Virus record (IMG/VR): IMGVR_UViG_3300033153_011579
DNA from: a virus
Lineage: Duplodnaviria; Heunggongvirae; Uroviricota; Caudoviricetes
DNA length: 64,000 bases
Reading direction: 5' to 3' (one strand)
In this document: positions 1 to 64,000 of the stretch, piece after piece
Numbering within the stretch: the first letter of the stretch is position 1
Layout: every line of letters begins with the position of its first letter
Notes under the pieces: generated by a model
What the model saw: the letters and a program-made list of their open reading frames with translations, nothing else
Database searches by the model: none
What the model was told of the DNA's origin: nothing
Position numbers and translations under genes: made by a program

Positions 1-92
1 TCGCGGCGAGGGAGATGGAGCTCGAGCGCATCCGAGATCATTTATACAAGAACAGGGTCGAGGATTTCATCAGGGACGCCAATGGCGACTGA
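1..92 (+). CDS. 3' end of an upstream gene that runs in from outside the window (…MELERIRDHLYKNRVEDFIRDANGD*)
   Basis: Open frame from position 3 to TGA at 90-92; overlaps integrase start as ATGGCGACTGA. Confidence 0.35.
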   Translation, partial: AAREMELERIRDHLYKNRVEDFIRDANGD

Positions 93-969
93 GCAGCTAG
101 CTGCTTTTGAGCGGTTCCTCGAGCGCGGTGCGGCCAGTGGCCGCGCGCTGAGCGCGTCGTCGATCACGACGTACATGAAGGTCGCCAAGCTGATCGTCAA
201 GGCGAAGAAGCCGGAGAAGATTCTGGTCGCCGGGCTGAGCGTTTCTACCAAGACGAAGTACGTGTCTGTGCTGCGGCACTGGGCGGCGTTCACGAAAGAC
301 GCCGAGCTGGCGGAGATGGTGAGCGGCGGACCGCAGCTACAAAAGCTGCTGAAGAACCGTGAGTCGAAACTCCCGCAGAAGATCGAGGCGTTCACCGACG
401 CCGAGGTCGACCGGTTCCTCGAAATCCTGAAGGTGGTCAAGGGTGGCGAGCCGCCGTGGGTGTGGCCGTGTGTGTCGCTCCAGCTTCATCTCGCGCTGCG
501 GGTGAGCGCGGACCTGGCCGGCGTCCGACGGGACGCCGTGGAGAGCGCGCTCGTCACGAAGAAGCTCGCGCTGATGGGAAAGCGAGAGCGGATCGACTTC
601 ATGCCGGCGGGGTTCGTGGCCGAGGAGCTGCAGATGCTTGCCGAGCTCCCAAGCTGGGAGATCGTCGCGGACCTGATGTCGCCGACGACCAGGAAGCTGG
701 GCGAGTACGCCCACCGGCAGAAGGCGTACGAGATGTACGTCAGGGCGATGCAGGTCTTGGGTCCGAAGGCGGGGATCGTCGCGACGAAGACGCATCGGTT
801 TCGCCACTGGGGGATCACGAATTTTATCAAGAAGGTGGCCAAGGGCGACATCAAGCGAGCCCAGAGGTTCGCGCGCCACGCGAGTATCGAGACGACCCTC
901 CTCTACTACAGGACGGTCGACCTCGAGGAGGACGACGCGGCCCTGGCGGAGCTGAAAGGAAGACAATGA
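82..969 (+). CDS. int: Tyrosine recombinase / integrase (XerC/D-like, 295 aa)
   Basis: C-terminal catalytic boxes HRFRHWGIT (H-x-x-R) and ARHASIETTLLYY (catalytic Tyr); N-terminal SAM-like core-binding region. Confidence 0.8.
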   Translation: MATEQLAAFERFLERGAASGRALSASSITTYMKVAKLIVKAKKPEKILVAGLSVSTKTKYVSVLRHWAAFTKDAELAEMVSGGPQLQKLLKNRESKLPQKIEAFTDAEVDRFLEILKVVKGGEPPWVWPCVSLQLHLALRVSADLAGVRRDAVESALVTKKLALMGKRERIDFMPAGFVAEELQMLAELPSWEIVADLMSPTTRKLGEYAHRQKAYEMYVRAMQVLGPKAGIVATKTHRFRHWGITNFIKKVAKGDIKRAQRFARHASIETTLLYYRTVDLEEDDAALAELKGRQ

Positions 970-1139
970 GCGACAACCACATCTACGCCCCGGGGCGCTG
1001 CGTGAGCTGTGCACAGCGACGTTGGGACATCGAAGCCAAGAAGGCGGAGTGCGCGCTGGACCGTCCGGAATTCGATGCCGGTGACGACGGGAAGCGACGC
1101 GAGTGCTGGGAGTCGGGCAACGAGGACGAGGACCGGTAA
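966..1139 (+). CDS. Small Cys-containing protein (57 aa)
   Basis: ATG overlaps int stop (ATGA); SD AAGGAAG upstream; CVSC…C…C pattern. The listed 456..1139 ORF is only real from here. Confidence 0.5.
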   Translation: MSDNHIYAPGRCVSCAQRRWDIEAKKAECALDRPEFDAGDDGKRRECWESGNEDEDR

Positions 1140-1172
1140 GAGAGTGATGAATTCTCTGACACGGAGGGGACG

Positions 1173-1730
1173 ATGAAGGTCGATATTCCAGACAACGTGA
1201 TCGAAAATCTCGTCGACGAAAAGGTCAAACAGAAAATGCGGGAGGTCGGATTCGATCTCGTAAAGTCTCTGAAAGGCTGGTTAGACCAGATCGACACTGT
1301 TGGTGAACTGTCTGCCTGGTCTACGGTGACTTACTATTTCATAGATACTTATCATCGGTTTTTCGAATTGCGGTGGGGGGAGTTTGAGCTGGATGGGCAA
1401 GCCGTCCCTCCTAAAACAGAAGTTGTCTTCGATGCTGGTTTAGACTCTGACGGTTTCGGCTTGGTCAAGCTATCGTCCGGTGAGTATGGATATTCTCAAT
1501 GTGAAAAACCGTGGATTCGTGTGAAGCCGACCGTTCACCGTTACGGCCCCGAAGAGAACCAGGTCGTCCTTGAGTATGACGAGCCGTGGTGTGATGGCAA
1601 GTGCCGGGTTCGCGTCGAAGACGGTGAACATATAACCCTCTGGCAGGAAGAAGAATTTAAAAAAGACTCAGAGGAGTTTGATGAGCTACGACAGGCCTGG
1701 GAGTCGATCATGAAACCGCCGGAAAAGTGA
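1173..1730 (+). CDS. Hypothetical protein (185 aa)
   Basis: Preceded by junction cassette (GTAAGAGAGTGATGAATTCTCTGACACGGAGGGGACG-ATG). Confidence 0.7.
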   Translation: MKVDIPDNVIENLVDEKVKQKMREVGFDLVKSLKGWLDQIDTVGELSAWSTVTYYFIDTYHRFFELRWGEFELDGQAVPPKTEVVFDAGLDSDGFGLVKLSSGEYGYSQCEKPWIRVKPTVHRYGPEENQVVLEYDEPWCDGKCRVRVEDGEHITLWQEEEFKKDSEEFDELRQAWESIMKPPEK

Positions 1731-1769
1731 CTGTAAGGGAATGCGCAATTCTCTGACACGGAGGAGCGG

Positions 1770-2021
1770 ATGAGCTACGGAAGAACACCATACTACATCC
1801 TCAACATGATCAATTCGGACTGTGTTCACTTCTGGTGTGAGCTCGGAGAGGTTCTCGTGCCACAGCGCGCTGTCGACCAGTTTTGTGTCGTCCGCGTGCT
1901 GAACCCAGACGAGCTCATCCATGCTTTTCGCTGGTTCGAGGAACAGCGCCCGGACTGGGAGGACCTCCGCGAAGACTTTGTGGCAGCGCTCCGCAAAATA
2001 GCAGACGAGATAGAACGGTAA
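1770..2021 (+). CDS. Hypothetical protein (83 aa)
   Basis: Cassette 1732-1769 immediately upstream, SD GGAGG 8 nt before ATG. Confidence 0.7.
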   Translation: MSYGRTPYYILNMINSDCVHFWCELGEVLVPQRAVDQFCVVRVLNPDELIHAFRWFEEQRPDWEDLREDFVAALRKIADEIER

Positions 2022-2054
2022 GGGAATGCGGAATTCTCTGACACGGAGGAGACG

Positions 2055-2465
2055 ATGAACAAAGCAACCAAGGCACTCAAGACTCTCCGGGCTGTAAGTC
2101 GACCAGGTAGCCCGACGCGCCAGGCTGCCGTTCTAGGGTTGGCTGAAATTGAGAGGCTACGAAAGCAACGTGACGAAGCTCGACGTGACCACGCTGTTCC
2201 GGGGATGTACGCTCTCGGCTACGCGCTGTTCTACTTCCAGTTCAGTAACCGCGATCACGACTATGGAGATCAGGTCGGCCGCGTCCACGCTCTCTGTGAG
2301 CGCTGGGTGGATCTCCGGGCACGAGAGCACGCCGCGATGCTACAGGAGTTCGACCTCAACGAAGATCCAGACGACAAGAAGTGGGAAGCCTTCCTGCAGG
2401 GGTGGGCTCCAGAGTGGGACAAGCTCCTGGAAGACATCGACGACGAGTGCGAGAACCTGTGCTGA
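2055..2465 (+). CDS. Hypothetical protein (136 aa)
   Basis: Cassette 2018-2054 upstream. Confidence 0.7.
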   Translation: MNKATKALKTLRAVSRPGSPTRQAAVLGLAEIERLRKQRDEARRDHAVPGMYALGYALFYFQFSNRDHDYGDQVGRVHALCERWVDLRAREHAAMLQEFDLNEDPDDKKWEAFLQGWAPEWDKLLEDIDDECENLC

Positions 2466-2508
2466 GGGGCTGTAAGAGAATGCGGATTTTTCTGACACGG
2501 AGGAGTTG

Positions 2509-2712
2509 ATGGAGTATTTCTCGACACTGTTTAACATCATGCTCGGCGCGCTCGGTATCTTGGGACTCCTTGTTGGAGGGGGGATCTTTATTGTGGGCAT
2601 CGCGGCGACTATAGTGGAGGAAAAGGCTAGATTCTTGTTGCTGTGCCCGATTGGATTTTTGGCCGGGTGCAGCGGATTAGCCTGGTTCGTCACGGTGGTG
2701 AAGTATCTGTAA
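2509..2712 (+). CDS. Small membrane protein (67 aa, 2 TM)
   Basis: Cassette 2471-2508; ATG at 2509 (track start 2506 is TTG); hydrophobic GALGILGLLVGGGIFIVGIAATIV. Confidence 0.65.
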   Translation: MEYFSTLFNIMLGALGILGLLVGGGIFIVGIAATIVEEKARFLLLCPIGFLAGCSGLAWFVTVVKYL

Positions 2713-2745
2713 GAGAATGTAGAGTTCTCTGACGAGGAGCGGATT

Positions 2746-3075
2746 ATGACTGTCGAAGAAACAAGCGAAGAGCTGGCGCTGGAGGGACGATCGGTGGTCA
2801 TCGAGGTGACCCGCTTTCCCAAGGGCACATCCCGCGGCCGGGTGACATCGCTCGCCGTCGGCATCGACCCCGAGGTGAAGGAGGGGGACGAGGCCGTCGA
2901 TGTGTCTCCCGCCCTCGTGGTCGACGCGCTGATCTACGCCCTGAAGCTGAACTACGACGCTGAGAGCCAGCACGGATCGGACGAGACCGCCGAGGAGTAC
3001 GTCGAGGACGTGGCGCGGATCCTGCTGTCGCAGATCGAGAACGATGAGCCGAGCTCGCTCAGGAGGGTCCACTGA
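2746..3075 (+). CDS. Hypothetical acidic protein, paralogue copy 1 (109 aa)
   Basis: Cassette upstream; ~90% identical to the 5953..6282 product. Confidence 0.7.
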   Translation: MTVEETSEELALEGRSVVIEVTRFPKGTSRGRVTSLAVGIDPEVKEGDEAVDVSPALVVDALIYALKLNYDAESQHGSDETAEEYVEDVARILLSQIENDEPSSLRRVH

Positions 3076-3088
3076 CACGGAGAAGAAA

Positions 3089-3280
3089 ATGACTATGCTG
3101 ACCGCCTATATCGTTCTGGGGGTGCTCGTGCTGGGAGCTATCGGTACCGGTATCTGGGCCAAGCTCACTGGTGATCCGGTCCCTGTGATTCTTTGCGCCC
3201 TACTGATCGCGGCGGCGGCGGCGCTGTTGAACATCCCGTCGAGCAGGTTCGCCAAGTCCAAGAAGGAGCTCGACCGATGA
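3089..3280 (+). CDS. Small membrane protein (63 aa)
   Basis: Partial cassette CTGACACGGAGAAGAAA-ATG (no inverted repeat); two hydrophobic helices. Confidence 0.6.
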   Translation: MTMLTAYIVLGVLVLGAIGTGIWAKLTGDPVPVILCALLIAAAAALLNIPSSRFAKSKKELDR

Positions 3281-3519
3281 AAAGATTCAAACTTCACCAG
3301 CGAGTCCGCGTGACCGAGGGCGAGCTCGTCGGCCGATTCGGAGCCGTCTGGCGGTGTCGTCGAGCCGATGATGCGGCATGGATCGCGATGGACGAAGACA
3401 TCCCGGAGTCGCTGCGACAGTTTCCAGCAAACGACGCACACGGCCGCGGTAACCACGTGATCCTCTGGCCGGACCAATGCGAGAGGATCACCAAAGCGCC
3501 GAAGCTGAAGGCTGTGTGA
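3277..3519 (+). CDS. Hypothetical protein (80 aa)
   Basis: ATGA overlap with upstream stop; MKRFKLHQRVRVTEGE…. Confidence 0.55.
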   Translation: MKRFKLHQRVRVTEGELVGRFGAVWRCRRADDAAWIAMDEDIPESLRQFPANDAHGRGNHVILWPDQCERITKAPKLKAV

Positions 3520-3851
3520 TGATTCGAAACGGCGACAAACCAGGTGAGCGACGGTTAGCTCTTCCGATCCACTTCCGTGGGCCGACCAGGTGCCTCGGGG
3601 TGGAGGGGACCGTCGATGACGACTACAACGTGGTTCCAGTAGGTCGAGCTCGAGCTTGCGTGCTGAAGGACCTCTGCATCCGCTATCGGGACCGAGAAGA
3701 CTATGGACCGGCGACCCCCTGGTACTCCGAGTGTCCTTACGACTGGCAACGGATGATCTGTACGGAATATCAAACTTCGTGGAGAAATCGAGGGCCGGTG
3801 ATGGACCGTTTGGTAGACATCTACGCCGCGATGCCAGCGAGGGAGAAGTAG
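3519..3851 (+). CDS. Hypothetical protein (110 aa)
   Basis: TGATG overlap with upstream gene; Cys/Trp-containing. Confidence 0.55.
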   Translation: MIRNGDKPGERRLALPIHFRGPTRCLGVEGTVDDDYNVVPVGRARACVLKDLCIRYRDREDYGPATPWYSECPYDWQRMICTEYQTSWRNRGPVMDRLVDIYAAMPAREK

Positions 3852-3853
3852 TC

Positions 3854-4339
3854 TTGGTTGAAATCACACACGACCGCCTCGTGAAAGCTGCAGCTATCTG
3901 GCTCGGCCAGAAGCATCGAGTGGTCTCCACCGAGCTCGTCTGCAGTACCGTCTCAGAGAACGCCGATGCTATCGGATGGGACGGTTACGGCAGGTGCATG
4001 GTCATCGAGTGCAAGGTCAGCCGCTCAGATTTTCTCGCCAACAAGCACAAACCACACGAGATCGTCGGTGACTCCATGGGGAACGAGCGCTGGTTCATGA
4101 CACCACCTGGTCTTGTCGAGCCAAAGGAGTTGCCGCGCAGCCACGGGCTCCTCGAGTACACGCCCAGTGGCCACGGGTCCGGCTACTTCATCCGCAAGGT
4201 CAAGAAAGCTCGGCCGCGGAAGAGGACGGTCGACCGGCTTTGGAACGAGAACCGAACACTGGTCGCCATCGCAGGCCGTGCTCTCGAGGCCGCTTCGAGG
4301 CTCAAGCCGCTCTGGCTCGGTGACGGCGAGGACGAGTAA
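3854..4339 (+). CDS. Putative PD-(D/E)xK-family nuclease-like protein
   Basis: Motif …ADAIGWDGYGRCMVIECKVSRSDF… (D…ExK); probable TTG start at 3854 with SD AGGGAG 8 nt upstream; start uncertain. Confidence 0.4.
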   Translation: MVEITHDRLVKAAAIWLGQKHRVVSTELVCSTVSENADAIGWDGYGRCMVIECKVSRSDFLANKHKPHEIVGDSMGNERWFMTPPGLVEPKELPRSHGLLEYTPSGHGSGYFIRKVKKARPRKRTVDRLWNENRTLVAIAGRALEAASRLKPLWLGDGEDE

Positions 4340-4374
4340 GAGAATGCCGGATTCTATGACACGGAGGAGTGAAG

Positions 4375-4581
4375 ATGGGCGTGCGAACAAAAAAGTTGGC
4401 TGAATGGAAACACGCTGCCATCGAGGCGTTCTACCGACTAGATAGCCTCGTCAATGACAGCGAGTGTGACAACGCAGAGGAACCATACTCCGATTGGCAG
4501 CCGTGCGAGGATGGGTGCAACTACTGTGACGATCGCGAGGCGAGGGACAGGATCGCCCAGCTCATGGCCAAGGACCAATAG
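4375..4581 (+). CDS. Small Cys-rich protein (68 aa)
   Basis: Cassette 4337-4374 upstream; C…C…CNYCD. Confidence 0.65.
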   Translation: MGVRTKKLAEWKHAAIEAFYRLDSLVNDSECDNAEEPYSDWQPCEDGCNYCDDREARDRIAQLMAKDQ

Positions 4582-4620
4582 GCTGTAAGAGAGTGATAGA
4601 TTCTCTGACACGGAGGATAA

Positions 4621-4744
4621 GTGGATCGACGGCAAGTACAAGGAATCCGGCATGGACATCGATGGCAACCTCGACCGCGAAGTTGCGATCTTCCACCTGA
4701 CCGGTAAGGGGCGGGAGGCCGCGAAAAGCGATGAGGAAAAATGA
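4621..4744 (+). pseudogene. Cassette-associated ORF with apparent frame disruption
   Basis: Cassette positions a GTG at 4621, but that frame stops after 28 Arg-rich codons. The +1 frame (…KWIDGKYKESGMDIDGNLDREVAIFHLTGKGREAAKSDEEK*) is protein-like but lacks a start. Confidence 0.3.
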
Positions 4745-4845
4745 AAGAGACAATTGTCGAAATCATGTTTGGGTATCTGTATTTTGCGTTGGGTGGGGGT
4801 GCCGTCGCCTATGTGTGGTGGATGAGTAGCACTTTTGGAGGATGA
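4741..4845 (+). CDS. Small single-TM peptide (34 aa), not in ORF track
   Basis: ATG 4741, MKETIVEIMFGYLYFALGGGAVAYVWWMSSTFGG*; fills an otherwise non-coding gap. Confidence 0.45.
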   Translation: MKETIVEIMFGYLYFALGGGAVAYVWWMSSTFGG

Positions 4846-4846
4846 G

Positions 4847-5050
4847 ATGGACAACCCCGACCTGTACTGCGTGAAGTGCTCGATCGGACTTGGCTTCGGT
4901 CCGCGCGCAACCATCGACAAGAAGGATTACTGCAACGGCTGCGCTGTCTACTTGCTACGCGCCCGCGTGGCCGAACTAGAATCTCAACCGGCGCAGACGA
5001 TGCCTGTCAAACGCACCGTGCGCGAGGCGGTGAACGATGATGTTGATTAG
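4847..5050 (+). CDS. Small Cys-containing protein (67 aa)
   Basis: SD GGAGGA 5 nt upstream; shares a YLLRARVAELE(S/A)Q segment with the 6829..7152 product. Confidence 0.6.
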   Translation: MDNPDLYCVKCSIGLGFGPRATIDKKDYCNGCAVYLLRARVAELESQPAQTMPVKRTVREAVNDDVD

Positions 5051-5339
5051 AGCAATCGGCAGCTCCCTGCTCGCAGTGGCGAGCATGACTATCCGTTGGA
5101 TTGCGGCCGACCTTCTAAGGAGTAAAGGAAAACACATGAGATCAACAACAATAGAAAAGATGTGTCAGGCAGCATCGGTACTCGACCGGGAGAAGTTTGA
5201 TGCTCTCGCCGAAGACCTTTTCGACGAACTGGCGGCTTCTACGACTCGGATGTCAGCAGCTATTCACAATTCGTACTGTCCGAAGTGCCTCGAAAAACAA
5301 CTCATAATCGACGACCTGCGGATCGTCGATCCTGACTGA
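5037..5339 (+). CDS. Hypothetical protein (alternative start 5136)
   Basis: ATGATG overlapping upstream stop; internal ATG 5136 has the better SD (AAAGGAAAA). Confidence 0.4.
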   Translation: MMLIRAIGSSLLAVASMTIRWIAADLLRSKGKHMRSTTIEKMCQAASVLDREKFDALAEDLFDELAASTTRMSAAIHNSYCPKCLEKQLIIDDLRIVDPD

Positions 5340-5418
5340 TGAGGAATGACACGTTCCTTACGAAGAAAACGAATTTTGTAAGAGAACCCCAAGATTCTCT
5401 GACATGGAGGAGATAGTG

Positions 5419-5682
5419 ATGTTCGACGATTGGTCAACTTGGCAACTAGTACTGACCGGTGTCTTCTACTTTTTTCTGTGTATGCTGATCGGATTTCTTG
5501 CCACAGCCGTCCCAGCCTGGGTGCAGCTGTGGAGGGTCAAACAAGAATGTCGGAGTCGGGTAGCTCAAGCCAATCGAAGGTTTGATCTGTCTACTCGTGA
5601 TTTGTGTAAGAGAATGTCGGTTTCTCTGACACGGAGAAGAGAATGGGAACGGAAAAAGATCAAGACAACGTCAGGCACCTGA
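5419..5682 (+). CDS. Small membrane protein (87 aa)
   Basis: Hairpin-B plus cassette-A in tandem upstream (5343-5418); N-terminal TM; ORF reads through the next cassette. Confidence 0.55.
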   Translation: MFDDWSTWQLVLTGVFYFFLCMLIGFLATAVPAWVQLWRVKQECRSRVAQANRRFDLSTRDLCKRMSVSLTRRREWERKKIKTTSGT

Positions 5683-5945
5683 ACCAGGGTGAGCAGGCTT
5701 TTGCCGATCTGATCTCTGTCCTCTCCGACGGGAAGGTCTCCCGCGTCGTGGTGGCCTACTACTGCGAGGAGGACGAGGACGAGGAAGCTGGCTGGTCCTA
5801 CGTCCGGGCCTCGAGACCACCGAGCCCCATCGGTAGCGCCATCGTAGAGGATGTTGGAGCCGCGTCCTTGTTATCCTTGTACGTCAGAGACTGGTACGAC
5901 TCCGCCATGGCGACCGAGACAACCCACGAGGTGCCGCGGAAGTGA
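5643..5945 (+). CDS. Hypothetical acidic protein (100 aa)
   Basis: Cassette 5610-5642 upstream. Confidence 0.6.
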   Translation: MGTEKDQDNVRHLNQGEQAFADLISVLSDGKVSRVVVAYYCEEDEDEEAGWSYVRASRPPSPIGSAIVEDVGAASLLSLYVRDWYDSAMATETTHEVPRK

Positions 5946-5952
5946 GGACAAG

Positions 5953-6282
5953 ATGGCTGTTGAGGAAACAACTGAAGAGCTGGCCCTGGAGGGACGCTCG
6001 GTGGTCATCGAGGTGACCCGCTTTCCCAAGGGCACATCCCGCGGCCGGGTGACATCGCTAGCCGTCGGCATCGAGCCCGACGTGAAGAATGGGGGCGACC
6101 CCGTCGATGTGTCTCCGGCCCTCGTGGTCGACGCGCTGATCTACGCCCTGAAGCTGAACTACGACGCCGAGAGCCAGCACGGGTCAAACGAGACGGCCGA
6201 GGACTACGTCGAGGACGTGGCGCGGATCCTGCTGTCGCAGATCGAGAACGACGAGCCGAGCTCGCTCATGCGGGTTCACTGA
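5953..6282 (+). CDS. Hypothetical acidic protein, paralogue copy 2 (109 aa)
   Basis: SD GAGGA upstream; near-identical to the 2746..3075 product, including the downstream partial cassette. Confidence 0.7.
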   Translation: MAVEETTEELALEGRSVVIEVTRFPKGTSRGRVTSLAVGIEPDVKNGGDPVDVSPALVVDALIYALKLNYDAESQHGSNETAEDYVEDVARILLSQIENDEPSSLMRVH

Positions 6283-6295
6283 CACGGAGGGGAAG

Positions 6296-6493
6296 ATGAG
6301 CCTGTTTTTTACGACGACAATTCGCGAGGATGTTGAGATCGAGGTCGATGTGGAGTGCTCGAGGTGTGGAGCCGCTCTCACGGCAACATCCAGAAGCGAA
6401 CACATCGGCTCCCACGATGAAAACCACCGGCTGGTGATCCACCCGTGCACCACCTGCTACCCGGTTGGCGCGACGGATACCGAGAGCTCGTAA
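6296..6493 (+). CDS. Zn-ribbon small protein (65 aa)
   Basis: Partial cassette CACTGACACGGAGGGGAAG-ATG; CSRCG…CTTC. Confidence 0.6.
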   Translation: MSLFFTTTIREDVEIEVDVECSRCGAALTATSRSEHIGSHDENHRLVIHPCTTCYPVGATDTESS

Positions 6494-6529
6494 GAGAATG
6501 TGCGTTTCTCTGACACGGAGGAGTGGCAA

Positions 6530-6802
6530 ATGAATAAAGAGAAGAAACTCAAGAAGCTCGGGATCCCAGACAAGACCGTAACCTGGGAAGAGTTCAAGGA
6601 ACTCCCGCAAACGCGTGGTGAAGGGATCTCCTTTAAAGCGCAAGGTGTTGGGGACTGGAAGGGTGAGTGGTTCTGGTTTGAGTCGCTAGGGGTGGTTGAG
6701 GTCGACCGCGCCTTGGCCGATGGCGAGGTTATCAGAGGAATGAAGGTCAACGCTGGGAACTGGCACAGGCTTGTTGTCGTTCCTCATAATTTTCCTCGCT
6801 GA
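6530..6802 (+). CDS. Hypothetical protein (90 aa)
   Basis: Cassette 6484-6529 upstream. Confidence 0.6.
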   Translation: MNKEKKLKKLGIPDKTVTWEEFKELPQTRGEGISFKAQGVGDWKGEWFWFESLGVVEVDRALADGEVIRGMKVNAGNWHRLVVVPHNFPR

Positions 6803-6828
6803 CGACCTGTAAGAGAATGGAGCGTTCT

Positions 6829-7152
6829 ATGACAGAGAAAGAGATCAAGCCGAAGATGGTGGATGGCGAGGCGGTGTGTTCTAAAAACTGTCCGCGTTAT
6901 GGGATTGAGCCATGCATGGGGCTTGTTGATTTATCCTCATGCGCCCCCTACTACCGCGCCCGTGTCGCCGAGCTCGAGGCACAGATTTCAAGAATCAGCG
7001 ATACGATCTACCGGGGTGCTCCGCTGTCGTGGGCAAAGGCTGAATTTCACGAGGTCGTGAGCGCCTGGGAGCTGGATCTCTGTATCGCTCTGAACTTATG
7101 CGGCTTCCGCGACGCCCTTGAGCATATTAAGGCGAAGAAAGATTCAGAGTAA
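6829..7152 (+). CDS. Cys-containing protein (107 aa)
   Basis: Degenerate cassette; paralogous segment with the 4847..5050 product. Confidence 0.55.
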   Translation: MTEKEIKPKMVDGEAVCSKNCPRYGIEPCMGLVDLSSCAPYYRARVAELEAQISRISDTIYRGAPLSWAKAEFHEVVSAWELDLCIALNLCGFRDALEHIKAKKDSE

Positions 7153-7185
7153 GAGAATTTTACGTTCTCTGACACGGAGAAAAAG

Positions 7186-7674
7186 ATGAAGACACAAAAA
7201 GAGATTGCAGACCGAGTGAGCAAGTTAGGCAAATCAGACTTCTTCGGGTTCAGGGCAGAGGTACTGATCGGCTACTTGGGTATGGAACTGCTGGTGCCGT
7301 TCTTGAAGGAGGGTGCCCGCAAGCGGTTTGAAGAAGACAAGGAGAATCCCTGGACTGACCCGGTTTTCACAGAAGATGAGGTCAAGAAGGACATGCTCGA
7401 CTATCTCAAATTCGCTTTTGAGAAGTGTTTAGACCACCGTGGTATCTCCGCGAACCGGAGCATCGAGAAACTCGTTGAGTGGGCGTGGATTCTGGGGAGG
7501 GACGACCTGGTGGAGTTCGCAGGAGAGGCAGGCAACTTCCGAAATTACGGTGCGCCGGTTCTAAAGAAATTCGCTGAGGGGTTCGAGATAGAGCTGCCCG
7601 AGGACGAGCGGTTTCACCGAATGGCTCGTGGAGAGCGCTGCGGAGCGGACTACGCTTGCGGTTGTAACGAGTGA
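7186..7674 (+). CDS. Hypothetical protein (162 aa)
   Basis: Cassette 7149-7185 upstream. Confidence 0.7.
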   Translation: MKTQKEIADRVSKLGKSDFFGFRAEVLIGYLGMELLVPFLKEGARKRFEEDKENPWTDPVFTEDEVKKDMLDYLKFAFEKCLDHRGISANRSIEKLVEWAWILGRDDLVEFAGEAGNFRNYGAPVLKKFAEGFEIELPEDERFHRMARGERCGADYACGCNE

Positions 7675-7712
7675 GCTTGTAAGAGAATTTTGCATTCTCT
7701 GACACGGAGAAG

Positions 7713-8054
7713 ATGATGAATCAGGATAGAGTAATCGAAATAGTGAGGGGCTGGCGGTGTCCTCACTGCTTCATGGAGTACGAGAACATTAAGGAAGCCC
7801 AGGAGTGCGATCAGCAGTGCTCCGCCTTCCTCGACGATGCTCCCCCAACTTGTGACTGGTGTGATCAGCCGGGAGAACACGAGAGTCCAGTCGAGGGGCT
7901 ACACTTTCTCATCAACTGTGGGCACTACATGTACGGTATGCATGAGGACGATAGTGGGGACGCTGAGAACGACCGCTACGAGACCGTCCAGCGGTTACGC
8001 GGTGTCGAGGCCCTTCCATGGGAGTACCCAGACGTCGGAGTGAAAGATGAATAA
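7713..8054 (+). CDS. Cys/His-rich putative Zn-binding protein (113 aa)
   Basis: Cassette upstream; CPHC…C…C…CDWCD…. Confidence 0.65.
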   Translation: MMNQDRVIEIVRGWRCPHCFMEYENIKEAQECDQQCSAFLDDAPPTCDWCDQPGEHESPVEGLHFLINCGHYMYGMHEDDSGDAENDRYETVQRLRGVEALPWEYPDVGVKDE

Positions 8055-8376
8055 GCCAGAAGAAGACTTTGGTCTCGTGGTCGAACTTCACGGCCCGCGC
8101 GTGATTCATCGGTGCCGAGACTGTGATCACAGGTTCGGGTCTCCGCCCAGGCATTGGCAATGTAAGGCGCACCCGCGTCACCTGGAAAACCCAGAATATG
8201 CTCTTCATTTGGTCGGAAGAGAGTTGGATGAAAGCGAGCTCACAGACGGATATGGGTTTTGTGACCTCATCCGTGTGGCGACACAGCCGACGTGTCCTGA
8301 GTTCGAGCCGCGTAGACCGGCGAGTGCTGGATTTGTGTCTTGGTGGAGAAGGCTGTTGGCGAAGTTCGGTCTGTAA
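8047..8376 (+). CDS. Zn-finger protein (109 aa)
   Basis: Overlaps upstream gene by 8 nt; CRDCDH…C…. Confidence 0.6.
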   Translation: MNKPEEDFGLVVELHGPRVIHRCRDCDHRFGSPPRHWQCKAHPRHLENPEYALHLVGRELDESELTDGYGFCDLIRVATQPTCPEFEPRRPASAGFVSWWRRLLAKFGL

Positions 8377-8410
8377 GAGAATTTATGATTCTCTGACACG
8401 AGATGGGTAG

Positions 8411-8650
8411 ATGAAGAAGCGAGCAAAACGAGTCGAAAGATTCCATGTGAGGTGTCCCTTTTGTGGCGATCTCGTGGACATCATGACGTCGCTCTCTTGG
8501 TGCTCTGGGTGTTTTGTCGAGTGGTACCGTACACGAGCTTGCAATTACATTTTTGATACCGAGAGGAAGACCGAGAGGTTCGTGTGGGCCAAGGCGGTGC
8601 AGAAGTCCGGAGGCATGCGGATCGCCTCAGCCAACGAGGACGATGAGTAA
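8411..8650 (+). CDS. Zn-ribbon protein (79 aa)
   Basis: Cassette 8376-8410 upstream; CPFCG…CSGC. Confidence 0.65.
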   Translation: MKKRAKRVERFHVRCPFCGDLVDIMTSLSWCSGCFVEWYRTRACNYIFDTERKTERFVWAKAVQKSGGMRIASANEDDE

Positions 8651-8683
8651 GAGAATTCAGGATTCTCTGACACGGAGGATGAG

Positions 8684-9052
8684 ATGTGGAACAGAGTAAT
8701 ATTCGCGGGCTGGATGGTAGTCGCGTTGCTGATCGGGGTCCTATTCGGCGCAGGCCTCTACCAAACCTGGCCGGCTAATCCCGACGTGATCGAGGACACC
8801 GAACCCTCAAGCGGTCGGCCCCTAGAGATCGAGATCTGCTCAGACGCGGCTGACCACTGCAACGATTCGGAGGACTGCGTAGAGGACGTATTCTCGCGGT
8901 GTCTTTACCACCTCGGGACGCCAACAATGTCCGACTGTCACGAAGAGTGCGCAGGGATCATGAAGGAGCTAAGCGACAAGAACGATGCGTGCTGGGATAG
9001 CTTCATGAACTGCCAAGACGTACTCGACGAGGTGTGGCGAGAAGCGCTGTAA
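8684..9052 (+). CDS. Membrane-anchored Cys-rich protein (122 aa)
   Basis: Cassette upstream; N-terminal TM then Cys-rich domain; paralogue of the 32459..32836 (-) product. Confidence 0.65.
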   Translation: MWNRVIFAGWMVVALLIGVLFGAGLYQTWPANPDVIEDTEPSSGRPLEIEICSDAADHCNDSEDCVEDVFSRCLYHLGTPTMSDCHEECAGIMKELSDKNDACWDSFMNCQDVLDEVWREAL

Positions 9053-9091
9053 GAGAATTGAGAATTCTCTGACACGGAAAAGAGGAACTCA

Positions 9092-9349
9092 GTGACTGAC
9101 GACATCATCCAGATTCGAACCGCGCCAGGATGCCGCAAGGAAAAGCCGATGCGGTATCTGGTGTTCCGCATCGAGTGCTACTACCCAGCGGGTGGGTGGG
9201 ACGACCTCGAAGCGACGACCAACGACAAGGAAACCGCAATCGAACTGGCCAAGAAAATTGAGGCTGAATTCAGCAGCGGCGAGGTGATTGACCTCGATAC
9301 TGGGACTCGCCTTTACCCGCCGTGGCGCGGTGACGACGAGGACGAGTAA
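9092..9349 (+). CDS. Hypothetical acidic protein (85 aa, GTG start)
   Basis: Cassette upstream with SD AGAGGA 5 nt before GTG. Confidence 0.55.
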   Translation: MTDDIIQIRTAPGCRKEKPMRYLVFRIECYYPAGGWDDLEATTNDKETAIELAKKIEAEFSSGEVIDLDTGTRLYPPWRGDDEDE

Positions 9350-9382
9350 GAGAATTGGCGATTCTCTGACACGGAGAGGAAG

Positions 9383-9634
9383 ATGACCAGGCTCGAACAG
9401 TACCAAAAACTCCACGAGATCTTCCTCGTGAACAGGTTTTCGGACGTGTTGACCGAGGCTGAAGAAGACGACCTGCTCTACGCCCTGGACGCCGTTTGGT
9501 GGCAGATGACGAGTGCGGAGCACGCCGAAGCGGAGAAGGACACCTGGATGTGGAATCGGGTGCTGCGGGGATGGTTCGCGCACATCGATCCCGCTGGCGG
9601 AACGAACAACCCAGTGATGAAGTGGAGCTTGTAA
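9383..9634 (+). CDS. Hypothetical protein (83 aa)
   Basis: Cassette upstream. Confidence 0.65.
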   Translation: MTRLEQYQKLHEIFLVNRFSDVLTEAEEDDLLYALDAVWWQMTSAEHAEAEKDTWMWNRVLRGWFAHIDPAGGTNNPVMKWSL

Positions 9635-9669
9635 GAGAACTGACAATTCCCTTACACGAGGAGGAGAGG

Positions 9670-9945
9670 ATGAGGCGGAATCGCAGAACAATGGTGGCCA
9701 CAAGCACGATAGGTTCGTGGATGAGCCGAGTGTATAGACTGGAAGCTGAGAACGAAAAGCTTCGTACTGATCTTCTCTTCGCCAAAGCAAAGATTAAGGC
9801 GATCCGGGTACGTATTGAGATGGTCGATGATGGGGAGAGCTGTTACCAGTCACACGACGCGGTACCAGACATTCTCAACATTCTGCGTGGGGGGACGCTT
9901 TGGACAGGAAGTCCACAGTACGCCGCCGTCAAAAAACGCCTGTAA
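9670..9945 (+). CDS. Hypothetical coiled-coil protein (91 aa)
   Basis: Cassette variant (ATTCCCTTACACGAGGAGGAGAGG-ATG); start relocated to ATG 9670. Confidence 0.6.
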   Translation: MRRNRRTMVATSTIGSWMSRVYRLEAENEKLRTDLLFAKAKIKAIRVRIEMVDDGESCYQSHDAVPDILNILRGGTLWTGSPQYAAVKKRL

Positions 9946-9982
9946 GAGAACCGACTGACTCTATTACACGAGGAGATAATAG

Positions 9983-10465
9983 ATGCACGGGCTAGGAAGA
10001 AGAGGAAACCGCCGGAAGAAACGCCTGAAGAAACATCGAGGCCGTACTCCTGCTAGAGTTTCGGCATCCAGCAAGGTCTACAACACTACCTCCAGGACCG
10101 TCGTCAAGACTGCTGCGCCCAGCACCGTCGTCACGTTCGACGACGTAGCTGATCTGGCCGAGGCGACCCTCGACGAGGAGAACGTGACCGCGCTGTTCAT
10201 GCGGTACGACAATAACATCAGGCCAACGCTCTTCTACACTGCCTACGCGGAAACTCCGTCTGGGCGCGTCTTCCTCCAGGCAGTCCATGTACTGTCGAAA
10301 GATGAGATCTACGAGAACCCAAAACACCCGCTGCCCTGTTACAGGGACGGCAAGGACATGAGGTGCCCCTATCCGCAGGAGCACATCATCGACAGGGCCG
10401 TTGAGTACTGGGAGTCCCGAGGGATTGACGTCTACGAGGGCACGGTGGAGATGAAGATTTTGTAA
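9983..10465 (+). CDS. Hypothetical protein (160 aa)
   Basis: Cassette upstream. Confidence 0.65.
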   Translation: MHGLGRRGNRRKKRLKKHRGRTPARVSASSKVYNTTSRTVVKTAAPSTVVTFDDVADLAEATLDEENVTALFMRYDNNIRPTLFYTAYAETPSGRVFLQAVHVLSKDEIYENPKHPLPCYRDGKDMRCPYPQEHIIDRAVEYWESRGIDVYEGTVEMKIL

Positions 10466-10499
10466 GAGAACCTTCTATTCCCTGACATGGAGGATTGAG

Positions 10500-10733
10500 A
10501 TGAAAACGGGAGAACGCGAACTGTTCAAGGTAACCGGACGACCTGGTCGCCGTATCTGGCGCAAACAAGCCGGAGCGCGAGGGTACCGACCCATCTGGAC
10601 CTCCGACTACGTTGAGGAGGTTGACGGGAAGTTCTTCTGCACGATTCGGAGTGAGTCCGAGAACGACCTGCCGATGGAGCAGCACGATAACCTTCAAGAC
10701 GCGCTCGAGTGGTTGATGAGGGATCGGACGTAA
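10500..10733 (+). CDS. Hypothetical protein (77 aa)
   Basis: Cassette upstream. Confidence 0.65.
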   Translation: MKTGERELFKVTGRPGRRIWRKQAGARGYRPIWTSDYVEEVDGKFFCTIRSESENDLPMEQHDNLQDALEWLMRDRT

Positions 10734-10766
10734 GAGAATCAACGATTCTCTGACATGGAGGACAGG

Positions 10767-10961
10767 ATGAAACGCACGCTGTTGACCGAGATCGACTTTG
10801 ACCGTCAGAGCTGTCGGGTCATCGAGGCGGAGATCATCAAGTGCAACACCTGTAAGGGTAGCGGTTGGAAAGAGGTTTCGACGCACCGCGGAAACTACAG
10901 ACGCCGCTGTGCTCAGTGCCACGGCACAGGCAAGGTGCTGGTGGGACCGAAGGTTCGATGA
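10767..10961 (+). CDS. Zn-ribbon protein (64 aa)
   Basis: Cassette upstream; CNTCKGSG…CAQCHGTG. Confidence 0.65.
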   Translation: MKRTLLTEIDFDRQSCRVIEAEIIKCNTCKGSGWKEVSTHRGNYRRRCAQCHGTGKVLVGPKVR

Positions 10962-11002
10962 CTGTAAGAGAACAGACGATTCTCTGACACGAGGAGAGAA
11001 GG

Positions 11003-11254
11003 ATGAATTTCAGTAACGAGCAAATGACAGAGTGGCTGTCGGAGGTTCCGGAAGCTACCAGCGTACGCTGCGTGGCTATCCCTCCGTACATCAGTAAAGA
11101 GATGAAGGAGCGGCCAGTGATTCCGTGGGATCTGCTTACCCGAGAAGTCAACAACAAGATAGGTGATGGTGACCGCGTACTCGGGATTCGTGCTGCGGGG
11201 GCCAACTCCTACGGCAATTACTGGATCATCATTTGGGTTGGCAACAAAGAGTGA
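11003..11254 (+). CDS. Hypothetical protein (83 aa)
   Basis: Cassette upstream. Confidence 0.65.
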   Translation: MNFSNEQMTEWLSEVPEATSVRCVAIPPYISKEMKERPVIPWDLLTREVNNKIGDGDRVLGIRAAGANSYGNYWIIIWVGNKE

Positions 11255-11293
11255 GCTTGTAAGAGAAACTAATATTCTCTGACGGAGGAGAGC

Positions 11294-11527
11294 ATGGACA
11301 ACGATACCAAAAGACTGTGTGGCAACTGCTTCTGGTTTGATCAAGAGCTCTGTCGACGACTGCCACCGCGCATGATTGACCAGGTAGATCTTTATGAAAA
11401 AGATAGTGAGTTCAACACCTGGAATGCCAGTTACGCAGACGACTACACCTCTTGGCCAGTTGTAGAAGAGAAAGCCTGGTGCGGAGAATGGCGATCGAAG
11501 GAAGACGGCTGGCCCGTCGGTAAGTAA
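11294..11527 (+). CDS. Hypothetical protein (77 aa)
   Basis: Cassette upstream. Confidence 0.65.
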   Translation: MDNDTKRLCGNCFWFDQELCRRLPPRMIDQVDLYEKDSEFNTWNASYADDYTSWPVVEEKAWCGEWRSKEDGWPVGK

Positions 11528-11559
11528 GAGAATCAAACATTCTCTGACACGAGGAGAAG

Positions 11560-11673
11560 ATGATGGAAATTCTAATTTTTTGGCTGTGCTTTTGTGGACT
11601 CGGAGCCGTTGGTATATTGGTAGCGTCCTTGGTGATCCTCAGTGAGGAACGTCAACGAAACGGTCGCCAGTAA
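11560..11673 (+). CDS. Small single-TM peptide (37 aa), not in ORF track
   Basis: Cassette 11526-11559 upstream; MMEILIFWLCFCGLGAVGILVASLVILSEERQRNGRQ*. Confidence 0.55.
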   Translation: MMEILIFWLCFCGLGAVGILVASLVILSEERQRNGRQ

Positions 11674-11714
11674 GAGAATCAGCACGTTCCCTGAAAGGAA
11701 GATTGGAGAACAAA

Positions 11715-11927
11715 ATGTCGAAGAACACGGTCACGCAGCACGTTTTGGTTGATTCCCATGTTGAGTGCTTCCCTGAGGAATTCCTCGAAGCACTTCTCGC
11801 AGTTTGTCCGGCTCCCTTGGCACCGGACAGTCTTAAACAACTCCGTGACATAGGGAGAGTCCAGTTGAGCCTCTGGCTTTCCCCGGAGGACTTGAAGCGC
11901 TGGACAGGTAAAGCGCCAGGGGAATGA
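11715..11927 (+). CDS. Hypothetical protein (70 aa)
   Basis: Hybrid A/B motif upstream (GTAAGAGAATCAGCACGTTCCCTG). Confidence 0.55.
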   Translation: MSKNTVTQHVLVDSHVECFPEEFLEALLAVCPAPLAPDSLKQLRDIGRVQLSLWLSPEDLKRWTGKAPGE

Positions 11928-11976
11928 CACTTTCCCTGTGCCTACACAACAACCGCCTAGTGGGGCAAGGAGTAGG

Positions 11977-12330
11977 ATGATGACAGAGCATACATTGACC
12001 GTTGGTGGAAGCGAGGTCGTGGTTTCGAGTAACCCTGTTTCAAGGGACCTTGTCGGCTCGGACCGCAGCTTCGGAGATGAACGCGCGCACCCATGTCCGA
12101 ACTGTAGCAAAAATAGTCTGCGCTACCATTTCCTCGACTACAGGCCTGCGCTGTCGTGGGCCTGCGTCGAGTGTGGCTATGCTGAGCACCCGCCGATTGA
12201 AAAGTTGGTTGCCGATGGGTACTCCCCGCAGAAGGTAGAGGAGGATTGGTCGACCTGCATTTACCCAAAGGAGTGGATGCTTTACTCCCCGCTTGAGCGG
12301 TTAGCGTCACCACAAACACGAAAGGATTAG
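11977..12330 (+). CDS. Zn-ribbon protein (117 aa)
   Basis: Hairpin-B at 11929, SD AAGGAG; CPNC…CVECG. Confidence 0.55.
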   Translation: MMTEHTLTVGGSEVVVSSNPVSRDLVGSDRSFGDERAHPCPNCSKNSLRYHFLDYRPALSWACVECGYAEHPPIEKLVADGYSPQKVEEDWSTCIYPKEWMLYSPLERLASPQTRKD

Positions 12331-12334
12331 AACG

Positions 12335-12685
12335 ATGGGTTTGTTTTCACCACCAGGCCAAGCTCCAGATCTCCGAGAGGCGAAAGATGTTAGAGTTATC
12401 GTCACCCTATGCAAGGACGAAGAACCAGGTGATGGATATGTCCGAACACAGATAACCGCTCTCGATGAACTCGAGGAGGGTGAAGAGGGTTTAAATATTA
12501 ACGGAGACAACGTCTTTGAGGCACTGGTTTACGCGCTGTACCACCACTTTGTAAACGAGCACGAGGTTGGGCATTCTTGTTGCCTTACTCATTTTATCGA
12601 AGAGATCACAGACCTACTGGAGCGTGTCAACGAGACTGACGGAAACGAAAAGGTCAGTCGGAGTTCTGAAGAACACACACATTAA
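12335..12685 (+). CDS. Hypothetical acidic protein (116 aa)
   Basis: SD AAAGGA upstream. Confidence 0.55.
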   Translation: MGLFSPPGQAPDLREAKDVRVIVTLCKDEEPGDGYVRTQITALDELEEGEEGLNINGDNVFEALVYALYHHFVNEHEVGHSCCLTHFIEEITDLLERVNETDGNEKVSRSSEEHTH

Positions 12686-12794
12686 TAAGGGTTATTGCAT
12701 CAGCTGCGGACCGTCGACCCTGTATGAGGAATGACACGTTCCCTGGTGGGAGAACGTCGAACTGGAGTGAGAGGAGTTTGAATGTTTAAAGCAC

Positions 12795-12943
12795 GTCGAG
12801 TTCTCCGAGCGCGCGGTGAGTGTGGACGGGGGCCTGCGTTGGGTTTTTGTGACGAATTCTCCTTAGCAGGCCTTCTACGTGGAGTGCTTCAACCATTCCA
12901 TCGACCTACTCGACCCACTCACCGCGCGCTCGGAGAACTCGAC
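12795..12943. repeat. 28-bp perfect inverted repeat with a 93-bp spacer in a non-coding gap
   Basis: GTCGAGTTCTCCGAGCGCGCGGTGAGTG (12795-12822) and its exact reverse complement at 12916-12943; an inner IR GGCCTGC/GCAGGCC lies in the loop. Confidence 0.85.
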
Positions 12944-12971
12944 GGCACGCAGTCGGGGGAAGGAGAAAAGA

Positions 12972-13181
12972 ATGCGAAAATATCGATTTCAGCACGATGA
13001 GGATGGTGACGTGCTGTGGGTCTACATCGCCGGTAACTCCGCGTACCCAGGGGAGCACCGCTTCGATCCACCAGAAGTTTTGGAGGCCTACATCGGTTAC
13101 CTTCGAGCATGTAAAGGTGATCAACTTGATTCTGATGTAGTTATCGCCTGGAAGGACAGTGCTTGGGGTCCGGATGTCTGA
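12972..13181 (+). CDS. Hypothetical protein (69 aa)
   Basis: SD GGAAGGAGAAAAG upstream; the region 12686-12971 upstream is non-coding and structured. Confidence 0.5.
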   Translation: MRKYRFQHDEDGDVLWVYIAGNSAYPGEHRFDPPEVLEAYIGYLRACKGDQLDSDVVIAWKDSAWGPDV

Positions 13182-13232
13182 TGACACGTTCCCTGGTACC
13201 CCTATGCCCAAACACTAGGCAGGAGGAATGAG

Positions 13233-13412
13233 ATGTCTGAAAAGAAAGCTGTGGTTCAACGTGTTGTCATCCACGAACTCTTGGATGCAGGTGTGGTGGC
13301 GATCGAAGGACGTGATCTTGTGTTCGAGTCCCCCTGGGACAAGGGCTCAGAGGCGATGATTGCTTTGATGAAGAAAGGCCTCGTCAAAGACGTGGTCCGG
13401 GACAGGGAATGA
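13233..13412 (+). CDS. Hypothetical protein (59 aa), not in ORF track
   Basis: Hairpin-B at 13188, SD AGGAGGAATGAG-ATG; MSEKKAVVQRVVIHELLDAGVVAIEGRDLVFESPWDKGSEAMIALMKKGLVKDVVRDRE*. Confidence 0.5.
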   Translation: MSEKKAVVQRVVIHELLDAGVVAIEGRDLVFESPWDKGSEAMIALMKKGLVKDVVRDRE

Positions 13413-13437
13413 CACGTCCCCTGAAAGGAGAAGCCCG

Positions 13438-13713
13438 ATGGGTCAAACAACATCCGACAATCCAGGTGGAGTGAAGTCGCTCTTCGAAGATAACAACTCA
13501 CAAAAAGCTACTGCCTCCACGCTCGCCGGATACCTCGTCGAAGATGGTGCTTGGATGGTATTGCCAGATGGGGACCGCGAGATCACTATTGTGCGGCACA
13601 GAGACTATGGCACGATCATGTATCTCATTGATGGTCCAGGCGAGGATATAAGAAGCGGCGTAGTAAAAACGGTGCGAGAACTCGCTGACGCCATCGCCGT
13701 TGGTGGGGAATGA
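13438..13713 (+). CDS. Hypothetical protein (91 aa)
   Basis: Hairpin-B 13408 plus SD AAAGGAGAAG upstream. Confidence 0.6.
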   Translation: MGQTTSDNPGGVKSLFEDNNSQKATASTLAGYLVEDGAWMVLPDGDREITIVRHRDYGTIMYLIDGPGEDIRSGVVKTVRELADAIAVGGE

Positions 13714-13774
13714 CACGTTCCCTAGGAACTTGAGCTTGTAAGAGAATCTCGCATTCTCTGACACGGAGGAAAAA

Positions 13775-13954
13775 ATGGACGAACACATGAGATATTTAGG
13801 CTGCCTGAAACTACTTGAGGATTGCTCACCTTACGTACCGGAAGAGATTCGTGAGGGTATCGAGATGGCTCACGACGATGCTGTAGAGGCCAGCAACGGG
13901 ACCTTGCGGGCTCGCAGTGTGCTCGATCGACGAGAGATCGAGGTGGTGACGTAA
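13775..13954 (+). CDS. Hypothetical protein (59 aa), not in ORF track
   Basis: Tandem hairpin-B plus cassette-A upstream (13711-13774). Confidence 0.5.
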   Translation: MDEHMRYLGCLKLLEDCSPYVPEEIREGIEMAHDDAVEASNGTLRARSVLDRREIEVVT

Positions 13955-13985
13955 GAGAATCCGCACGTTCTCTTACACGGAGGAA

Positions 13986-14189
13986 ATGATGGGTAAAGAT
14001 GTGAGGACCAAGACATTCGCTATGATGTTTCGGGAGCGCTGCGTGATCATGCGGGATGCTTTCGACCGCCGTGACGTAGAGGGCTTTGCTACTGCTCTCA
14101 AGGACGTTGAGCGCCTGATGCGAGAGCACGCCGAGGGGTGCGGCTGCTCACAATGCCGAGAGACGCTGAAGATCATGAATGAGGTGTAA
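13986..14189 (+). CDS. Cys-containing protein (67 aa)
   Basis: Cassette upstream; CGCSQC. Confidence 0.6.
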   Translation: MMGKDVRTKTFAMMFRERCVIMRDAFDRRDVEGFATALKDVERLMREHAEGCGCSQCRETLKIMNEV

Positions 14190-14223
14190 GAGAATACACA
14201 CGTCCTTTAACACGGAGGAAACG

Positions 14224-14460
14224 ATGAGTACTGTTCTGGATAATGACCAAAAATTGATGGTAATTCTGGCGGTTGTGGTGGCACTCTTCCTGTTAATTTT
14301 GGCTGGTGGGAAGCTTATTGGTGATGTTTTGTCACCCCCAACACCCCAAGAGGACTGTATGAACCAGGCCCAGCAGCTGGACAGCGAGGAGTCTGAGAAA
14401 GAAGCCTACTACAAGTGTCTTGAGTCTTTAGGGCTGGAAGATCCTAAAAAGGCTTTGTAA
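14224..14460 (+). CDS. Small membrane protein (78 aa)
   Basis: Cassette upstream; TM LMVILAVVVALFLLILAGG. Confidence 0.65.
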   Translation: MSTVLDNDQKLMVILAVVVALFLLILAGGKLIGDVLSPPTPQEDCMNQAQQLDSEESEKEAYYKCLESLGLEDPKKAL

Positions 14461-14492
14461 GAGAATCTTCCGTTCTCTGACACGGAGAAGAA

Positions 14493-15164
14493 GTGAAGCT
14501 GAGAAAACCACCAATCCTCTGCTCGATCTGCGGAGACCCAATCGTCACGAAGTGGCGAGACAAGCGAAGGCAGACCTGCGGGTCTCCCGAGTGCCGGGTG
14601 GCGATCCTGCTCGAGCCGCACCTGGGCGACCGGACTCGACCGTACGCCGGCGGAGCTCGCGGGAAGTGGAAAAAAAGCACCAAGCGCGGGTCGGTGGTGC
14701 GCGACCTCGCGAAGTGGGGTATTGGGCTTTCCGAGGAGATCTCCACGAACCTCGCCGACGCGGCCGACCAGGTCTTTAAGAGAACCAAAACCGCGAAGGC
14801 GGTCGGGACGAAGAAGGACGAGCGCGGTGCGGACCACCCGGAGGCCCAGGCTCAGATCTGGGGCTTCCTCGCTCGTAGGAGCGCGCTCATAAAAGTCGTC
14901 AGCAAGGACGACGGCGAGCCCGGGTTGCTCATTCTCAAAACCAAAAGCGAGAGTGTCCCGCACGCCATCCGCCGTCTCCTGAGCATCACCCCGGTCTCCG
15001 AGAACCTGTGCGATGTCTTCATGGCGTGGAGCTGTCCTTGCCCTCAGGACTCTCGAGTGATTTACGAAACGATCGACGACCTGCCCAAGACGGTAGGCTA
15101 TCACGACCCGTGCCCGCGTTGCGGTGCGGCACCACTGGAGGTGAAAAATGTTCCTAAAAAATAG
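14493..15164 (+). CDS. Zn-finger protein (223 aa, GTG start)
   Basis: Cassette upstream; CSICG…CGSPEC …CPRCG. Confidence 0.6.
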   Translation: MKLRKPPILCSICGDPIVTKWRDKRRQTCGSPECRVAILLEPHLGDRTRPYAGGARGKWKKSTKRGSVVRDLAKWGIGLSEEISTNLADAADQVFKRTKTAKAVGTKKDERGADHPEAQAQIWGFLARRSALIKVVSKDDGEPGLLILKTKSESVPHAIRRLLSITPVSENLCDVFMAWSCPCPQDSRVIYETIDDLPKTVGYHDPCPRCGAAPLEVKNVPKK

Positions 15165-15528
15165 CGTGTTCCTTCCCGGGCGAGGCTGGCTACTCGTGAA
15201 GCCACCGGAGTCGGAAGCCGACACAGGAGAGGTCTACACTGTCGACGTGATCGAGCTCGCCGCCGAGGAGAAGTCCGCGTGCCCGCAGTTCCAGGAGGAG
15301 ACAGCGATACGCGGTGCTGGCGGCGCTCCGATGATGACCGTGGACATCGTGCTCCCGAAGCGCTGCTACGTCGGTGACCGGTGGAGCGTACTAAAGGACA
15401 GAGACGCAGTGCGCGAGGTACCCGACCTGGACGGTGCCCTGCTCAAGACCGAGGAGGTGATCGGCTGGGAGTGGGAGGACGACCGTCTCAAGCCGCCTCC
15501 TGGCGTCGTAGAGGACCTGGACTCCTGA
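15148..15528 (+). CDS. Hypothetical protein (126 aa); weak GroES-like N-terminus
   Basis: PGRGWLLVKPPESEADTGEVY loosely resembles the GroES mobile-loop region; speculative. Confidence 0.4.
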   Translation: MFLKNSVFLPGRGWLLVKPPESEADTGEVYTVDVIELAAEEKSACPQFQEETAIRGAGGAPMMTVDIVLPKRCYVGDRWSVLKDRDAVREVPDLDGALLKTEEVIGWEWEDDRLKPPPGVVEDLDS

Positions 15529-16487
15529 TGCCGACCAGAGCACACATCCAGGCGTTGGCCAACGCGAGAGAGGCTCTCGAGCCGTTCAGCCGGTGGCTCG
15601 TCCGCGGGTGCGGGAAGACCGATGGAGAGGCCGACTTCATCATCAGCTTCGTGTGTCGCGCGCTGTGGACTTCCACCGCCGACGACGACGAGGATCCCGA
15701 CCCGCTCGATTGCCTCTCCGAGCCGATGATCACCCGGCCGACATTCAACAAGCTGAAATCGGCCATCCGGCAGTATTACACCTGGCACCTCGTCCGGCAG
15801 TCGTCGCCACCGAGTGAGAAAGAGCGGGCGAGGCGGCAGCTCAGGCGGCTCGAATCCATCTTGCCGTACGGCGGCGTCGGGAGACGAGCCAAACGGGTCG
15901 CGATCGATGCGCTGTCGCAGGCGGATTTAAAAAAGCTCATGGACGGACTGAAAAAATGGCACGCGGAACAAGGACGGCGATGGCCCTGGAGCTACCCGGT
16001 GATCAGCATGTGCCTGAAGATCTCGCCGGCGATCAGAAACTGTCTGGTCTACCTCTCTCGTGAGGAGCTCGTCCTCGCTCTCGCCGACGGGGTGAACAGC
16101 GGGTCGTTCAACCTGTGGGTCCGCCAGAAGAACGTGCCGGTCATGAGGTCGATCCCCATCGGGCTCGTCTGGAAAGAGGCGGACATGCTCGTCGGCTGGC
16201 CCTGGCAATGGGAGACGCTCCAGGACATTATCTCGTCGTCCAACGCGAGCACCCAGAACTCGGTGAACAAGATCAAAGAGATCTCTTTCAAGTACTATCG
16301 CCACGTCCTGGGAGACATCGGCGACCCGAAGACGTTCTTAGCTCGACTTCGGTATGCCACCTGGGTCTGGCTCTTGAAAAAGACGAAAGGCGACTGGCTC
16401 TCCGTCGCGCAGATCGTCGGGAAGTCGGTAAAGATCCTCAGAAGACGGCCGGAGCTGCTCGAGGTCGTGTCGAGGAGGCTGAACTAG
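15528..16487 (+). CDS. Integrase-like protein with a degenerate catalytic box (319 aa)
   Basis: ARLRYATWVWLLKKTKGDWLSVAQIVGKS resembles box II of tyrosine recombinases (LRHTxAT…G.D…LGHS) but lacks the His and Tyr residues. Confidence 0.35.
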   Translation: MPTRAHIQALANAREALEPFSRWLVRGCGKTDGEADFIISFVCRALWTSTADDDEDPDPLDCLSEPMITRPTFNKLKSAIRQYYTWHLVRQSSPPSEKERARRQLRRLESILPYGGVGRRAKRVAIDALSQADLKKLMDGLKKWHAEQGRRWPWSYPVISMCLKISPAIRNCLVYLSREELVLALADGVNSGSFNLWVRQKNVPVMRSIPIGLVWKEADMLVGWPWQWETLQDIISSSNASTQNSVNKIKEISFKYYRHVLGDIGDPKTFLARLRYATWVWLLKKTKGDWLSVAQIVGKSVKILRRRPELLEVVSRRLN

Positions 16488-17191
16488 TCCGATACGCAGC
16501 GAGTGTACTGAGACTCGGTCTTGAGAGACCCCCACACATAGGCCTCGGAGAACAGGACGCCCCAGGCGTACGCCGGGTTGTTCCCGGGCGAGCTCGACCA
16601 GTGGTACGACCAGCACGGACCGACAAGGTCATCCCCCCAGTAGCACCCGTCCGACCCGGGGCCTTCCAATTCGGCGCACGGATCGCAGTCGGGACCCTCC
16701 GCGCACGGATTCGTCAGGCAGTCGGGGTCGGTCACCCCGCAGTCTACCGACGCGCAGCCGACGATGATTCCCGACAGCTCCTGGATCAGCGGGAGTCGCC
16801 AGTCGTCGCCGAGGGCCTCGCAGTAGTCGACCGCGTCGACCCAGAGCATGAGCTCGGTGCTCGGCGGGTTCTCCCAGCAGAGGTCGCCGTCTAGCCAGCA
16901 GGTGGCCGTGTCGGTATCGGTGTCGGTATCGGTGTCGGTGTCGGTATCGATCACTGTTTCCGTATTGGTTTCGGTATCTTGCGTGTCTGTGTCGATCACG
17001 GTGTCCGTGTCGGTGTCCGTATCGGTCTCGGTGTCGGTGTCACCGTCGGTGTCCGTGTCCGTGTCGGTGTCCGAATCGACGTCCGTGTCGGTGTCGCCGG
17101 CGTCCGGCTCCATGAACGGAGCCTCGGTATCGCCGCAGGCCATCACAATTGCGAATATCCAAATATATCTCATCCTACATCTCCTCCCCAT
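16484..17191 (-). CDS. Lipoprotein with (TD)n repeats and a DUF1566/Lcl-like C-terminal Cys-rich domain
   Basis: Lipobox IVMAC-G, about 35 Thr-Asp dipeptide repeats, WRLP..EL motif; strong SD GGGGAGGAG. Confidence 0.6.
   Translation of the reverse strand: MGRRCRMRYIWIFAIVMACGDTEAPFMEPDAGDTDTDVDSDTDTDTDTDGDTDTETDTDTDTDTVIDTDTQDTETNTETVIDTDTDTDTDTDTDTATCWLDGDLCWENPPSTELMLWVDAVDYCEALGDDWRLPLIQELSGIIVGCASVDCGVTDPDCLTNPCAEGPDCDPCAELEGPGSDGCYWGDDLVGPCWSYHWSSSPGNNPAYAWGVLFSEAYVWGSLKTESQYTRCVSD
16890..17110. repeat. Coding microsatellite (GTCGGT/ATCGGT)n encoding the (TD)n tract
   Basis: Hexamer-periodic repeats visible in the sequence; the + strand alternative frame reads VSVSVS. Confidence 0.8.
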
Positions 17192-17420
17192 GCTGCAGAG
17201 CTCTCAGGGCCTCCCCGAGGTCCATGAACTCCTCGACCAGGCTGACGTCACCGTCCTCGCCGCCGGGTGCCCAAAGGTCGTACGTCCGGCTCGTCTTGTC
17301 GAATATCACGAAGTCGTCCGGCTCGACCGCCTCGAACACGCCGTCCTTGACGACCCCGGTCACCCGGTACTTCCGGCCTCTCTCGTGAGGATCGCTACTG
17401 AACCAAAATCCAATTTTCAT
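17175..17420 (-). CDS. Hypothetical protein (81 aa)
   Basis: ORF with protein-like composition; overlaps downstream gene start. Confidence 0.5.
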   Translation of the reverse strand: MKIGFWFSSDPHERGRKYRVTGVVKDGVFEAVEPDDFVIFDKTSRTYDLWAPGGEDGDVSLVEEFMDLGEALRALQHGEEM

Positions 17421-17596
17421 CTCAAACTCCTATGCTCACGGGCTCGAGGGAGAGACAGGCCCCCCGGAGAACGACGACCGAGGCGAAGGCAGAAAGCCGC
17501 TGGTCAGACGGCAACCCCGACCGCTTTACAGGCGACCCGTCACTCCATCCAACCCGTGAGGTACTTCGTACATGTGTGATTTTGCGCTTCGGCATC

Positions 17597-18598
17597 CTAA
17601 AAAGGCGTCTTCCGCTCTGCTGCAGCCCTGATCATACCGTCTATCTCGCTCTTCAGCCACTCTCGCTCTCGCTCGGTCGGCTCCCGCCCCTTCACGCGGC
17701 CCGTGAACCACCCCAAATCGGCCTCCCAGTCGTACTCGTCGGCGAACACCCGGACCACCTGCAGCATCCGGTCTTTTACGTGCGCTCGAGTCAACCTCCC
17801 GCGGGAGATCGGCGCAGGCTTCTCCAGCGTCGCCATCAGCCCGCTAGCGGGTATGTATTCCTCGGACTCGTCCGGCTCGTCCTCTGAGGCCTCGTCGGGC
17901 TCGAGAGGCTCAGAATCGCCCTGAGGGGCGCTAGCGCCCTCTTTACATTGTTCACTAACACTGGAATCGGCGTTGACCGCGTTGATCAGGACAACGTGAT
18001 CGTCCAGCTTGTGCCAGAACGCTTGGACGAGTCCAGAGCACATCGCCTCGTCGAGCTTCTCGTCGTCCTCTTGCAGGCCGGACATCATGACCCGCCGAGT
18101 GTCAGGGTAGGTCGCCTCGATCTCACTCAGCAGACCGAGACCAGACATCCCAGGCATCTCGAAGTCGGTGATGACCACGTCGAACGTCCCGAGCTTGTTG
18201 ATGAGCATGATCGCCTGACTCGCCGAGCTCGCCTGGGTCGTCTCCCAGTCTTTGGGGAGAAGCCGGCAGACCGTCCGCCGCATGATGTCCTCGTCGTCGA
18301 CCACGAGGATGCGCAGGCGTCTCTTCGACGTCCTGGCTTCCGGAGGGTTGGTCCAGGCCCGGCACTCGCGAGCGAGGTTGACGTTCCCAACGCGCTCGGA
18401 GGTCGCGTAGACCGTCTCGATCACGGACTGCCAGAGGCCGCTGCAGGACTCGGGAGGTCCCCAGATCTCCTTCGGCCCAGCTCCCTCGATGGAGCTCAGC
18501 AGCCGGCCCTTGATCGTCGGGTCGAACAGCCCCTCTTTGAGAAACTGCATCGCGACCTCGCGAAGCTCGGGGTCCAGTGGTCGTCTAGATTTTGTCAT
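17597..18598 (-). CDS. Response-regulator receiver (CheY-like) protein with an unknown N-terminal domain and an acidic C-terminal tail
   Basis: ILVVDDEDIM…VVITDFEMPGMSG…RVMMSG receiver signature; motif C immediately upstream of ATG. Confidence 0.7.
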   Translation of the reverse strand: MTKSRRPLDPELREVAMQFLKEGLFDPTIKGRLLSSIEGAGPKEIWGPPESCSGLWQSVIETVYATSERVGNVNLARECRAWTNPPEARTSKRRLRILVVDDEDIMRRTVCRLLPKDWETTQASSASQAIMLINKLGTFDVVITDFEMPGMSGLGLLSEIEATYPDTRRVMMSGLQEDDEKLDEAMCSGLVQAFWHKLDDHVVLINAVNADSSVSEQCKEGASAPQGDSEPLEPDEASEDEPDESEEYIPASGLMATLEKPAPISRGRLTRAHVKDRMLQVVRVFADEYDWEADLGWFTGRVKGREPTEREREWLKSEIDGMIRAAAERKTPF

Positions 18599-18633
18599 TT
18601 CCGCTCTCTTTCTGCCGGAACCACCCGGCTGAT

Positions 18634-18861
18634 TTAGTCGCGCTCGACCGTGACGTCTTCCGCGTCGTAGGTGTGACCGAGGTCTTCCATCTCCATCCCG
18701 ACCTGCTTCTTGAGCTCCTCGTCGCTATCGCTTTGGGTCTGCGACAGGTTCTCGAACGACTCGAGGGCGAGCTGGCCGTCGTCGAGATCGTAACGGACTA
18801 CCCAGCCGCTGTAGTCGTCGGCTTCACCGTCCCAAAGTACTCTGATGTTGCTTGCGATCAT
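18634..18861 (-). CDS. Hypothetical acidic protein (75 aa)
   Basis: Motif C upstream. Confidence 0.6.
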   Translation of the reverse strand: MIASNIRVLWDGEADDYSGWVVRYDLDDGQLALESFENLSQTQSDSDEELKKQVGMEMEDLGHTYDAEDVTVERD

Positions 18862-18903
18862 CTTCCGCTCTCTCTCTGCCGGCGACCAGCCGGCGGTTAT
18901 TCG

Positions 18904-19215
18904 TCAGCTTAAAACCGGCCAGAGCTGGACGTCGAAGATCTCCTCTTGCGTCCTCTGGATGTCTGTGAGGATCTGGTCCTGCTTCGCGAGCGCGGCGTAT
19001 GACTCCTCGTCGCCCTCGGCCTTGTCGGCATCTTCGAACCACGCGCGCCAGTTCTGGTTCGGGGCATCGCCCCACTCGCAGTCGATCGTGATGTCAGGAT
19101 ACAGTCGCGCGATCTCTTCGCCGACTGCCTTGCAGAACCTGTGCATCGACTTCTGGACGTCCATCCCGTCCATGTCGCCCATCGCGTGCTCGTCGATTCT
19201 GATGTGTGCGATCAT
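18904..19215 (-). CDS. Hypothetical protein (103 aa)
   Basis: Start moved to ATG 19215, as motif C ends in …GCGGAAAATGA; track start 19242 lies inside the motif. Confidence 0.55.
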   Translation of the reverse strand: MIAHIRIDEHAMGDMDGMDVQKSMHRFCKAVGEEIARLYPDITIDCEWGDAPNQNWRAWFEDADKAEGDEESYAALAKQDQILTDIQRTQEEIFDVQLWPVLS

Positions 19216-19246
19216 TTTCCGCTCTCTTTCTGCCGGAACCACCCGG

Positions 19247-19420
19247 CTAGTTGTCTTTAGATGCCTTGTTTATATGCGGGTACCACTTCTGCTGCCGAGT
19301 CCACATCTCTAAAACCTCGTCGGATGGTTCCCCGTATATGTCCAAGGAACAATCATTGCACTCGCCTTGCGGACCATATGGCTCTGTCAAACACCCACAC
19401 TCTGGACAACAGTTTTTCAT
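19247..19420 (-). CDS. Small Zn-ribbon protein (57 aa), not in ORF track
   Basis: Motif C upstream; MKNCCPECGCLTEPYGPQGECNDCSLD…. Confidence 0.55.
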   Translation of the reverse strand: MKNCCPECGCLTEPYGPQGECNDCSLDIYGEPSDEVLEMWTRQQKWYPHINKASKDN

Positions 19421-19524
19421 TTTTCCGCTCTCTTTCTGGCCGGAACCACCCGGCTCACCAATTTAGACCCTGCACCCTGCTACATATTCACCACATTCGT
19501 AAGTGGTTGATTTTTCTCACCTTA

Positions 19525-19854
19525 TTAGCTCTTGGCCCGAGGATTCCGGACCTTGGGTTTCCGACCCTGCCGGACGGCTGTCATCCAGGCCTCGAGCTCG
19601 GCGACGAGGGCCTTGCTCTCGCGCAAGGTGTCTCGCTTCATCGGGTTCCCGCGGCTATCCTCTTCCGGGATCCACCGGCCGTACTTGTCCCTGCTGAACA
19701 CGAACCAGAGAGGCCCCCAGTTGAGCGACCTGGACTTCTTCTCGTCGGTCGCCGGCACGTACCCCGATTTTTCGATCTTCCAGTCTGCCGACGGGCAGCC
19801 GATGGACGTGTACTGACCGGCCGCCTTCCTCTTCCATTTGCATGAGTTTTCCAT
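19525..19854 (-). CDS. Hypothetical basic protein (109 aa)
   Basis: ORF, protein-like composition. Confidence 0.5.
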   Translation of the reverse strand: MENSCKWKRKAAGQYTSIGCPSADWKIEKSGYVPATDEKKSRSLNWGPLWFVFSRDKYGRWIPEEDSRGNPMKRDTLRESKALVAELEAWMTAVRQGRKPKVRNPRAKS

Positions 19855-19860
19855 GTCTCT

Positions 19861-20076
19861 TTATACCCTCACTGTGGGGTTGGGTTCCAGTCCAATCATC
19901 GACCGGACGTTCGCCGAAGACCCGAGACGGTCGGCCCAGATCTCCGCAGCGTGGTAGTCGCCGCTCGCGTAGGCAATCTGAAACTGTTTGACCGCTTCCT
20001 CGACCAGGGTGTTGGCCAGCTCGACCGCTTCCTCGTCGTTCTTGGGCTCTATCATCATCGCTTCTTCAAAGGTCAT
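19861..20076 (-). CDS. Hypothetical acidic protein (71 aa)
   Basis: ORF. Confidence 0.5.
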   Translation of the reverse strand: MTFEEAMMIEPKNDEEAVELANTLVEEAVKQFQIAYASGDYHAAEIWADRLGSSANVRSMIGLEPNPTVRV

Positions 20077-20124
20077 CGTTTTCTCCTGGTTGCCGTGCCT
20101 ACCCTGCTGATGCTCTCGACCGCC

Positions 20125-20496
20125 CTAATGTGACAGCCACTCCAACATTTCATCGAATTTTTTTGCCTCGCCGACCCTTGCGACGCCGTCCATATCGTCG
20201 GTGAACAGCCCGTATTTTCCGGTCTTCGGCGACCACATCGCATACCTGTATCCCCCACCGCGGCTGTCGTAGGTCTCGGTCACCACGGACCAGTGGAACC
20301 GTCGGATGCTGTACTCGATCCGACCGTCATCGAAGTGCTTGGCCAAGATGGCTCTGCCGTGCGGGAGATCGACATCTGGTTTCGACTCTCGAGCCTGAAG
20401 GCGGGTCCTGGACGACCCGTCCTTCTTCTTCTTCCACGAGCTGATGCATCCGGCCATCCTCTCTCTATGGGTCTTTCTGGTCTTCCTGCGCTTCAT
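20125..20496 (-). CDS. Hypothetical basic protein
   Basis: ATG at 20496 (track start 20526 is TTG); start uncertain. Confidence 0.4.
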   Translation of the reverse strand: MKRRKTRKTHRERMAGCISSWKKKKDGSSRTRLQARESKPDVDLPHGRAILAKHFDDGRIEYSIRRFHWSVVTETYDSRGGGYRYAMWSPKTGKYGLFTDDMDGVARVGEAKKFDEMLEWLSH

Positions 20497-20608
20497 GCCC
20501 CAGAGGCAATGCAAGCCCGGTGCCAACCAGAAAACTCAATGAAATTACGGGGCGGTCGGCCGGAGAGAGGGGCTGAGGTAAGATCTGTTACCGGGGAGGT
20601 GCGATCGG

Positions 20609-21295
20609 TTACATTCCGGCGATAAAAGCTGGCGGGCCAGCCCGCGCCACCAGGATCGGGCCGATCTTCGATCTCTCCCGCTTCACCTTCCGGGTCCTGA
20701 CCTTGGGGCCGAAGGCCGACGTCTTGCAATTCCCGGCCTGGTAGCAGGAGAGGGTCCCGACCAGGCTCCCGTCGCACTCTTCCTCCTGGCACCTCTTGAG
20801 CTCGTCGGTACCGGCCGAGAGCTGGCCCTCGGACGTCTTCATGTCGTAGCCCTTGGACAGAGCCTTTTTCAGAACCTGCCCGTGGACTTGCATCAGGCCT
20901 TGCTCTCCGTCTTTCCCATCTCGGATCTTTTCGTAAAAGCTCGATTCGTGGTCGACGACGACGGCCACCACGAGCGGGTCGACCCCGCGCTCGTCGGCAA
21001 TCCTGTCGATCATCGCCGCGAGCTTCGGAGCTCGCCGAGCTCTCTTCTGGTTGAGGGTGACCTCGATGCAGGCGTCTCGCCCTGGGCCTTCCTTCCGCTT
21101 CTTGCACGACGCGCTCAGAAAGCGCTTGATATAGTCCTCGACGTGGTCGGCTGTGACGAGTTTTTGGCCTCCCCAGACCGACGGCTCGTCACCAAGACCC
21201 TTCGACTCGGTCGGCCACGGGATCATCCAGATGACGATCACCACGAGGATGGCGATCAGTAAAAATAAAAAGAATCTGCCTCGCTTGTTCAGCAT
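20609..21295 (-). CDS. Lytic transglycosylase (SLT domain) with an N-terminal TM anchor
   Basis: VVDHESSFYEKIRDGKDGEQGLMQV (catalytic ES…GLMQ motif); SD CAGGAGGAC. Confidence 0.7.
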   Translation of the reverse strand: MLNKRGRFFLFLLIAILVVIVIWMIPWPTESKGLGDEPSVWGGQKLVTADHVEDYIKRFLSASCKKRKEGPGRDACIEVTLNQKRARRAPKLAAMIDRIADERGVDPLVVAVVVDHESSFYEKIRDGKDGEQGLMQVHGQVLKKALSKGYDMKTSEGQLSAGTDELKRCQEEECDGSLVGTLSCYQAGNCKTSAFGPKVRTRKVKRERSKIGPILVARAGPPAFIAGM

Positions 21296-21319
21296 CCGGT
21301 CCTCCTGGGTTTGGGTTTA

Positions 21320-21333
21320 GGCCCCGCGGGGCC
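21320..21333. other. 14-bp GC palindrome GGCCCCGCGGGGCC between the SleB-like and SLT genes
   Basis: Perfect palindrome directly upstream of SLT SD; no U-tract. Confidence 0.6.
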
Positions 21334-21366
21334 CCGCTACAGATTGGATATTGGTAAGCTCGAGCA

Positions 21367-22041
21367 TCACTTTTTCTTCGGCTTGATCATGTTGGAATAA
21401 ACCCACTCGCCGACCTTGTATAGCACGTAGCCGAGGCTCAGGCCGAGAAGCAGATCGACCGGAGTGAGATCTCCGTCGAGGTCGACGTCCTTCAGACTCG
21501 GGTCGATGTCGACGACCACCTTCTTGTTAGTCCACCTGATCCCAGAATCCTGTTTGTCGGTCAGGAAGTAGTGCGTCTTGAAAAAATAGCCGGACTCCCT
21601 CGCGGTCTTGTTGGTGGCGAAGTTGACAAACTGCTGGCCGAGCTCCTGCTTGAGGCCGCCCTCGGCGAACATCGTCGCGTACATCCTCGCCGACATCGGT
21701 ATCTGGTCCCAGGTCCAGCCCTGGATCTCCTTGCGTCTCGCGATCCGGGCGGGGGTGCAGTGGTCCGGGTTGGCCTTGCACTTCGCTCCGTTCGGATTGA
21801 GCCAGGCCGGGTTCGTCGGCTGTGAGAATTTCCTGATCAGGCTCTTGAACGACCGCCACTTGTTGCCCCACCGGAAGAACCGCAGGAACATCGTCCACGC
21901 GAGCGCAGAGGCCTCAGCACGACCGAGGTGCTTGCCGTACCCGCCCTCGCCGGCCAGCGCCTTCGCAAGCCACAGGACGTCGTCGTCGGTCAGCGTGTAC
22001 GACTTCGAATTATCCTCGTACCGGTAGACTGCTCGAGCCAT
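21367..22041 (-). CDS. Putative SleB/Hydrolase_2-like cell-wall hydrolase with a C-terminal TM
   Basis: DDDVLWLAKALAGEGG…AEASALAWTMFLRF resembles the SleB family core. Confidence 0.4.
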   Translation of the reverse strand: MARAVYRYEDNSKSYTLTDDDVLWLAKALAGEGGYGKHLGRAEASALAWTMFLRFFRWGNKWRSFKSLIRKFSQPTNPAWLNPNGAKCKANPDHCTPARIARRKEIQGWTWDQIPMSARMYATMFAEGGLKQELGQQFVNFATNKTARESGYFFKTHYFLTDKQDSGIRWTNKKVVVDIDPSLKDVDLDGDLTPVDLLLGLSLGYVLYKVGEWVYSNMIKPKKK

Positions 22042-22192
22042 TTGCTACCTCAAATAGCGGACTGGTCCGCCCACCATGGTCTGAACCCTGGACATTCCAG
22101 GGACGGGTGCTCGTCTCGATGGAGCGCGCAGTTGCCACAAAGGTCTTTCACGATGAAGCTGAGGATCCGCGTGAGGTGGTGGTCGTCCACGA

Positions 22193-22555
22193 CTACTTCC
22201 CCCCGAGGATCCGCTCGATGAACTTCGAGTACGTGGCGGTCTCCTCGCCACCGACCTTCTTGCCGACCATCTTGCCGCCTTTGAAGGCCGCGACGAACGG
22301 AATCGACGTGACCTTGAGCTCGTCCGCCAGGGCGGAGTCCTGCTCGACGTCGACCTCGAGGAACTCCGCGTCATCACGATGCGGACACGCCGCCTTCTGC
22401 AGCTTCGGCCCGGCCTCGATGCAGCTCCCGCAGTTCGGACTGTGGAACTTCACGACCACGGGCTTCTTCGAAGATCGGATCTGCTCCCTTGCCGAGGCCG
22501 AGTTCGACCTCTTCAGAGGCATACAAAATCCCTGGAACTCTTGGTTTAGAGCCAT
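22193..22555 (-). CDS. Thioredoxin-fold protein with a CGSC active site
   Basis: VVVKFHSPNCGSCIE…IPFVAAFKGGKMVGKKVG thioredoxin topology. Confidence 0.65.
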   Translation of the reverse strand: MALNQEFQGFCMPLKRSNSASAREQIRSSKKPVVVKFHSPNCGSCIEAGPKLQKAACPHRDDAEFLEVDVEQDSALADELKVTSIPFVAAFKGGKMVGKKVGGEETATYSKFIERILGGK

Positions 22556-22577
22556 GTATACTCCGCGTGCGACAAGG

Positions 22578-22826
22578 CTATCCTATTGATCTGAACTTGT
22601 CGAGGGCTTCGGTGAGGAGCTCGTCGTACCGATTCATCGCCTTGGCTCGCGCGTTGAACTCGAGCGACGTGAGCTCTGATAGGTCGACGTCTTGCTGCAG
22701 ACCGAGCTCGACCAGGATTCTGACCGCGCCACCGAAGCTCTCGCCGTTTGCCCCGGCGAACTCCATCACCTTGTTGTAGAGATCGCGCGATAGTCGGATG
22801 CCTGTTGGTGCCGTGTCGCTAGCCAT
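22578..22826 (-). CDS. Ribbon-helix-helix (CopG/Arc-like) DNA-binding protein
   Basis: IRLSRDLYNKVMEFAGANGESFGGAVRILVE; start moved to ATG 22826. Confidence 0.5.
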   Translation of the reverse strand: MASDTAPTGIRLSRDLYNKVMEFAGANGESFGGAVRILVELGLQQDVDLSELTSLEFNARAKAMNRYDELLTEALDKFRSIG

Positions 22827-23472
22827 CTTCGTCCACCTTCGTGAAGGTTGTTGCCCAGACCCACGGGTTGACGGCCCAACCGAGCCCGCGGGAGAAGTTG
22901 ATCTGGTCCCACAGTATCGCAAACCAGGCGCGCGGGCTATCGTAACTCTTCTCCCAGTCTGGTGGACAGCCCTCGGCGAGGGCGTCCTCGTCGGTGATGA
23001 CGTCGACCCGCTCGAGCCGGATCTTCTTTATGTCGAGGTCGAGTCTCGAATAGATCCGCTTCATGAACAGCGAGGTGGTCCATGGCCCATCGAATTCCGG
23101 GTCGGTCGCGCGCCAGTAGACGCCAGCTCCACCACCGATACTCCAGTGATAAAAGCATTCTTTGACCCAGTAGTGGTCGCCCGAATCCATCCTCGAATAG
23201 ATCCGGTGGCTGGTCCCTTCGAGACCCCACTCATCGTCGGGGCCGATATACGGGAGGTGCAGGTACGGGCCGCCGTTCCCGGCTGGCGAAGGTCCGCCGT
23301 CGGCGTGTGCGTTGTCCCAATCCCAGAGCTCTCGAGGCTTGAGGTGTTTGTACCACGGGCCGCCATCGAAGTAGGAGTTGATGTTCGTGACGACTCGGCG
23401 CGTCTGCGTCTTCCTGCCGGCGATGATCTGCCTGACCATCTCGTCCTTGAAGAGTATCGGTCGCTCGATCAT
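22819..23472 (-). CDS. ASCH-domain protein
   Basis: MIERPILFKDEMVRQIIAGRKTQTRRV typical ASCH N-terminus; ATGA overlap with upstream gene. Confidence 0.5.
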   Translation of the reverse strand: MIERPILFKDEMVRQIIAGRKTQTRRVVTNINSYFDGGPWYKHLKPRELWDWDNAHADGGPSPAGNGGPYLHLPYIGPDDEWGLEGTSHRIYSRMDSGDHYWVKECFYHWSIGGGAGVYWRATDPEFDGPWTTSLFMKRIYSRLDLDIKKIRLERVDVITDEDALAEGCPPDWEKSYDSPRAWFAILWDQINFSRGLGWAVNPWVWATTFTKVDEDG

Positions 23473-24215
23473 TTTGGAAAATCCTGAGGCCACGGATACT
23501 GCGGGGCCTGCTTGATGAGATTGTCCTTGACAAACACCGGAATATGATGGTCGAGGCACCAGAGACGGATATTCCAGGCCGTCTCTGCCGGGCATTCGAA
23601 CGCGTGCGGCCCAGTCATAGCACCGATTACTACCCAGCCGAGTCCGTCGAGGATCTTCGGGTTGAAGTTCTTCTCGACGAGCGGCTCGAGGCTGATCCAG
23701 TGGATGCCGGCCCTGGTCTCGGCGAGGTCATAGAGGCGATCGTCGGCCTCCCTGTCGTTCGTGGCGCTGACTCCCAGGTGGAGGTTATCGGGCCAGTCGC
23801 CGACGGCGAAGTTCAGCGGCCGCTTCGTCAGCATCAAAAACGTGTGCTGCGGCAGGGCGGTGATGGATTCGAGTATCTTTCGCTGGAGACCGGTCGTGTT
23901 GATCGCCACTTCCTTGGGATCGCCGGTCACTACCCAGCTCTGTGGAGACTCGACGCAGCAGAGGTCGGACATCGACCCGAGGAAGACGCGCTTCGTTTTT
24001 TTAGAACGCGAGAGTTTTGCGAATTCCCTCTCCCAGACGTCCAGGTGGACGGCGGGTGTGAAGGGGGCTAACCCCCTTTGTTTTAATCTCCAGTAAGCTG
24101 TTCCCTTCTTTCCTCCCAGTCTCGCCGCGAAGCGTCGCGCGTAGCAGTATTTACAACCGTTCGTGCAGCCGGTGAACGGGTTTATCGAAATATCGCACCA
24201 TTCGATCTTCGACAT
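23469..24215 (-). CDS. DUF5131 (phage Gp37/Gp68 family) radical-SAM-like protein
   Basis: MSKIEWCDISINPFTGCTNGCKYCYA with a CxxxCxxC cluster; start moved to 24215. Confidence 0.6.
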   Translation of the reverse strand: MSKIEWCDISINPFTGCTNGCKYCYARRFAARLGGKKGTAYWRLKQRGLAPFTPAVHLDVWEREFAKLSRSKKTKRVFLGSMSDLCCVESPQSWVVTGDPKEVAINTTGLQRKILESITALPQHTFLMLTKRPLNFAVGDWPDNLHLGVSATNDREADDRLYDLAETRAGIHWISLEPLVEKNFNPKILDGLGWVVIGAMTGPHAFECPAETAWNIRLWCLDHHIPVFVKDNLIKQAPQYPWPQDFPK

Positions 24216-24217
24216 CG

Positions 24218-24652
24218 CTACAGCCTTTCCACGACGGCCGCCATGAGGTCGATGACGGTGTCTCCGAGGTCGTCGATCTGAGTTTTGATCTTTTTGAATT
24301 TCTTTTTGAACGTGTTCGCCGAATCTTCGATGTAGCCGACCCGCGACTTGAGCCGATCGATTTTCTTCTCGATATTGCGGTCTCGCCTCTTGGAAGTCTC
24401 GTCGGCCCGCATGACCTGCTCTCGAAAATTCTGGTAGGCCGGACAGTCCGCCCAGCACTCCGGGCTCATTTTTTGCGATTGGGCCCGAGCTCTCGCTATG
24501 TCTTCGCCCGTCTTCTGTAGCGCCAGCTCGAGAGCGTGGTACCTCCCGAGCAGTACCGACTGCCACTGGAAGAGGAAGAACGACCGGTTCAGAGGCGGCA
24601 TTTTCTTCCACTCGTCGAGTTGGATCTCGGTCAGGTTGAGTTTGAAATCCAT
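24218..24652 (-). CDS. Coiled-coil protein (144 aa)
   Basis: ORF. Confidence 0.5.
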   Translation of the reverse strand: MDFKLNLTEIQLDEWKKMPPLNRSFFLFQWQSVLLGRYHALELALQKTGEDIARARAQSQKMSPECWADCPAYQNFREQVMRADETSKRRDRNIEKKIDRLKSRVGYIEDSANTFKKKFKKIKTQIDDLGDTVIDLMAAVVERL

Positions 24653-25119
24653 TACAACAACCTCCCTTGACCGTTCCGCTCTTCGTACTTCGCTATGGCC
24701 GCGGTCAGCCGCTGGTTCTCCTCCTCGAGCAGCTCGTTCCGCTCCTCGAGCTCGGCGACGTACGCGAGTAGTTTCTTGCGAGCCATCCTCGCCGGTTTTT
24801 CTGGAACCCTGATCGGTGGCCCGACGACCCAGACGACGGCCGTCCGCTTGGTGGTCGTTTTTCTGGTATTTCCGCTGTCCTTGATCTTCCCAAGGAGTTG
24901 GAGCTCGCGCCGGCGGGGGACCTCGGTGCTCACCGTGATGTCGAGCGCCAGCTGGATCTGCTCGTCGGTGGCCCCGACGTCGCCCATGTAGAGCAGGTGG
25001 CGAAATACCCGGTCGCGGATCGTCGGGGCCTTTTCCGACATCGACTCCGCGGCGTCCAGAGACGTCTCGCTATGAGCCTGGTGCGGGGGCGTCCCGCCGT
25101 ACGGCTGCTCGTGGGTCAT
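24652..25119 (-). CDS. Putative winged-helix DNA-binding protein
   Basis: RDRVFRHLLYMGDVGATDEQIQLALDI; start at 25119 (ATGA overlap). Confidence 0.4.
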   Translation of the reverse strand: MTHEQPYGGTPPHQAHSETSLDAAESMSEKAPTIRDRVFRHLLYMGDVGATDEQIQLALDITVSTEVPRRRELQLLGKIKDSGNTRKTTTKRTAVVWVVGPPIRVPEKPARMARKKLLAYVAELEERNELLEEENQRLTAAIAKYEERNGQGRLL

Positions 25120-25433
25120 GAGGGCTCGCCCTCCTTTTTCTTGAGCACGTCGATCGCCTGGGAGACGTGGCGGAGCCCCTGGTTGCCGCCCTGGGTCAGC
25201 ATGTCGTAGTCGATGTCGCCGTAGTCTTCGAGGCACTTGTAGGCCTGCTCGAGCTCGGCCTTCACCGCGTCGAGCTGCTTGCGGAGAGCTGCTTGTTTGT
25301 CGAGCAACTCTTCGTGGTCATCGATCAGCTTGACGACTCTCTGTTTTGCGATCGGGTGCAGTAGCGCCGTACCGAAGTTGATACCCTTGAACGTGCTCCT
25401 GAGCATGGCGGCGGTGGCTTTGAAGTCAGACAT
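25116..25433 (-). CDS. Hypothetical coiled-coil protein (105 aa)
   Basis: ORF. Confidence 0.5.
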   Translation of the reverse strand: MSDFKATAAMLRSTFKGINFGTALLHPIAKQRVVKLIDDHEELLDKQAALRKQLDAVKAELEQAYKCLEDYGDIDYDMLTQGGNQGLRHVSQAIDVLKKKEGEPS

Positions 25434-26061
25434 CGCGCTTCCCCCACCTCTTCGGCCAGGTCTCGGGATCGTCGGTGCACTTCGGGCAGAGCGCGTAGCC
25501 GTTGTCGTGCAACTCGTCGACTTTGATCACCATGCTGTTGCACCGCGGGCAGACCATGCAGACGACCGTCTGCCCGCTCAACTCGGACGCTGCCTTGCCG
25601 ATGTAGTCGACATGAATAGGGCTCGCTACTTTCTCGGAGAGTTGGCCGAGACCGATGAGTACTTTCTCGTAGGCGTGGTTGTCCCTCTGGTGCTGGCTGG
25701 ACATCACCTGGAGCGTCTGAGCCCGATGCTTCCAGAGGGCGAGCTCGGCCTTGAGCTCTCTGGCTTCCTTTATTTTCACCTGGGACAGCCGGATCATCTC
25801 CTCGAGATCTGTCGCGTGGCTTTTTTCCTCATTGAGGATTCTGACGAGCTTCTTGATCGCTTCGGCCCGAGTCGACCCGGGCGGCCAGAGGGATTCGTCG
25901 GCACCGTTCCCGAGTGCGTCGTCGATCTCGGCGATGGCGGTCTTCTGGGTCTTGTGCTCATCGAAGATGCTCATCAGGTCGGCCTGTAGTTCCTCAAGAG
26001 TCTCCTTCCTGAGATTCTCGTCCTGTAGCCGCTTGATGATGTCTTCCTTGGCCATTACCAT
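25426..26061 (-). CDS. Coiled-coil protein with a C-terminal Zn-ribbon
   Basis: CMVCPRC…CPKC. Confidence 0.5.
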   Translation of the reverse strand: MVMAKEDIIKRLQDENLRKETLEELQADLMSIFDEHKTQKTAIAEIDDALGNGADESLWPPGSTRAEAIKKLVRILNEEKSHATDLEEMIRLSQVKIKEARELKAELALWKHRAQTLQVMSSQHQRDNHAYEKVLIGLGQLSEKVASPIHVDYIGKAASELSGQTVVCMVCPRCNSMVIKVDELHDNGYALCPKCTDDPETWPKRWGKRDV

Positions 26062-26062
26062 C

Positions 26063-26266
26063 TCAATCCTCCCTCGTATATTTGTCTAAGAGCGCCTGCT
26101 GCTCCTTGGTGAGTTCTTCTCCGATCTGGGTCAGCATGACGACGTGCCAGAACTCGCACATCTCCCGCTGGGCGTCGTCGCACATTATTTGGAACTCGTC
26201 GGTGATCGTCTCGCCTTCTTCGAGCGGCGGCGCTTTGATCTCGACGGTCCAGGTGATCTCAGTCAC
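26063..26266 (-). CDS. Small acidic all-alpha protein, possible minimal MazG-like fold
   Basis: LEEGETITDEF…QREMCEFWHVVMLTQIGEELTKEQQALLDKY loosely matches the ExxE…ExxE helices of MazG; weak. Confidence 0.25.
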   Translation of the reverse strand: MTEITWTVEIKAPPLEEGETITDEFQIMCDDAQREMCEFWHVVMLTQIGEELTKEQQALLDKYTRED

Positions 26267-27368
26267 GGATCACCTCGACGATCCCTTTGGCAGTTGGTGA
26301 CAAGCTCGCGAGGACCGCATCGGCTCCGGTGACCTCCCTGATGTGCGCCAGGAACTTTGCGTCGTCGTCCATCTTCAAGATCTCGCCGCCGTCGAAGAAC
26401 CGAAAGTCGTCGTTGATGAGGTCGAGGCACGTGACGGCCAGCTCCGGGGTTTTCGTCATGATGTAGTCGTCTTTGTAGATGGCGTAGCTGAGCAGGTCGA
26501 GATCCAGGAGGGTCTTCCTAAATGTTCCCTGGGGGCCGTCGTCCGGGTTCTGCTCGTGTGGATTGTCCTTGATGTTGCAGGGGACGATGTCGCTCATCGG
26601 ACCTTTCCCATGCCGCGTCTGGTAAGCGCGGGTGACGAGCACGATCTCCGGCTCGTATCCCATCTCGCAAATATTTTTCGACCCGGTGTTCGTCGGAGTG
26701 ACGTATGGAAAAAAACCAAAATTCTGGTCGAGCAGCAGGCCTTGCGACCCTTCCCAGATAACCGTTTCGAACGAATCGATGACCTGCTCGTTCGACATCC
26801 CGATGGCCGCGTTGTGTGTCACCTCGTCGCACGCGACGAAGAAATTTTGGATGATGTAGTCGTCCGGTCTGAAGCCGTAGTATTGATAAAACTGCTCCAT
26901 CTTCATCCGCATTATTCTCGGGTGGAACAGGTCTTCGAACAGCAGGTGATGACCCTCCCGCTCTCTTTTGACGGTCGCGAAGATTCCGACCTCACAGCTG
27001 CCGCCGAAATCGGAATTCCGCTTATTCCACTCGATTTCAAACGGCGTGGTGACCGGGCACCTGTGGTCGACGAGGAGTCGTGGGAAGACTTTTTTCACCA
27101 GCAAGACGTCGAGCTCGTTCATGAGGGCGACGGGGTTGACCGAGCAGTATTTCGACCAGAAGGTCGGGACGCCTCGGAACGACCCGCTACCGAAATGAGA
27201 AAATACGTGAGACCTACCGTCCTCGAGCACCACCTGATGCGCGGCCTGGTGGCCGCCCGAGAACCGCACCACGAGCTCGGCCTTGTTGACGTCACAGAGG
27301 TAGTCGACCAGATGTCCTTTCCCCTCGTCCCCAAAGCCGAGCCCGATGACAGCGATGTGCTTGGTCAC
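26259..27368 (-). CDS. purZ?: Adenylosuccinate-synthetase-family enzyme (PurA homologue; candidate PurZ/PurZ0)
   Basis: N-terminal MTKHIAVIGLGFGDEGKGHLVDYL…VVRFSGGHQAAHQV matches the PurA P-loop and GGHNAGH signatures. It is 369 aa versus about 430 for bacterial PurA. Confidence 0.7.
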   Translation of the reverse strand: MTKHIAVIGLGFGDEGKGHLVDYLCDVNKAELVVRFSGGHQAAHQVVLEDGRSHVFSHFGSGSFRGVPTFWSKYCSVNPVALMNELDVLLVKKVFPRLLVDHRCPVTTPFEIEWNKRNSDFGGSCEVGIFATVKREREGHHLLFEDLFHPRIMRMKMEQFYQYYGFRPDDYIIQNFFVACDEVTHNAAIGMSNEQVIDSFETVIWEGSQGLLLDQNFGFFPYVTPTNTGSKNICEMGYEPEIVLVTRAYQTRHGKGPMSDIVPCNIKDNPHEQNPDDGPQGTFRKTLLDLDLLSYAIYKDDYIMTKTPELAVTCLDLINDDFRFFDGGEILKMDDDAKFLAHIREVTGADAVLASLSPTAKGIVEVIRD

Positions 27369-28219
27369 AGGATCTCCTCGCCGTCGGAGGGATCCGTCGC
27401 GCTGGACCGCCGCGTCGTTTTTCCGTAGTTGGCCAAGATCGTCGAGGCGATCGTCCCGGCGACATCCGTGTGGCGCTGGGCCGGCAGGAGGTCGTCACCG
27501 ATGAGCGCCTTCCACGAGTCGACCGTCTCGGGCTGGCTACCGCGGGCGGTCTCCGAGATGTTGATGTGAAAGACGTGGTACTTCTCACGCGCCGACTCGA
27601 GCAGCTCTCGGGACGTGACGTCCTGGTACTGGCCGGGGCCCATGATCTCCTGCAGGTCGCGGCTTGCTAAGCCGTTGAGGACCGGCTCGTCGCCGATGGT
27701 GAACAGGAAGCCGGGCTTGTTCCTATTTTTAAGGCAGTCGATCGCCGTGTGTCTCGCGGCGAAATACCAGGCGAGCATGTAGCTCTCGCCCTCGTTCCCC
27801 CCGCCGTGGCCTTCGAGGTAGACGTCGGTCAGCCAGCGGTCGAGCAGGTCGTCGCTCGATTCGAACTGCCCGACCTGGAGCGGGGCCTCGTCGCACGTGT
27901 GGTCGCCGATGGCCAGGAACAGGACTTGCGGGTCCTCGACGCCCTTGGCGATTATGGTCTCCATGATCTGCGGCAGCCCCTTCTTCACGAGCTCGTGCGG
28001 GACCGACCCCATCGACCCGGTGACGTCGAGCGCGATGATGATCGCGAGCGAGTTCGGGTGCTCTTCGGAATCGCACGACTCGCGTAGCGTGATCCCGTGG
28101 GGGCTCATGGCGTTGTGGATCGTCCGCTGCTTGAAGATCTGCTCGCGAGGGGCGTGTACGTAATTTAGCGACTCCGACCTCACAGCGCGGGCTGTGCTGT
28201 TGTATGTTCCGCCGCCCAT
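27365..28219 (-). CDS. von Willebrand factor A (vWA) domain protein
   Basis: MIDAS motif LAIIIALDVTGSMGS; start relocated to ATG 28219 with SD GGAGGTGAG. Confidence 0.55.
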   Translation of the reverse strand: MGGGTYNSTARAVRSESLNYVHAPREQIFKQRTIHNAMSPHGITLRESCDSEEHPNSLAIIIALDVTGSMGSVPHELVKKGLPQIMETIIAKGVEDPQVLFLAIGDHTCDEAPLQVGQFESSDDLLDRWLTDVYLEGHGGGNEGESYMLAWYFAARHTAIDCLKNRNKPGFLFTIGDEPVLNGLASRDLQEIMGPGQYQDVTSRELLESAREKYHVFHINISETARGSQPETVDSWKALIGDDLLPAQRHTDVAGTIASTILANYGKTTRRSSATDPSDGEEIL

Positions 28220-28220
28220 C

Positions 28221-28562
28221 TCACTCACCTCCAAACAGGTAGTCGTATCGCTTCTGGGCGATGTCCAGCTTGATCTCGGTGTTCCGGATCTTCACGCCGA
28301 GCTCGACGTCCTTGGCGACGTACTCGTCCGAGTTGAAGTCGCTGGCGAGCACCAGGCTGTCGGCCGAGGTGGGGGACAGGTCGAGCATGTTCTCCTGCTC
28401 CCTCGCCATCTTCCTTATCTGTAATTGCAGGTCTTCGATCCGCCGCTTGTAGATCAGCTCCGTGTCCTCGCCGATAGCCTCGGCTCGGTCGTTGCGGATC
28501 TTCTTGTTGTTGCGCTTCAGTGAAGACAGAAACGCGCCTTCTGTTTTCTCTTCTTCAGTCAT
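28221..28562 (-). CDS. Hypothetical coiled-coil protein (113 aa)
   Basis: ORF. Confidence 0.5.
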   Translation of the reverse strand: MTEEEKTEGAFLSSLKRNNKKIRNDRAEAIGEDTELIYKRRIEDLQLQIRKMAREQENMLDLSPTSADSLVLASDFNSDEYVAKDVELGVKIRNTEIKLDIAQKRYDYLFGGE

Positions 28563-28620
28563 CTTTTCTCTCCCTTACTCGTGTGCCGTTGGCACCTTGG
28601 GGTTTGTTGACTTCTATCGC

Positions 28621-28977
28621 TCATAGCTCGAGCCCTCTCCACCAGTCCGACCTGGTCAGAGCAGGGATGCCTATTTCTTTCATCTTCTTGGTGAGCTGCT
28701 TGTTCATCTGGCCGTTGTTGAGGGGTCTGGAGGTCGAATATCGCTCGGCCGAATCGGCGTGGAAACCGAGAGACGACCGGCCTCTGCCGAGCCGCTCGAT
28801 CATCTTGACGGCGTCCATGTCCCAGCTCTTGTTGTGAACATCCTGGCACTCGAGCACCGCGCGCTGGGCGAGCTCGACGATGCATTTCTTACAAAAATCT
28901 CCCTCGTCGCGCCAGGGGATCATGTGCGAGGGGCGGATGTCGACACCGCAACGCGGGCAGTTTGCCTGCTCAGCCAT
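28621..28977 (-). CDS. Zn-finger protein (118 aa)
   Basis: MAEQANCPRCG…CKKC; SD GAGGAG upstream of ATG 28977. Confidence 0.5.
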   Translation of the reverse strand: MAEQANCPRCGVDIRPSHMIPWRDEGDFCKKCIVELAQRAVLECQDVHNKSWDMDAVKMIERLGRGRSSLGFHADSAERYSTSRPLNNGQMNKQLTKKMKEIGIPALTRSDWWRGLEL

Positions 28978-29164
28978 TTTTTTGTAACTCCTCGTGAGCA
29001 ATCTTCACTCCGCAGCAGACTTCGTAGTATCCGTCGTCGGTAGCGATCTCGGTCAGGCGGTATCCTAACTCTTCCTCTTCCTCGTGGCACGACCCGCAGC
29101 ATCTGGTCTCGAGACCGAATTTTTGTGCCGCTGCCGCACAGCCGCCGAGGTACTTATCAGCCAT
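28970..29164 (-). CDS. Small Cys-rich protein (64 aa)
   Basis: CC.SC…CCG pattern. Confidence 0.4.
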   Translation of the reverse strand: MADKYLGGCAAAAQKFGLETRCCGSCHEEEEELGYRLTEIATDDGYYEVCCGVKIAHEELQKNG

Positions 29165-29477
29165 CGGACTTCTCGGCGTCCGGCTCTGGGAAGTCGTGCT
29201 GAGTACCAACCATGGTGATGGCCACGAACTCGGCGGCTGGACGGTTGTGGAGGGCGCGTGAGGCTTGCACGAACTCCGGCACGATGCGGCCTTTGAAGTT
29301 GTTCAAAACGGTGGTGCAGAGCCCGTTGCCTTTTTCCTCTTGGTTTTCGAAGTTGAACGACGCGACCATGGGGAGCTGGTGCTCATTGCAGATCGCAATG
29401 ATCTTCGTCATCAGCGGGCTGATCTGCTCGTCGTGCACGGCTTCGAGGTCGAAGTGTTCTTGCTCTTCTTTACTCAT
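29157..29477 (-). CDS. Hypothetical acidic protein (106 aa)
   Basis: ORF. Confidence 0.5.
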   Translation of the reverse strand: MSKEEQEHFDLEAVHDEQISPLMTKIIAICNEHQLPMVASFNFENQEEKGNGLCTTVLNNFKGRIVPEFVQASRALHNRPAAEFVAITMVGTQHDFPEPDAEKSDG

Positions 29478-29478
29478 C

Positions 29479-30102
29479 TCAAAAGCTCTTCCTACCGGTC
29501 AGCTTCGTGACCAGTTTTCCAATTTCGTCTGGCGTGGGCGCGTCGGGATCCGCCTCGGTCGACCCGGGCAAGAGGTGGGCGTCCTGCGCCGGCCGCAGAC
29601 TCGGGCACAGCACCTGTGCTGCTCCTGCCGTGAGCCGCCCCTTGTCGACCGCGGCCTTGATGGTTGACTCGCGCGAGCTGACGTCGTGCCCCAGGCTGAC
29701 CAGCCACGCGGGCTTCTCGCTCGAGTCTCGCCGGCTCGCGATCTTCTTCCTGTAGATTTCCAAAAACGCAACGCGGGCCGCCACGCGGTCGGTCATCTGG
29801 CGCACCGCCTCGAACGCCTCGGCGATCTCCTGCGTCCAGACGGTCGTGTCGTGCTCGGAGTGCGGGCAGAGGGCCCAGGCCTCTTGTGGGTCCGGCCAGC
29901 CGGTGTCCACCCGCTCGAGGATCGCAGCGAGGGTGAGACGACGGCTCAACTCCCGCCGGCACCGACGAAGCGCGTGCAGCACGACGTCGTCCGGATACAA
30001 GGACAATTCCTCGACCATCTCGGCTGTCGCCGCCTCGGAGAGCTCGGTCGCGCAGATCTCGGCGGTGACCGCCAAGGCGATCACGAGATTACTCTTCTTC
30101 AT
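29479..30102 (-). CDS. Hypothetical protein downstream of rep (about 207 aa)
   Basis: Start chosen at MKKSNLVIALAV…; start uncertain. Confidence 0.4.
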   Translation of the reverse strand: MKKSNLVIALAVTAEICATELSEAATAEMVEELSLYPDDVVLHALRRCRRELSRRLTLAAILERVDTGWPDPQEAWALCPHSEHDTTVWTQEIAEAFEAVRQMTDRVAARVAFLEIYRKKIASRRDSSEKPAWLVSLGHDVSSRESTIKAAVDKGRLTAGAAQVLCPSLRPAQDAHLLPGSTEADPDAPTPDEIGKLVTKLTGRKSF

Positions 30103-31111
30103 CTTCTTCAGCTTTGTATTTGTCGCGGAGTTTTCTCGCGACGTCCCCCGTGGTCGCCCGGCGGTCCGACGCACGCGCCGCGCCGTCGGTTATCTGTGAC
30201 CCGGTGGCCCACTCGGTCCTCACGGTCTCGGCGTCGACGAGCAGGGTGGGGAGGGCGTGGCCCTTCTTCACGTACCAGCCCTTGTTCATCGAGACGTAGT
30301 GCGCAACGACCTGCTCGGCGTCGGCGGCACCCAGGCGCTCGATGATGCGCCTTATGGCCGTGTTGGCCAGCGCGTTGCGCACAGGCGGAGTGCCGTACCG
30401 GAGCTTATAGGCGGCCGAATAGGCCTCCCAAACTCTCCCTGCTATCACCAGCCTCTCCTCCTTCGGCTTCGCCTTCGGTTTTTTCCTAGCTTCAGGTTTT
30501 TTCTCAACCGGGGTCACGGGCGCTTGCGCGCGTGAAGGATCCGGATCTCTCCCGTCGGGTTCCCCTCCGGGATCCCTTTCTGGATCTGGATCTGCCTCTG
30601 ATCTCTGCCTCTGCTTCTGCCTCTGCCTCTGCATGGCGTTACTATCGTTACTGGGCGTTACAGGGGGGTTACTAGGTGTTACATCAGCGTTACCAAGCGT
30701 TACATCAGCGTTACCATTACCTTTTTCATCCTCTTTTTTCCTCTCCCTGTACCTCCTTACCCTCTCAGCGGTTTTTTCTCGCCTATCGTCCGCCGAGCAC
30801 AGCTGCCGGTACTTCTCGCTGTTCAGCACCTTCCAGCCGCCGTCCACCGGGGCGATCCGCCGGCCCTCGTAATCCGGGGTCCTCGAGTGCTCGTCTGGAC
30901 TCATCAGCCGCTCGAGAGCTTCTTTGCAAAGGTCGAGGTCCACCCGCGCCTCGTGGGAGAGGCCGGGGACGCTCGCGCTCACGATCCCGTCTCTGTCCAT
31001 CAGCGCGAGCATCGTGATCCACACCAACCGGACGTGGTCCTCTTCGCAAACCCAGATCGACGACTGGAGAATCGAACTGTGCAACTTCGTAAAACCTCTG
31101 GTCATGGACAC
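30089..31111 (-). CDS. Putative replication initiator / replisome-organizer-like protein carrying internal iterons
   Basis: N-terminus FTKLHSSILQSSIWVCEEDHVRLVWITMLALMDRDGIV resembles phage replication-initiator N-domains. The basic linker is encoded by the GTTAC iteron array. Confidence 0.5.
   Translation of the reverse strand: MSMTRGFTKLHSSILQSSIWVCEEDHVRLVWITMLALMDRDGIVSASVPGLSHEARVDLDLCKEALERLMSPDEHSRTPDYEGRRIAPVDGGWKVLNSEKYRQLCSADDRREKTAERVRRYRERKKEDEKGNGNADVTLGNADVTPSNPPVTPSNDSNAMQRQRQKQRQRSEADPDPERDPGGEPDGRDPDPSRAQAPVTPVEKKPEARKKPKAKPKEERLVIAGRVWEAYSAAYKLRYGTPPVRNALANTAIRRIIERLGAADAEQVVAHYVSMNKGWYVKKGHALPTLLVDAETVRTEWATGSQITDGAARASDRRATTGDVARKLRDKYKAEEDEEE
30636..30716. repeat. Iteron array: 8 x GTTAC at 9-11 bp spacing inside the rep gene (candidate origin)
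   Basis: GTTAC starts at 30638, 30647, 30657, 30668, 30678, 30689, 30699 and 30710 (mean spacing about 10.3 bp). Flanked by a (CTGCCT)n tract. Confidence 0.7.
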
Positions 31112-31130
31112 CAGTGTCCTTTCTTGAACT

Positions 31131-31382
31131 TCAGCTTTCAGATCCGTAGGTGTCTTTCATGTATTGACGAAGCAACGTCTCGAGCTTCCCGAGCTCCCGC
31201 TTCGACGTCGTTACCGCCGCCGGCCAGTTTGACCAGAACTCCTTTAGCTCCTCGAAGAGCAGCACACTCGCCGGCGACCCCCGGTTCACGATGCGCAGCA
31301 GCACGGTCAAAATTCGCAGGTTTGTTTTCGTCAGCATGGCCTTGAACGCCATCGCCGTATCGATCTTGTCCATGAACCCCAT
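31131..31382 (-). CDS. Hypothetical protein (83 aa)
   Basis: ORF. Confidence 0.45.
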   Translation of the reverse strand: MGFMDKIDTAMAFKAMLTKTNLRILTVLLRIVNRGSPASVLLFEELKEFWSNWPAAVTTSKRELGKLETLLRQYMKDTYGSES

Positions 31383-31390
31383 GCGTCACC

Positions 31391-31651
31391 TCACCCTACC
31401 GGCCGCTTGGATCCGGTATCTCCGTAAATACTGATCGACGGCATGATGATCACCGACCAGTTCTGCCGGTAGTCGATCCCACCATCGCGCCACTTGTACT
31501 GAAAACCCCACGCCACATTCGGGCTGTTGAGCATCTCGGCCTGCATCGACTCGTTGTCGATCAGCGCGGCCATCGTCTGATGCGGCCCGAACCTCCCGAC
31601 CAGCTCGTCGACCAGCGGCTGGAGCTCAGCGTCCTTCGTTGCCAACCCCAT
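31391..31651 (-). CDS. Hypothetical protein (86 aa)
   Basis: ORF. Confidence 0.5.
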   Translation of the reverse strand: MGLATKDAELQPLVDELVGRFGPHQTMAALIDNESMQAEMLNSPNVAWGFQYKWRDGGIDYRQNWSVIIMPSISIYGDTGSKRPVG

Positions 31652-31833
31652 CAGGAGACCTCCCCACCGAGGGTTTTGACCTTGCCCTCGATCAGGATGA
31701 TCCTCTTCGCCTGCTTCTCGTTGACCTTCTTGTACTCGCGGATCGCGGTGTCCCGCTGGTCGACCTGCTCCTTGAGGTTGGCGATCTTCTCGCGCTGGTT
31801 TTTTGCAAGCTTCTCTCTCGTGTTCATCGACAT
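31651..31833 (-). CDS. Small coiled-coil protein (60 aa)
   Basis: Start region GAGGAGGACTGAGATGTCGA duplicated at the next gene. Confidence 0.5.
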   Translation of the reverse strand: MSMNTREKLAKNQREKIANLKEQVDQRDTAIREYKKVNEKQAKRIILIEGKVKTLGGEVS

Positions 31834-31834
31834 C

Positions 31835-32173
31835 TCAGTCCTCCTCTGCGATCCGCTTGGCCACGCACAACTCCTCGGCCTGGCGCAGGGCCTTGGTCAT
31901 CGCCACGGAGTGGTCCAACTTGCCCATCTCCTTTAACGCCTGGATTAGTCCGTACTTCGATTGGGACACGCACACCGCCGCGTGCTTGCACGCCGACAAC
32001 TGGACGTCGAGGTCGTGCATCCCGGCTACCAGGGCCGCCACGTCGTCCTCGAGCGCGTCCACGTCGGCCTTGGCATTTTTTAAAACGTTCATGGTGACAC
32101 CAGCGTAGGTGGCCGAGGCAACCGCCAGCAAGACCATCACCGACAGCGCAACCTGTAAACTCGATCTCGACAT
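31835..32173 (-). CDS. Secreted/periplasmic protein with a signal peptide (112 aa)
   Basis: MSRSSLQVALSVMVLLAVASATYA; identical SD/start context to the 31833 gene. Confidence 0.5.
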   Translation of the reverse strand: MSRSSLQVALSVMVLLAVASATYAGVTMNVLKNAKADVDALEDDVAALVAGMHDLDVQLSACKHAAVCVSQSKYGLIQALKEMGKLDHSVAMTKALRQAEELCVAKRIAEED

Positions 32174-32174
32174 C

Positions 32175-32462
32175 TCAGTCCTCCTCGTTTCCTTTGCTGA
32201 CCGACGGACACCCAATCATGATGAGCTCCGCCCTGATCTCGGCCTTCAACTTGATCTTTCGGAGTAGCTCGCTGAGAGGATCACAGGCTAACCCAATCAA
32301 AAAGCTTTTTTCCGGGTGGTCGACGAGAATTATGGCGAGACCAGAGATCGACTTCAGCGCATGGTCGGCCAGCGGGCCCACCATCGGGTCGTCGGCGATC
32401 ATCGCTAACGCCTCCTCGGTCAACTCCGGTAGGTCCCGTCCCTTGATGTCGTCCAGACTCAT
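32175..32462 (-). CDS. Hypothetical acidic protein (95 aa)
   Basis: ORF. Confidence 0.45.
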   Translation of the reverse strand: MSLDDIKGRDLPELTEEALAMIADDPMVGPLADHALKSISGLAIILVDHPEKSFLIGLACDPLSELLRKIKLKAEIRAELIMIGCPSVSKGNEED

Positions 32463-32836
32463 AGTGAGGCCTCCTCACTTTCTGCGCAGGCCAGCCAGCG
32501 CTCCCACAGGTCGTCGTTCGCTCTCGACAGGTCGCGCACTATCTCCGCGCACTCCTCCCGACACGTCTCGATGGTCGGGGCGGCTGCCGCCTCGATGCAC
32601 AGCCGGAACTCTCGCGAGCGACACTCTTCGGACTGAGTCCTCGAGTAGTCGTGGGCCGAGCCGGGGCAGATCTCGTCGACCACCTCACCACACGTCTTCT
32701 CGATCGGCTCCGGGCAGTCGGTCTCGCACCGAGGAACGAAGAACGTTGCGATGACACAGCCGACCGCGATGCCGATGATCATGAACACGATGGCCAGCGC
32801 GATCATGCCGCCCTCTGTCAGTTTTCCGTCAGCCAT
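32459..32836 (-). CDS. Membrane-anchored Cys-rich protein (125 aa)
   Basis: N-terminal TM plus Cys-rich ectodomain; paralogue of the 8684..9052 product. Confidence 0.55.
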   Translation of the reverse strand: MADGKLTEGGMIALAIVFMIIGIAVGCVIATFFVPRCETDCPEPIEKTCGEVVDEICPGSAHDYSRTQSEECRSREFRLCIEAAAAPTIETCREECAEIVRDLSRANDDLWERWLACAESEEASL

Positions 32837-32839
32837 GAC

Positions 32840-33718
32840 CTACCTCTTGGCCGGCGACACTACAGGAATCGAGCTCCCCTCGCCCGTGGCGATGACCTTG
32901 TCGCCGGGCCCGACGCGTTTATAAAGCGTCTTCTTGGCTTCGATCTCTCGCAGCGCAAGGTACTTGTCGGTGAGCGCGCCCCCCATGATCTTCACGTAGA
33001 CCGCCTCGGACTCCGCCTCGGCCGTCCTGACCGCCTTCATCTTCTCGGCGACCTTCAGCCGGTTGTCGGCCTGGAGCAGCTCCATCGCCTGCTTCGCCTT
33101 CTCCTCGTCGATCTCGATCTCTCGCCGGCGCTTCTTTTCGACGGCCTTGGTGATGACCTCCGGGTAGTCGAAGTTCGAGGTGACGACGCTCACGAGCTGC
33201 ATCGGCGTCCCCTTCAGCGAGGCGTGCAGCTGCTTGTGAATCTCTTTCTGGATCGCGTCCCGGTTTTCTCTGATCTGCGTCGTCGAGTATTTGCTCACGA
33301 TGCCACGCGCGATCGACCGAGCCTCGGGCTTCACGTACACGTTGTACAAGCTCTCGAACCCGAGTGCCGCCGCGTCGTACTCATCCCATCGCTCCATCTT
33401 CGACCCCTGGCGATTCAGGAGCTCCTTGATCGCAGATCCGTCTGCCGAGACCAGCCGCGTCCTCGTCACCAAATTGAACCTGAAGTTCAGGTCGTCCGAG
33501 CACAGGACGCTCATCTTCTCCTCGATGGCGTCCTCCTTCGTGTCGACCAGCTGCATCGAGTCGCGACCCCAGCACCCGTGGTGACCGGGTTGTAACACCT
33601 CGCCCGTCAGCCCTCCCGGGGTCTGTACCATCCCCACCCAGCCCGCAGGAACTACCTCGTTGCAACCGATGACCAAAAACGCCGCCAGGAACATTCCCAA
33701 AACACATGCTGATTTCAT
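32840..33718 (-). CDS. SPFH/Band-7 (stomatin/prohibitin-like) lipoprotein
   Basis: Lipobox LVIGC; SPFH region …KAVEKKRRREIEIDEEKAKQAMELLQADNRLKVAE…; start at 33718 (ATGA overlap, SD AGAGAGG). Confidence 0.6.
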   Translation of the reverse strand: MKSACVLGMFLAAFLVIGCNEVVPAGWVGMVQTPGGLTGEVLQPGHHGCWGRDSMQLVDTKEDAIEEKMSVLCSDDLNFRFNLVTRTRLVSADGSAIKELLNRQGSKMERWDEYDAAALGFESLYNVYVKPEARSIARGIVSKYSTTQIRENRDAIQKEIHKQLHASLKGTPMQLVSVVTSNFDYPEVITKAVEKKRRREIEIDEEKAKQAMELLQADNRLKVAEKMKAVRTAEAESEAVYVKIMGGALTDKYLALREIEAKKTLYKRVGPGDKVIATGEGSSIPVVSPAKR

Positions 33719-34077
33719 TGCCGAGCCTCTCTTTCTTCGGTGGTGAAGTCCACCTTGGAGCCACCGCGAACGCACGCGATGACTTGTTTGAGTTCTGCGA
33801 TCACAAACCGACCGAGACCGATCCTGTCGAGGTCGATGATGAGGGGCGGTGTCGTGTAGCCACGATCGTTGATCCTCACACGGAAGTTAACCCAGTCGCC
33901 GACCTTCACCCTGGTAAACCACCCGCGCACGGCGACCACCTCCCCGCGGAGGGTGTTTGTTTTCTCCGAGAATTTATCTCCGCAGTCGTCGGCGTGGATC
34001 CGCACGATCATCGACTTTCTCGGCATCGACGTGACGATGCCCTTGATGTCCTCCCTCTGAATTTCTCTATCGGCCAT
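33715..34077 (-). CDS. Putative OB-fold NfeD-like partner of the SPFH protein
   Basis: GEVVAVRGWFTRVKVGDWVNFRVRIND beta-rich segment; sits between a membrane protein and the SPFH gene. Confidence 0.35.
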   Translation of the reverse strand: MADREIQREDIKGIVTSMPRKSMIVRIHADDCGDKFSEKTNTLRGEVVAVRGWFTRVKVGDWVNFRVRINDRGYTTPPLIIDLDRIGLGRFVIAELKQVIACVRGGSKVDFTTEEREARQ

Positions 34078-34510
34078 CGTCCCGCTCCTTCGCCCGCTCG
34101 AGCGCGGCTTCGATGTACTCGTTCGCCTGCTGGCGCGCCTCGTCCGGTGGCTCGTCCTGCTGACGAAGATGCTCCGGTTTCTTCGCCTCGCGGTCGGCGG
34201 CGAGCTCCTCGGCCGTTGGCTCGTCTGGTTTTTCGAGGTTGAGCTCGGTGCGCCCCTCCTCGGAGGGAGGCGTGATGTCTGGCGCTATCCCCGCTCCGTG
34301 ACCGAACAGAAGGCCGTGCACGAACAAGCCCTCGATGGTCAGCAACAACGATGCTACGAACAACCACCGGAGCGTCTTCGCGTTCAACACCGGGTAGCCA
34401 GCCTTGATGCGACCCCTGATCCCGAGCGCCAGGAAGAAAGCCGTGATTCCAAACAGGATCGCCACGATGACGATCACCAGCACCTGCATCAGATAGTTCA
34501 GCGAAAGCAT
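34067..34510 (-). CDS. Polytopic membrane protein (147 aa)
   Basis: Three or four hydrophobic helices, acidic C-terminus. Confidence 0.55.
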   Translation of the reverse strand: MLSLNYLMQVLVIVIVAILFGITAFFLALGIRGRIKAGYPVLNAKTLRWLFVASLLLTIEGLFVHGLLFGHGAGIAPDITPPSEEGRTELNLEKPDEPTAEELAADREAKKPEHLRQQDEPPDEARQQANEYIEAALERAKERDDGR

Positions 34511-34520
34511 CAGTTACCTC

Positions 34521-34922
34521 CTATGCCTTGATGATTTTCGAGGTCGGTGCCGAGCCGGCCATCATCACCTGCTCGGCTGCAACCCGGAAGCCGATCTGGA
34601 ACATCTTGGCCGCCTCCACCGGGAAGACGTTGTCGTACGTCGCACCGGTGGCCAGGACGTGCCTCGCAAACTGGTCTCCGCAGATCCGACCGACCAGACC
34701 GATCATGACGTTCTGCTCGAGGCCGCCGCGACACTGGATCCGCATGGTGTCGAAGATCGCATCCTCGATCGCCGGCAGGACGTCTTTCTTGGTGCGGTCG
34801 ATCAGGTTGGGAGTGTCCTTGCCGAGGTAGGAGTTTCCCAGATGCAGGAGGAACACACCCCAGATTTTGGTGAACTCCGTCACCTGCTTTTTGAGGTCTG
34901 CCGGAAAGGTATTAAAAGTCAT
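34521..34922 (-). CDS. Hypothetical protein (133 aa)
   Basis: Start at 34922 (ATGA overlap). Confidence 0.45.
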   Translation of the reverse strand: MTFNTFPADLKKQVTEFTKIWGVFLLHLGNSYLGKDTPNLIDRTKKDVLPAIEDAIFDTMRIQCRGGLEQNVMIGLVGRICGDQFARHVLATGATYDNVFPVEAAKMFQIGFRVAAEQVMMAGSAPTSKIIKA

Positions 34923-35146
34923 CGGGCGTCTCCTTGCCGTCGCGACCTGTCGCGACCCAGCTCCTGGCTGAAGGCGATCGTCCCAGGAATCCACTCCATA
35001 TTTTTGGCGTTCGTTTTTACGATGTTGAAGCAGTCCTGCACGATGCGCGACAGCGACACCTCGTACTTGTCGGCCTGCGCTCGCATCTCATCGAGCAACC
35101 CCTCTGGCAGATAGATCGACTGTTTTCTTTTGTCTAATACGGCCAT
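34919..35146 (-). CDS. Ribbon-helix-helix (CopG-like) regulator
   Basis: KQSIYLPEGLLDEMRAQADKYEVSLSRIVQD; start at ATG 35146. Confidence 0.5.
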   Translation of the reverse strand: MAVLDKRKQSIYLPEGLLDEMRAQADKYEVSLSRIVQDCFNIVKTNAKNMEWIPGTIAFSQELGRDRSRRQGDAR

Positions 35147-35147
35147 G

Positions 35148-35513
35148 TCAGTCACCTCCAAGCTTGAAGAGTGCGTCCATGAACCGCACGCCGGTCGAGA
35201 CGCACTTGAGCACGACCTTCGCTCCGTCCGACGGCAGCGTGTCGACCAGCTCGTCGAGAGCCTTGTAGTTGACACGGCCGGTCGCTGGGTCGAACGCAAT
35301 CTTTACCAGGCGCTCCTGATCCGGGGTCATCCCGGTATGGGTGTTCTTCTCGATGAGCTCGTCGTCTCTGATCGAAAACTCTCGACGAATCTCGGCGAGC
35401 TTCTGGGCCATGCTCGCCACCTCGTTCTCGGCACCCGGAGTCTGACTGTCGACGTGAGCCTTCAGCTTCTGGCAGAGGGCGACCGCCTGCTCTCTATTCA
35501 TCTTCGTCGGCAT
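35148..35513 (-). CDS. Hypothetical protein (121 aa)
   Basis: ORF. Confidence 0.5.
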   Translation of the reverse strand: MPTKMNREQAVALCQKLKAHVDSQTPGAENEVASMAQKLAEIRREFSIRDDELIEKNTHTGMTPDQERLVKIAFDPATGRVNYKALDELVDTLPSDGAKVVLKCVSTGVRFMDALFKLGGD

Positions 35514-35751
35514 CGGCCTCTTCTTCCTCGTCCTCCTCGTCCTTCTCGTCGTCGTCGGCCGGAGCGGAGTCCGAGCTCTCCTCGACGAGGAAGATCAGAG
35601 TCAGCGTGTCCGCCTCGGCGTCCATATGCGGACGCACCGAGCAGTTCTCAGGGATGTCCGAAAATTCTTTCTTCGCCGCGACGATCAGGATGTTGACCAT
35701 CTCTTCGGTGCTGAACTCGACCTCGTTTTGAGATGTTTTTCTACGAATCAT
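35494..35751 (-). CDS. Hypothetical protein with poly-acidic tail
   Basis: Start at internal ATG 35751. Confidence 0.4.
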   Translation of the reverse strand: MIRRKTSQNEVEFSTEEMVNILIVAAKKEFSDIPENCSVRPHMDAEADTLTLIFLVEESSDSAPADDDEKDEEDEEEEADADEDE

Positions 35752-35956
35752 TTTCTGTCTCCTCGGTGATGTCCTCACAGTTTTTCTCGGCCATCTGGCA
35801 GAGAGCACATCTTCTCGCCAACCCGTTTTCCTCGTTCAAGTGAAGCTCGAATAAAAAGCACGACCAGAAGGGAGCGTCGCCACCGCGCCACGGACATTTG
35901 GGGTCGCAGTGCTGCGCTGTCAAGGGGACGATCGGTAGAAGGATCCGCCCCATCAT
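35741..35956 (-). CDS. Small Cys-rich protein (71 aa)
   Basis: MMGRILLPIVPLTAQHCDPKCPW…CALC; ATGATGA overlap. Confidence 0.45.
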   Translation of the reverse strand: MMGRILLPIVPLTAQHCDPKCPWRGGDAPFWSCFLFELHLNEENGLARRCALCQMAEKNCEDITEETENDS

Positions 35957-36152
35957 CAATTGCCCTTGTCCCAGGCGTCCCAGATTTTCTGTGTTTTCTG
36001 AATCACCTCGCCGAGCTCGTCGATGGATTCGATCTCGTCGGGCTCGAGCTGGGACGGCCCGCTGATGAGTTGGAGTTGTGCCAAATGTGCAGCCATCAGG
36101 TTCACGCAGCCGTCGCGAATGAATTTGTTGATCATCGACCGCTTGCTGATCA
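35956..36152 (-). CDS. First gene of the leftward operon (65 aa)
   Basis: SD GAGAGGAAACACC-ATG adjacent to the divergent control region. Confidence 0.45.
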
Positions 36153-36465
36153 TGGTGTTTCCTCTCGCCGCGGAGCCATCTAGCCACACCGTTACCTACA
36201 TGTCAACACAGTGGCAAAAAAACTTAGCACTTGACAGGGTGGGAGAGATGGATACAGTGTGTGCAATGTATTCAGAGGTATCACACTGCACTCGCCACCA
36301 CCACGCAGTTGCTAATAGGTGCTCATATAAAGGATCACCTATTGTTGTAGCACAGGTGTGTGTAGTACGGCATGCTACATGTCCCTACCCACCCCCCCCT
36401 AAAAAACGAAAAAAAACGAGTAGTTTAAAAAAAACGATCACCTCCGGTCACGTTCAAAGGATTTT
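36153..36465. promoter_or_regulatory. Divergent AT-rich control region between the leftward and rightward operons
   Basis: Back-to-back TTGACA boxes (rc at 36203-36208 and + at 36230-36235). Hairpin AATAGGTG-N14-CACCTATT. GTAGCAC/GTAGTAC/GCTAC repeated half-sites. A poly-C/poly-A tract before the 36466 SD. Confidence 0.55.
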
Positions 36466-37026
36466 ATGAAAATGCATGAGCACAATTTCACAGTCCAGTT
36501 GCGCGATAAAGAAGGCGGGGTCCTCGCCGAGGTCATCACCACAGCGACCGCCATGCGCGCTGGTGAGAAAAAACGCCTGCTCGAAGGCGTTCCCGAGCTC
36601 GAGATGAAGCCCCCCGGCAGCCTTTTCGTCGGCGACACCCTCCTGCGAGATCAGGAAGTAGTCGACCACGAGGAAAAATTCGACATCTGGCTCGATGTGA
36701 AAGAGGTGTTCGACAAGGTCGAGGACGACCCCGACCGGCTACCCGGGAAAGTCTGCCACAACTGCTACATCTGGGACCACGCCGAGGGCAAGCGTATTTT
36801 CACGATGCCGACCCACCGGTACGACAACGGGTCCTTTGCGATGTACGAGGAGATCACCAAGGCCGTTTCTGCGAAAAACCACGCGCGGACCTTGACCCCC
36901 GACAACGTCGGCTACTGCTCGAGCCACCTGAAGCTCTGCGCCGAGTCGGGGGTCGCCTGCAAGAACTACGACCCGAAGCCGTGGATCGCTCGATTTCGTA
37001 ACTGGTGGATCAGGGCGTTCAGATAA
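36466..37026 (+). CDS. Hypothetical Cys/His-rich protein, first rightward gene (186 aa)
   Basis: SD AAAGGA; follows the AT-rich control region. Confidence 0.6.
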   Translation: MKMHEHNFTVQLRDKEGGVLAEVITTATAMRAGEKKRLLEGVPELEMKPPGSLFVGDTLLRDQEVVDHEEKFDIWLDVKEVFDKVEDDPDRLPGKVCHNCYIWDHAEGKRIFTMPTHRYDNGSFAMYEEITKAVSAKNHARTLTPDNVGYCSSHLKLCAESGVACKNYDPKPWIARFRNWWIRAFR

Positions 37027-37586
37027 TGACGGACTTCAAAACACGCCGGGGCGACATCCCCGTACGCACCGAGCAGGAGCTGCTCGATGAACACTGGGTC
37101 TGCGCCTTCTGCCACGAAAAAACCCACGGGCCCGACTGCACCCACTGCGGGTCGCCTCGTCAGGACGCCCTGATCGTCGTGCCCGACGGCGAGGTCGGCG
37201 AGGAGCTGATCGAACGTCTTCGCACCAACCGCCGCTGTGGACACTGCGTCTATTTTTCGCACCGCAAAGGCCAGGAAGAGATGAACTCCCCCAGGGAGCA
37301 ACTCTTCCTCAAGCTCATCAAAGAGATGGAGATGCGGGAGGTCGCCGCCAACATGGACTGGAAGCTCGCCGGACTCTGCGAGCAGTGGTCCGGTGGTCAG
37401 GAAGACCTCTTCATCACCTGCGCCAACTCCCCGGCGCGCTGTGCCAAGAAACACCTCGGCGATGTGCCGTACGCCGAGAAAGATCAGAACGTCGAGTGCC
37501 CCGCGTACAAACCCCGCGGTGGCGACGGCAAGGAGATCCGGTCGTATCGCATGGTCAAGAACTCCAGAACGGTGGGGACCGACTGA
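37026..37586 (+). CDS. Zn-binding protein (186 aa)
   Basis: CAFCHEKTHGPDCTHCG, CGHC; TAATG overlap. Confidence 0.55.
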   Translation: MTDFKTRRGDIPVRTEQELLDEHWVCAFCHEKTHGPDCTHCGSPRQDALIVVPDGEVGEELIERLRTNRRCGHCVYFSHRKGQEEMNSPREQLFLKLIKEMEMREVAANMDWKLAGLCEQWSGGQEDLFITCANSPARCAKKHLGDVPYAEKDQNVECPAYKPRGGDGKEIRSYRMVKNSRTVGTD

Positions 37587-37780
37587 TGCCACCCAAATCA
37601 AAGGTCGTGACGTATCCCTGGACGCCGCAAGACGAAGAGCGAATCTCGCGGATCACCCAGGGCCTCGAGAACCACCAGATGAACTTCTTCCCACCTGGAA
37701 AGCTCCCGAGGACGAAGCTCATCTACCTGCTGATCCATCGCGGTATGGAGGCGATCGAAAAGGAGCTCGGTCTTGATTAA
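37586..37780 (+). CDS. Hypothetical protein (64 aa)
   Basis: TGATG overlap; start relocated inside the 37385..37780 ORF. Confidence 0.45.
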   Translation: MPPKSKVVTYPWTPQDEERISRITQGLENHQMNFFPPGKLPRTKLIYLLIHRGMEAIEKELGLD

Positions 37781-38246
37781 TTTGGCATCGCCGCGTCAGG
37801 GTGCTCTGGCCGATCTTCTCTCCACTGGAGAGTTACTCCCGATGGTCCTGGTCGCCCTCGGCCTGGCGATCGTCATCACGTGCACCAGGGCCGGCTACCC
37901 GCTCCGCTTCCTGTGGTGCATGCTCTTCAACTTCCGCTTCACCAGGTGGCTCTGGAACCTCGTGCTCTGCCCTCACTGCTGCTCGTTCTGGACCGGCTTC
38001 GCCGTTGGGTATGCGGTCACGGGTGACTGGATAAAAACCATACAGATCGCCGTCACGGCGTGCGGCGTCATGTACGTGCTCCAGAAGACTTTCTCACGAG
38101 ACCGCATTGTCGCCGCCGACCGTGTCCACGGCGACAGGTGGGTCTTGGATGTTCGCGGCGTAGCGTTTGAACCCCCTGAGGATTTCGAAGAGATCCTCGG
38201 TATAAAAAACGGTTTGAAGGAGACTCCAGATGACGAAGATGGGTAA
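37773..38246 (+). CDS. Polytopic membrane protein (157 aa, probable TTG start)
   Basis: SD AAAAGGAG 7 nt upstream of TTG; three hydrophobic helices. Confidence 0.5.
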   Translation: MINLASPRQGALADLLSTGELLPMVLVALGLAIVITCTRAGYPLRFLWCMLFNFRFTRWLWNLVLCPHCCSFWTGFAVGYAVTGDWIKTIQIAVTACGVMYVLQKTFSRDRIVAADRVHGDRWVLDVRGVAFEPPEDFEEILGIKNGLKETPDDEDG

Positions 38247-40275
38247 ACAACTCGGGGAAGCACTCGAAAAGAGCTTCGACAGAACCATCAGGGATTTCAG
38301 AACCGAGAGCCGGTCCACCGGCACCACGGGCCTCGATGCGCTCGAGCAGCTCGGGAGGGAGTTCGAAACCGTCAGCGTCAACATACATAGGAAAAACGAG
38401 CACGGTAAGTACACCCTGTTCTCTCCACTCGAGGGCGTGGCCGTCGCCGACCTCCTGCAGCAGGGGTACGACGTCTTTTGCAAGAACGAGGGCGGCGAGG
38501 GCGACTACAAGGTGGAGGTTGTCATCCCGGCGAAGGAGCCGGGGAAGCCACCCGTCCGTCGCTGGGAGGGGCCGTTCATCGTGAGCGGCACGCCGCGGCT
38601 CGAGGTCTCCAAGACCGAGATGTCCAAGCAACAGAACAGTTTCGGATTTCCGTTCAACATGATGAGCGGCCTCCCCGCGAACACCGCCGCCGCCGGCAAC
38701 CAGGGAGGAGCTCCCTACGTCCGCGACCTGCTCCAGCAGATGAACAAGTCCTCCGAGAGCCAGAACAACATGGTGCAGCAGATGATGGGCCTCATGATGA
38801 TGAAGGACATGATGCCCGGCGCGGACCAGAAGAAGAACGGCGAGACCGACGCCAATAACCCGGCCGTGCTCGCGCTCCAGACCCAGGTCAGCGAGGTGAC
38901 CCGACGGCTCGACGACGAGCGCCGACGGTCGGAGGACGACCGCCGATCTCGAGATCAGGAAAAGCGTATCGAGGCCGCCGAGCGACGCGCCGAGGAGAAC
39001 CACCGAGAGGTACTCCGCCTGCTCGACAACAACAAGACCACCGAGACCATCGAGCTCATGAAGCTCCAGCGCGACGGCCAGGGCTCCAAGGACGACTCGT
39101 TCCTCAAGCTGATGGCCATGAACCGTGAGGATTCCAACCAGTCCCAGGCGCGGTTCGACGGGCTCATGATGAAGCTGTTCGACAAGCCAGACGGCGTCGA
39201 CCAGAGCTCGAAGGTCATGGGCATGATGATGGAGTCGTCCGTCGCCCAGCTCAACATGATGACCCAGATCGCCGCGAGCGGTCTCGCCGGAGGTTCCGAA
39301 AACCCGTGGATCGACCTCGTCCGCGAAGGGGTCGGCACGGTCAAGGAAGGTTTCAAGGGCGTCCTCGCCATGAAGTACGGCATCGACATGGACGGCGACG
39401 ACGAGGACGGCGAAGATGGCGAAGAGGCCCCGGCCCCCCTCACCCAGCACGTCCCGCCGGCGAAGATCGAAGCGCGGACCGACCCGGAGACCGGAGAGGC
39501 GGTACCGGAAGAAGCACAGACCACCGTCGACCAGCCGGCTCCAGAAGAAGACACCGAGGACGAAATCCCGCAGAGCGCGCTCGACGACGCCGACGAGCTC
39601 AAAAAATACATCCTCACCGACGACGAGCTCACGGGGCTCGCGCAAAACCGGCAGACGCAAAAAATCCTCAAGGCCGTCGAGGAGAAGGACTATCCGCAGG
39701 CCACCGCCCGGATCTTCGAGCGCGTCCGTGGCAAGTCGCCCGTCCACAAGCGCTGGCTCAAAGCCCCCGGCCCGCTCACCGCGCAGATCCTCACGCACTT
39801 CGGGCTCACGCACCACATGTTCGCGATGACCCAGAACCTGATCGACTTCATCGGCCATATGAACGGCGGTGGAAATCCGAACGACTGGTCCGAGAACTAC
39901 AAGCCGGTCAAGGAAAAGAAGGAGAGCAAGATGAAACCCGACAACCCCGCAGCCACCGAGCTGGGCGTGACCATGGGCGAGCGCAAGGAAGGCGAGGACT
40001 ACGACGCGTCGAAGGTTCCCGACGATCCCAAGCTGGCCGAGCTGGCCGAGCAGCAGCGAGCTCTGCGCGAAGAGAAGAACGTGCTCGACCAGATGGAGCA
40101 GATCGAAGAGAACATCGGGTTGCTCAAGGAAGGGAAGATCGACCCGCAGCGCGCGGCGTTCCTGCGCACGGAGAAGAAGCTCCCGGCGTCCGGAGAAGAG
40201 GACGAGGCGCTCAAGGAGATCGCAAAGCTGCGGCACGACATAAAGAAGCAGCAGGCCGAGGAGGGGAGGGCTTAA
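38230..40275 (+). CDS. Large acidic, Met-rich, coiled-coil protein (681 aa)
   Basis: Protein-like composition, Met-rich blocks MMGLMMMKDMMPG and MGMMMESSVAQLNMMTQ, long acidic linker. The antisense 722-aa ORF has artefact composition. Confidence 0.7.
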   Translation: MTKMGKQLGEALEKSFDRTIRDFRTESRSTGTTGLDALEQLGREFETVSVNIHRKNEHGKYTLFSPLEGVAVADLLQQGYDVFCKNEGGEGDYKVEVVIPAKEPGKPPVRRWEGPFIVSGTPRLEVSKTEMSKQQNSFGFPFNMMSGLPANTAAAGNQGGAPYVRDLLQQMNKSSESQNNMVQQMMGLMMMKDMMPGADQKKNGETDANNPAVLALQTQVSEVTRRLDDERRRSEDDRRSRDQEKRIEAAERRAEENHREVLRLLDNNKTTETIELMKLQRDGQGSKDDSFLKLMAMNREDSNQSQARFDGLMMKLFDKPDGVDQSSKVMGMMMESSVAQLNMMTQIAASGLAGGSENPWIDLVREGVGTVKEGFKGVLAMKYGIDMDGDDEDGEDGEEAPAPLTQHVPPAKIEARTDPETGEAVPEEAQTTVDQPAPEEDTEDEIPQSALDDADELKKYILTDDELTGLAQNRQTQKILKAVEEKDYPQATARIFERVRGKSPVHKRWLKAPGPLTAQILTHFGLTHHMFAMTQNLIDFIGHMNGGGNPNDWSENYKPVKEKKESKMKPDNPAATELGVTMGERKEGEDYDASKVPDDPKLAELAEQQRALREEKNVLDQMEQIEENIGLLKEGKIDPQRAAFLRTEKKLPASGEEDEALKEIAKLRHDIKKQQAEEGRA

Positions 40276-40511
40276 TGGTCAACCACCAGGACCTGATGAA
40301 GCAGGCCGAGGCCATCTTCATCTTCTTCGAGCGAGAGGTGGAAAAATACGAGCGCGACCAGGGCGCACAGATGCTGACCGACAAGCCCACCAGAGAGGTG
40401 TGTCGGAAGACGCTGGTCGCCGCCGGGAACTACATCGCGAGAGCTATCGACGACCTCACCAAGATCGACGAGCACGAAGAGCTGCAGAAGAAGCAGCATC
40501 AGGAAGGGTAA
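40275..40511 (+). CDS. Hypothetical protein (78 aa)
   Basis: TAATG overlap; real part of the Arg-rich 39306..40511 ORF. Confidence 0.5.
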   Translation: MVNHQDLMKQAEAIFIFFEREVEKYERDQGAQMLTDKPTREVCRKTLVAAGNYIARAIDDLTKIDEHEELQKKQHQEG

Positions 40512-40512
40512 A

Positions 40513-40872
40513 ATGAAAGTCATCATCCACCCGCTTGGCGAGCGCGTACTCGTCGAGCCGTTCGACCTCGAAGGGGCGACCGCCGCCGGCGTCATCATCC
40601 CGCTCTCCAAGGGCTCCCACAAGCTCGGGAAGATAGTCGCCGTCGGCGACGACCTCGAGCCGTTGTGTGAAGAGACCGAAGCGGAGAGCGAGCTCGACGA
40701 CGACGAGGAGCTCGACCCCGTGAGCTCTTGGGGCCCCCCCCCTGTCGCGGTCGGCGACAGCATCATCTACAACCGCTTCCTCCCGCTCATCCTCCCCACC
40801 GATGATTCGAAAATCGAGAAGCACATGGTTGCGCTCGAGGACATCCAGGGCCGGGTCGAGATCGAAAAGTGA
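40513..40872 (+). CDS. groES-like: GroES-like co-chaperonin (Hsp10 family) with an acidic insert
   Basis: IHPLGERVLVEPFDLEGATAAGVIIPLS…KIVAVGDD…VAVGDSIIYN…IEKHMVALEDI matches the GroES pattern (PLgDRVLV…T.gGI.iP…G.VvAvG). Confidence 0.6.
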   Translation: MKVIIHPLGERVLVEPFDLEGATAAGVIIPLSKGSHKLGKIVAVGDDLEPLCEETEAESELDDDEELDPVSSWGPPPVAVGDSIIYNRFLPLILPTDDSKIEKHMVALEDIQGRVEIEK

Positions 40873-40874
40873 AC

Positions 40875-41207
40875 ATGTTCGAAAAACCGGTGGTCGTCGG
40901 GCCGCTGAGAGAGGAAGAGAAAATGTCAGCAGATAGAACCATCGACGCGGGGAAGGCGCGAGAGGCTGCCAAGGAGATCGGGGGACTCTTCTACGAGACC
41001 AAGGTGCAGACCAAGAAGCAGGCACGTGAGGTCGCACTCAGGATGGCCGATATGCCGATCGACTGGCACGGTATCATCGAGATCGTCGAGGACGGCCTCT
41101 TCGTGCACCACGGCTCACTCGAGACGGTAAAGTTGCTCCAGATTGCCGAGGGTGCCTGGACCGACCAGACGCTGGCCCTCACGTTTGTCGGCAAGCTGTT
41201 CGACTGA
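40875..41207 (+). CDS. Hypothetical protein (110 aa)
   Basis: ATG 40875 just after the GroES-like stop. Confidence 0.5.
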   Translation: MFEKPVVVGPLREEEKMSADRTIDAGKAREAAKEIGGLFYETKVQTKKQAREVALRMADMPIDWHGIIEIVEDGLFVHHGSLETVKLLQIAEGAWTDQTLALTFVGKLFD

Positions 41208-41299
41208 TCCTCAGCGAAAAACACCAATTCACGAAAAAAAAGAAGTCGTCCCAACACCCTGATAATCATGGGCAAACTCCTTAACAAGCCCATGTGTGC

Positions 41300-41348
41300 A
41301 AAAAAACACACTTGACTACAATGTGAGATATAGATTACACCAACACAC
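41300..41348 (+). promoter_or_regulatory. AT-rich intergenic patch with a TTGACT box upstream of the transglutaminase-like gene
   Basis: TTGACTACAATGTGAGATATAGATTACACC; the -10 assignment is ambiguous. Confidence 0.25.
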
Positions 41349-41951
41349 ATGAACCCAGAGGTGCATCGTGGGGTCACGAGCATCAAGCAACGACTCGACC
41401 TGATAGCACAAAGGATCGATGTCAGCGTTCGTAGACCCCAGAAATCCTTAGACGGACGGCAGTTCATGCTCAAGGATTTCACTCACTTCATCGTTCGCGG
41501 TACCCCACAACACGGCCCAGCATCAGAAGAAGAGCCCATCAACGCGGTGTTCAGCTACGTGAAAAACAACATCGAGTACCGCCAGGATCCGACGGGCTAC
41601 GACTACTACATGGGTGCCGGGCGCATCATCAACTCCAAGGCCGGCGACTGCGACGACCTCACCATCATCATCTGCGCGATGCTCGACAGCATCGGCTACC
41701 GCACTGGAGCTCGGGTGATCTCTCCCGACGGGCACCAGTGGCACATCTACTCGCTCGCCGGGGTCGACCCTGCGTTCAACGGGGAGCCCTCGAGAGTCGT
41801 ACCGCTCGACGCTGCCTACGGTGACGAGCCCGGCTGGGAGCCGTCGAACAGATTTCGAAAGTACGAGCAGCAATGCACCTTCTTTAAGGGCAAGGTCGTT
41901 GGCTACAAGGTCGTCCGGGACGGCGGGTCCTGGTTCAATTTTTTCAGGTAG
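41349..41951 (+). CDS. Transglutaminase-like cysteine-protease-fold protein
   Basis: GDCDDLTIIICAMLDSIGYRTGARVI (G.C.D…G.pAR core) followed by His (GHQWHIY) and Asp. Confidence 0.5.
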   Translation: MNPEVHRGVTSIKQRLDLIAQRIDVSVRRPQKSLDGRQFMLKDFTHFIVRGTPQHGPASEEEPINAVFSYVKNNIEYRQDPTGYDYYMGAGRIINSKAGDCDDLTIIICAMLDSIGYRTGARVISPDGHQWHIYSLAGVDPAFNGEPSRVVPLDAAYGDEPGWEPSNRFRKYEQQCTFFKGKVVGYKVVRDGGSWFNFFR

Positions 41952-41961
41952 GAGGGTACCA

Positions 41962-42927
41962 ATGGCCGTCAGGAATCCCAGTCTCGCCGCGCAGAACATG
42001 CCGCCCGAGTTTCGTTTCAAACCGACCAAAATCTATTACGACAAGCCGCCACGGAACACCGTCTACGAGGACGCCCTGGGGTCCGGTGGGAAAGCCCCGA
42101 TCGACCCGCGCCTCCAGCGGCTGCTCGACCCGATCACCTGGAAGTCCGACCGCTCGCCGGTCGCCAACATGCAGCAGAGCGCGCACGGCGTGATCTCGAA
42201 ACTCATCCACGAACACAAGCACTCGCAGACCCCCCGCACCATCATCCGCAAGAACGTCCCGAAGATAACGATCAACACGAGGCACGAAGAGCAGCCCGGA
42301 GCTCGCCAGCCGCTCATGCGCGGCAACCGCACCCCGCAGCAGGTGGCGCGCGGTGTGAAGACCACGCACAGGCCCGTCAGGCCGGGTCCGGACATCAACA
42401 AGATCAACGCCATCCTCGACCCACGGCGTGGCTTCAAGCCCGGGTCGGCCGAGGCGTACCGCAACCTCCTGATGCAGGCCACCCCGGAGTCGGTCGAGCA
42501 GATCGCCGCGAAGGCGGAGCGCGCTGCAGAAAAGCGCGAGGAGCCCACGACGTCCATCGGCAGTCACCAGTTCACCGACGCGGAGCTCCAGGCGGCCCCC
42601 CCCGGTCTGATCAAGGTGATGGTCGACCGCGAACTTCAACGACGCACCAAGAAGAACAAGCCGCGCGTGATGTTCGACCCGAGAGAATCTCGCGGTCTGT
42701 CGACACACGGGCAGTACACCACCATCCCGCGACCTGGTCTCGTCGAGTTCGAGCCCGGGAAGTTCATGCGGCCCGAGCAGCTCGGCATGACGGCAAACGA
42801 AGCGGTGGTCGCGATGGATTCCAACGGTCAGCCGAAGCCGAAGGTCGGCGGCGGGTCGATCCTCCTCGGCCTCGGTGCCGCGGCTCTCGCGATCCTCGGC
42901 CTCTCGATGGTAGTGGGTGGGAGATAG
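41962..42927 (+). CDS. Virion-region protein with a C-terminal TM (321 aa)
   Basis: SD GGTAGGAGGGTACCA-ATG; C-terminus ILLGLGAAALAILGLSMVVGG. Confidence 0.55.
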   Translation: MAVRNPSLAAQNMPPEFRFKPTKIYYDKPPRNTVYEDALGSGGKAPIDPRLQRLLDPITWKSDRSPVANMQQSAHGVISKLIHEHKHSQTPRTIIRKNVPKITINTRHEEQPGARQPLMRGNRTPQQVARGVKTTHRPVRPGPDINKINAILDPRRGFKPGSAEAYRNLLMQATPESVEQIAAKAERAAEKREEPTTSIGSHQFTDAELQAAPPGLIKVMVDRELQRRTKKNKPRVMFDPRESRGLSTHGQYTTIPRPGLVEFEPGKFMRPEQLGMTANEAVVAMDSNGQPKPKVGGGSILLGLGAAALAILGLSMVVGGR

Positions 42928-42928
42928 C

Positions 42929-43279
42929 GTGGGCGACGTCATCACACTGGACGGCCTCGACTCCACGACACTCTCCGGCACGAAGTGCGGGAAGCTCGTG
43001 TCGATCAACGCTCCGATGCTCGGGCAGAGCGTCCAGGTGTGCGAAACTGACGTCAGCCGCATGGCAGGCCTCGCGGGCGTCAAGCGCCGTCCTGGCCGCC
43101 CCAAGAACACCACCGTCAAGAACGGAGCGCGCAAGCCCCGGTTCAAGGGCTGCGGCTCTACCAAGGTAGTGAAGACCAAAAAAGGGAAGAAGATCTGTAA
43201 GTGTGCAGATCGTGGAAACGGGCAGATCCTGCCCCATAAATCCTGTGGGTTGGGAAAGCCCACGAAAAGGAGTCGATGA
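42929..43279 (+). CDS. Basic Cys-containing protein (GTG start)
   Basis: ORF; KR-rich. Confidence 0.4.
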   Translation: MGDVITLDGLDSTTLSGTKCGKLVSINAPMLGQSVQVCETDVSRMAGLAGVKRRPGRPKNTTVKNGARKPRFKGCGSTKVVKTKKGKKICKCADRGNGQILPHKSCGLGKPTKRSR

Positions 43280-43398
43280 TGGCCAGACGGAAGAAGAAGA
43301 AGGGTATCCGCACTGCTTCGGGTCGCTGCCGGTTCGGCAAGGTCAAGAAGGGCCGCCGGAAGGGCGCTTGCCTCAAGTCCAAGCGCGCCCGCAAGTAG
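43276..43398 (+). CDS. Poly-basic peptide (40 aa), not in ORF track
   Basis: SD AAGGAG 4 nt upstream; MMARRKKKKGIRTASGRCRFGKVKKGRRKGACLKSKRARK*. Confidence 0.5.
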   Translation: MMARRKKKKGIRTASGRCRFGKVKKGRRKGACLKSKRARK

Positions 43399-43471
43399 CC
43401 TTCGCCTGCTCTTTTAGCGGGCGGAACACACCGCAGCAGGCGAGTGATCCGCCCTGCGGAAGGAGGAGAAC

Positions 43472-43582
43472 ATGAAGAAGGGTACGTGCAAGCAGAACAA
43501 GAACAAACGCGGAGCCAAATGGGTCTGCCGGTCGAAGAAAACCGGCAGGGTCAAATTCTCCAAAACAAAGCTCTACAAGTGA
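43472..43582 (+). CDS. Poly-basic peptide (36 aa), not in ORF track
   Basis: SD GGAAGGAGGAGAAC-ATG; MKKGTCKQNKNKRGAKWVCRSKKTGRVKFSKTKLYK*. Confidence 0.5.
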   Translation: MKKGTCKQNKNKRGAKWVCRSKKTGRVKFSKTKLYK

Positions 43583-43590
43583 GCTCAACG

Positions 43591-44154
43591 ATGACGGGGT
43601 TTCCCGTCGAGGAGGACCAGAAGATGCGAAAGCGCAGCGATGACGCGGTCTCCGGCAGGGGACCACAGGACGACCAGTTCGTGGAAAAAAACGACGACAC
43701 CGACGTTGGTGCCTACACCATCGAGCCTCTGGCGGGAGTAATGGGCCTCGGGGCCAAAGACTTCCTTCCGCCCGCGGCCGGTGGCCTCGGCTACTTCGTC
43801 GCAACGTGGCTGGTGAACCGCTTCGGCGGGAACATCTCCGGCTACCTGACCCGGTTCGCTCCTCTCGTGGGCGGAGTGCTCGGGGCCTTGCTCAACGGCG
43901 TGGCCTTGCCCTTCGTCGCCAAGGGAAACGGGAAGAAGATGGTGGCGCAAGCCGCCGCCACTTCGCTGACCATGGGGATCATGTCCCAGATCCTCCGCGA
44001 GACCTCTGGCCTCGGAGCAGTCGTCATCGACCGGATCGCAGGAGCCGGTCCGATGGGTGCGCTCCCCGGCCCGACAGTCCACGGCGCAGGGACGATGCCC
44101 AGGCAGATCCGACAGACACTCGACAAGAGCGTCTATGGAAACTCGTGGGGCTAG
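43591..44154 (+). CDS. Gly/Ala-rich putative virion protein (187 aa)
   Basis: ORF, hydrophobic Gly-rich core. Confidence 0.5.
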   Translation: MTGFPVEEDQKMRKRSDDAVSGRGPQDDQFVEKNDDTDVGAYTIEPLAGVMGLGAKDFLPPAAGGLGYFVATWLVNRFGGNISGYLTRFAPLVGGVLGALLNGVALPFVAKGNGKKMVAQAAATSLTMGIMSQILRETSGLGAVVIDRIAGAGPMGALPGPTVHGAGTMPRQIRQTLDKSVYGNSWG

Positions 44155-44218
44155 GCCCCGCAAAACCCGTTAGGTCGATCGCTGAAAAGCACGCCTGACA
44201 CAGAGGAGAAAACAAGCC

Positions 44219-44929
44219 ATGGCCGTCAACACAATCGAATTGCCTTCGGGCGAGATCTTCACCATCGCCGATTGGGGCGATTTCCCGCTGTACTCGCGCG
44301 CCCAGATCGCTCCCGGCAACGCGCAGGACGTGATTGTTTTCAATTACGTCGAAGCCCAGCCGATCCCGGGCGGCGGTGTCGCCGCGGCGCTGTCAACGCT
44401 GATTGACAGCAATCTCGAGCAGGACTCCGCACTGCCCATCGACGAGCAGATGATCGTCTTCTCCGTCCAGATCCGTTTCGACGAAGCGGACTCGGATGCA
44501 GCCGGCCTGGTGACGCAGGCGGACAGCGGTGCAGAGGGCATGATCAAGTGGCTCAACATCACGCACAACACGTATTTCGAGCTGACGGTGACGAGCCAGA
44601 AGCCTCGGGTACAGGGCGTGATCACCGAGTTCCCGATCGGTGGTGGGTTGTACTGGCAGCAGTCCCGTGACACCGGCGCGACCGTGGCCGGCTACACGCC
44701 GACGCCGATGCCGTACGACAACAACGTGGCCTACGAGGTCATCAACGGGTTCCCGACCGCCGAAGCGGCTCGCCGCCTCGCGCTGCCGGTCCACATCCCG
44801 ACGATGCAGACCTTCAAGGGCCGCTTCCGGTGGCCGCGTGGTGCGCTGCCCGCCGGCGGTATCAGCCCGGTGACGGACTTCGGTCTGACCGTGTTCCTCT
44901 ACGGACCGCGTCAGCGCCAGGTCGACTAG
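44219..44929 (+). CDS. Putative virion structural protein (236 aa)
   Basis: SD GAGGAGAAAACAAGCC-ATG; beta-rich composition. Confidence 0.55.
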   Translation: MAVNTIELPSGEIFTIADWGDFPLYSRAQIAPGNAQDVIVFNYVEAQPIPGGGVAAALSTLIDSNLEQDSALPIDEQMIVFSVQIRFDEADSDAAGLVTQADSGAEGMIKWLNITHNTYFELTVTSQKPRVQGVITEFPIGGGLYWQQSRDTGATVAGYTPTPMPYDNNVAYEVINGFPTAEAARRLALPVHIPTMQTFKGRFRWPRGALPAGGISPVTDFGLTVFLYGPRQRQVD

Positions 44930-45008
44930 CCGAGCGATCCTACCTATTCACCACTCCCCGAGCCGACCGGCTCGGGGAGTTCCGAGGTGGTAGGATCAGG
45001 AGGCTGGT

Positions 45009-45911
45009 ATGACGGAAAAATTCTTCTCCCCGCGCTGGTTGCACCAGTCCGTAGAGATCGGTGCCACCAGCCACCGGCCAGTTCCCTCGGCGTTCTTCGC
45101 GAACAACGAGGTTTGGAATTGGCATCTGGTGTATCTCGCGATCGTCGGCACTGCCGCGCTCGACGAGGCGGGGAACTACTCGCACGCGCTGGGCGGCGTG
45201 GCCAGGCGCTTGCGCCTGAATATCGGCATGTCGCAGATGGGCGACATCAACGTCGTGCCGTCCAACGGTCACGCGATGTTCGGTCCTAACGAGTCGTACC
45301 TCGTGCACTCGAACGACTTGAACATCGGCGCGGCCCTGCGGTTCGACCCGAAGTATCCTTACCAGCTTCCTCCCGACACGGGCATCGCCGCGCGCGTCAG
45401 GAACGACAACCTGACCTACAACATCGACAACCTCGGCTGTTTGTTCATGGGGTTCGACGAGCCGGCAGGGTTCGGCGAAGGCCCGCGCAACCCGGTCCAC
45501 ATCGGAGCTCGCGCGATCGAGGAGCTGCAGCCCGGCGGCGACTTCACGTTCGACGACGCCGATTTGTTCAACGACGGAGAGCACCCGGCGACCTTGACCG
45601 ACATGGTTTTACAAGGGTTCGCTCTCAATGAGCAGAATGTTTCGAACAACACATGGGACCAGGTCTCCTGGCTCCTGAACCCGAGCACCGGGCCCGAGTG
45701 GATGCCGAACGACCAGCCGATCCCGGTCGGCTGCCTCTGCCCGTTCAACCGCGGCATCCTCGACGCTAACGACGTCGGACCTCGAGCGTACGTCTTCCCG
45801 GAAGAGACGATCATGAAGCCGCGCCAGCGGATCTCGATCGAAGCGTTCAACTACTCGGCGTCGGAGCAGATCTTCGAAGTCTGCCTGTTCGGATATTTGG
45901 AGGTGGCATGA
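45009..45911 (+). CDS. Putative virion structural protein (300 aa)
   Basis: ORF, SD AGGAGG. Confidence 0.6.
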   Translation: MTEKFFSPRWLHQSVEIGATSHRPVPSAFFANNEVWNWHLVYLAIVGTAALDEAGNYSHALGGVARRLRLNIGMSQMGDINVVPSNGHAMFGPNESYLVHSNDLNIGAALRFDPKYPYQLPPDTGIAARVRNDNLTYNIDNLGCLFMGFDEPAGFGEGPRNPVHIGARAIEELQPGGDFTFDDADLFNDGEHPATLTDMVLQGFALNEQNVSNNTWDQVSWLLNPSTGPEWMPNDQPIPVGCLCPFNRGILDANDVGPRAYVFPEETIMKPRQRISIEAFNYSASEQIFEVCLFGYLEVA

Positions 45912-46738
45912 TGAAGAACTACCTCCCGTTCGCAGTGCGCGAAATCCGGACGTCCGCAGGGGTCAACTGGGCCGGCGGCATCCCGCCGACGCAGAGCGCG
46001 GTCCAGGTCGTCTCGCTCGACGTGGGTTTTGGCGAGAAGGTGATCTTGCAAGACCTGAACGTCTACGCCTACACCGGCGGCGAGGCCGAGCCGTCGACCC
46101 AGCTGCTGATGCGCGTCGGCTACCTCGGCAAGGGATACCTCACCGAGCGCCGGCTGCCCGCCGGACTGTTCATCAACAAGTCCCGCCCGGCGGTACCGGT
46201 CTGGGAGTTCATCAGGCCGTACATCCTCTACCCGAACCAGCAGCTGCGAGCTCGGGTGGCGACGGCCCGGAACGTCTTCGGGAGCCAGGGCCTGATGTTC
46301 AGCGGCGTGAGGCTCAAGGACAACCGTCCTTGCATGCTGTACGACACGACGGAGAACGTGATCGCCGCCGGCGGTGGCGCGGGGTTCGTCGATACCAGCT
46401 TGCGCTGCCCGGGAGACTCCCCGGTCGCGTTGCACTCGGTGTCGATCGCCGACTGGGACTTCACGAAGACCGCCAACACCTCGGTGGTGCAGATCTGGAG
46501 CCCGCACGGTAGGGAGTGGTTCCAGGTGTCGCCGTTCGCCGGGCCGCCCCCGGCAGCCGACCAGAAGTGGATCGACCCCCCCGTCGACATGCTGTCGCTC
46601 GAGGAGTTCCGCGGCTGGAGCATCGGATCAGGCCAGACGTTCCTGGTCGAGTTCGAAAACACCGGACCCGACAACTTCAACGTCATGGTGACCTTACGGG
46701 GCTCCGTGGAGGTCGATGAGGAGGACCGTCATGGTTGA
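45908..46738 (+). CDS. Putative virion structural protein (276 aa)
   Basis: ORF with ATGA overlap. Confidence 0.6.
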   Translation: MMKNYLPFAVREIRTSAGVNWAGGIPPTQSAVQVVSLDVGFGEKVILQDLNVYAYTGGEAEPSTQLLMRVGYLGKGYLTERRLPAGLFINKSRPAVPVWEFIRPYILYPNQQLRARVATARNVFGSQGLMFSGVRLKDNRPCMLYDTTENVIAAGGGAGFVDTSLRCPGDSPVALHSVSIADWDFTKTANTSVVQIWSPHGREWFQVSPFAGPPPAADQKWIDPPVDMLSLEEFRGWSIGSGQTFLVEFENTGPDNFNVMVTLRGSVEVDEEDRHG

Positions 46739-47660
46739 TCTCGCACAGAGTGAGATGTACAAGACCATCCCCCTCGGCGACGACGTCGCGCGGGAGTTCC
46801 CCTGGTGGCGCGAGGGTCAGACCACCTTCGCGACCGGCGTCGCGTACCGCGAGCAGCGGTTTGTGTTCGGGCCGAACAGCGCGCCCTTGCGCTCCGACCG
46901 CGAGATCCCGATCGACATCACCGAGATCCGGATGATCCTCGATACGACCACCGAGCGCGAGCAGGCGGGAGAGCAGAACACGACGGTTCAGATTTTTCAC
47001 TCGAAGTACGACATCATCAACAGATGGCAGCCGGTGCTGAGCGTCAACACCCTGTGTAACCGGGGGTTCGGTGGCGATACCGCGTCCGCCATGTTCAAGC
47101 TGCCCGCTCCGTACTTCCTGCAGCGCGGCCAGGCGTTCAAGATGGAGCTCGTCCCGCTGACGGCGACCATGGCGAACAGGACGATCGACGTCTGCCTACG
47201 AGGCTGGGACCCGTTCAACAAGTTCCCATGCGTCATGTCCAAGCAGATCGCCCTGGGCGCGGCCAACGCCAAGGTCGACCTCGTGTTCGACGAGAACCGT
47301 GACGCCGCCATGCGCAGCATGTGGATCCGGGACATCACGTTCGGGTTCAGCGAGGTGAACGCCGCGGCAGCGCCGAGGTCGATCACCGACCATATCCGCG
47401 TGCGGTTCCATCCGGGGATGGGCCCGAAGTGGACCGACGATATGACGATTGGCACGAGGTTGTCAGGCCTCGTGCACGACGACAGCTACGTCTCGGCGGT
47501 CGGAGCATATCGGCCGACCACGAGGTTCGTTCCCAAAGCTCCAATCGTCCTGCGGCCCCGAGAGGTGTTGACGATCAAGGTGAGGAACGAGGTGGCCATC
47601 GCCTCCGGGCCTCACACCTGGTACTGCTGGGTGATCGGTACGCAGAAGGGAAGGTACTAG
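46731..47660 (+). CDS. Putative virion structural protein (309 aa)
   Basis: SD GGAGGACCGTC-ATG. Confidence 0.6.
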   Translation: MVDLAQSEMYKTIPLGDDVAREFPWWREGQTTFATGVAYREQRFVFGPNSAPLRSDREIPIDITEIRMILDTTTEREQAGEQNTTVQIFHSKYDIINRWQPVLSVNTLCNRGFGGDTASAMFKLPAPYFLQRGQAFKMELVPLTATMANRTIDVCLRGWDPFNKFPCVMSKQIALGAANAKVDLVFDENRDAAMRSMWIRDITFGFSEVNAAAAPRSITDHIRVRFHPGMGPKWTDDMTIGTRLSGLVHDDSYVSAVGAYRPTTRFVPKAPIVLRPREVLTIKVRNEVAIASGPHTWYCWVIGTQKGRY

Positions 47661-47945
47661 ATGCTGAAGGGCATTCCGCTGCGCGCCATCGCCACCGTCA
47701 TCGCCGGGCCGTTCCCCTCCGCGACCACAGTCGAGGTGGTGTCGACCACGATGTACGACGACCACCGGGAGGGGTCGATGTGCTGGGTCAGCGACGAGGG
47801 GGCAGCCAACTGCCGTGTTGGGCACGGCTTCCCGCTCGAGCCGGGCACCAAGGTCGAGGTCGAGCTCGCCTCCGGCCAGGAGTTGTACGCGATCACGCAG
47901 TCGATCGCTCGGCTCGGAGTTTCGGTAAAGGGAACGCGATGGTGA
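47661..47945 (+). CDS. Hypothetical protein (94 aa)
   Basis: ORF. Confidence 0.5.
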   Translation: MLKGIPLRAIATVIAGPFPSATTVEVVSTTMYDDHREGSMCWVSDEGAANCRVGHGFPLEPGTKVEVELASGQELYAITQSIARLGVSVKGTRW

Positions 47946-48112
47946 GAAAAAAGAAACTGTCGGCCGCGCAGAAGATGAAGCTCGCCATGCTCAACAAGGT
48001 GTTCGACATGGCGGACGCGTTCGTCAAGGGCGCGGGAGCTCCGCGCAAGAAGGCCACTAGTGGCCACCTCGCCGGCGGCGTGGCCCCAGCCCCGTGCGGG
48101 AAGTGCGACTGA
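47939..48112 (+). CDS. Small basic protein (57 aa), not in ORF track
   Basis: MVRKKKLSAAQKMKLAMLNKVFDMADAFVKG…; contains the GGCCACTAGTGGCC palindrome. Confidence 0.45.
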   Translation: MVRKKKLSAAQKMKLAMLNKVFDMADAFVKGAGAPRKKATSGHLAGGVAPAPCGKCD

Positions 48113-49047
48113 TGGAAGAAACGCCACAATTCCTCGACTGGAACAAGCCGATCCCGGTGGGGGTCTGGCGCGTGGCGATGTTCGTGTTCAACGACCGGGT
48201 GATGCAGGGCTATGGCGACGAGTATGTCGCCAACTACATCACGTACTGGGGGGCGAGGGTCGGTCTCGACGTCTCGAAAAACCATATCGTCAAGGGCGCG
48301 TACAAGGTTCAACTCGGCGCGGACCCAGCAACCCCGTGGTTCGTGTACGTGAGGAACACCGTGAAGGGCCTCACGTCGGTGGAAGTCTTCAAGACGACGA
48401 AGATGCTGGTGTGGTTCTTCGAGCAAGCCACCGAGGGCTGGATGGCCAACTACCTCGAGACGGCCCAGGGGCATCTCGGTGCGGGCATCAGGCAAGCCAA
48501 CCCACCGCAGTGGGCGACCTCCGATTCGTTTCTGCTCGCCGAGCGCTGGTACGGCGTGGCCACCATCTGGAAAGACGTCGCGCCCAACCCGAACTTGATA
48601 GAGGACAAGCTCCAAAAAATGGGGCTCGACATCTGGAGCGGTCCGGGGGGCGTCGTCTACAAGGACGACAATCCACGGGTCATGATCCTGTCGCTCTACA
48701 CGGGCGATAAGCCCCGGCGGGTGGGGGACATCCAAAAGGCGATTGGTGCCAAGGCTCTCGTCGTCGACCTCAACCATTTTGAAAAGAACTACACGAAGGA
48801 CAAGTCGGACAAGATCTACGAGGCGTCCGGGGCGATGCTCGAGACGATTGGCGATATGGCGGTTGGGATCTCCGAAGGTCTCGAGAACGCCACCGACCTC
48901 GTACCCACGGTGTTCGACATCCTCGGCTGGATCGCGAAGTGGGGACCGTTCATCGCGGTCGGCGCGGTCGCGCTCTACTTCGGCCCTCGGGTGCTGACGG
49001 CAGCCAAGAAGAGCCGAGGCGAGTGGAAGAAGGCGAGGGCGGCATGA
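48112..49047 (+). CDS. Virion-region protein with a C-terminal TM (311 aa)
   Basis: TGATG overlap; C-terminus GWIAKWGPFIAVGAVALYFG plus basic tail. Confidence 0.55.
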   Translation: MEETPQFLDWNKPIPVGVWRVAMFVFNDRVMQGYGDEYVANYITYWGARVGLDVSKNHIVKGAYKVQLGADPATPWFVYVRNTVKGLTSVEVFKTTKMLVWFFEQATEGWMANYLETAQGHLGAGIRQANPPQWATSDSFLLAERWYGVATIWKDVAPNPNLIEDKLQKMGLDIWSGPGGVVYKDDNPRVMILSLYTGDKPRRVGDIQKAIGAKALVVDLNHFEKNYTKDKSDKIYEASGAMLETIGDMAVGISEGLENATDLVPTVFDILGWIAKWGPFIAVGAVALYFGPRVLTAAKKSRGEWKKARAA

Positions 49048-49364
49048 CGAGCAAGCAAAAGATCATCGCGGGAGTCGCCGCGGGAGCCGCCGCCGCCCTG
49101 ATCACCGGTCTCGTCATCTGGCGCTCCCGGAAGAGGCTCGCGCTCGCCGCTCTTAAATACGAAGTCGATCCTTTATATAAGGCCCCCGCCGGCCTCAAGA
49201 CGCTGAAGCTCAGGAGCGTGCCGAAAGCCGCGGTGGTGGCCGTTAGAAAAATACACGGCAAGTTCAAGCTGCACCAGGCGTTCAGGGACACCGACGCCAT
49301 GTACTTGGTAGAAATCCACGAGGGGTTCGACCCGCTCGTGTTTCGAGTGAGGAGAAAGACATGA
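49044..49364 (+). CDS. N-terminally anchored small membrane protein (106 aa)
   Basis: IIAGVAAGAAAALITGLVIW TM; ATGA overlap. Confidence 0.5.
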   Translation: MTSKQKIIAGVAAGAAAALITGLVIWRSRKRLALAALKYEVDPLYKAPAGLKTLKLRSVPKAAVVAVRKIHGKFKLHQAFRDTDAMYLVEIHEGFDPLVFRVRRKT

Positions 49365-50419
49365 GAGGCAATCCCTACGATTGGATCAACCAGACTCGCG
49401 AGCACAAGGTGTTCGGAACTCGGCACTACCCGCTGATCGCCGGGCTCGCTGGGAAGTCCAACGGCTACCCGGCGTTCGCCATGCAGGTCCAGAGCCTGCC
49501 TGGTCTGCAGCGCAACCAGTACATCCGCGAGTGGCGGCAGTGGTTCGGGCGGCACGGCAAGAGCTGGGAGAAGATGGGCTGCCTCAAGGAAAACCGTCTC
49601 GGCCAGTACACCGACCGCTACAGGTGGACCGAGTGGAAGCCGGGCCTCGGTGCCTTCGGGTCGTTCGATACGAGCGTCGGGATGGGCTGGACCGCGATGG
49701 GGAACCCCGGCGCGAACTTCATCCCCAAGACGAACGTCATCCCGATCCCGGGGTACCCCGGCTGGGTACGCCAGATCGGCATGCTGAAGTACGACAAGGT
49801 CGGCGACGCGTGGCCCTGGTGTCTCGTGTACGCCAAGACCGACGGCTCGCAGTACGTCTGGTACTACAAGTACTCGGCGTCTCAGCCTCCGTTCCCCGGA
49901 GTCCCGCAGCCGACCGGCGGTGGCGACGACATCGGCACCGCGATCCCGAGCTCGACGAAGGCCGCGGTCACCGCGCTCCAGAAGGCGCTCAACCTCGCCG
50001 ACGCCAGGGACTCGCACAACAGGAAGCTGAACGAGGACGGCAACATCGGGCCCGACACGTGCTACGCGGCGTACCAGTTCAAGTCGGAGATGGGGCTCGG
50101 TACCGGAGCTGGGCTGCCCGCGGAGTTCTGGCTCTACCTCGGCCTGCCCGAGTCGTACGTCAAGTACAAGAACATCTGCTCGGCCTACTCGAGTGGAACG
50201 GAACCGAAAAAAACGACCAAACAACCGGGGCCGCTACCGGAGGAAGAGACTCCCGACCCGACGGTCAAGGCGGGCGACGCACCGCTCTCGATCTCGAAGG
50301 CGGGCCTCGGTGGCAAGAAGATGCTCCTGCTCGGCGGGGCCCTCCTGTTCGGGGGGCTCGTCGTGCTCGGTCGTAAGAAGAAGAAGCGCGGAAAACGCTC
50401 CAAGAAGAGGAGAAAATAA
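49361..50419 (+). CDS. Putative cell-wall hydrolase with a peptidoglycan-binding domain and C-terminal TM plus poly-basic tail
   Basis: PG_binding_1-like TAIPSSTKAAVTALQKALNLADARDSHNRKLNEDGNIGPDTCYAAYQFKSEMGL; C-terminus LLLGGALLFGGLVVLGRKKKKRGKRSKKRRK. Confidence 0.5.
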   Translation: MRGNPYDWINQTREHKVFGTRHYPLIAGLAGKSNGYPAFAMQVQSLPGLQRNQYIREWRQWFGRHGKSWEKMGCLKENRLGQYTDRYRWTEWKPGLGAFGSFDTSVGMGWTAMGNPGANFIPKTNVIPIPGYPGWVRQIGMLKYDKVGDAWPWCLVYAKTDGSQYVWYYKYSASQPPFPGVPQPTGGGDDIGTAIPSSTKAAVTALQKALNLADARDSHNRKLNEDGNIGPDTCYAAYQFKSEMGLGTGAGLPAEFWLYLGLPESYVKYKNICSAYSSGTEPKKTTKQPGPLPEEETPDPTVKAGDAPLSISKAGLGGKKMLLLGGALLFGGLVVLGRKKKKRGKRSKKRRK

Positions 50420-50988
50420 TGCCGTCCAAGAAGAGCAAGAAGAAGCGCGGGAAGAAAAAAGGGAGTCCGCTCCCACTCGTGATCGCCGCGGCGGCCATCG
50501 GTCTCGCCCTCTTCTTCGTGAGCAAGAAGGGGTCCGCCGGAGTGCCCAAGGACATCCCCAAGGGGAAGGGTCCCGGGAAGGCACCTCCCGCAGGAGCGCC
50601 GGCCAGCGCGCGCCCAGCTCCCGAGCTCACCGCGGCTCCGGACCCCGTGCCGACGGGAGAAGCGATCGACGACGCGCCGGCACCGACCAGTTCCGGCGAC
50701 ACCGGGCCGAGCGACCCGCTGAAGGCGGCCGGCTGGAAATGGGGCTTCATGGGATCTGTCGACCCCGACGAGGCATGGTCCGTCGGCGAGGTCATCAGCC
50801 CTTCACAGCTGCCGTTTGGTGCGGACAACCTGATCCAGGTGAGCCCGCTCGACACGGTCGAGGTGGCCTACTACCTCGCGTCGCAGGAGATGCTGACGCC
50901 TGGCTACTACGTGGTCGGGCAGATCAACTCGGAGGGCTTCTCCTTCGAGCCGCCCTTCTGGGGCATCATCCACGTCTGGCAGGAGTAG
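50419..50988 (+). CDS. Membrane-anchored Pro/Ala-rich protein (189 aa)
   Basis: N-terminal KKKRGKKKG plus TM. Confidence 0.5.
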   Translation: MPSKKSKKKRGKKKGSPLPLVIAAAAIGLALFFVSKKGSAGVPKDIPKGKGPGKAPPAGAPASARPAPELTAAPDPVPTGEAIDDAPAPTSSGDTGPSDPLKAAGWKWGFMGSVDPDEAWSVGEVISPSQLPFGADNLIQVSPLDTVEVAYYLASQEMLTPGYYVVGQINSEGFSFEPPFWGIIHVWQE

Positions 50989-50994
50989 GGAAAG

Positions 50995-51648
50995 ATGCCG
51001 TCGCCGCACAGCTATTACAGCTACCTGAAGATCTACAACGGGTCTGTGGGAGAATCGCCGCGCAAGGGGGCTTTTTACATCCCCAAGCATGGCGAGGCAC
51101 TCACGAGGATCGCCAAGCAGGCGTACGGGTTCGTGACCAGTACGCTCGCCGGCGTCCAGATGATCAACAGATCAGCATGGAATCGCAATGCGGCGAAGCA
51201 GGGTGCGTTCAAGTATCGCGTGACGTCGACTTCTTGCAAGTCGAAGATGGCCAACCCGGACAACGCGCTCACTACCCAGGGCTACAACAAGGGGGCCTGG
51301 CTCGCGCTGTGCCCGCCTTACCCGCTGTTCTGGATCCCGGCGAAGGCGGGCCAGATGCCGGAAGACCTCGCGCCTCCGGACGCCCCCCCCGGTCCCCCCG
51401 GAGCGACCTTCAAGGCACCGCCGAAGTCGCGTGGTGGAAGAGTGACGACGAAGAAGAGAGCCGGGGTCAAGACCACCAGGCAATCGCCCGGTCCGGGGAC
51501 GCAGTCGCCCTACTACCAGGGCCAGGGGACGTCGGGCTCGAGGAAGACGGCTCTCGCCGGCGTCGGGTCGCCGTGGATGCTGCTCGCCCTCGCGTTGCTC
51601 GCAGCCGGAGGATACGTATGGTACAGGCGGCGGAACAAGAAGAAGTAG
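50995..51648 (+). CDS. Protein with C-terminal TM and basic tail (217 aa)
   Basis: …WMLLALALLAAGGYVWYRRRNKKK. Confidence 0.5.
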   Translation: MPSPHSYYSYLKIYNGSVGESPRKGAFYIPKHGEALTRIAKQAYGFVTSTLAGVQMINRSAWNRNAAKQGAFKYRVTSTSCKSKMANPDNALTTQGYNKGAWLALCPPYPLFWIPAKAGQMPEDLAPPDAPPGPPGATFKAPPKSRGGRVTTKKRAGVKTTRQSPGPGTQSPYYQGQGTSGSRKTALAGVGSPWMLLALALLAAGGYVWYRRRNKKK

Positions 51649-51753
51649 AGACCAAGCGGTGCTCGATCTTCAAACCCTTCTCTGACCCTGTTTTTTCAAA
51701 GACAGTAACAGTCGTCCTTTGCCCTCGATGCGGGGCGACACCAGAGGTGATGC

Positions 51754-53571
51754 ATGGGTAACGAAAAGGGGCAGGAGCCCAAAACCCCTTCGAAGAGGAA
51801 GATGAACGACCGGAGGGTGACGCAGGCCCAGGTCGGCGTCGAGCAGCCGACCGACCGCGACGAGGGTTGGGACGTCTCGAAATTCCGGCAGATCATCTTT
51901 TCGATGCACCCGGTCGACCCGGACATCGACGACGTGGGTGCCGTCGGCTGGATCGCGTACGTCAAGGTCTGGCGCTTCAAGCTCGCCAACCGCTGGGGTA
52001 CCGGCAGCTCGGGAGGACAGTGGTACGCCGAGGACGAGCTCATCATCTCGATGGACGGCGATGTCGCGAACGGCGGCCCGATGGAGTACCAGCTGCCGAC
52101 GTGGAACGCCGAGAAGATGTTCTTCCAAGTGGTGCTCTCCGAGGGCGGTCCCGATACGTGGCAAGCCGCGCAGACCATCTCCGGGCTCGTCCCGCAGTCG
52201 TGCGAGTGCGAAGCGGACGTCGGCAGTATCGGTGGCGGCGGTGGGTCCGGTGGAATCGTCGTCTCGAACCTGTTCGATCTGATGGCCCACAACGACTACA
52301 CGTACAGCTCGCTTCGTGGCGATTTCGTCGCCACCAGGATTGCCGCGAACTCCATCCTGGTCAGCGGGCTCGACTTCGCGGTCGAAGAGCGGCAGATCCT
52401 GGCGATCGGCCTCAAGCGCTCGGGGACAACGTCCAGAACGCGCATGTGGTATCGCGACGACACCCTGCGTGTCGACTACACGCCAGGAACCTCGCTCATC
52501 GTGCACGCTGGCTTCACCAGCGACGCCCTGGACGAGGTGATCGTCTTCCTCGAGGGACCGTCCAAGGTGGACGACCCCACGAACCGAGCTCGACGCAACA
52601 AGACCGTCAACCCCGACCCGAAGCATGTCGCGACCGACGGGATTTTTCTCGACATCACGAAAGCCGAGCAGGCCGACGACGATTATTTCCCGTTCATGAT
52701 GAACCAGGACGGCTACCACTGGCTGTCGACGATGATCACCCTGACCGAGGACACCGTCGTGACGCTCGAGGCGACAAACGACCTCGCAGCGGACGGTGCC
52801 GAGGAATGGTACGACGTCACCGAGGAGGTGCTCGGCGTCGCCTCGGTCACCACGGCGAACGACGACCAGGCCTTCCCACCGCAGTGCTGGGTCGGCTGGC
52901 GACGGATGCGCTGGGTGGTCGGTGAGACCGGCTCTGGCGGTACCTGCAAGCTCTACATGCTGAGATCGGCCTATGGCAACCACTGGGTGCCCGTCGCCCG
53001 TGAGGGCCTCCCAGCGCTCCATGGCGGCCTCCCGGTGATGGGCGAAGCTCGAGCTGTCCAGGCCCCGGCCATCGCCGCGCTGTCCGCTGGGAAGTTCGTC
53101 ACGAACCTCTTCAAGGAGCTCGTCGGAGCAGCCTTCGACTGGGCCGTCGGAGCAGACCGCGGAGAAGAGGTCGACCCCGTCGACACGCGGGACTACACGA
53201 ACGTCATGGCCGAAGTCACCGGCCAAGGGGATGGTGATTTTTACTACTACCTCGACATGGCCCACTTCACAAAAGTGGGCATCCAGATCGAGAACGTCGA
53301 TGGAATAGCCGGCGACAACACCTACACGATCCATGGCTCGGAGCAGGACGACGGTACTGCACCGAACGCCGTTATCTACCAGGACATCACGCAGTTCGGG
53401 TGTGACAACATGAGAGCAGCCAACGCCGCGAACTACACGGCGGACGTCCTGTTGCAACTGAACGCCGCCGGGCTCTCGTACAAGTGGATCATGGTTCATG
53501 TCGAGCGCGCCAATGATGGCGCAAACACCGACGGCGAGTGGACCATCCTCGCCCGTCCGCTCTACCACTAG
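51754..53571 (+). CDS. Large putative spike/receptor-binding protein (605 aa)
   Basis: Largest late ORF, Gly-rich linker SIGGGGGSGGIV, beta-rich; no NTPase motif. Confidence 0.6.
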   Translation: MGNEKGQEPKTPSKRKMNDRRVTQAQVGVEQPTDRDEGWDVSKFRQIIFSMHPVDPDIDDVGAVGWIAYVKVWRFKLANRWGTGSSGGQWYAEDELIISMDGDVANGGPMEYQLPTWNAEKMFFQVVLSEGGPDTWQAAQTISGLVPQSCECEADVGSIGGGGGSGGIVVSNLFDLMAHNDYTYSSLRGDFVATRIAANSILVSGLDFAVEERQILAIGLKRSGTTSRTRMWYRDDTLRVDYTPGTSLIVHAGFTSDALDEVIVFLEGPSKVDDPTNRARRNKTVNPDPKHVATDGIFLDITKAEQADDDYFPFMMNQDGYHWLSTMITLTEDTVVTLEATNDLAADGAEEWYDVTEEVLGVASVTTANDDQAFPPQCWVGWRRMRWVVGETGSGGTCKLYMLRSAYGNHWVPVAREGLPALHGGLPVMGEARAVQAPAIAALSAGKFVTNLFKELVGAAFDWAVGADRGEEVDPVDTRDYTNVMAEVTGQGDGDFYYYLDMAHFTKVGIQIENVDGIAGDNTYTIHGSEQDDGTAPNAVIYQDITQFGCDNMRAANAANYTADVLLQLNAAGLSYKWIMVHVERANDGANTDGEWTILARPLYH

Positions 53572-53582
53572 GAGATTTTCAC

Positions 53583-53858
53583 GTGGGAATAGACATCAAA
53601 GCAGAACTCAGCAAGCTGGCGCTCGCCAACCTGGTCGATATTCCGCAATCTTCCGGAAAACCCCCAGGGGTGCCGGACATCACCAAAGCCAAGGCGCTCG
53701 CCGTTCTCAACAAGCTCCGCGAGATCGCCAAGCACAACGGCTACCGTGGGATCGCCAAGGCCGAAAAAATCCCCGAAAAATGGGTCAGGAAGCTCGACCT
53801 GCTGCGCAAGGAAGTCATCGCCGAGAAGCAACCCAAAGAGATCGAGGATCTCGAATAG
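53583..53858 (+). CDS. Hypothetical protein (91 aa, GTG start)
   Basis: SD GGAGA 7 nt upstream of GTG. Confidence 0.45.
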   Translation: MGIDIKAELSKLALANLVDIPQSSGKPPGVPDITKAKALAVLNKLREIAKHNGYRGIAKAEKIPEKWVRKLDLLRKEVIAEKQPKEIEDLE

Positions 53859-54467
53859 ATGCCCGCGTACTTCCACATCATCGACCCTAACGGCCACATC
53901 GTACGGATCGATGCGTCGACCCACGCCCAAACCACGATCGAGTACGAGCACCACGAAATCCATGGCTCCAGCTCGTTCACCTGCTGGTACGAGCAAGAGG
54001 TCTCGGACGATGGCGACCAATCGATCATCGCCTTCAAGACTCCCGCTGGAGCCAAGTGGGGCCACCTCACGTTTGCCGCCTCAGCCTCGCAGCCGGCGGA
54101 GGCCTGGATCCTCGAAGCCCCCGACGTCGTCGACAACACAGGAGCGCCGCTCGCAATCTGGAACAGAAACCGGGCCATCATCCTACCCAGCATAATGATC
54201 GACACCTCCCAGAACCCGGACGTCGTCGACCAGGCCACCTTCTTCACCGAGGTGACGATGGGTAACGTCACGGCTGGCGACGAGATCGACCACCAGCACC
54301 TCGAAGCGGGTCGGGGACCCCGTGCGATCGGCGGAGTATCCCGAGGCTCTCAGGAGTGGATACTCAAGCCCGAGGTCCACTATGCATTCATCGTCGAGTC
54401 CCTGAACGACGACACCAACGTCCACAACCTCCAGGTCAACTGGTACGAGCATACGGATAGAAACTGA
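53859..54467 (+). CDS. Hypothetical beta-rich protein (202 aa)
   Basis: ORF. Confidence 0.55.
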   Translation: MPAYFHIIDPNGHIVRIDASTHAQTTIEYEHHEIHGSSSFTCWYEQEVSDDGDQSIIAFKTPAGAKWGHLTFAASASQPAEAWILEAPDVVDNTGAPLAIWNRNRAIILPSIMIDTSQNPDVVDQATFFTEVTMGNVTAGDEIDHQHLEAGRGPRAIGGVSRGSQEWILKPEVHYAFIVESLNDDTNVHNLQVNWYEHTDRN

Positions 54468-55105
54468 TGAGCCGCCTTCTCCCACACGACGTTACCGCCG
54501 AAGACAGAATGCGCCGCTGTTTTTTTGGTACGCGGTTCCGTCGGCCGGGAGATGAAGTCGAGAAACAGGGTGTGATCAGCGGTGCGCCTGTTATCAATCG
54601 AGGTGCGACGTTCGATGGCGTGAACGACTACATCACCTACGGGTTGTGGGGGCAGTTCACCGATAAGGACCCCGTCTCGTTTCACTGCTTGTTCTACCCC
54701 AATATAGTCCCATCCGGCGCAATGACTGAGTTTCCGTTTTTTGATACGCCCGATGCTTCGTTGAACTACGCTTGCAGGTTGACAACGACTGGCACATTCC
54801 AGTTTCGTGTCGGCAACGTATCACTCATCAACATAGCTGTCGGGGTGTACTCCGCGCTGTGGAATAATGGCGGCCGAAACTTGGTGACACTGTCCTCAAC
54901 TAGCGGGGCGAGTGACATCATGTTCAACGGAACCGTGCTCGCTGCGGCTGTTGATACAGCTTGGACCCCGACGGTTGTCACTTCATTGGCCATTGGTCGG
55001 AGATCGGGTGCGCGATTCAACGGACGTATGGAGTCTCTCCACCTCTTCAACAGTCTCCTCAGCGAAGAAGACCACCAGGCGATCTGGGCTGGGGGAGGTG
55101 CCTGA
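54467..55105 (+). CDS. ConA/LamG-like domain protein, paralogue 1
   Basis: C-terminal NGRMESLHLFNSLLSEEDHQAIW typical of the LamG C-terminus. Confidence 0.5.
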   Translation: MSRLLPHDVTAEDRMRRCFFGTRFRRPGDEVEKQGVISGAPVINRGATFDGVNDYITYGLWGQFTDKDPVSFHCLFYPNIVPSGAMTEFPFFDTPDASLNYACRLTTTGTFQFRVGNVSLINIAVGVYSALWNNGGRNLVTLSSTSGASDIMFNGTVLAAAVDTAWTPTVVTSLAIGRRSGARFNGRMESLHLFNSLLSEEDHQAIWAGGGA

Positions 55106-55794
55106 TGGGCCTCTATAACTGGCGCAACAAGCTCCTCCTGGACCTGCCGATGTTGATGCGGGACCACGACCCCGGCAACACCCTGTCGGTCAACAGAGGG
55201 CGTGCGGGAGCGGCCCTCGATGCAACATGGACCGCTGGAGTCACTGCACCGACGAAGCTCGGATACCGGAGGGGGTACTCGTTCGATGGTGCCGACATTA
55301 TGTTGGTTGCGGATGATGCGTCAATCCGATTCGGTACTGGTGATTTCACTGTATTATCAACTTTTGGCACTACGCAGAGTGCGAATCCTGCCAGGACTAT
55401 CGTAGCGAAAGGCACTGTCGGCGTTGATGAGTGGTTGTTTTATCGCTTTGCCGCTGGAGGTATTCAAAGTATTAGATTTTACGGTGACGGTGGTGCACTC
55501 AACGTAACAGCTGTTTGGACTGGGCGGCATCAGGGCGTCAACACAGGCGTGTTTGTGCGTAGCGGTGATGACGGGTTTCTCTACATCGGAGGGCAGCAAG
55601 TAGCGACACAAGCAGGCATCGCAGCGGTTGATCTGAGCACGACAAAAGATGCTTCAATTGGATCTGCTAATGAGGGTGGTGAACGTTACTGGGTCGACGA
55701 CATCTACCACGTCGGCATGGCCAACTTCGCGCTGAGCCCCCATCAGGTCGCCCAGTACCACAGCACGATGATGCGGAGGCTCCATGCGCTTTGA
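55105..55794 (+). CDS. ConA/LamG-like domain protein, paralogue 2
   Basis: …DDIYHVGMANFALSPHQVAQYH; TGATG overlap. Confidence 0.5.
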   Translation: MGLYNWRNKLLLDLPMLMRDHDPGNTLSVNRGRAGAALDATWTAGVTAPTKLGYRRGYSFDGADIMLVADDASIRFGTGDFTVLSTFGTTQSANPARTIVAKGTVGVDEWLFYRFAAGGIQSIRFYGDGGALNVTAVWTGRHQGVNTGVFVRSGDDGFLYIGGQQVATQAGIAAVDLSTTKDASIGSANEGGERYWVDDIYHVGMANFALSPHQVAQYHSTMMRRLHAL

Positions 55795-55875
55795 CTTGCA
55801 AAGTAGTAGCGACATGAGGAGCTACCGGTCAGTCCCCGCAGGGGACAAGACTATCGGAACACCCGAGGTGTTACG

Positions 55876-56532
55876 ATGAGCTTCCTCCAGCAGTCGATCC
55901 GGGACCAGTCACTCGTCGAGTGGGTCGACCTGCGTCGTTGGAACGCCAACTTCAACGACCTCTCCGGTCAAGGGGCCGTCGGGACGCCCTCCGACGTCTG
56001 GTACGGTGGTGGTGGAGTGCAGTTCGCCAACGACGACGGCTACATCAGCGTGCCTGACGTCGCCGCACACCGAAACGACGCCCTGTCGATCGTAGTCGTC
56101 GGTGAGTTCGACAGGCTCGAGCGTCCCGCCGCCAACCCAGGATTCCTGCTCACCAGGATGGACGGCGGTGGAAACATCGAGTGGCAGTTCGGGATCGACG
56201 ACACTCCGCAACTGTTCTTCGTCGATACCAACGCGTCGGCGACAGTCACAAGAGCAGTCGACTACCGCGGCATGCGCTCGCTTGGGCTGACCACCACGAA
56301 TGGCGGTACGCCGATTGGTTACGGTCAAGGGCTCTCGCTCGGTAATTTCTCCGGTGCGGCAGACGTCGATGCAAACGTCGATATGCTGCTGTACCTCGGG
56401 AACAACGACGACTTCGACCGGTCGATGCTCAACCCCATGCACGCCGCCCTGCTCTTCAATCGACCTCTCGACGAAGAAGAGATGGCCGTCCTCCACGGCG
56501 AGCTCATGGCGCTCCCCGGAGGTGAGCACTGA
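55876..56532 (+). CDS. ConA/LamG-like domain protein, paralogue 3
   Basis: …LFNRPLDEEEMAVLHGEL. Confidence 0.5.
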   Translation: MSFLQQSIRDQSLVEWVDLRRWNANFNDLSGQGAVGTPSDVWYGGGGVQFANDDGYISVPDVAAHRNDALSIVVVGEFDRLERPAANPGFLLTRMDGGGNIEWQFGIDDTPQLFFVDTNASATVTRAVDYRGMRSLGLTTTNGGTPIGYGQGLSLGNFSGAADVDANVDMLLYLGNNDDFDRSMLNPMHAALLFNRPLDEEEMAVLHGELMALPGGEH

Positions 56533-57872
56533 TGCCGCGTGCATACGCCACACGACGAGTTCTCCTCGTGCCCGACCTCGCCGACCCCGCCCTCTACGGA
56601 GCGTGGACCATGGTGCCACGAGGTGGCCTCCTTGTTGACCACACTCCCCAAGGGAACGACGGCGTCCCAGGCGCGTCTTCCGGAGTCGAGCACACAATCC
56701 TCGGCCCGATGCGGAGGTATTGGCCGAATAGCGGAGCTGGCGGGTCCGTGATCGGTGCTCCTGGAGACTTCGCTCTGGGCGATCTGACATGCTGCTTTTG
56801 GACGCGGATGGATATTGGAGCTGCGCCTGATGCCTATGGGTTTGGCTACCGATTGAACAACAACGATCAGTGGTGGCTTCGCGTTCGTGCTGGGTTGGTC
56901 TCTATTTTCGACGACATCGATAATGCTGGAGCAAATCTGTACCAGACACTGGTTCAGGCGGGCAGGCTGGTTCACGTTGTTGGTGTGATGGATAATCTTG
57001 AAAATCTTCTGTACCTTGACAACGTCTTGGTGGGCTCGGGCACCTTTGCCTCTGACAACTGGGCGAGTTTTGCTGGGCAGTTGTATCACGGTGCGAGGAC
57101 CACTGGCGCTGATCCAGTTCAAGGCATCGTCTCACCCGCTCTCGTCCACAACGCAGCCAAGGACCAGGCCTGGGTCACCAAGGACTACATGAAGGGCGCT
57201 TCGGCCGTCCAGTTCAAAACCGACTGGGGCGTCAAACAGAGCGTCGGGAACGAAGTCGCCAACGCTCGCGTCGGCCACAATAGCTCGCCCTTCGAGATCG
57301 TCAGCGGTACCTGGCAGATGACCATGGACACCATCGACGGTGTCGACGTCAAGGTGATGGAGTGTATCGCTGCTGGAGTGGTCGGGATGCCGACCTCGCT
57401 GTTCGAGGCGACCCCAACCGAGGCGGCATTTGGGACGTGGGAGTGGTGGTTGACCAAGGTCGACGGCAGTTCACCTTATGTGATGTTCGCTGGATCTGAC
57501 CTTGCTGCTATAGCCGGTGGGACACAGAGCGGATACGACATTATTATCAACTCTGCCGAGCGTGTCTTTTTTCAAGAGTGTGCTGCTGGTGCTCCGGTAA
57601 GCTCTTGGTGGACTGACATCGATTATGTGACACCCGGATCATGGAACAAGTTCAGAGTCACTAGGAGATATGACGGCCAGTTCACCGTATACATGGATGA
57701 CGTTTTAATCAACGCGACTGGCGGTGTGGAGTCTAACCCCTTCACCGATCTGACCACCACGACAGCCAACTACGTCGTGCTCGAATTCGACGCCGGAGAT
57801 AAATTTGGGTATGCCGACCGTCGCGGCTCACACAGTTTCGTAAAATACCTCGGGGTCATCCCCCCAGGGTAG
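56532..57872 (+). CDS. ConA/LamG-like domain protein, paralogue 4 (446 aa)
   Basis: Jelly-roll-like composition, tandem with paralogues. Confidence 0.5.
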   Translation: MPRAYATRRVLLVPDLADPALYGAWTMVPRGGLLVDHTPQGNDGVPGASSGVEHTILGPMRRYWPNSGAGGSVIGAPGDFALGDLTCCFWTRMDIGAAPDAYGFGYRLNNNDQWWLRVRAGLVSIFDDIDNAGANLYQTLVQAGRLVHVVGVMDNLENLLYLDNVLVGSGTFASDNWASFAGQLYHGARTTGADPVQGIVSPALVHNAAKDQAWVTKDYMKGASAVQFKTDWGVKQSVGNEVANARVGHNSSPFEIVSGTWQMTMDTIDGVDVKVMECIAAGVVGMPTSLFEATPTEAAFGTWEWWLTKVDGSSPYVMFAGSDLAAIAGGTQSGYDIIINSAERVFFQECAAGAPVSSWWTDIDYVTPGSWNKFRVTRRYDGQFTVYMDDVLINATGGVESNPFTDLTTTTANYVVLEFDAGDKFGYADRRGSHSFVKYLGVIPPG

Positions 57873-57884
57873 GAGGATAGAAGG

Positions 57885-58640
57885 ATGGGCAACCAGTATT
57901 ACGGACGATCGTGGAACGAGCTGATGGAGCTCTGCACGGCCGAGTATCGGTTCTACCGAAACTCGCAGCGGAACTTCCGCCCGGCGAACATCGGTGCGGG
58001 AACCGGTGTCGCCGACATGGGCGAGTACCTGATCGACGCCGACAACGTGCCCAAGCAGTCGGTGTGTCTCGGGATGCCGGCCTTCTGTGTCGACTACCCC
58101 ACGGCCCACTTCAACTTCCCCCAGAACTTCGACGATACGATGGGGGCCGAGGACGCCTTTACCCTGGAGTACCTCGGTGTCGTCCAGGACCGCCTGATAC
58201 CAGATAGGTACATGGCCCTGGTCGGCGAAGATGGCGCGGCGACTCCCTACGTCGGGATCCGCGATGACAACCTGGTCGAGATGGATTTCGGCACGCAGCA
58301 GGTCTCGAACGGTCTCTGCGAGTGGTGGAAAGACGGTCTGATCCACTTCGTCGTCTCTCGGGCGGCTGGTGCAGCGCCCGAAACGGAAATTTACATCAAC
58401 GGAGTGCGGATCGACTTCGTCAGTCGTCTGGCTGGCGCGGGGGCCTTCACCGACGCCGCCGGCCAGATCTTCAACCACGCCGACAACAACGGAGACCAGC
58501 ACCCGTGGTGGGGTCACCACTTCATGCTCCGGCAATATTCGGCGGCGTTGAGGAAGTCCGAGGTCATCGAGATGTTCCAGGACGCGCAGCGCCTGATCCC
58601 GCATCACCTGATGCACATCCCGGTCGACTCGGCGGAGTAA
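57885..58640 (+). CDS. ConA/LamG-like domain protein, paralogue 5
   Basis: …RQYSAALRKSEVIEMFQDAQRLIP. Confidence 0.5.
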   Translation: MGNQYYGRSWNELMELCTAEYRFYRNSQRNFRPANIGAGTGVADMGEYLIDADNVPKQSVCLGMPAFCVDYPTAHFNFPQNFDDTMGAEDAFTLEYLGVVQDRLIPDRYMALVGEDGAATPYVGIRDDNLVEMDFGTQQVSNGLCEWWKDGLIHFVVSRAAGAAPETEIYINGVRIDFVSRLAGAGAFTDAAGQIFNHADNNGDQHPWWGHHFMLRQYSAALRKSEVIEMFQDAQRLIPHHLMHIPVDSAE

Positions 58641-58663
58641 GAACGAAGCGGTAGGAGGATAAC

Positions 58664-59158
58664 GTGGGAGACAGCGACACACTGATCGAGATCGCCAAGA
58701 GCCTGGGAGAGGTCAATGGCTCGATGGCCGGCGTCCATCGCGAGATGAAAGGTGTTCGTGGAGAGGTTCGAGAGCTGCGGGACGAGGTCAAGGAGATGCC
58801 CGACCAGTGGAGGGCGGAAGCTGCGGACATCGTCGAAAACTGCAGAGAGCGACGGGACGAGCTCGCCGAGGCGAAAGAGCGTGGGGAGTCCACCGCGGTC
58901 ACAAACCTCGCCAAGGAACAGGCAAGATCTCGGAGGCCGTCCACGCCTCCCCGGAAGCGCGACAGTTGGATCGACAGCGTCGTCAAGACGGCGATGAAGC
59001 CGGTCATCACTACGCTGGTGGTGGTCTGCATGGCCGCCGGCGCGGGGTTCGCCGTGTCCCACTGTAGCAACGGCAAAACGGTCGAGCCGGCTGATCTGAA
59101 GGCGCTCGAGGATAATTTGCTCGAGCGGTTCAAGAAGGTGAACGGAGGCGAGCGATGA
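58664..59158 (+). CDS. Coiled-coil protein with C-terminal TM (GTG start)
   Basis: SD GGTAGGAGGATAAC-GTG. Confidence 0.5.
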   Translation: MGDSDTLIEIAKSLGEVNGSMAGVHREMKGVRGEVRELRDEVKEMPDQWRAEAADIVENCRERRDELAEAKERGESTAVTNLAKEQARSRRPSTPPRKRDSWIDSVVKTAMKPVITTLVVVCMAAGAGFAVSHCSNGKTVEPADLKALEDNLLERFKKVNGGER

Positions 59159-59682
59159 GTAACCTCGACCCAGCTCTGTGCAAGTGGGAGCTGGTCAAGA
59201 AGTGGGACTATCAAGACGTCACCATGGAGCGGGCCTTTGCAGAAGGCGGCGGCCTGGTGGTCGGTGGCAAGCTCCGGGGCCACGCTGCTTCGGGATTCGT
59301 CCTGAGCGACCTCGGCGTCCCCTCTGAGCTGATCGACGAGATGGCCGATAAGTTCGGGAAGACGTGGGAGGTCCTCCTGTTCGTGACGTCTCCCCATCCG
59401 GTGGGTGCCGGGAACTTCACGCTTGCCGAAGAGGTGTATGCCCTGTGGGCCTACAAGGCGACCTGGCCGCCGCCGATGCACTCGTCGCTGGACTACGTCC
59501 CCGACGCGGTGCTGAGGAACGCGCGGCTGTTCAAGCTGCAGTGCCCGACGGAGGCCGCGCCCTGGCTCCAGAAGAAGAAAGAGCATTCGATGAAGCCCCG
59601 GAGCTCTATCTGGGTTCCCGTAATTGGCGGTTTTTGCCTGGTGGGAACCTGGTTGCTCGCGCGAAAAAGGAAGAAGCGGTGA
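59155..59682 (+). CDS. Protein with C-terminal TM and basic tail (175 aa)
   Basis: …IWVPVIGGFCLVGTWLLARKRKKR. Confidence 0.5.
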   Translation: MSNLDPALCKWELVKKWDYQDVTMERAFAEGGGLVVGGKLRGHAASGFVLSDLGVPSELIDEMADKFGKTWEVLLFVTSPHPVGAGNFTLAEEVYALWAYKATWPPPMHSSLDYVPDAVLRNARLFKLQCPTEAAPWLQKKKEHSMKPRSSIWVPVIGGFCLVGTWLLARKRKKR

Positions 59683-59712
59683 GCCACCGCTGGCAATATA
59701 GGAGGCCCACTG

Positions 59713-61014
59713 GTGGGTGACTGGGACAAAAAGTGCCGCGATCCTAAAACTGCAAAACTGGCTAGCCAGTGTGCGCGGCGTGGGTACCTGTCCGATAACA
59801 TAGGCGGCCTAGGCCGCTTCGGGACGGTGAAGACGTACGCCGCGCCAGAGCGAGGGCCTCTGGAGCGCGTGAAGTCCGCTGAGAACATGGGGCCGACCCG
59901 GTCTCAGCTGTTCACATGGACGACGAAGGTCCACGCGCCGAGCTGGAGCTTGCCCGCGGTTGGCACCTGTCCGGGGGCGTGTGGAGTCGACAAGAAGTCC
60001 ATCAGAGACACGAAGAAAATACCGAAAAAATGCCTCGGGTGCTACGCGTACAACGCGGGGAAGTACGGGACCGAAGAGGTGAAGAACGCTCAGCACCGGC
60101 GGTGGGCGTGGTTCGATTCTCAGCCCAAGAAGGAAGTCGTCAAGGGGTTGGTCGAGGCGATCAAGGTCTCCGGGCGAGACGATTGCACGACCAGCCGCGC
60201 GAAGAAGTCCGACCCGTGGACGTGCAAGAAGGACGAGGGCGGCCGGAAGGTATGCGCTCGCGAGGATCCGGTGACGTGCAAGACGACGGTGAGCGGGCTG
60301 CCGACACACTTCCGACTATTCGACTCGGGAGATTTCCACGACGCGAGAGCGGTATGGATCTGGCGGAGCGTCGCGAGAAAACTCCCGGACATCAAGTTCT
60401 GGGCTCCGACGACCGCGTGGATCGACCACAAGTACGAGCATCCCGAGGACAAGCAGAAGGAGGTCGACCTCCACCTCGAGCTCGGCCGGCTCGCGAAGAT
60501 GAAGAACGTTACTCTGCGGCCGAGCGCGTTGAGTCTCGACCGCGCAGCTCCCGACGTCGAGATCGGCGGCCGGAAGGTCGCGGGGAGCGGGATCGTCTCG
60601 TGGGAGGCGATGAAGACGACGGCCAAATGTCCGTGGGAGGACAAGCCGACGAAAAACAAGTGCAAGCGCACGTACCGGCACCTGCCGCAGGCGAAGACGC
60701 TGTCGGGCAAACCGGTCATTTACGACCCGGACGACGATTCGACCAGGCCGGAGAAGGTAAAGGTCAACGGGAAGGTCCACCGGCTCTGTCCGGGTGACTG
60801 TGCGAAGTGCATGGCGTGCTGGAACAAGCGAGAGCGGGTGGTGTACGTGCAGCACGGTCCTGACGCGAAGGCGAAGGAAAGGATGCTCGAGCGGGGCGAG
60901 GACATGCTCGAGTACATGGAATTGCTGTTCCCGCAATACGCGGACCTCGGGCCGGACAGTGCGGACCACCCGGCGCAACGGTTTTTGGCGGCACAGCGAA
61001 AGAAGGCCCACTAG
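59713..61014 (+). CDS. Cys-rich basic protein (433 aa, GTG start inside a CCCACTGGTGGG element)
   Basis: SD ATAGGAGG; multiple CxxC pairs; the stop TAG lies inside the CCCACTAGTGGG palindrome. Confidence 0.55.
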   Translation: MGDWDKKCRDPKTAKLASQCARRGYLSDNIGGLGRFGTVKTYAAPERGPLERVKSAENMGPTRSQLFTWTTKVHAPSWSLPAVGTCPGACGVDKKSIRDTKKIPKKCLGCYAYNAGKYGTEEVKNAQHRRWAWFDSQPKKEVVKGLVEAIKVSGRDDCTTSRAKKSDPWTCKKDEGGRKVCAREDPVTCKTTVSGLPTHFRLFDSGDFHDARAVWIWRSVARKLPDIKFWAPTTAWIDHKYEHPEDKQKEVDLHLELGRLAKMKNVTLRPSALSLDRAAPDVEIGGRKVAGSGIVSWEAMKTTAKCPWEDKPTKNKCKRTYRHLPQAKTLSGKPVIYDPDDDSTRPEKVKVNGKVHRLCPGDCAKCMACWNKRERVVYVQHGPDAKAKERMLERGEDMLEYMELLFPQYADLGPDSADHPAQRFLAAQRKKAH

Positions 61015-61039
61015 TGGGCTATTTTAAAGGAGGGCACTA

Positions 61040-61303
61040 GTGGCCAAACGAAGACCATGCAAAGGAGTAAGCGTCCGGCACGAGTTCAGCGGGCCGGTCG
61101 TCAGCAAAGGATATTCCACGGCGGAGGTAAGGTTCAAGAATGTAGGAAGGGACTTCCGAAACGAATTCGAGATCAAGTGCAAATATACCGACCCCAAGTC
61201 AAAAGTGAAAAAGTTAGTTGAGCGCATCAAGGTAGATGCGCAGCAAGAGGCAACCGACCGCGCCTGTGCACTGGTCAAGAGTCGTTGTAAGCGGAAGAAA
61301 TAA
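61040..61303 (+). CDS. Small basic protein (87 aa, GTG start inside a CACTAGTG element)
   Basis: SD AAAGGAGGG. Confidence 0.5.
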   Translation: MAKRRPCKGVSVRHEFSGPVVSKGYSTAEVRFKNVGRDFRNEFEIKCKYTDPKSKVKKLVERIKVDAQQEATDRACALVKSRCKRKK

Positions 61304-61304
61304 G

Positions 61305-61946
61305 ATGCCCAAGAGTCCAGGACCAGCGACGTTGTTCATGCTGCTGACGGGTGGAGCTTTGCTCCTGGCCGGCGCGGTCCGCGCATTCTCCGGTGAGCAA
61401 AAAAGCCCACTAGTGGGCCCGAGGTATGTGGTGGCGGTGGGCGACTCTCTGACGGCGAACGGGTCGTATTGTCGGACGCTCGAGCGGATGCTTCCTGTCG
61501 GGTCGAGGGTGGACTGCGTCGGGTACGTTGGCGAGGGGGCGCAGGCGATCTCCACGAAGGTAGGGAAGGCGATCCTCGCCGGAGCAGACGACGTGATCGT
61601 GTTGGCCGGCGTGAACGACCTGGCGTCGGGTCGCGGGGTGCAGGGGACGGTCTCCGGGCTCGACAAGATTTACCAGAAGGGGAGGGCATCGGGCGCGCGG
61701 GTGATCGCAGTCCACCTGACTCCGTGGGCGGGGCATTCGAAAGGGTCGCAGCTACAGACCGAGACGTGGAAGGTGAACGCGTGGATGGCGAAATACCCAT
61801 CGGTCGAGATGGTGGTCGAGACGCAGGAGCTCGGTGATGCCGGCGTCCTCTACCCGGAGTACGGAGCTGGCGACGGGTTACATCTGAGCGAGGCGGGCCA
61901 GGACAAGCTGGCGGAGATCATCTTTAGCCAGGTGTACGGAGGATAG
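61305..61946 (+). CDS. SGNH/GDSL-family hydrolase with N-terminal signal/TM
   Basis: Blocks VAVGDSLT, GVNDL, DGLHLSEAG. Confidence 0.6.
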   Translation: MPKSPGPATLFMLLTGGALLLAGAVRAFSGEQKSPLVGPRYVVAVGDSLTANGSYCRTLERMLPVGSRVDCVGYVGEGAQAISTKVGKAILAGADDVIVLAGVNDLASGRGVQGTVSGLDKIYQKGRASGARVIAVHLTPWAGHSKGSQLQTETWKVNAWMAKYPSVEMVVETQELGDAGVLYPEYGAGDGLHLSEAGQDKLAEIIFSQVYGG

Positions 61947-61948
61947 GG

Positions 61949-62260
61949 ATGAAGAAGGGCACGAAGAAGGTTCTCATCGGCGGCGCGATCCTCGGCGGCC
62001 TCGTGCTGGCGGCGTTGTTCATCCGAGATCGGTTGCTCACGGCCGGGCCGGGGAAGTCATTTAAGGAAGAGCTCAAGCTGGCCTGGATCAAGGGATACAA
62101 CAAGGGTTGGAAGGAATACGGCAAGGGGGTGGAAAGCTACCCTCCTTACGATTACGGCGAGGATGATTTGCACACCGCGTGGTCGCTTGGTTACAGTCTC
62201 GGTCGTATGGACAAGGGAACAGATAAGGATCACAGTTATAAGAAAAACCCGTATGCGTGA
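61949..62260 (+). CDS. N-terminally anchored membrane protein (103 aa)
   Basis: MKKGTKKVLIGGAILGGLVLAALFI. Confidence 0.5.
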   Translation: MKKGTKKVLIGGAILGGLVLAALFIRDRLLTAGPGKSFKEELKLAWIKGYNKGWKEYGKGVESYPPYDYGEDDLHTAWSLGYSLGRMDKGTDKDHSYKKNPYA

Positions 62261-62302
62261 CAGAAAAAGCTCTTAAATTACAGGGGCAGCACTTTGCTGC
62301 TC

Positions 62303-62347
62303 TTGACAAGACAAAGGATCGTCTAATAAGCTCGCCCTCAGGGCGAG
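62303..62347 (+). promoter_or_regulatory. Candidate sigma70-like promoter (TTGACA-15-TAATAA) followed by a GC hairpin CTCGCCC-TCA-GGGCGAG
   Basis: Perfect -35 at 62303-62308, TAATAA at 62324-62329, hairpin 62331-62347 followed by TTCTAG; lies between the 62260 stop and the 62381 start. Confidence 0.35.
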
Positions 62348-62380
62348 TTCTAGAGTGGGATAGCTCACAAGGAGGAGACG

Positions 62381-62725
62381 GTGTTCAACCCAGGTGTTTA
62401 CGGAAGTTCTTCGGTACCCGGTCTCGGCGTTCTCGGGATGTCTGGGTTCGACTACGAAAAGTTGATCGGCGAGGGCAAGAAGGCGCTCGACAACATCAAC
62501 AAGGGGAACGTGAAGATTCCGACCGAGAAAGAGCTCCAGGAGATGGTGTCGAAGCCGACGAAAGACCTCGCCGAGGAGATCGGCGGCCAGCTGGCGAAGG
62601 AGCATGGCACGGCGACGGGAAAAGCCGCCGCCGGCGAGCTCTGGACCAAGGCGAAACCGTTTGCGATCGGGGCACTTGTTCTCGTCGGCGGCATCCTGGT
62701 CGTGATGGCCGCGAGGAAAAAGTAG
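62381..62725 (+). CDS. Protein with C-terminal TM (114 aa)
   Basis: SD AAGGAGGAGACG; …AIGALVLVGGILVVMAARKK. Confidence 0.5.
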   Translation: MFNPGVYGSSSVPGLGVLGMSGFDYEKLIGEGKKALDNINKGNVKIPTEKELQEMVSKPTKDLAEEIGGQLAKEHGTATGKAAAGELWTKAKPFAIGALVLVGGILVVMAARKK

Positions 62726-62726
62726 C

Positions 62727-62999
62727 ATGGCCCGCAAGCCCAAATACGGTCTACGGAAATCGCTCGAGTCGAAGCGCAGCACGTACGACCACGAGTTTCG
62801 AGCTCGGCAGTCGTGCGAGAATCCATGCCGCACGTATTTCAACAAGCTCGAGGCGGCGGTCGACCGCGGGAACACCAAAGTGGCCGAGTTTCACGCGAGC
62901 CGGTACTGGAGCTGCGTGTGGAGTTGCATGGATACGAGAGTCCCCAAGAAACTGAAGCGAACGCGTATCGCCGCGAAGATCAAGAAGCGGAGGAGATAG
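62727..62999 (+). CDS. Basic Cys-containing protein (90 aa)
   Basis: ORF. Confidence 0.5.
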   Translation: MARKPKYGLRKSLESKRSTYDHEFRARQSCENPCRTYFNKLEAAVDRGNTKVAEFHASRYWSCVWSCMDTRVPKKLKRTRIAAKIKKRRR

Positions 63000-63446
63000 A
63001 TGGGCTACACGCACTACTGGGAGATCAAACAAAATCTCACAGCCTCGGAGTGGATGAAGATCCAGCAGAAGGCGCGCGCGTTGATCAAAAAAGCGCGAGC
63101 CAAGGGGATCTGTGTGGCCGGTGGCGCGGGGGAAGGTTCTCCTGAGGTGAGCTCCAAGGAGATCTGGCTCAACGGCTGCGCGAAGAAGAAGTGGAAGCAC
63201 AAGTACGCGTACCCGGGAGCTGACCAGGCCCACGAGACGTTCAGCTTCAAGCCGAAAAAGCGGGAGTTCGATTTCTGCAAGACGGCGGAAAAACCCTACG
63301 ATGCGCTCGTGGTGTCCATCCTGAACGAGGCGAGGAAGATCGCCCCAAAGAAGATCCGAGTCAGCTCCGACGGTGGCGACGAGGCTATCAAAACCGTGCT
63401 CAAGGGACTCGGACTTCTACCGGCCAAGAAGCGGAGGAGAAGGTAA
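63000..63446 (+). CDS. Basic protein (148 aa)
   Basis: ORF; KR-rich C-terminus. Confidence 0.5.
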   Translation: MGYTHYWEIKQNLTASEWMKIQQKARALIKKARAKGICVAGGAGEGSPEVSSKEIWLNGCAKKKWKHKYAYPGADQAHETFSFKPKKREFDFCKTAEKPYDALVVSILNEARKIAPKKIRVSSDGGDEAIKTVLKGLGLLPAKKRRRR

Positions 63447-63802
63447 TGAAGAAGGGTACCAAGAAGACACTCGGAGCCGGCCTCCTGCTCACCTCGGTCA
63501 TCCTGGGCGTCGTCCTCTACAAGAGGTCGAAGCAGCCGAGCACGTCTGGTCTCGCGGCGCTCTCGCCGAACCAGGCGAAGCAAGCGCGGCTCGTCCGCCA
63601 GTTCGCAAAGCGGATGGGACGCGACCTGACGCCGAAGCCGGTGGTCGTCGAGAAAGTTCTGCCAAACGGCATGACGCAGTCGTTCGCCAGAAAATACGTC
63701 GGCTGGTTGAACGACCGGAGCGCGCAACGCGGGACGAAGTATACCCACAAACACATCAGCCCGAGCAGCCTGGCGCTGCCCGTCGACCAGGCAGTGAGGT
63801 AA
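63446..63802 (+). CDS. N-terminally anchored membrane protein (118 aa)
   Basis: MKKGTKKTLGAGLLLTSVILGVVLY; same MKKGTKK leader as the 61949 gene. Confidence 0.5.
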   Translation: MKKGTKKTLGAGLLLTSVILGVVLYKRSKQPSTSGLAALSPNQAKQARLVRQFAKRMGRDLTPKPVVVEKVLPNGMTQSFARKYVGWLNDRSAQRGTKYTHKHISPSSLALPVDQAVR

Positions 63803-63806
63803 ACAG

Positions 63807-64000
63807 ATGCTCAACTTTTCACTCGGCGCAGGGTTCTCTCCTCGAGGTGCGGTAGCGGTGATCGACAAGTGGATCCAGGGAGTCGGAGTTCAGGCGAACG
63901 CGCGGATCGACGGGACGCCGGTACCGCACATCCTCATCCGGAGGCTGTCGCATCGGTTCGGTGCCGGCGCGTTCCGGATCCACCAGGGCCACCTCTGGGT
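63807..64000 (+). CDS. Hypothetical protein, truncated by the window end
   Basis: SD GTGAGGTAAACAG-ATG; open to the window end. Confidence 0.4.
   Translation, partial: MLNFSLGAGFSPRGAVAVIDKWIQGVGVQANARIDGTPVPHILIRRLSHRFGAGAFRIHQGHLW

What the first reader, a model, noticed from the sequence alone, without database searches (positions are those of the whole stretch)
82..16487. Mini-gene cassette array bounded by a tyrosine recombinase and a degenerate integrase-like gene
- A canonical tyrosine recombinase (R…HxxR…Y) opens the array.
- A 319-aa protein with a recognisable but catalytically incomplete box II (ARLRYAT…GKS, no Tyr) closes it.
- Together with repeated inverted-repeat elements between every ORF, the layout loosely resembles an integron or super-integron.
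- However, the recombinase is co-directional and the repeats include the SD, so a regulatory or modular-shuffling role is at least as likely.
Basis: inference. Interest (0 to 1): 0.55.

Follow-up and report, generated by a model that had tools for sequence, protein, structure and literature searches.

The report
Repeated operator-like junctions between phage genes
In an uncultivated phage, about 46 small early genes are joined by 34 copies of one palindrome fused to the ribosome-binding site; the same palindrome sits beside the operon's promoter, so it is most likely a protein-binding control site that also serves as a swap point for genes, not an integron.

Summary
Window 82-969 encodes a tyrosine recombinase with all catalytic residues. 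Window 15528-16487 encodes a full-length paralogue with a recombinase fold that keeps only one of those residues. Between them lie about 46 small + strand genes. Thirty-four of the 48 junctions carry the palindrome TGTAAGAGAAT-N5-ATTCTCTGACA. Its left arm usually supplies the upstream stop codon, and it is followed by CGGAGG and the start codon. There are 40 matches against 0.01 expected, all within 1137-14481.

It is not an integron: there are no attC-like sites, no IntI features, and the relative L004 keeps both recombinase genes without a single junction repeat.

The 7-5-7 core of the palindrome also abuts the -35 box of the operon's promoter in this phage and in two relatives. That copy can only act on DNA. 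Departures in the two arms do not preserve RNA pairing. I therefore read the repeats as operator or stoperator-like binding sites for an unidentified regulator.

Between related phages the junctions are 83-92% identical while the genes they flank are unrelated, so they also act as cassette-exchange points, as PeSLs do in T4-type phages. The closest descriptive match is the SAS/ESAS elements of Cluster K mycobacteriophages. This is a new variant of a known kind. The mechanism is inferred, not shown.

The parts
82..969 (+). Tyrosine recombinase (295 aa) with a complete catalytic set (R140, K167, H238, R241, H266, Y275/276). It is the conserved left flank of the variable region.
966..1139 (+). 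57-aa Cys-rich protein with an acidic tail. Its TAA stop lies in the first palindrome. A homologue sits directly before the first junction repeat in L011/L029, and no homologue was detected in L004.
1135..14492 (+). Hyperplastic array of about 46 small ORFs (37-185 aa). Thirty-four junctions consist of stop codon, palindrome, Shine-Dalgarno sequence and start codon.
1135..1161 (+). Junction palindrome, spacer GATGA
1732..1758 (+). Junction palindrome, spacer GCGCA
2017..2043 (+). Junction palindrome, spacer GCGGA
2471..2497 (+). Junction palindrome, spacer GCGGA
2708..2734 (+). Junction palindrome, spacer GTAGA
2746..3092 (+). Duplicated cassette, copy 1 (109-aa gene plus the downstream half junction). 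It is 92% identical to 5953-6299 and runs from its ATG to the next gene's ATG.
   Evidence: (D5)
3066..3085 (+). Half junction (CACTGACACGGAG), in which TGA is the upstream stop
   Evidence: (D3)
4335..4361 (+). Junction palindrome, spacer GCCGG
4584..4610 (+). Junction palindrome, spacer GATAG
5341..5359 (+). Core-only copy (GAGGAAT-GACAC-GTTCCTT), in tandem with the next copy
   Evidence: (D9)
5377..5404 (+). Junction palindrome, 6-nt spacer CCCAAG
5605..5631 (+). Junction palindrome, spacer GTCGG
5953..6299 (+). Duplicated cassette, copy 2. It has no palindrome upstream.
   Evidence: (D5)
6273..6292 (+). Half junction (CACTGACACGGAGG)
   Evidence: (D3)
6489..6515 (+). Junction palindrome, spacer GTGCG
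6808..6834 (+). Junction palindrome, spacer GGAGC. The start codon overlaps the right arm.
7148..7174 (+). Junction palindrome, spacer TTTAC
7678..7704 (+). Junction palindrome, spacer TTTGC
8372..8398 (+). Junction palindrome, spacer TTATG
8646..8672 (+). Junction palindrome, spacer TCAGG
9048..9074 (+). Junction palindrome, spacer TGAGA
9345..9371 (+). Junction palindrome, spacer TGGCG
9630..9656 (+). Junction palindrome, spacer TGACA. The whole junction is 88% identical to L029 11040-11098, although the flanking genes are unrelated.
9941..9968 (+). Junction palindrome, 6-nt spacer CGACTG, degenerate right arm
   Evidence: (D8)
10461..10487 (+). Junction palindrome, spacer CTTCT
10729..10755 (+). 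Junction palindrome, spacer CAACG (the same spacer as L029 10414)
10963..10989 (+). Junction palindrome, spacer AGACG
11258..11284 (+). Junction palindrome, spacer CTAAT
11523..11549 (+). Junction palindrome, spacer CAAAC
11669..11696 (+). Junction palindrome, 6-nt spacer CAGCAC
11919..11937 (+). Core-only copy (GGGGAAT-GACAC-TTTCCCT). The TGA in its spacer is the upstream stop.
   Evidence: (D9)
12726..12744 (+). Core-only copy (GAGGAAT-GACAC-GTTCCCT)
   Evidence: (D9)
13181..13197 (+). Half copy (ATGACACGTTCCCTGGT)
   Evidence: (D12)
13404..13422 (+). Core-only copy (AGGGAAT-GACAC-GTCCCCT)
   Evidence: (D9)
13705..13723 (+). Core-only copy (GGGGAAT-GACAC-GTTCCCT), in tandem with the next copy
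   Evidence: (D9)
13737..13763 (+). Junction palindrome, spacer CTCGC (L029 11999 has CTCGCC)
13950..13977 (+). Junction palindrome, 6-nt spacer CCGCAC (the same spacer as L029 12291)
14185..14212 (+). Junction palindrome, 6-nt spacer ACACAC, degenerate right arm
   Evidence: (D7)
14456..14482 (+). Last junction palindrome, spacer CTTCC, in front of the conserved 223-aa gene
14493..15164 (+). 223-aa protein of unknown function, first gene of the conserved right-flank trio. Homologues are present in L004 and L029. L007, L008, L017, L018, L026 and L027 carry genes of similar size in the same position, but their homology was not tested.
15148..15528 (+). 126-aa protein of unknown function, second gene of the conserved trio
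15528..16487 (+). 319-aa catalytically dead paralogue of the recombinase, with a tyrosine-recombinase fold. It is the last + strand gene before the convergent - strand block.

Best explanation
Region 82-16487 is the variable ('hyperplastic') early-gene block of an uncultivated tailed phage.

Transcription (inferred): the roughly 46 small genes are probably read as one operon from a sigma70-type promoter about 1.2 kb upstream of the window.

Junction anatomy (shown): most gene junctions are a standard module of about 40 nt. The upstream stop codon (TAA) sits inside the left arm of the palindrome TGTAAGAGAAT-N5-ATTCTCTGACA. The palindrome is followed by CGGAGG and the start codon.

Molecular function (inferred):
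- The 7-5-7 core of the palindrome (AGRGAAT-N5-ATTCYCT) is the binding site of a phage-encoded, probably dimeric, DNA-binding regulator.
- One copy abuts the -35 box of the operon promoter, where it would control initiation.
- The 34 copies inside the operon would act as internal binding or roadblock sites that silence or time the block, as the stoperators of mycobacteriophage L5 do.

Evolutionary role (shown by comparison): the junction modules are the only DNA conserved between otherwise unrelated cassettes in related phages. They are therefore the crossover points at which cassettes are gained, lost and replaced, by homologous recombination between junctions as with T4-type PeSLs.

Recombinase genes: the two genes are conserved flanks of this hot spot. 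No evidence ties them to the repeats. The catalytically dead paralogue is only a candidate for the binding protein.
For: Enrichment and restriction:
- 40 matches against 0.01 expected, all within 1137-14481. No clean copy lies elsewhere in the window.

A DNA-level site at the promoter:
- The same core lies 1-3 nt upstream of the -35 hexamer at the head of the operon in all three phages.
- L001 4220-4238 is followed by TTGACC-17-TATGAT. L001 is identical to window 1-4938 and extends it upstream.
- L029 7277-7295 is followed by TTGACA-18-TAATTT.
- L004 2105-2122 is followed by TTGACA.
- The three control regions align, including the iterons TTTCCCGTG.
- That copy lies upstream of the transcription start, so it cannot act as RNA from that promoter.

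No support for an RNA helix:
- The palindrome helix is 91.5% paired against 91.8% in shuffles.
- The alternative helix between the right arm and the Shine-Dalgarno sequence is 88.9% paired against 89.3%.
- Folding z-scores are about 0.

A single operon is plausible:
- There is no excess of internal sigma70-like promoters (4 against 5.6 expected).

Cassette exchange:
- L011/L029 (Int 58% identical) carries six junction copies in front of six genes, none homologous to any window cassette.
- By blastn, only Int, part of the 223-aa gene, the junctions (83-92% over 40-59 nt) and one unrelated repeat outside the array (window 16971-17102) align between the two phages.
- Three of the six L029 spacers are identical to window spacers (P about 4e-5 to 2e-4).
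- Neighbouring spacers resemble each other (11 runs; 0 of 100,000 shuffles reached as few).
- Array size varies between the same two flanks: 0 junction copies in L004, 6 in L029 and 34 in the window.

Precedent:
- The L5 repressor binds operators at promoters and stoperators in short intergenic spaces (PMC9283540).
- The Cluster K authors argued from the same non-compensating departures that ESAS inverted repeats are DNA-binding sites (PMC3203893).
Against: - No binding protein is identified. Pfam and PHROG scans of 45 array proteins found no helix-turn-helix repressor.
- A DNA site does not need the rigid fusion to the stop codon and the Shine-Dalgarno sequence, nor the constant spacing to the start codon. 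Those features fit an RNA or translational role better.
- The promoter copies share only the 7-5-7 core, not the outer TGTA/GACA bases. The L004 promoter copy has a 4-nt spacer.
- A second, unrelated hairpin-plus-RBS module on the - strand (18598-19454) suggests this phage may use RNA hairpins next to ribosome-binding sites generally.
- L5 stoperators are asymmetric and orientation-dependent. These sites are nearly symmetric.
- No evidence of lysogeny was found: there are no relatives in 185,579 species genomes.
- Only three related phages are available.
Confidence: 0.4

Rival explanations
1. RNA-level element. In the polycistronic mRNA the left arm (AGAGAAU), the right arm (AUUCUCUG) and the Shine-Dalgarno region (CGGAGRA) form two mutually exclusive hairpins. 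One leaves the ribosome-binding site free. The other sequesters it through an ACA triloop. The module would tune or couple translation of each cassette, or serve as the target of an RNA-binding repressor or a processing nuclease, in the manner of T4 RegA or the T7 RNase III sites.
For: - Every array copy is intercistronic, in the sense orientation, and at a constant distance from the Shine-Dalgarno sequence and the start codon.
- The TAA of the left arm is the real upstream stop in most copies.
- ViennaRNA returns the right-arm/Shine-Dalgarno hairpin as the MFE or centroid for 7666-7730 and 1722-1786, and the palindrome hairpin for 13725-13790.
- The C before GGAGG and the GACAC linker are conserved but are not explained by pairing with 16S rRNA.
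- An unrelated hairpin-plus-RBS module occurs on the - strand.
Against: - There is no covariation and no excess pairing over shuffles for either helix.
- Among the 27 copies counted, the seven inner stem pairs (columns 5-11 with 17-23) show 9 G.U cells against 14 non-standard cells.
- The folds are no more stable than shuffled sequence (z about 0).
- The loop varies while the stem sequence is conserved, which is the reverse of most RNA-protein sites.
- The promoter-proximal copies in three phages are not in that transcript.
- There is no Rfam match.
Confidence: 0.2
2. Integron-like or cassette-exchange platform. The palindromes would be simple lox/dif-type core sites (arms of 10 bp around a central region of 5-7 bp) for the 82-969 recombinase, perhaps paired with its inactive paralogue as an XerC/XerD-like heteromer. 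Different spacers would make neighbouring sites incompatible and would direct exchange between equivalent sites of co-infecting phages.
For: - A catalytically complete recombinase and a dead paralogue flank the array in the window and in L029.
- The site geometry resembles recombinase core sites (established knowledge of lox and dif; not tested here).
- Spacers differ within an array but are shared between phages.
- Cassettes differ completely between phages while the sites are conserved.
- The two arms differ consistently at one position, A against C.
Against: - L004 keeps both recombinase genes but has no junction sites.
- The only duplication seen breaks at the start codons, not in the spacer.
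- Contigs of the same phage from two other samples (five contigs, L001-L003, L014, L015) show no cassette rearrangement.
- The fusion to the Shine-Dalgarno sequence and the promoter-proximal copy are not explained.
- Adjacent copies 2017 and 2471 share a spacer, yet the gene between them is retained.
- No IntI features were found.
Confidence: 0.12
3. A passive linker. The module would be simply a good stop-plus-RBS linker that has spread by local duplication and homologous recombination. The palindrome would have no trans-acting partner, and its resemblance to the promoter-proximal palindrome would be historical, because the junction was copied from the operator/-35 region.
For: - Neighbouring copies are the most alike.
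- The right arm ends in CTGACA, a 5/6 match to the TTGACA that follows the promoter copy.
- There is no covariation.
Against: - The arms are almost invariant across 34 copies and across phages whose Int genes are only about 70% identical in DNA. That implies purifying selection on the sequence itself.
- Spacers are shared across phages.
Confidence: 0.13

Closest known systems
Operator and stoperator sites of Cluster A mycobacteriophages (L5 repressor gp71)
   Same: One short sequence occurs both at the early promoter and more than 20 times in short intergenic spaces of the operons it controls. The copies are oriented with transcription (PMC9283540).
   Different: L5 sites are 13-nt, asymmetric, bound by a monomer and spread over the whole genome. 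Here the site is a near-palindrome of 19-27 nt confined to one 13.4-kb block and fused to the stop codon and the Shine-Dalgarno sequence. Neither a repressor nor lysogeny is shown.
SAS/ESAS (start-associated sequences) of Cluster K mycobacteriophages
   Same: A conserved sequence containing the Shine-Dalgarno motif lies just upstream of start codons of non-structural genes. It is preceded by imperfect inverted repeats with a variable spacer. The upstream stop codon is sometimes inside the motif. Departures in the arms do not preserve RNA pairing. The function is still unknown (PMC3203893; PMC12699233).
   Different: The sequence is different, the arms are shorter (10-11 against 17 nt) and the spacer is fixed at 5-6 nt. 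The density is much higher: 34 copies in 13.4 kb against 11-19 per genome. A promoter-proximal copy exists, and there is clear cassette turnover around the sites. The phage lineage is unrelated and uncultivated.
PeSL (promoter-early stem-loop) cassettes of T4-type phages
   Same: Short conserved regulatory modules flank small, mostly unknown genes in hyperplastic regions and act as recombination points for insertion, deletion and replacement (PMC2839356, PMC4122927).
   Different: A PeSL is a terminator stem-loop plus a sigma70 early promoter, so each cassette is its own transcription unit. Here there is no internal promoter or terminator signal, and the module carries translation signals instead.
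Integron (IntI, attI, attC cassettes)
   Same: An array of promoterless small cassettes separated by imperfect palindromes sits next to a tyrosine recombinase gene and is read from one upstream promoter.
   Different: The sites are 27 nt without the R''-L''/L'-R' architecture. The recombinase is co-directional and not IntI-like. A relative has the recombinases without the sites. A duplication breakpoint lies outside the palindrome.
Conserved inverted repeats (CIRs) bound by the phiC31 repressor
   Same: Many copies of a conserved palindrome lie in intergenic regions of the early genes of a phage and are bound by the repressor. This is from memory and was not checked in the library.
   Different: The sequence and host are different, and the CIRs are not fused to ribosome-binding sites as far as I recall.

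Membership tests
Integron | An IntI-type integrase (a tyrosine recombinase with the IntI-specific extra domain) | tested here: inconclusive
   82-969 falls below the Pfam gathering score for Phage_integrase. Its best PDB sequence hits are XerA and phage integrases, and IntI4 is not among them. No IntI-specific model was run.
Integron | attC sites: imperfect palindromes of 57-141 nt with R''-L''...L'-R' boxes and the core GTTRRRY | tested here: not met
   The repeats are 27-nt simple palindromes, TGTAAGAGAAT-N5-ATTCTCTGACA. They have no GTTRRRY/RYYYAAC pair.
Integron | attI and the Pc promoter adjacent to a divergently oriented intI, with cassettes inserted at attI | tested here: not met
   The recombinase is co-directional. 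The promoter and its palindrome lie 1.2 kb upstream of the recombinase gene. The array starts downstream of the recombinase gene.
Integron | Cassette boundaries lie inside the recombination site | tested here: not met
   The duplicated cassette 2746-3092 / 5953-6299 runs from ATG to ATG. One copy has no palindrome upstream. This is a single case.
Tyrosine recombinase (82-969) | The catalytic residues R-K-H-R-H/W-Y in the C-terminal domain | tested here: met
   R140, K167, H238, R241, H266 and Y275/276 are invariant in three homologues. The protein hits PHROG integrase at 2.4e-11. Activity is not testable here.
Tyrosine recombinase (15528-16487) | Recombinase fold | tested here: met
   The family profile hits XerH at E 4e-5, and also XerD, XerA and IntI4. 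The AF2 model (pLDDT 92) has XerH, Brujita Int and XerA as its top matches. The protein is a paralogue of 82-969.
Tyrosine recombinase (15528-16487) | Catalytic residues present | tested here: not met
   In alignment A1, Arg-I, His-II, the second His and the Tyr are replaced, and only Arg-II is kept. Only 3 of the 28 sequences in alignment A1 (which includes both window proteins) match Pfam Phage_integrase.
Stoperator-type silencing system | The same site occurs at an early promoter and at many intergenic positions of the downstream operon | tested here: met
   Promoter copies are found in L001, L029 and L004. There are 34 intergenic copies in the window.
Stoperator-type silencing system | A phage repressor binds the sites and blocks elongation | not testable with these tools
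   No candidate repressor is identified. In L029 a weak HTH_3 hit (E 0.003) falls on the first cassette gene.
SAS/ESAS | A conserved motif containing the Shine-Dalgarno sequence directly upstream of start codons, with upstream inverted repeats and a variable spacer, restricted to non-structural genes | tested here: met
   compared with the description in PMC3203893.
SAS/ESAS | The Cluster K sequence itself (GGGATAGGAGCCC and 17-bp inverted repeats) in Cluster K mycobacteriophages | tested here: not met
   The consensus is different. There is no nucleotide match to any phage record.
PeSL | A sigma70-like early promoter plus a terminator stem-loop in each module | tested here: not met
   Promoter-like sites number 4 against 5.6 expected. 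No terminator-like site coincides in the sense orientation with the junctions.
PeSL | The modules mark the breakpoints of insertions, deletions and replacements between related phages | tested here: met
   The junctions are the conserved islands between unrelated cassettes of the window and L029. Array size varies between fixed flanks.

The most novel reading that the evidence does not exclude
The palindromes are natural heterospecific recombination sites. The active recombinase (82-969), together with its catalytically dead paralogue (15528-16487) acting as an XerC/XerD-like partner, would bind the slightly asymmetric 10-7-10 sites. It would exchange single-gene cassettes between co-infecting phages only where the spacers match. 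The same sites would double as operator and translation linker. This would be a phage-borne, integron-like 'recombinase-mediated cassette exchange' system.

A weaker version is that the dead recombinase is the repressor that binds the promoter copy and the 34 junction copies.
Probability: 0.12. Interest if true: 0.85.

Novelty: new variant of a known kind. Interest (0 to 1): 0.55.

Why it matters
- Repeated motifs at gene starts in phage early regions (stoperators, SAS/ESAS, PeSLs) have been known for more than a decade, but only stoperators have a mechanism.
- This array is an unusually clean and dense case. One module supplies the stop codon, a palindrome and the ribosome-binding site for 34 genes. 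The same palindrome sits at the operon's promoter in three diverged phages. The cassettes between the modules are completely replaced between relatives.
- It therefore offers a direct way to test whether such motifs are protein-binding sites that also drive gene shuffling.
- It also points to a family of catalytically dead tyrosine-recombinase paralogues with no functional annotation: 44 representatives in 1.8 billion proteins.
- The small genes in such early blocks are where anti-defence and host-takeover functions are usually found.

Tried and rejected
Searches that found nothing:
- Nucleotide similarity to 50,697 phage records: none.
- Motif scan of viral contigs: one search used the wrong spacing (six N) and is uninformative. 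The corrected scan found nothing.
- Relatives of either recombinase-fold protein in viral contigs: none.
- Genome contigs: no relative of the recombinase, and only single chance matches to the motif. There is therefore no prophage or host clue.
- Rfam: no family at gathering threshold. The 12794-12944 hairpin gave only spurious miRNA hits.
- tRNA or attP-like clues: none.

Readings considered and rejected:
- Junctions as sigma70 promoters: rejected. There is no excess, and only one junction has a -10 partner.
- Junctions as ECF-type promoters (TCTGA as the -10 element): rejected by reasoning. The spacing to any conserved upstream element is about 12 nt, and transcripts would start inside the Shine-Dalgarno sequence.
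- Intrinsic terminators: rejected. There is no T tract.
- RNA hairpin by covariation: no support.

Other dead ends:
- Cassette rearrangement within the population: contigs L001-L003, L014 and L015, from two other samples, are collinear and at least 99.9% identical to the window.
- Function of the conserved 223-aa and 126-aa genes: no Pfam, PHROG or PDB match.
- PurZ against PurA for 26259-27368: not resolved.
- Contexts of more distant dead-recombinase homologues: the contigs are too short to help.

Full report
**What the window is.** The window has no nucleotide match in 50,697 phage records. Its proteins nevertheless include phage families (GP88, DUF5131, several PHROGs). The exact 319-aa product of 15528-16487 is on record only on one JGI metagenome contig of 82,351 bp. 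Contigs from two other samples of the same project are identical or at least 99.9% identical to parts of the window (L001-L003, L014, L015). L001 extends the sequence 5,407 bp upstream of window position 1. The region of the finding is a block of + strand genes that ends at 16487, where a convergent - strand block begins.

**Checking the observation: the two recombinase-fold genes.**
- ORF 82-969 matches integrase PHROGs (E 2.4e-11) and, weakly, Pfam Phage_integrase.
- In an alignment with two homologues of 58-61% identity, the residues R140, K167, H238, R241, H266 and Y275/276 are invariant.
- ORF 15528-16487 has no Pfam or PHROG hit of its own, but it aligns with 82-969 over its whole length (E 9e-7).
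- An exhaustive HMMER search found 44 relatives.
- The profile of 28 aligned sequences (26 of those relatives plus the two window proteins) hits XerH (E 4e-5), XerD, XerA and IntI4.
- An AlphaFold model (pLDDT 92) has XerH, Brujita integrase and XerA as its three best PDB matches.
- In the alignment, the close relatives of the 319-aa protein have lost Arg-I, both His and the Tyr, and keep only Arg-II. Only 3 of the 28 sequences in that alignment match Pfam Phage_integrase.
It belongs to a wider family that carries no functional annotation.

**Checking the observation: the repeats.**
- The repeat is TGTAAGAGAAT-N5-ATTCTCTGACA. The arms are 11 nt with one constant A/G mismatch. The spacer is 5 nt, or 6 nt in six copies.
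- It is followed by CGGAGG, then 3-6 nt, then the start codon.
- With up to 2 mismatches there are 40 matches on both strands against 0.01 expected, all within 1137-14481.
- A scan for the 7-5-7 core finds 34 copies in the array. Five of these are core-only copies (GGGAAT-GACAC-GTTCCC). There are also three half copies. No clean copy lies in the other 47.5 kb.
- In most copies the TAA of the left arm is the stop codon of the upstream gene. In the core-only and half copies a TGA in TGACAC plays that role.
- The ORFs are real genes at least in part: 16 PHROG families are hit among 45 products.

**RNA or DNA?**
- The palindrome can fold as a hairpin.
- I also noticed that the right arm (UUCUCUG) can pair instead with the Shine-Dalgarno region (CGGAGRA) through an ACA triloop. 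ViennaRNA returns that structure for some copies.
- Neither helix is supported. Pairing is no higher than when the 3' partners are shuffled among copies (91.5 against 91.8%, and 88.9 against 89.3%). There is essentially no covariation.
- Folding energies equal those of shuffled sequence.
- In the seven inner stem pairs of the 27 copies counted, G.U cells (9) are outnumbered by non-standard cells (14), so departures do not favour pairing.
- The stem sequence is conserved and the loop is free, which is the pattern of a dimeric DNA-binding site.
- This is the argument used for the ESAS repeats of Cluster K mycobacteriophages (PMC3203893).

**The decisive context lies outside the window.** In L001, 1.2 kb upstream of the recombinase gene, the core AGGGAAT-CCCCT-ATTCTCT sits 3 nt before TTGACC-17-TATGAT. 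This is a strong sigma70-type promoter at the head of the + strand genes. Two related phages were found.
- L004 was found through a homologue of the dead paralogue. Its Int is 61% identical to the window's.
- L011, and its longer version L029, were found through a motif scan of metagenomes and an Int homologue. Int is 58% identical.
- Both relatives have the same arrangement. L029 has AGGGAAA-CCAGT-ATTCCCT, then one base, then TTGACA-18-TAATTT. L004 has AGGGAAT-GTGA-ATTCCCT, then one base, then TTGACA.
- The three control regions align, including 4-6 upstream iterons TTTCCCGTG and one more between the -35 and -10 elements.
- A copy upstream of the transcription start cannot work as RNA in that transcript. 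Its conservation in three phages argues that the palindrome is a protein-binding DNA site.
- L004 has this promoter copy but no junction copies.

**Turnover of cassettes.** The variable block always lies between the same flanks: the recombinase on the left, and a trio of about 223, 126 and 319 aa on the right. The trio ends in the dead paralogue.
- Between the flanks there are 2 genes and 0 junction repeats in L004. L029 has 9 genes, the last six of them each preceded by a junction repeat. The window has about 46 genes and 34 repeats.
- None of the six L029 cassettes is homologous to any window cassette.
- By blastn, only Int (70%), part of the 223-aa gene, the junctions themselves (83-92% over 40-59 nt) and one unrelated repeat outside the array align between the two phages.
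- Three of the six L029 spacers are identical to window spacers (P about 4e-5 to 2e-4).
- Within the window, neighbouring spacers resemble each other (0 of 100,000 shuffles gave as few runs). This is what successive insertions that duplicate a junction would produce.
- A few window cassettes have homologues at other positions in L004.
- One cassette is duplicated within the window. Its boundaries are the two start codons, not the palindrome.
- This is the behaviour described for PeSL modules in T4-type phages (PMC2839356, PMC4122927). Here, however, the module has no promoter or terminator.

**Interpretation.**
- I take the palindrome to be the operator of an unidentified phage regulator.
- The promoter copy would control initiation.
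- The junction copies would act as internal binding or roadblock sites, by analogy with L5 stoperators (PMC9283540).
- Their conservation makes them the crossover points for cassette exchange.
- Shown: the anatomy, the enrichment, the promoter copies, the lack of RNA covariation, and the cassette turnover.
- Inferred: that a protein binds, what it does to transcription, and that recombination is homologous rather than site-specific.
- Weaknesses: the tight fusion to the stop codon and the Shine-Dalgarno sequence is not required by this model, and no repressor candidate was found.
- The RNA model stays alive partly because an unrelated hairpin-plus-RBS module occurs on the - strand.

**The integron reading.** The geometry of the site (arms of about 10 bp around 5-7 variable bases), the flanking active and dead recombinase pair, and the spacers shared between phages keep a site-specific exchange model possible. 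Against it:
- L004 keeps both recombinase genes without any junction site.
- The one breakpoint pair seen is outside the palindrome.
- The sites are nothing like attC.
- The gene order differs from that of an integron.

I give this reading about 0.12.

**Verdict.** Integron membership is not met. The feature is a new variant of a known kind of phage element: operator/stoperator-like and SAS/ESAS-like in form, and PeSL-like in evolutionary behaviour. It occurs in a phage lineage with no cultivated or catalogued relatives.

Noticed in passing
window 12794-12944 (+): A perfect 29-bp inverted repeat encloses a structured 93-nt insert. It lies in a gap of about 290 nt without a convincing gene, between 12685 and 12972. 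The RNA fold is -103.8 kcal/mol with z = -10.2. There is no real Rfam match, only spurious miRNA hits. It could be an RNase III-type processing site, a structured RNA or a DNA cruciform.
   Followed up: partly
window 18598-18630, 18862-18894, 19216-19248, 19422-19454 (genes on the - strand): There are four copies of a second junction module, unrelated to the first. On the - strand it reads AGCCGGGTGGTTCCGGC-AGAAAGAGAGCGGAAA-ATG, that is, a G+C-rich hairpin directly before the ribosome-binding site of small genes and of the response-regulator-like gene.
   Followed up: partly
L001 4113-4195 (about 1.2-1.3 kb upstream of window position 1); also L029 7140-7235 and L004 1975-2060: There are four to six iterons TTTCCCGTG / CACGGGAA, plus a second small palindrome (TGTGCACA-type), just upstream of the promoter-proximal palindrome. 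One more TTTCCGTG lies between the -35 and -10 elements. The arrangement is conserved in three phages. It could be a regulatory switch, an origin, or arm-type sites.
   Followed up: partly
L001 3433-4107 (upstream of the window): The phage encodes its own sigma-70 family factor (Pfam regions 2 and 4) immediately upstream of the control region. No such gene is seen in the corresponding parts of L029 or L004.
   Followed up: no
window 26259-27368 (-): A short (369 aa) adenylosuccinate synthetase homologue (Pfam E 1e-39). It could be a PurZ-type enzyme for 2-aminoadenine DNA, but the best PDB sequence hits are ordinary PurA. The question is not resolved.
   Followed up: partly
window 17597-18598 (-) and 23469-24611 (-): A phage protein with a response-regulator receiver domain (E 3.5e-15), and a DUF5131 protein with a weak radical-SAM match.
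   Followed up: no
window 16889-17125: A tandem array of GGTGTC/GGTATC hexamers lies inside the - strand ORF 16484-17191. That ORF would encode a run of Asp-Thr-type dipeptide repeats.
   Followed up: no
L029 9849-10232 (= L011 2147-2530) and L029 5869-7059 (-): The related phage carries a ribosomal protein S12 homologue (Pfam Ribosom_S12_S23) between its recombinase gene and its array. It also carries an AcrVA2-like protein next to the control region.
   Followed up: no
window 1107-1139, 4307-4339, 8618-8650, 9317-9349; L011 2690-2712, 4278-4297: Several unrelated cassette proteins end in the same acidic tail (...GD(G/D)EDE, NEDEDR) immediately before the junction. The junction repeat therefore extends about 20-30 nt into the coding sequence.
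   Followed up: no
alignment A1, proteins P0002-P0044: The dead paralogue belongs to a family of 44 representative proteins (about 320-360 aa). Most have lost the catalytic Tyr and His, while a few (for example P0019) keep a canonical box II. In the contigs seen, members are preceded by one or two genes of conserved size (about 121-135 aa and/or 213-266 aa) and, in most, followed by convergent genes.
   Followed up: partly

What the first reader, a model, noticed from the sequence alone, without database searches (positions are those of the whole stretch)
1136..14495. Array of ~45 mini-genes stitched together by a conserved stop-hairpin-SD-start cassette
- Almost every intergenic junction in the first 15 kb carries the same ~38-nt unit: upstream TAA stop, 7-bp inverted repeat AGAGAAT/ATTCTCT with a 4-6 nt loop, TGACACGGAGGAG, 3-5 nt, then ATG.
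- The sequence itself is conserved, not only the fold, and the unit is AT-rich in a high-GC genome.
- It fixes stop, SD and start in one module. Possible roles: phage-specific promoter or operator, RNase III-type processing or attenuator hairpin, or a recombination boundary that lets small ORFs be shuffled, as with the T4 PeSL 'mobile nano-elements'.
- The two partial copies at 3072 and 6284 sit downstream of the two duplicated genes, consistent with cassette-mediated duplication.
Basis: seen in the sequence. Interest (0 to 1): 0.9.

Follow-up and report, generated by a model that had tools for sequence, protein, structure and literature searches.

The report
Repeated palindrome-plus-ribosome-site gene junction module
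An uncultivated phage-like genome joins about 45 tiny early genes with some 30 copies of one 40-base unit (stop codon, palindrome, ribosome-binding site, start codon); the unit resembles a regulator-binding site reused as a standard gene connector, and unrelated genes have been swapped at it.

Summary
Between 966 and 14,495 lie 45 small co-directional ORFs (28-185 aa). Twenty-nine junctions carry the full unit TGTAAGAGAAT-N5/6-ATTCTCTGACA-CGGAGGAG-N3-5-ATG. Two carry only the SD half and six carry a variant (GGGAAT-GACAC-GTTCCCT). None occurs elsewhere in the window. It is not a terminator, an RNase III site or a sigma-70 promoter.

Three results reshape the interpretation:
1. The same inner palindrome abuts the -35 box of the early promoter in this phage and in all four known relatives (int-like protein about 60% identical), including relatives without cassettes.
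2. The arms are conserved as sequence, with no compensatory changes.
3. The array lies between an intact tyrosine-recombinase gene and a catalytically dead paralogue. It holds 0, 2, 6, about 9 or 45 ORFs in the five genomes. One relative has six cassettes, three with the same loop as window copies, flanked by unrelated ORFs.

Best reading: a portable junction module, made of a DNA-recognised palindrome (operator/stoperator-like) fused to a ribosome-binding site, which also marks where ORFs are exchanged. The closest analogues are Cluster K SAS/ESAS, Cluster A stoperators and T4 PeSLs. It is a new variant of a known kind, and the mechanism is unproven.

The parts
82..969 (+). Tyrosine-recombinase-like gene (family A1), 5' flank of the array
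   Evidence: PHROG integrase 2.4e-11 and Pfam Phage_integrase. HRFRHW...RH...YY motifs are invariant in 5 relatives and align to P2 integrase box II.
966..14460 (+). Array of 45 small co-directional ORFs (28-185 aa, median 83)
   Evidence: Curated ORF chain, all translations open. 16 PHROG families hit, almost no Pfam.
1135..1175 (+). Cassette 1 (full)
   Evidence: TAA in left arm is the stop of 966-1139; ATG 1173.
1732..1772 (+). Cassette 2 (full, AGGGAAT left arm)
2017..2057 (+). Cassette 3 (full, AGGGAAT left arm)
   Evidence: TAA in arm is the stop.
2471..2511 (+). Cassette 4 (full)
2708..2748 (+). Cassette 5 (full)
   Evidence: TAA in arm is the stop.
3073..3091 (+). Partial copy (TGACACGGAGAAG-N-ATG, no palindrome); TGA is the stop of 2746-3075
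4335..4377 (+). Cassette 6 (full)
4584..4623 (+). Cassette 7 (full; downstream start uncertain, GTG 4621)
5343..5360 (+). Variant palindrome GGAATGACACGTTCC (motif 2)
5377..5421 (+). Cassette 8 (full, 6-nt loop)
5605..5645 (+). Cassette 9 (full); upstream ORF 5419-5682 reads through it in the third frame
6280..6298 (+). Partial copy (TGACACGGAGGGG-N-ATG); TGA is the stop of 5953-6282
6489..6532 (+). Cassette 10 (full)
6808..6831 (+). Cassette 11 (degenerate: start codon inside right arm, no SD)
7148..7188 (+). Cassette 12 (full)
7678..7718 (+). Cassette 13 (full)
8372..8413 (+). Cassette 14 (full, weak SD)
8646..8686 (+). Cassette 15 (full)
9048..9094 (+). Cassette 16 (full, GTG start)
9345..9385 (+). 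Cassette 17 (full)
9630..9672 (+). Cassette 18 (TTCCCTTACAC type); 88% identical over 59 nt to L008:11040-11098, same loop TGACA
9941..9985 (+). Cassette 19 (diverged right arm)
10461..10502 (+). Cassette 20 (TTCCCT right arm)
10729..10769 (+). Cassette 21 (loop CAACG, shared with L008:10412)
10963..11005 (+). Cassette 22 (full)
11258..11296 (+). Cassette 23 (full)
11523..11565 (+). Cassette 24 (full)
11669..11717 (+). Cassette 25 (intermediate between the main type and motif 2: GTTCCCTGAAAGGAAG)
11921..11938 (+). Variant palindrome (motif 2); TGA in the loop is the stop of 11715-11927
12728..12745 (+). Variant palindrome (motif 2)
13178..13195 (+). Variant palindrome, left arm missing
13406..13440 (+). 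Variant palindrome (motif 2) plus GAAAGGAG SD plus ATG 13438
13707..13724 (+). Variant palindrome (motif 2), followed 14 nt later by cassette 26
13737..13777 (+). Cassette 26; 90% identical over 41 nt to L008:11996-12036 (loop CTCGC / CTCGCC)
13950..13991 (+). Cassette 27; same 6-nt loop CCGCAC as L008:12288
14185..14226 (+). Cassette 28 (diverged copy of cassette 27)
14456..14495 (+). Cassette 29, feeds the first conserved downstream gene (GTG 14493)
2746..3092 (+). Duplicated block, copy 1 (ORF plus SD-half copy)
   Evidence: 91.6% identical over 347 nt to 5953-6299.
5953..6299 (+). Duplicated block, copy 2
   Evidence: homologue in relative L007:6741-7058, upstream of its int-like gene.
14493..15528 (+). 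Two conserved genes 3' of the array (223 aa zinc-ribbon-like, 126 aa)
   Evidence: Homologues directly follow the array in all four relatives.
15528..16487 (+). Paralogue of the recombinase (family A2) without the HxxR and Tyr catalytic motifs; 3' flank
   Evidence: BLASTP 1e-7 to 1e-8 to A1 members. hhalign probability 96%, E 4e-9. Alignment.

Best explanation
The unit is a portable gene-junction module with two fused halves.

- The 3' half (CGGAGGAG, 3-5 nt, ATG) is an ordinary strong ribosome-binding site.
- The 5' half is a 27-bp palindrome: 10-11-bp arms around a centre of 5-6 nt that differs between copies. I read it as a DNA recognition site for a dimeric phage protein. It is the same site that sits against the -35 box of the early promoter.

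Repeated at about 30 junctions of one long early operon, the site would let one protein act on the promoter and all along the array. This could be a shut-off or road-block, as with operators and stoperators. The likeliest binders are the two conserved tyrosine-recombinase-fold proteins that bracket the array, one intact and one catalytically dead.

Because the same 40 bases recur between otherwise unrelated ORFs, the module also supplies the homology at which ORFs are inserted, duplicated and replaced. Each newcomer is delivered with a stop, an SD and a start.

Shown: the repeat, its conservation in a diverged relative, the promoter copy, the variable array and the cassette-bounded mosaicism.
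Inferred: protein binding on DNA, the identity of the binder and the regulatory outcome.
For: 1. Real and confined to the array.
2. The array follows a conserved sigma-70-type promoter: TTGACC-17-TATGAT at L001:4242-4270, and TTGACA-18-TAnnnT in four relatives. There is no excess of promoters or terminators inside the array.
3. AGGGAAT-N4-6-ATTCCCT (ATTCTCT in this phage) abuts the -35 in all 5 genomes, including L012 and L007, which have no full cassette. The array contains the intermediate arm variants AGGGAAT and TTCCCT, and motif 2.
4. There is high information in both arms and none in the centre. Departures are not compensated, and the measures equal the shuffled controls. Non-pairs (A.C among them) are at least as frequent as G.U. 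This is the pattern of protein half-sites, not of a structure-only RNA.
5. Relative L008 (int-like 58% aa, 70% nt identity) carries six cassettes with the same consensus, so the sequence is under selection.
6. Homology between the genomes starts at TGTAAG and ends at the ATG. Three of six L008 inner loops are found exactly in the window (expected 0.083, P=3.5e-5). The ORF between two shared cassettes is unrelated in the two genomes (no BLASTP alignment at E<=100).
7. The array holds 0, 2, 6, about 9 or 45 ORFs between conserved flanks.
8. The flanks are an intact Tyr recombinase and a dead paralogue.
9. There is precedent for a site present at both a promoter and in intergenic spaces (PMC9283540) and for cassette-mediated shuffling (PMC2839356).
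Against: - No binding protein is identified, and no HTH or RHH protein was found in the array.
- Half-site spacing varies: 5 or 6 nt within a genome and 4-6 nt among the promoter copies. This is awkward for a rigid dimer and easy for a hairpin.
- The palindrome is welded to the stop codon and to the SD, which a DNA operator does not need.
- A second, unrelated hairpin-plus-RBS cassette occurs in another operon. This hints at an RNA-level logic common to both.
- An operator model does not by itself explain why loop sequences are shared between genomes.
- Only the inner 7 bp of the arms are shared with the promoter copy.
- Five contigs of the same phage from three samples are collinear, so no ongoing rearrangement is seen.
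Confidence: 0.42

Rival explanations
1. RNA-level module. The palindrome acts as an mRNA hairpin placed directly 5' of the SD. It would either insulate the SD from upstream coding sequence or from nucleases, or act as a translational operator. A phage protein binding it could then switch about 30 early genes off or on together, as T4 RegA or the MS2 coat protein do.
For: - The hairpin abuts the SD, and the stop codon lies in its 5' arm.
- Predicted stems are -7 to -9 kcal/mol.
- The right arm plus G can instead pair with CGGAGGA (-5.7 kcal/mol). Predicted SD accessibility falls from 0.45 to 0.25 when the left arm is destroyed.
- Loop length is flexible.
- A second hairpin-plus-RBS cassette family exists in another operon.
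- Each copy would benefit its own downstream gene directly.
Against: - There is no covariation for either helix, and the observed values equal the shuffled controls.
- Non-pairs (A.C among them) are at least as common as G.U.
- A conserved stem sequence with a free loop is the reverse of usual RNA-protein recognition.
- The promoter-proximal copy lies upstream of the -35, so it is not in that mRNA.
- There is no Rfam match.
Confidence: 0.25
2. Site-specific recombination sites. The palindromes are core sites (10-bp arms, 7-8-bp central region if the core arms are AGAGAA/TTCTCT) for the adjacent tyrosine recombinase, helped by its dead paralogue. Different central regions within a genome block self-deletion. 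Identical central regions in co-infecting relatives allow slot-by-slot cassette exchange.
For: - The geometry fits tyrosine-recombinase core sites.
- The intact recombinase and its paralogue bracket the array in all five genomes.
- The 29 loops in the window are nearly all different, yet 3 of 6 L008 loops recur exactly in the window.
- An unrelated ORF lies between two matched sites.
- One conserved site occurs in every relative.
Against: - L012 has 6 array ORFs and no cassette, yet keeps both genes.
- Cassettes do not travel with either neighbouring ORF. Orthologous ORFs carry different cassettes, and the same cassette is found with different ORFs.
- Mixed spacer lengths occur within one genome.
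- No structural variants are seen in five contigs from three samples.
- The distinctness of loops within the genome is no greater than random 5-mers would give.
- The fusion to the stop and the SD is not explained.
Confidence: 0.14
3. Phage-specific promoter. Each cassette is recognised by the phage-encoded sigma factor, so every mini-gene has its own promoter, as in T4 early PeSLs.
For: - A sigma-70-family gene (regions 2 and 4) lies just upstream of the operon (L001:3433-4107).
- T4 shows that repeated promoters before small early genes exist (PMC2839356).
- The cassette contains CTGACA, a near -35 hexamer.
Against: - There is no conserved element 16-18 nt downstream of CTGACA, and nothing is conserved past the ATG.
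- Sigma-70-like sites in the array are at chance level (4 found against 5.2 expected).
- The 39 nt from the first base to the ATG cannot hold -35, spacer, -10 and an SD-containing leader. A transcript started there would lack the conserved SD.
- A palindrome is not expected of a promoter.
Confidence: 0.05
4. Transcription terminator or attenuator, or an RNase III processing hairpin, between cistrons.
For: An inverted repeat lies directly after the stop codons.
Against: - There is no U tract, and the stem is AU-rich and weak.
- The stem is at most 11 bp with a mismatch, well below the roughly two helical turns RNase III uses (established knowledge).
- Thirty terminators in one operon would silence it.
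- The motif is absent from 185,579 reference genomes.
Confidence: 0.03

Closest known systems
Start-associated sequences and extended SAS (SAS/ESAS) of Cluster K mycobacteriophages (PMC3203893; PMC12699233)
   Same: - A conserved SD-containing block lies a few nt before mostly ATG starts.
- It is often preceded by an imperfect inverted repeat with a variable spacer.
- The upstream stop codon sometimes falls inside the motif.
- It is confined to the non-structural part of the genome and found in one orientation.
- It is associated with genes of different families.
- The inverted-repeat departures are not compensated, so a DNA-binding role was proposed. The function is still unknown.
   Different: - The sequence is unrelated (GGGATAGGAGCCC versus TGACACGGAGGAG).
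- The repeats are 17 bp with a 4-13 nt spacer, versus 10-11 bp with 5-6 nt.
- There are 11-19 copies spread over half a genome, versus about 30 in 13 kb at two thirds of consecutive junctions.
- No promoter-proximal copy and no bracketing recombinase pair is reported for Cluster K.
- The genomes are unrelated.
Operators and stoperators of Cluster A mycobacteriophages (L5 gp71; PMC9283540)
   Same: One short site occurs at the early promoter and again in more than 20 short intergenic spaces of the same transcription unit.
   Different: - Stoperators are 13-bp asymmetric sites bound by a monomer and depend on orientation. Here the site is a 27-bp palindrome fused to an SD.
- Binding and elongation block are untested here.
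- Stoperators are spread genome-wide, whereas this site is confined to one array.
PeSL cassettes of T4-like phages (PMC2839356; PMC4122927)
   Same: - A composite unit runs from the upstream stop codon through a stem-loop to the SD and start codon.
- It is concentrated next to ORFans in hyperplastic regions.
- Insertions, deletions and replacements between relatives are bounded by the cassettes.
   Different: - PeSLs are about 100 bp and contain a strong sigma-70 early promoter and a terminating stem-loop.
- This unit is about 40 bp, with no promoter and no terminator features.
- A recombinase pair brackets this array, and none is known for PeSLs.
Integron cassette arrays and Xer-site (pdif) modules
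   Same: Small promoterless ORFs lie in one orientation behind a single promoter. They are separated by imperfect palindromes, next to a tyrosine recombinase gene, and the array size is highly variable.
   Different: - The sites are simple 27-bp palindromes, not attC (57-141 bp, R/L boxes, GTTRRRY).
- They do not travel with an ORF.
- The recombinase is co-directional and is not IntI-like.
- No recombination products have been seen.

Membership tests
Cluster K SAS/ESAS | 13-bp sequence GGGATAGGAGCCC (up to 2 deviations) 3-7 bp upstream of the start codon | tested here: not met
   The block here is TGACACGGAGGAG. The position relative to the start is the same, but the sequence differs.
Cluster K SAS/ESAS | Imperfect inverted repeat with variable spacer immediately upstream of the SAS; departures not compensated | tested here: met
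   10-11-bp arms, 5-6-nt spacer, no covariation. The size differs from the 17-bp ESAS repeats.
Cluster K SAS/ESAS | Carried by Cluster K mycobacteriophage genomes | tested here: not met
   No nucleotide match to 50,697 phage records. The only protein match is a PurA-like hit below 36% identity.
Cluster A operator/stoperator system | Same site at the early promoter and in many short intergenic spaces | tested here: met
   The palindrome abuts the -35 in 5 of 5 genomes, and 29+6 intergenic copies are present.
Cluster A operator/stoperator system | 13-14-bp asymmetric site bound by a monomeric repressor, orientation-dependent | tested here: not met
   The site is a near-perfect palindrome.
Cluster A operator/stoperator system | Repressor binding blocks initiation and elongation | not testable with these tools
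   Needs EMSA and in vivo transcription assays.
T4-type PeSL | Sigma-70-like early promoter (-35 and -10) inside the cassette | tested here: not met
   Promoter-like sites are at chance level, there is no conserved -10, and the unit is too short.
T4-type PeSL | Stem-loop acting as terminator or attenuator | tested here: inconclusive
   A stem-loop is present (-7 to -9 kcal/mol) but without a U tract. Activity was not testable.
T4-type PeSL | Upstream stop at the 5' end, SD and start at the 3' end | tested here: met
T4-type PeSL | ORFan insertions, deletions and replacements between relatives bounded by cassettes | tested here: met
   (one informative relative, L008).
T4-type PeSL | Mini-circles formed by cassette-cassette recombination | not testable with these tools
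   Needs inverse PCR or read-level analysis. The assembled contigs are collinear.
Integron | attC sites (57-141 bp, paired R/L boxes, GTTRRRY core) | tested here: not met
   The site is a 27-bp simple palindrome, with GTAAGAG in place of GTTRRRY.
Integron | Each recombination site belongs to, and moves with, its ORF | tested here: not met
   The same cassette has unrelated ORFs on both sides, and homologous ORFs carry different cassettes or none.
Integron | IntI-type integrase divergent from attI/Pc | tested here: not met
   The recombinase is co-directional, about 1.3 kb downstream of the promoter. NCBIfam gives only weak XerA/XerC-type hits.
Tyrosine-recombinase core site (Xer/dif-like) | Inverted binding arms around a 6-8-bp central region | tested here: met
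   AGAGAA-N7/8-TTCTCT, with arms extending to 10 bp.
Tyrosine-recombinase core site (Xer/dif-like) | Cognate recombinase with an intact R..HxxR..H/W..Y active site | tested here: met
   The A1 family keeps HRFRHW...RH...YY. The A2 paralogue has lost these residues.
Tyrosine-recombinase core site (Xer/dif-like) | Recombination products between sites | tested here: inconclusive
   There is no structural variation in 5 contigs from 3 samples. Comparative mosaicism exists but does not show the mechanism.
Intrinsic terminator | GC-rich stem followed by a U run | tested here: not met
RNase III processing site | About 20 bp of double-stranded RNA | tested here: not met
   At most 11 bp with one mismatch.

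The most novel reading that the evidence does not exclude
The array is a natural recombinase-mediated cassette-exchange system. About 30 core sites share arms but carry individual 'bar-code' spacers, and are served by an active tyrosine recombinase and its catalytically dead paralogue at the two ends of the array. Unlike spacers keep the array stable within a genome. Like spacers in co-infecting relatives let single ORF slots be swapped, and each swapped ORF arrives with its own stop, RBS and start. The dead paralogue could double as the array-wide repressor.
Probability: 0.12. Interest if true: 0.9.

Novelty: new variant of a known kind. Interest (0 to 1): 0.6.

Why it matters
Repeated junction motifs in phage accessory regions (SAS/ESAS, stoperators, PeSLs) are known, but their mechanisms are only partly understood, and that of SAS/ESAS not at all. 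This lineage offers an unusually clean case:
- One 40-nt unit sits at two thirds of 45 consecutive gene junctions.
- A founder copy lies at the early promoter in every relative.
- Array size ranges from 0 to 45 ORFs between fixed flanks.
- An active/dead recombinase pair brackets the array.
- Cassettes, loops included, outlast the genes they separate.

The case makes two questions directly testable. How do phages accumulate and co-regulate large sets of small host-takeover or anti-defence genes? And is a regulator-binding site, a recombination site or an RNA element the organising principle?

The module is also a compact natural connector (stop, insulating palindrome, strong RBS) of possible use in synthetic operons.

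Tried and rejected
- **Motif searches in public collections.** There was no match in IMG/VR or GTDB genomes. The three metagenome hits (L004-L006) are one coding sequence of a low-GC acetyltransferase and are chance matches. The three IMG/VR hits to TTCCCTTACACGGAGGA (L016-L018) lack the palindrome. L016 has no tblastx similarity to the window; the other two were not compared. I treated all three as chance.
- **Relatives by protein.** There are none in IMG/VR or GTDB. Only five lineage members exist in 5.8 billion proteins.
- **Rfam and tRNA.** Nothing found.
- **Covariation.** There is none for the hairpin or for the alternative right-arm:SD helix. The SD-sequestering switch remains only a thermodynamic possibility.
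- **Sigma-70 promoter with CTGACA as the -35.** Rejected.
- **Population variation.** Five contigs from three samples are collinear.
- **Structure of the dead paralogue.** The model was too poor to use (pLDDT 49).
- **RHH/HTH regulators in the array.** None found at Pfam E<=0.01.
- **Motif 2 as a separate element.** Rejected. It is the G-C arm variant of the same palindrome.
- **Structural-gene annotation to name the virus.** There were no PHROG hits for 8 large ORFs, so 'phage' rests on accessory-gene hits.

Full report
**Observation.** The + strand from 966 to 14,460 carries 45 small ORFs (28-185 aa, median 83) with raised third-position GC. They follow a tyrosine-recombinase-like gene (82-969).
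- The pattern TGACACGGAGGAG (up to 2 mismatches) occurs 25 times against 2.8 expected, 22 of them on the + strand between 1157 and 14490.
- The pattern AGAGAA-N7-TTCTCTGACAC (up to 3 mismatches) gives 46 hits against 0.11 expected. That is 23 sites, each seen on both strands because the element is palindromic, and none lies outside 1139-14483.
- Curation gives 29 full cassettes, two SD-only copies (3073, 6280) and six copies of GGGAAT-GACAC-GTTCCCT. The last group is the same palindrome with a G-C pair at one arm position.
- The consensus is TGTAAGAGAAT-N5(6)-ATTCTCTGACA-CGGAGGAG-N3-5-ATG.
- The TAA in the left arm is the true stop of the upstream ORF in 19 of 29 copies, and the most common TAA-to-ATG distance is 33 nt.
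- Cassette GC is 39.5%, against 56% locally.

**What it is not.**
- Sigma-70-like sites and terminator-like sites in the array are at shuffle level.
- Nothing is conserved beyond the ATG, so CTGACA has no partner -10.
- The 39 nt from the first conserved base to the ATG cannot hold a promoter plus an SD-bearing leader.
- The stems are weak (-7 to -9 kcal/mol), AU-rich and without a U run. At no more than 11 bp they are far short of an RNase III substrate.
- Rfam has no match.
- The motif is absent from 185,579 reference genomes and from IMG/VR. The few hits in large collections are chance. It is therefore not a host element.

**Context.**
- The window is part of a JGI metagenome contig. Other contigs of the same phage from three samples are identical or differ by 1-3 SNPs and are collinear.
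- L001 extends 5.4 kb upstream and shows a sigma-70-family gene, then a regulatory region, then a canonical promoter (TTGACC-17-TATGAT) that heads the operon containing the array.
- Only four relatives exist in the protein collection, with an int-like protein 58-62% identical.
- In all of them the int-like gene and a conserved trio of genes bracket a variable segment (window 14493-15164, 15148-15528, 15528-16487). The segment holds 0 ORFs in L010, 2 in L007, 6 in L012, about 9 in L008 and 45 in the window.
- The last gene of the trio is a distant paralogue of the recombinase (BLASTP 1e-7 to 1e-8; hhalign probability 96%). It has lost the HxxR and tyrosine motifs that the first gene keeps.

**Key comparative results.**
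1. L008 carries six cassettes with the same consensus, although its backbone is only 70% identical at nucleotide level and nothing else exceeds about 85%. L010 has one diverged copy, L007 only the SD half, and L012 none.
2. In all five genomes a palindrome lies directly against the -35 box of the early promoter. It is AGGGAAT-N4-6-ATTCCCT in the relatives, and the window phage has ATTCTCT as its right arm. The array contains the intermediate arm variants.
3. On 36 aligned cassettes the arms pair in 83% of cells, but this equals the shuffled control. Compensated changes are no more frequent than chance, and non-pairs (A.C among them) are at least as common as G.U. An alternative helix between the right arm and the SD is thermodynamically possible, and in silico loss of the left arm lowers SD accessibility from 0.45 to 0.25. 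That helix has no covariation support either.
4. Between the window and L008, similarity begins at TGTAAG and ends at the ATG.
5. The 29 inner loops of the window are almost all different, yet three of six L008 loops recur exactly (CAACG, TGACA, CCGCAC) and a fourth differs by one base. The expectation is 0.083 (P=3.5e-5).
6. Two shared cassettes are adjacent in both genomes, but the ORF between them is unrelated (no BLASTP alignment at E<=100). Homologous ORFs occur with different cassettes or with none.
7. The internal duplication (2746-3092 versus 5953-6299) runs from start codon to next start codon.

**Interpretation.** The 3' half is a normal strong RBS. I read the 5' half as a protein recognition site on DNA, for these reasons:
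- Its arms are conserved as sequence, and its centre is not conserved between copies.
- Departures are uncompensated.
- The same inner palindrome is kept next to the early promoter in every relative, where it is not part of an SD-bearing leader.

The presence of one site at a promoter and at many intergenic positions of the same transcription unit parallels the operator/stoperator arrangement of Cluster A mycobacteriophages (PMC9283540). The stop-inverted repeat-SD-start architecture parallels the SAS/ESAS of Cluster K, whose authors also favoured DNA binding because departures are not compensated (PMC3203893). The function of SAS/ESAS is still open (PMC12699233). The cassette-bounded mosaicism parallels PeSLs (PMC2839356, PMC4122927), but without their promoter and terminator.

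The binder is unknown. The conserved recombinase-fold pair is the obvious candidate, because such proteins bind inverted arms around a 6-8-bp centre.

**Weaknesses.**
- Variable half-site spacing, the weld to the stop and the SD, and a second unrelated hairpin-plus-RBS cassette in the leftward operon keep an RNA-level role alive (0.25).
- The shared loop bar-codes and the bracketing recombinases keep a site-specific exchange mechanism alive (0.14). Against it, cassette-free arrays exist, no variants were observed, and cassettes are independent of their ORFs.

I put the DNA-recognised junction module at 0.42. The evolutionary role as an exchange boundary is better supported than any biochemical role.

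**Verdict.** The feature is real and selected. It is a new variant of a known kind of phage intergenic cassette and is moderately to highly interesting. The genome is an uncultivated, poorly annotated phage-like lineage: the large ORFs lack PHROG hits, while the accessory genes have phage-family hits.

Noticed in passing
window 18598-18618, 18862-18882, 19216-19236, 19422-19442 (- strand): A second, unrelated junction cassette occurs in the leftward operon. It reads: stop, GCCGG-N5/6-CCGGC hairpin, AGAAAGAGAGCGGAAA, ATG. There are four copies (0 expected). One copy changes both sides of a stem pair (G.U to C-G).
   Followed up: partly
window 20510-20525 (- strand); 17597-18598 (- strand): A perfect sigma-54-type element, TGGCAC-N5-TTGCA, lies about 15 nt upstream of an ATG at 20494. 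The same leftward block encodes a receiver-domain protein. A single site is weak statistically (1.3 expected at up to 1 mismatch).
   Followed up: partly
L001:3433-4107 and L001:4100-4270 (upstream of the window); equivalent regions in L007, L008, L010, L012: There is a phage-encoded sigma-70-family factor. The conserved regulatory region has 5-6 copies of TTTCCCGTG/TTTTCCGTG (one lies between -35 and -10) and a TGTGCACA-A-TGTGCACA element, ahead of the early promoter in all five genomes.
   Followed up: partly
L008:9849-10232: The relative encodes a ribosomal protein S12/S23-family protein (Pfam 1.5e-35) between the int-like gene and its cassette array.
   Followed up: partly
window 26259-27368 (- strand): A PurA/PurZ-like adenylosuccinate synthetase is present (PHROG '2-aminooxy adenylosuccinate synthetase' 1e-51; 33-35% identical to Rhizobium and Cluster C mycobacteriophage genes). 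Whether the genome uses a modified base was not examined.
   Followed up: no
window 16917-17095; L008:3235-3322: There are tandem GTGTCGGT/GTATCGGT repeats (about 180 nt) inside an ORF, probably a Thr-Asp-type repeat. A similar stretch (75% identical) occurs in the relative.
   Followed up: no
window 5419-5682: This ORF is in the one reading frame that the cassette does not close (the TAA and TGA of the cassette occupy the other two frames). It reads through cassette 9 and overlaps the next gene by 40 nt.
   Followed up: partly
L007:3870-6035; first gene leaders in L007, L008, L010, L012: Other repeated start-associated strings occur in the lineage. CACCCCGCCGAAAGGGGG-N-ATG (3 copies) and CACCGACAGCGAAGG (2 copies) are found in L007. 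GCGACGAAAGGAG-N6-8-ATG follows promoters in all relatives.
   Followed up: no
L008:5869-7059 (- strand); window 23469-24611 (- strand): An AcrVA2-like protein is encoded divergently from the early promoter in the relative. A DUF5131/radical-SAM-like phage protein is present in the window.
   Followed up: no
L003 end (window 2041): One metagenome contig of the same phage ends inside cassette 3. The repeats probably break short-read assemblies, which may hide further cassette-rich relatives.
   Followed up: no
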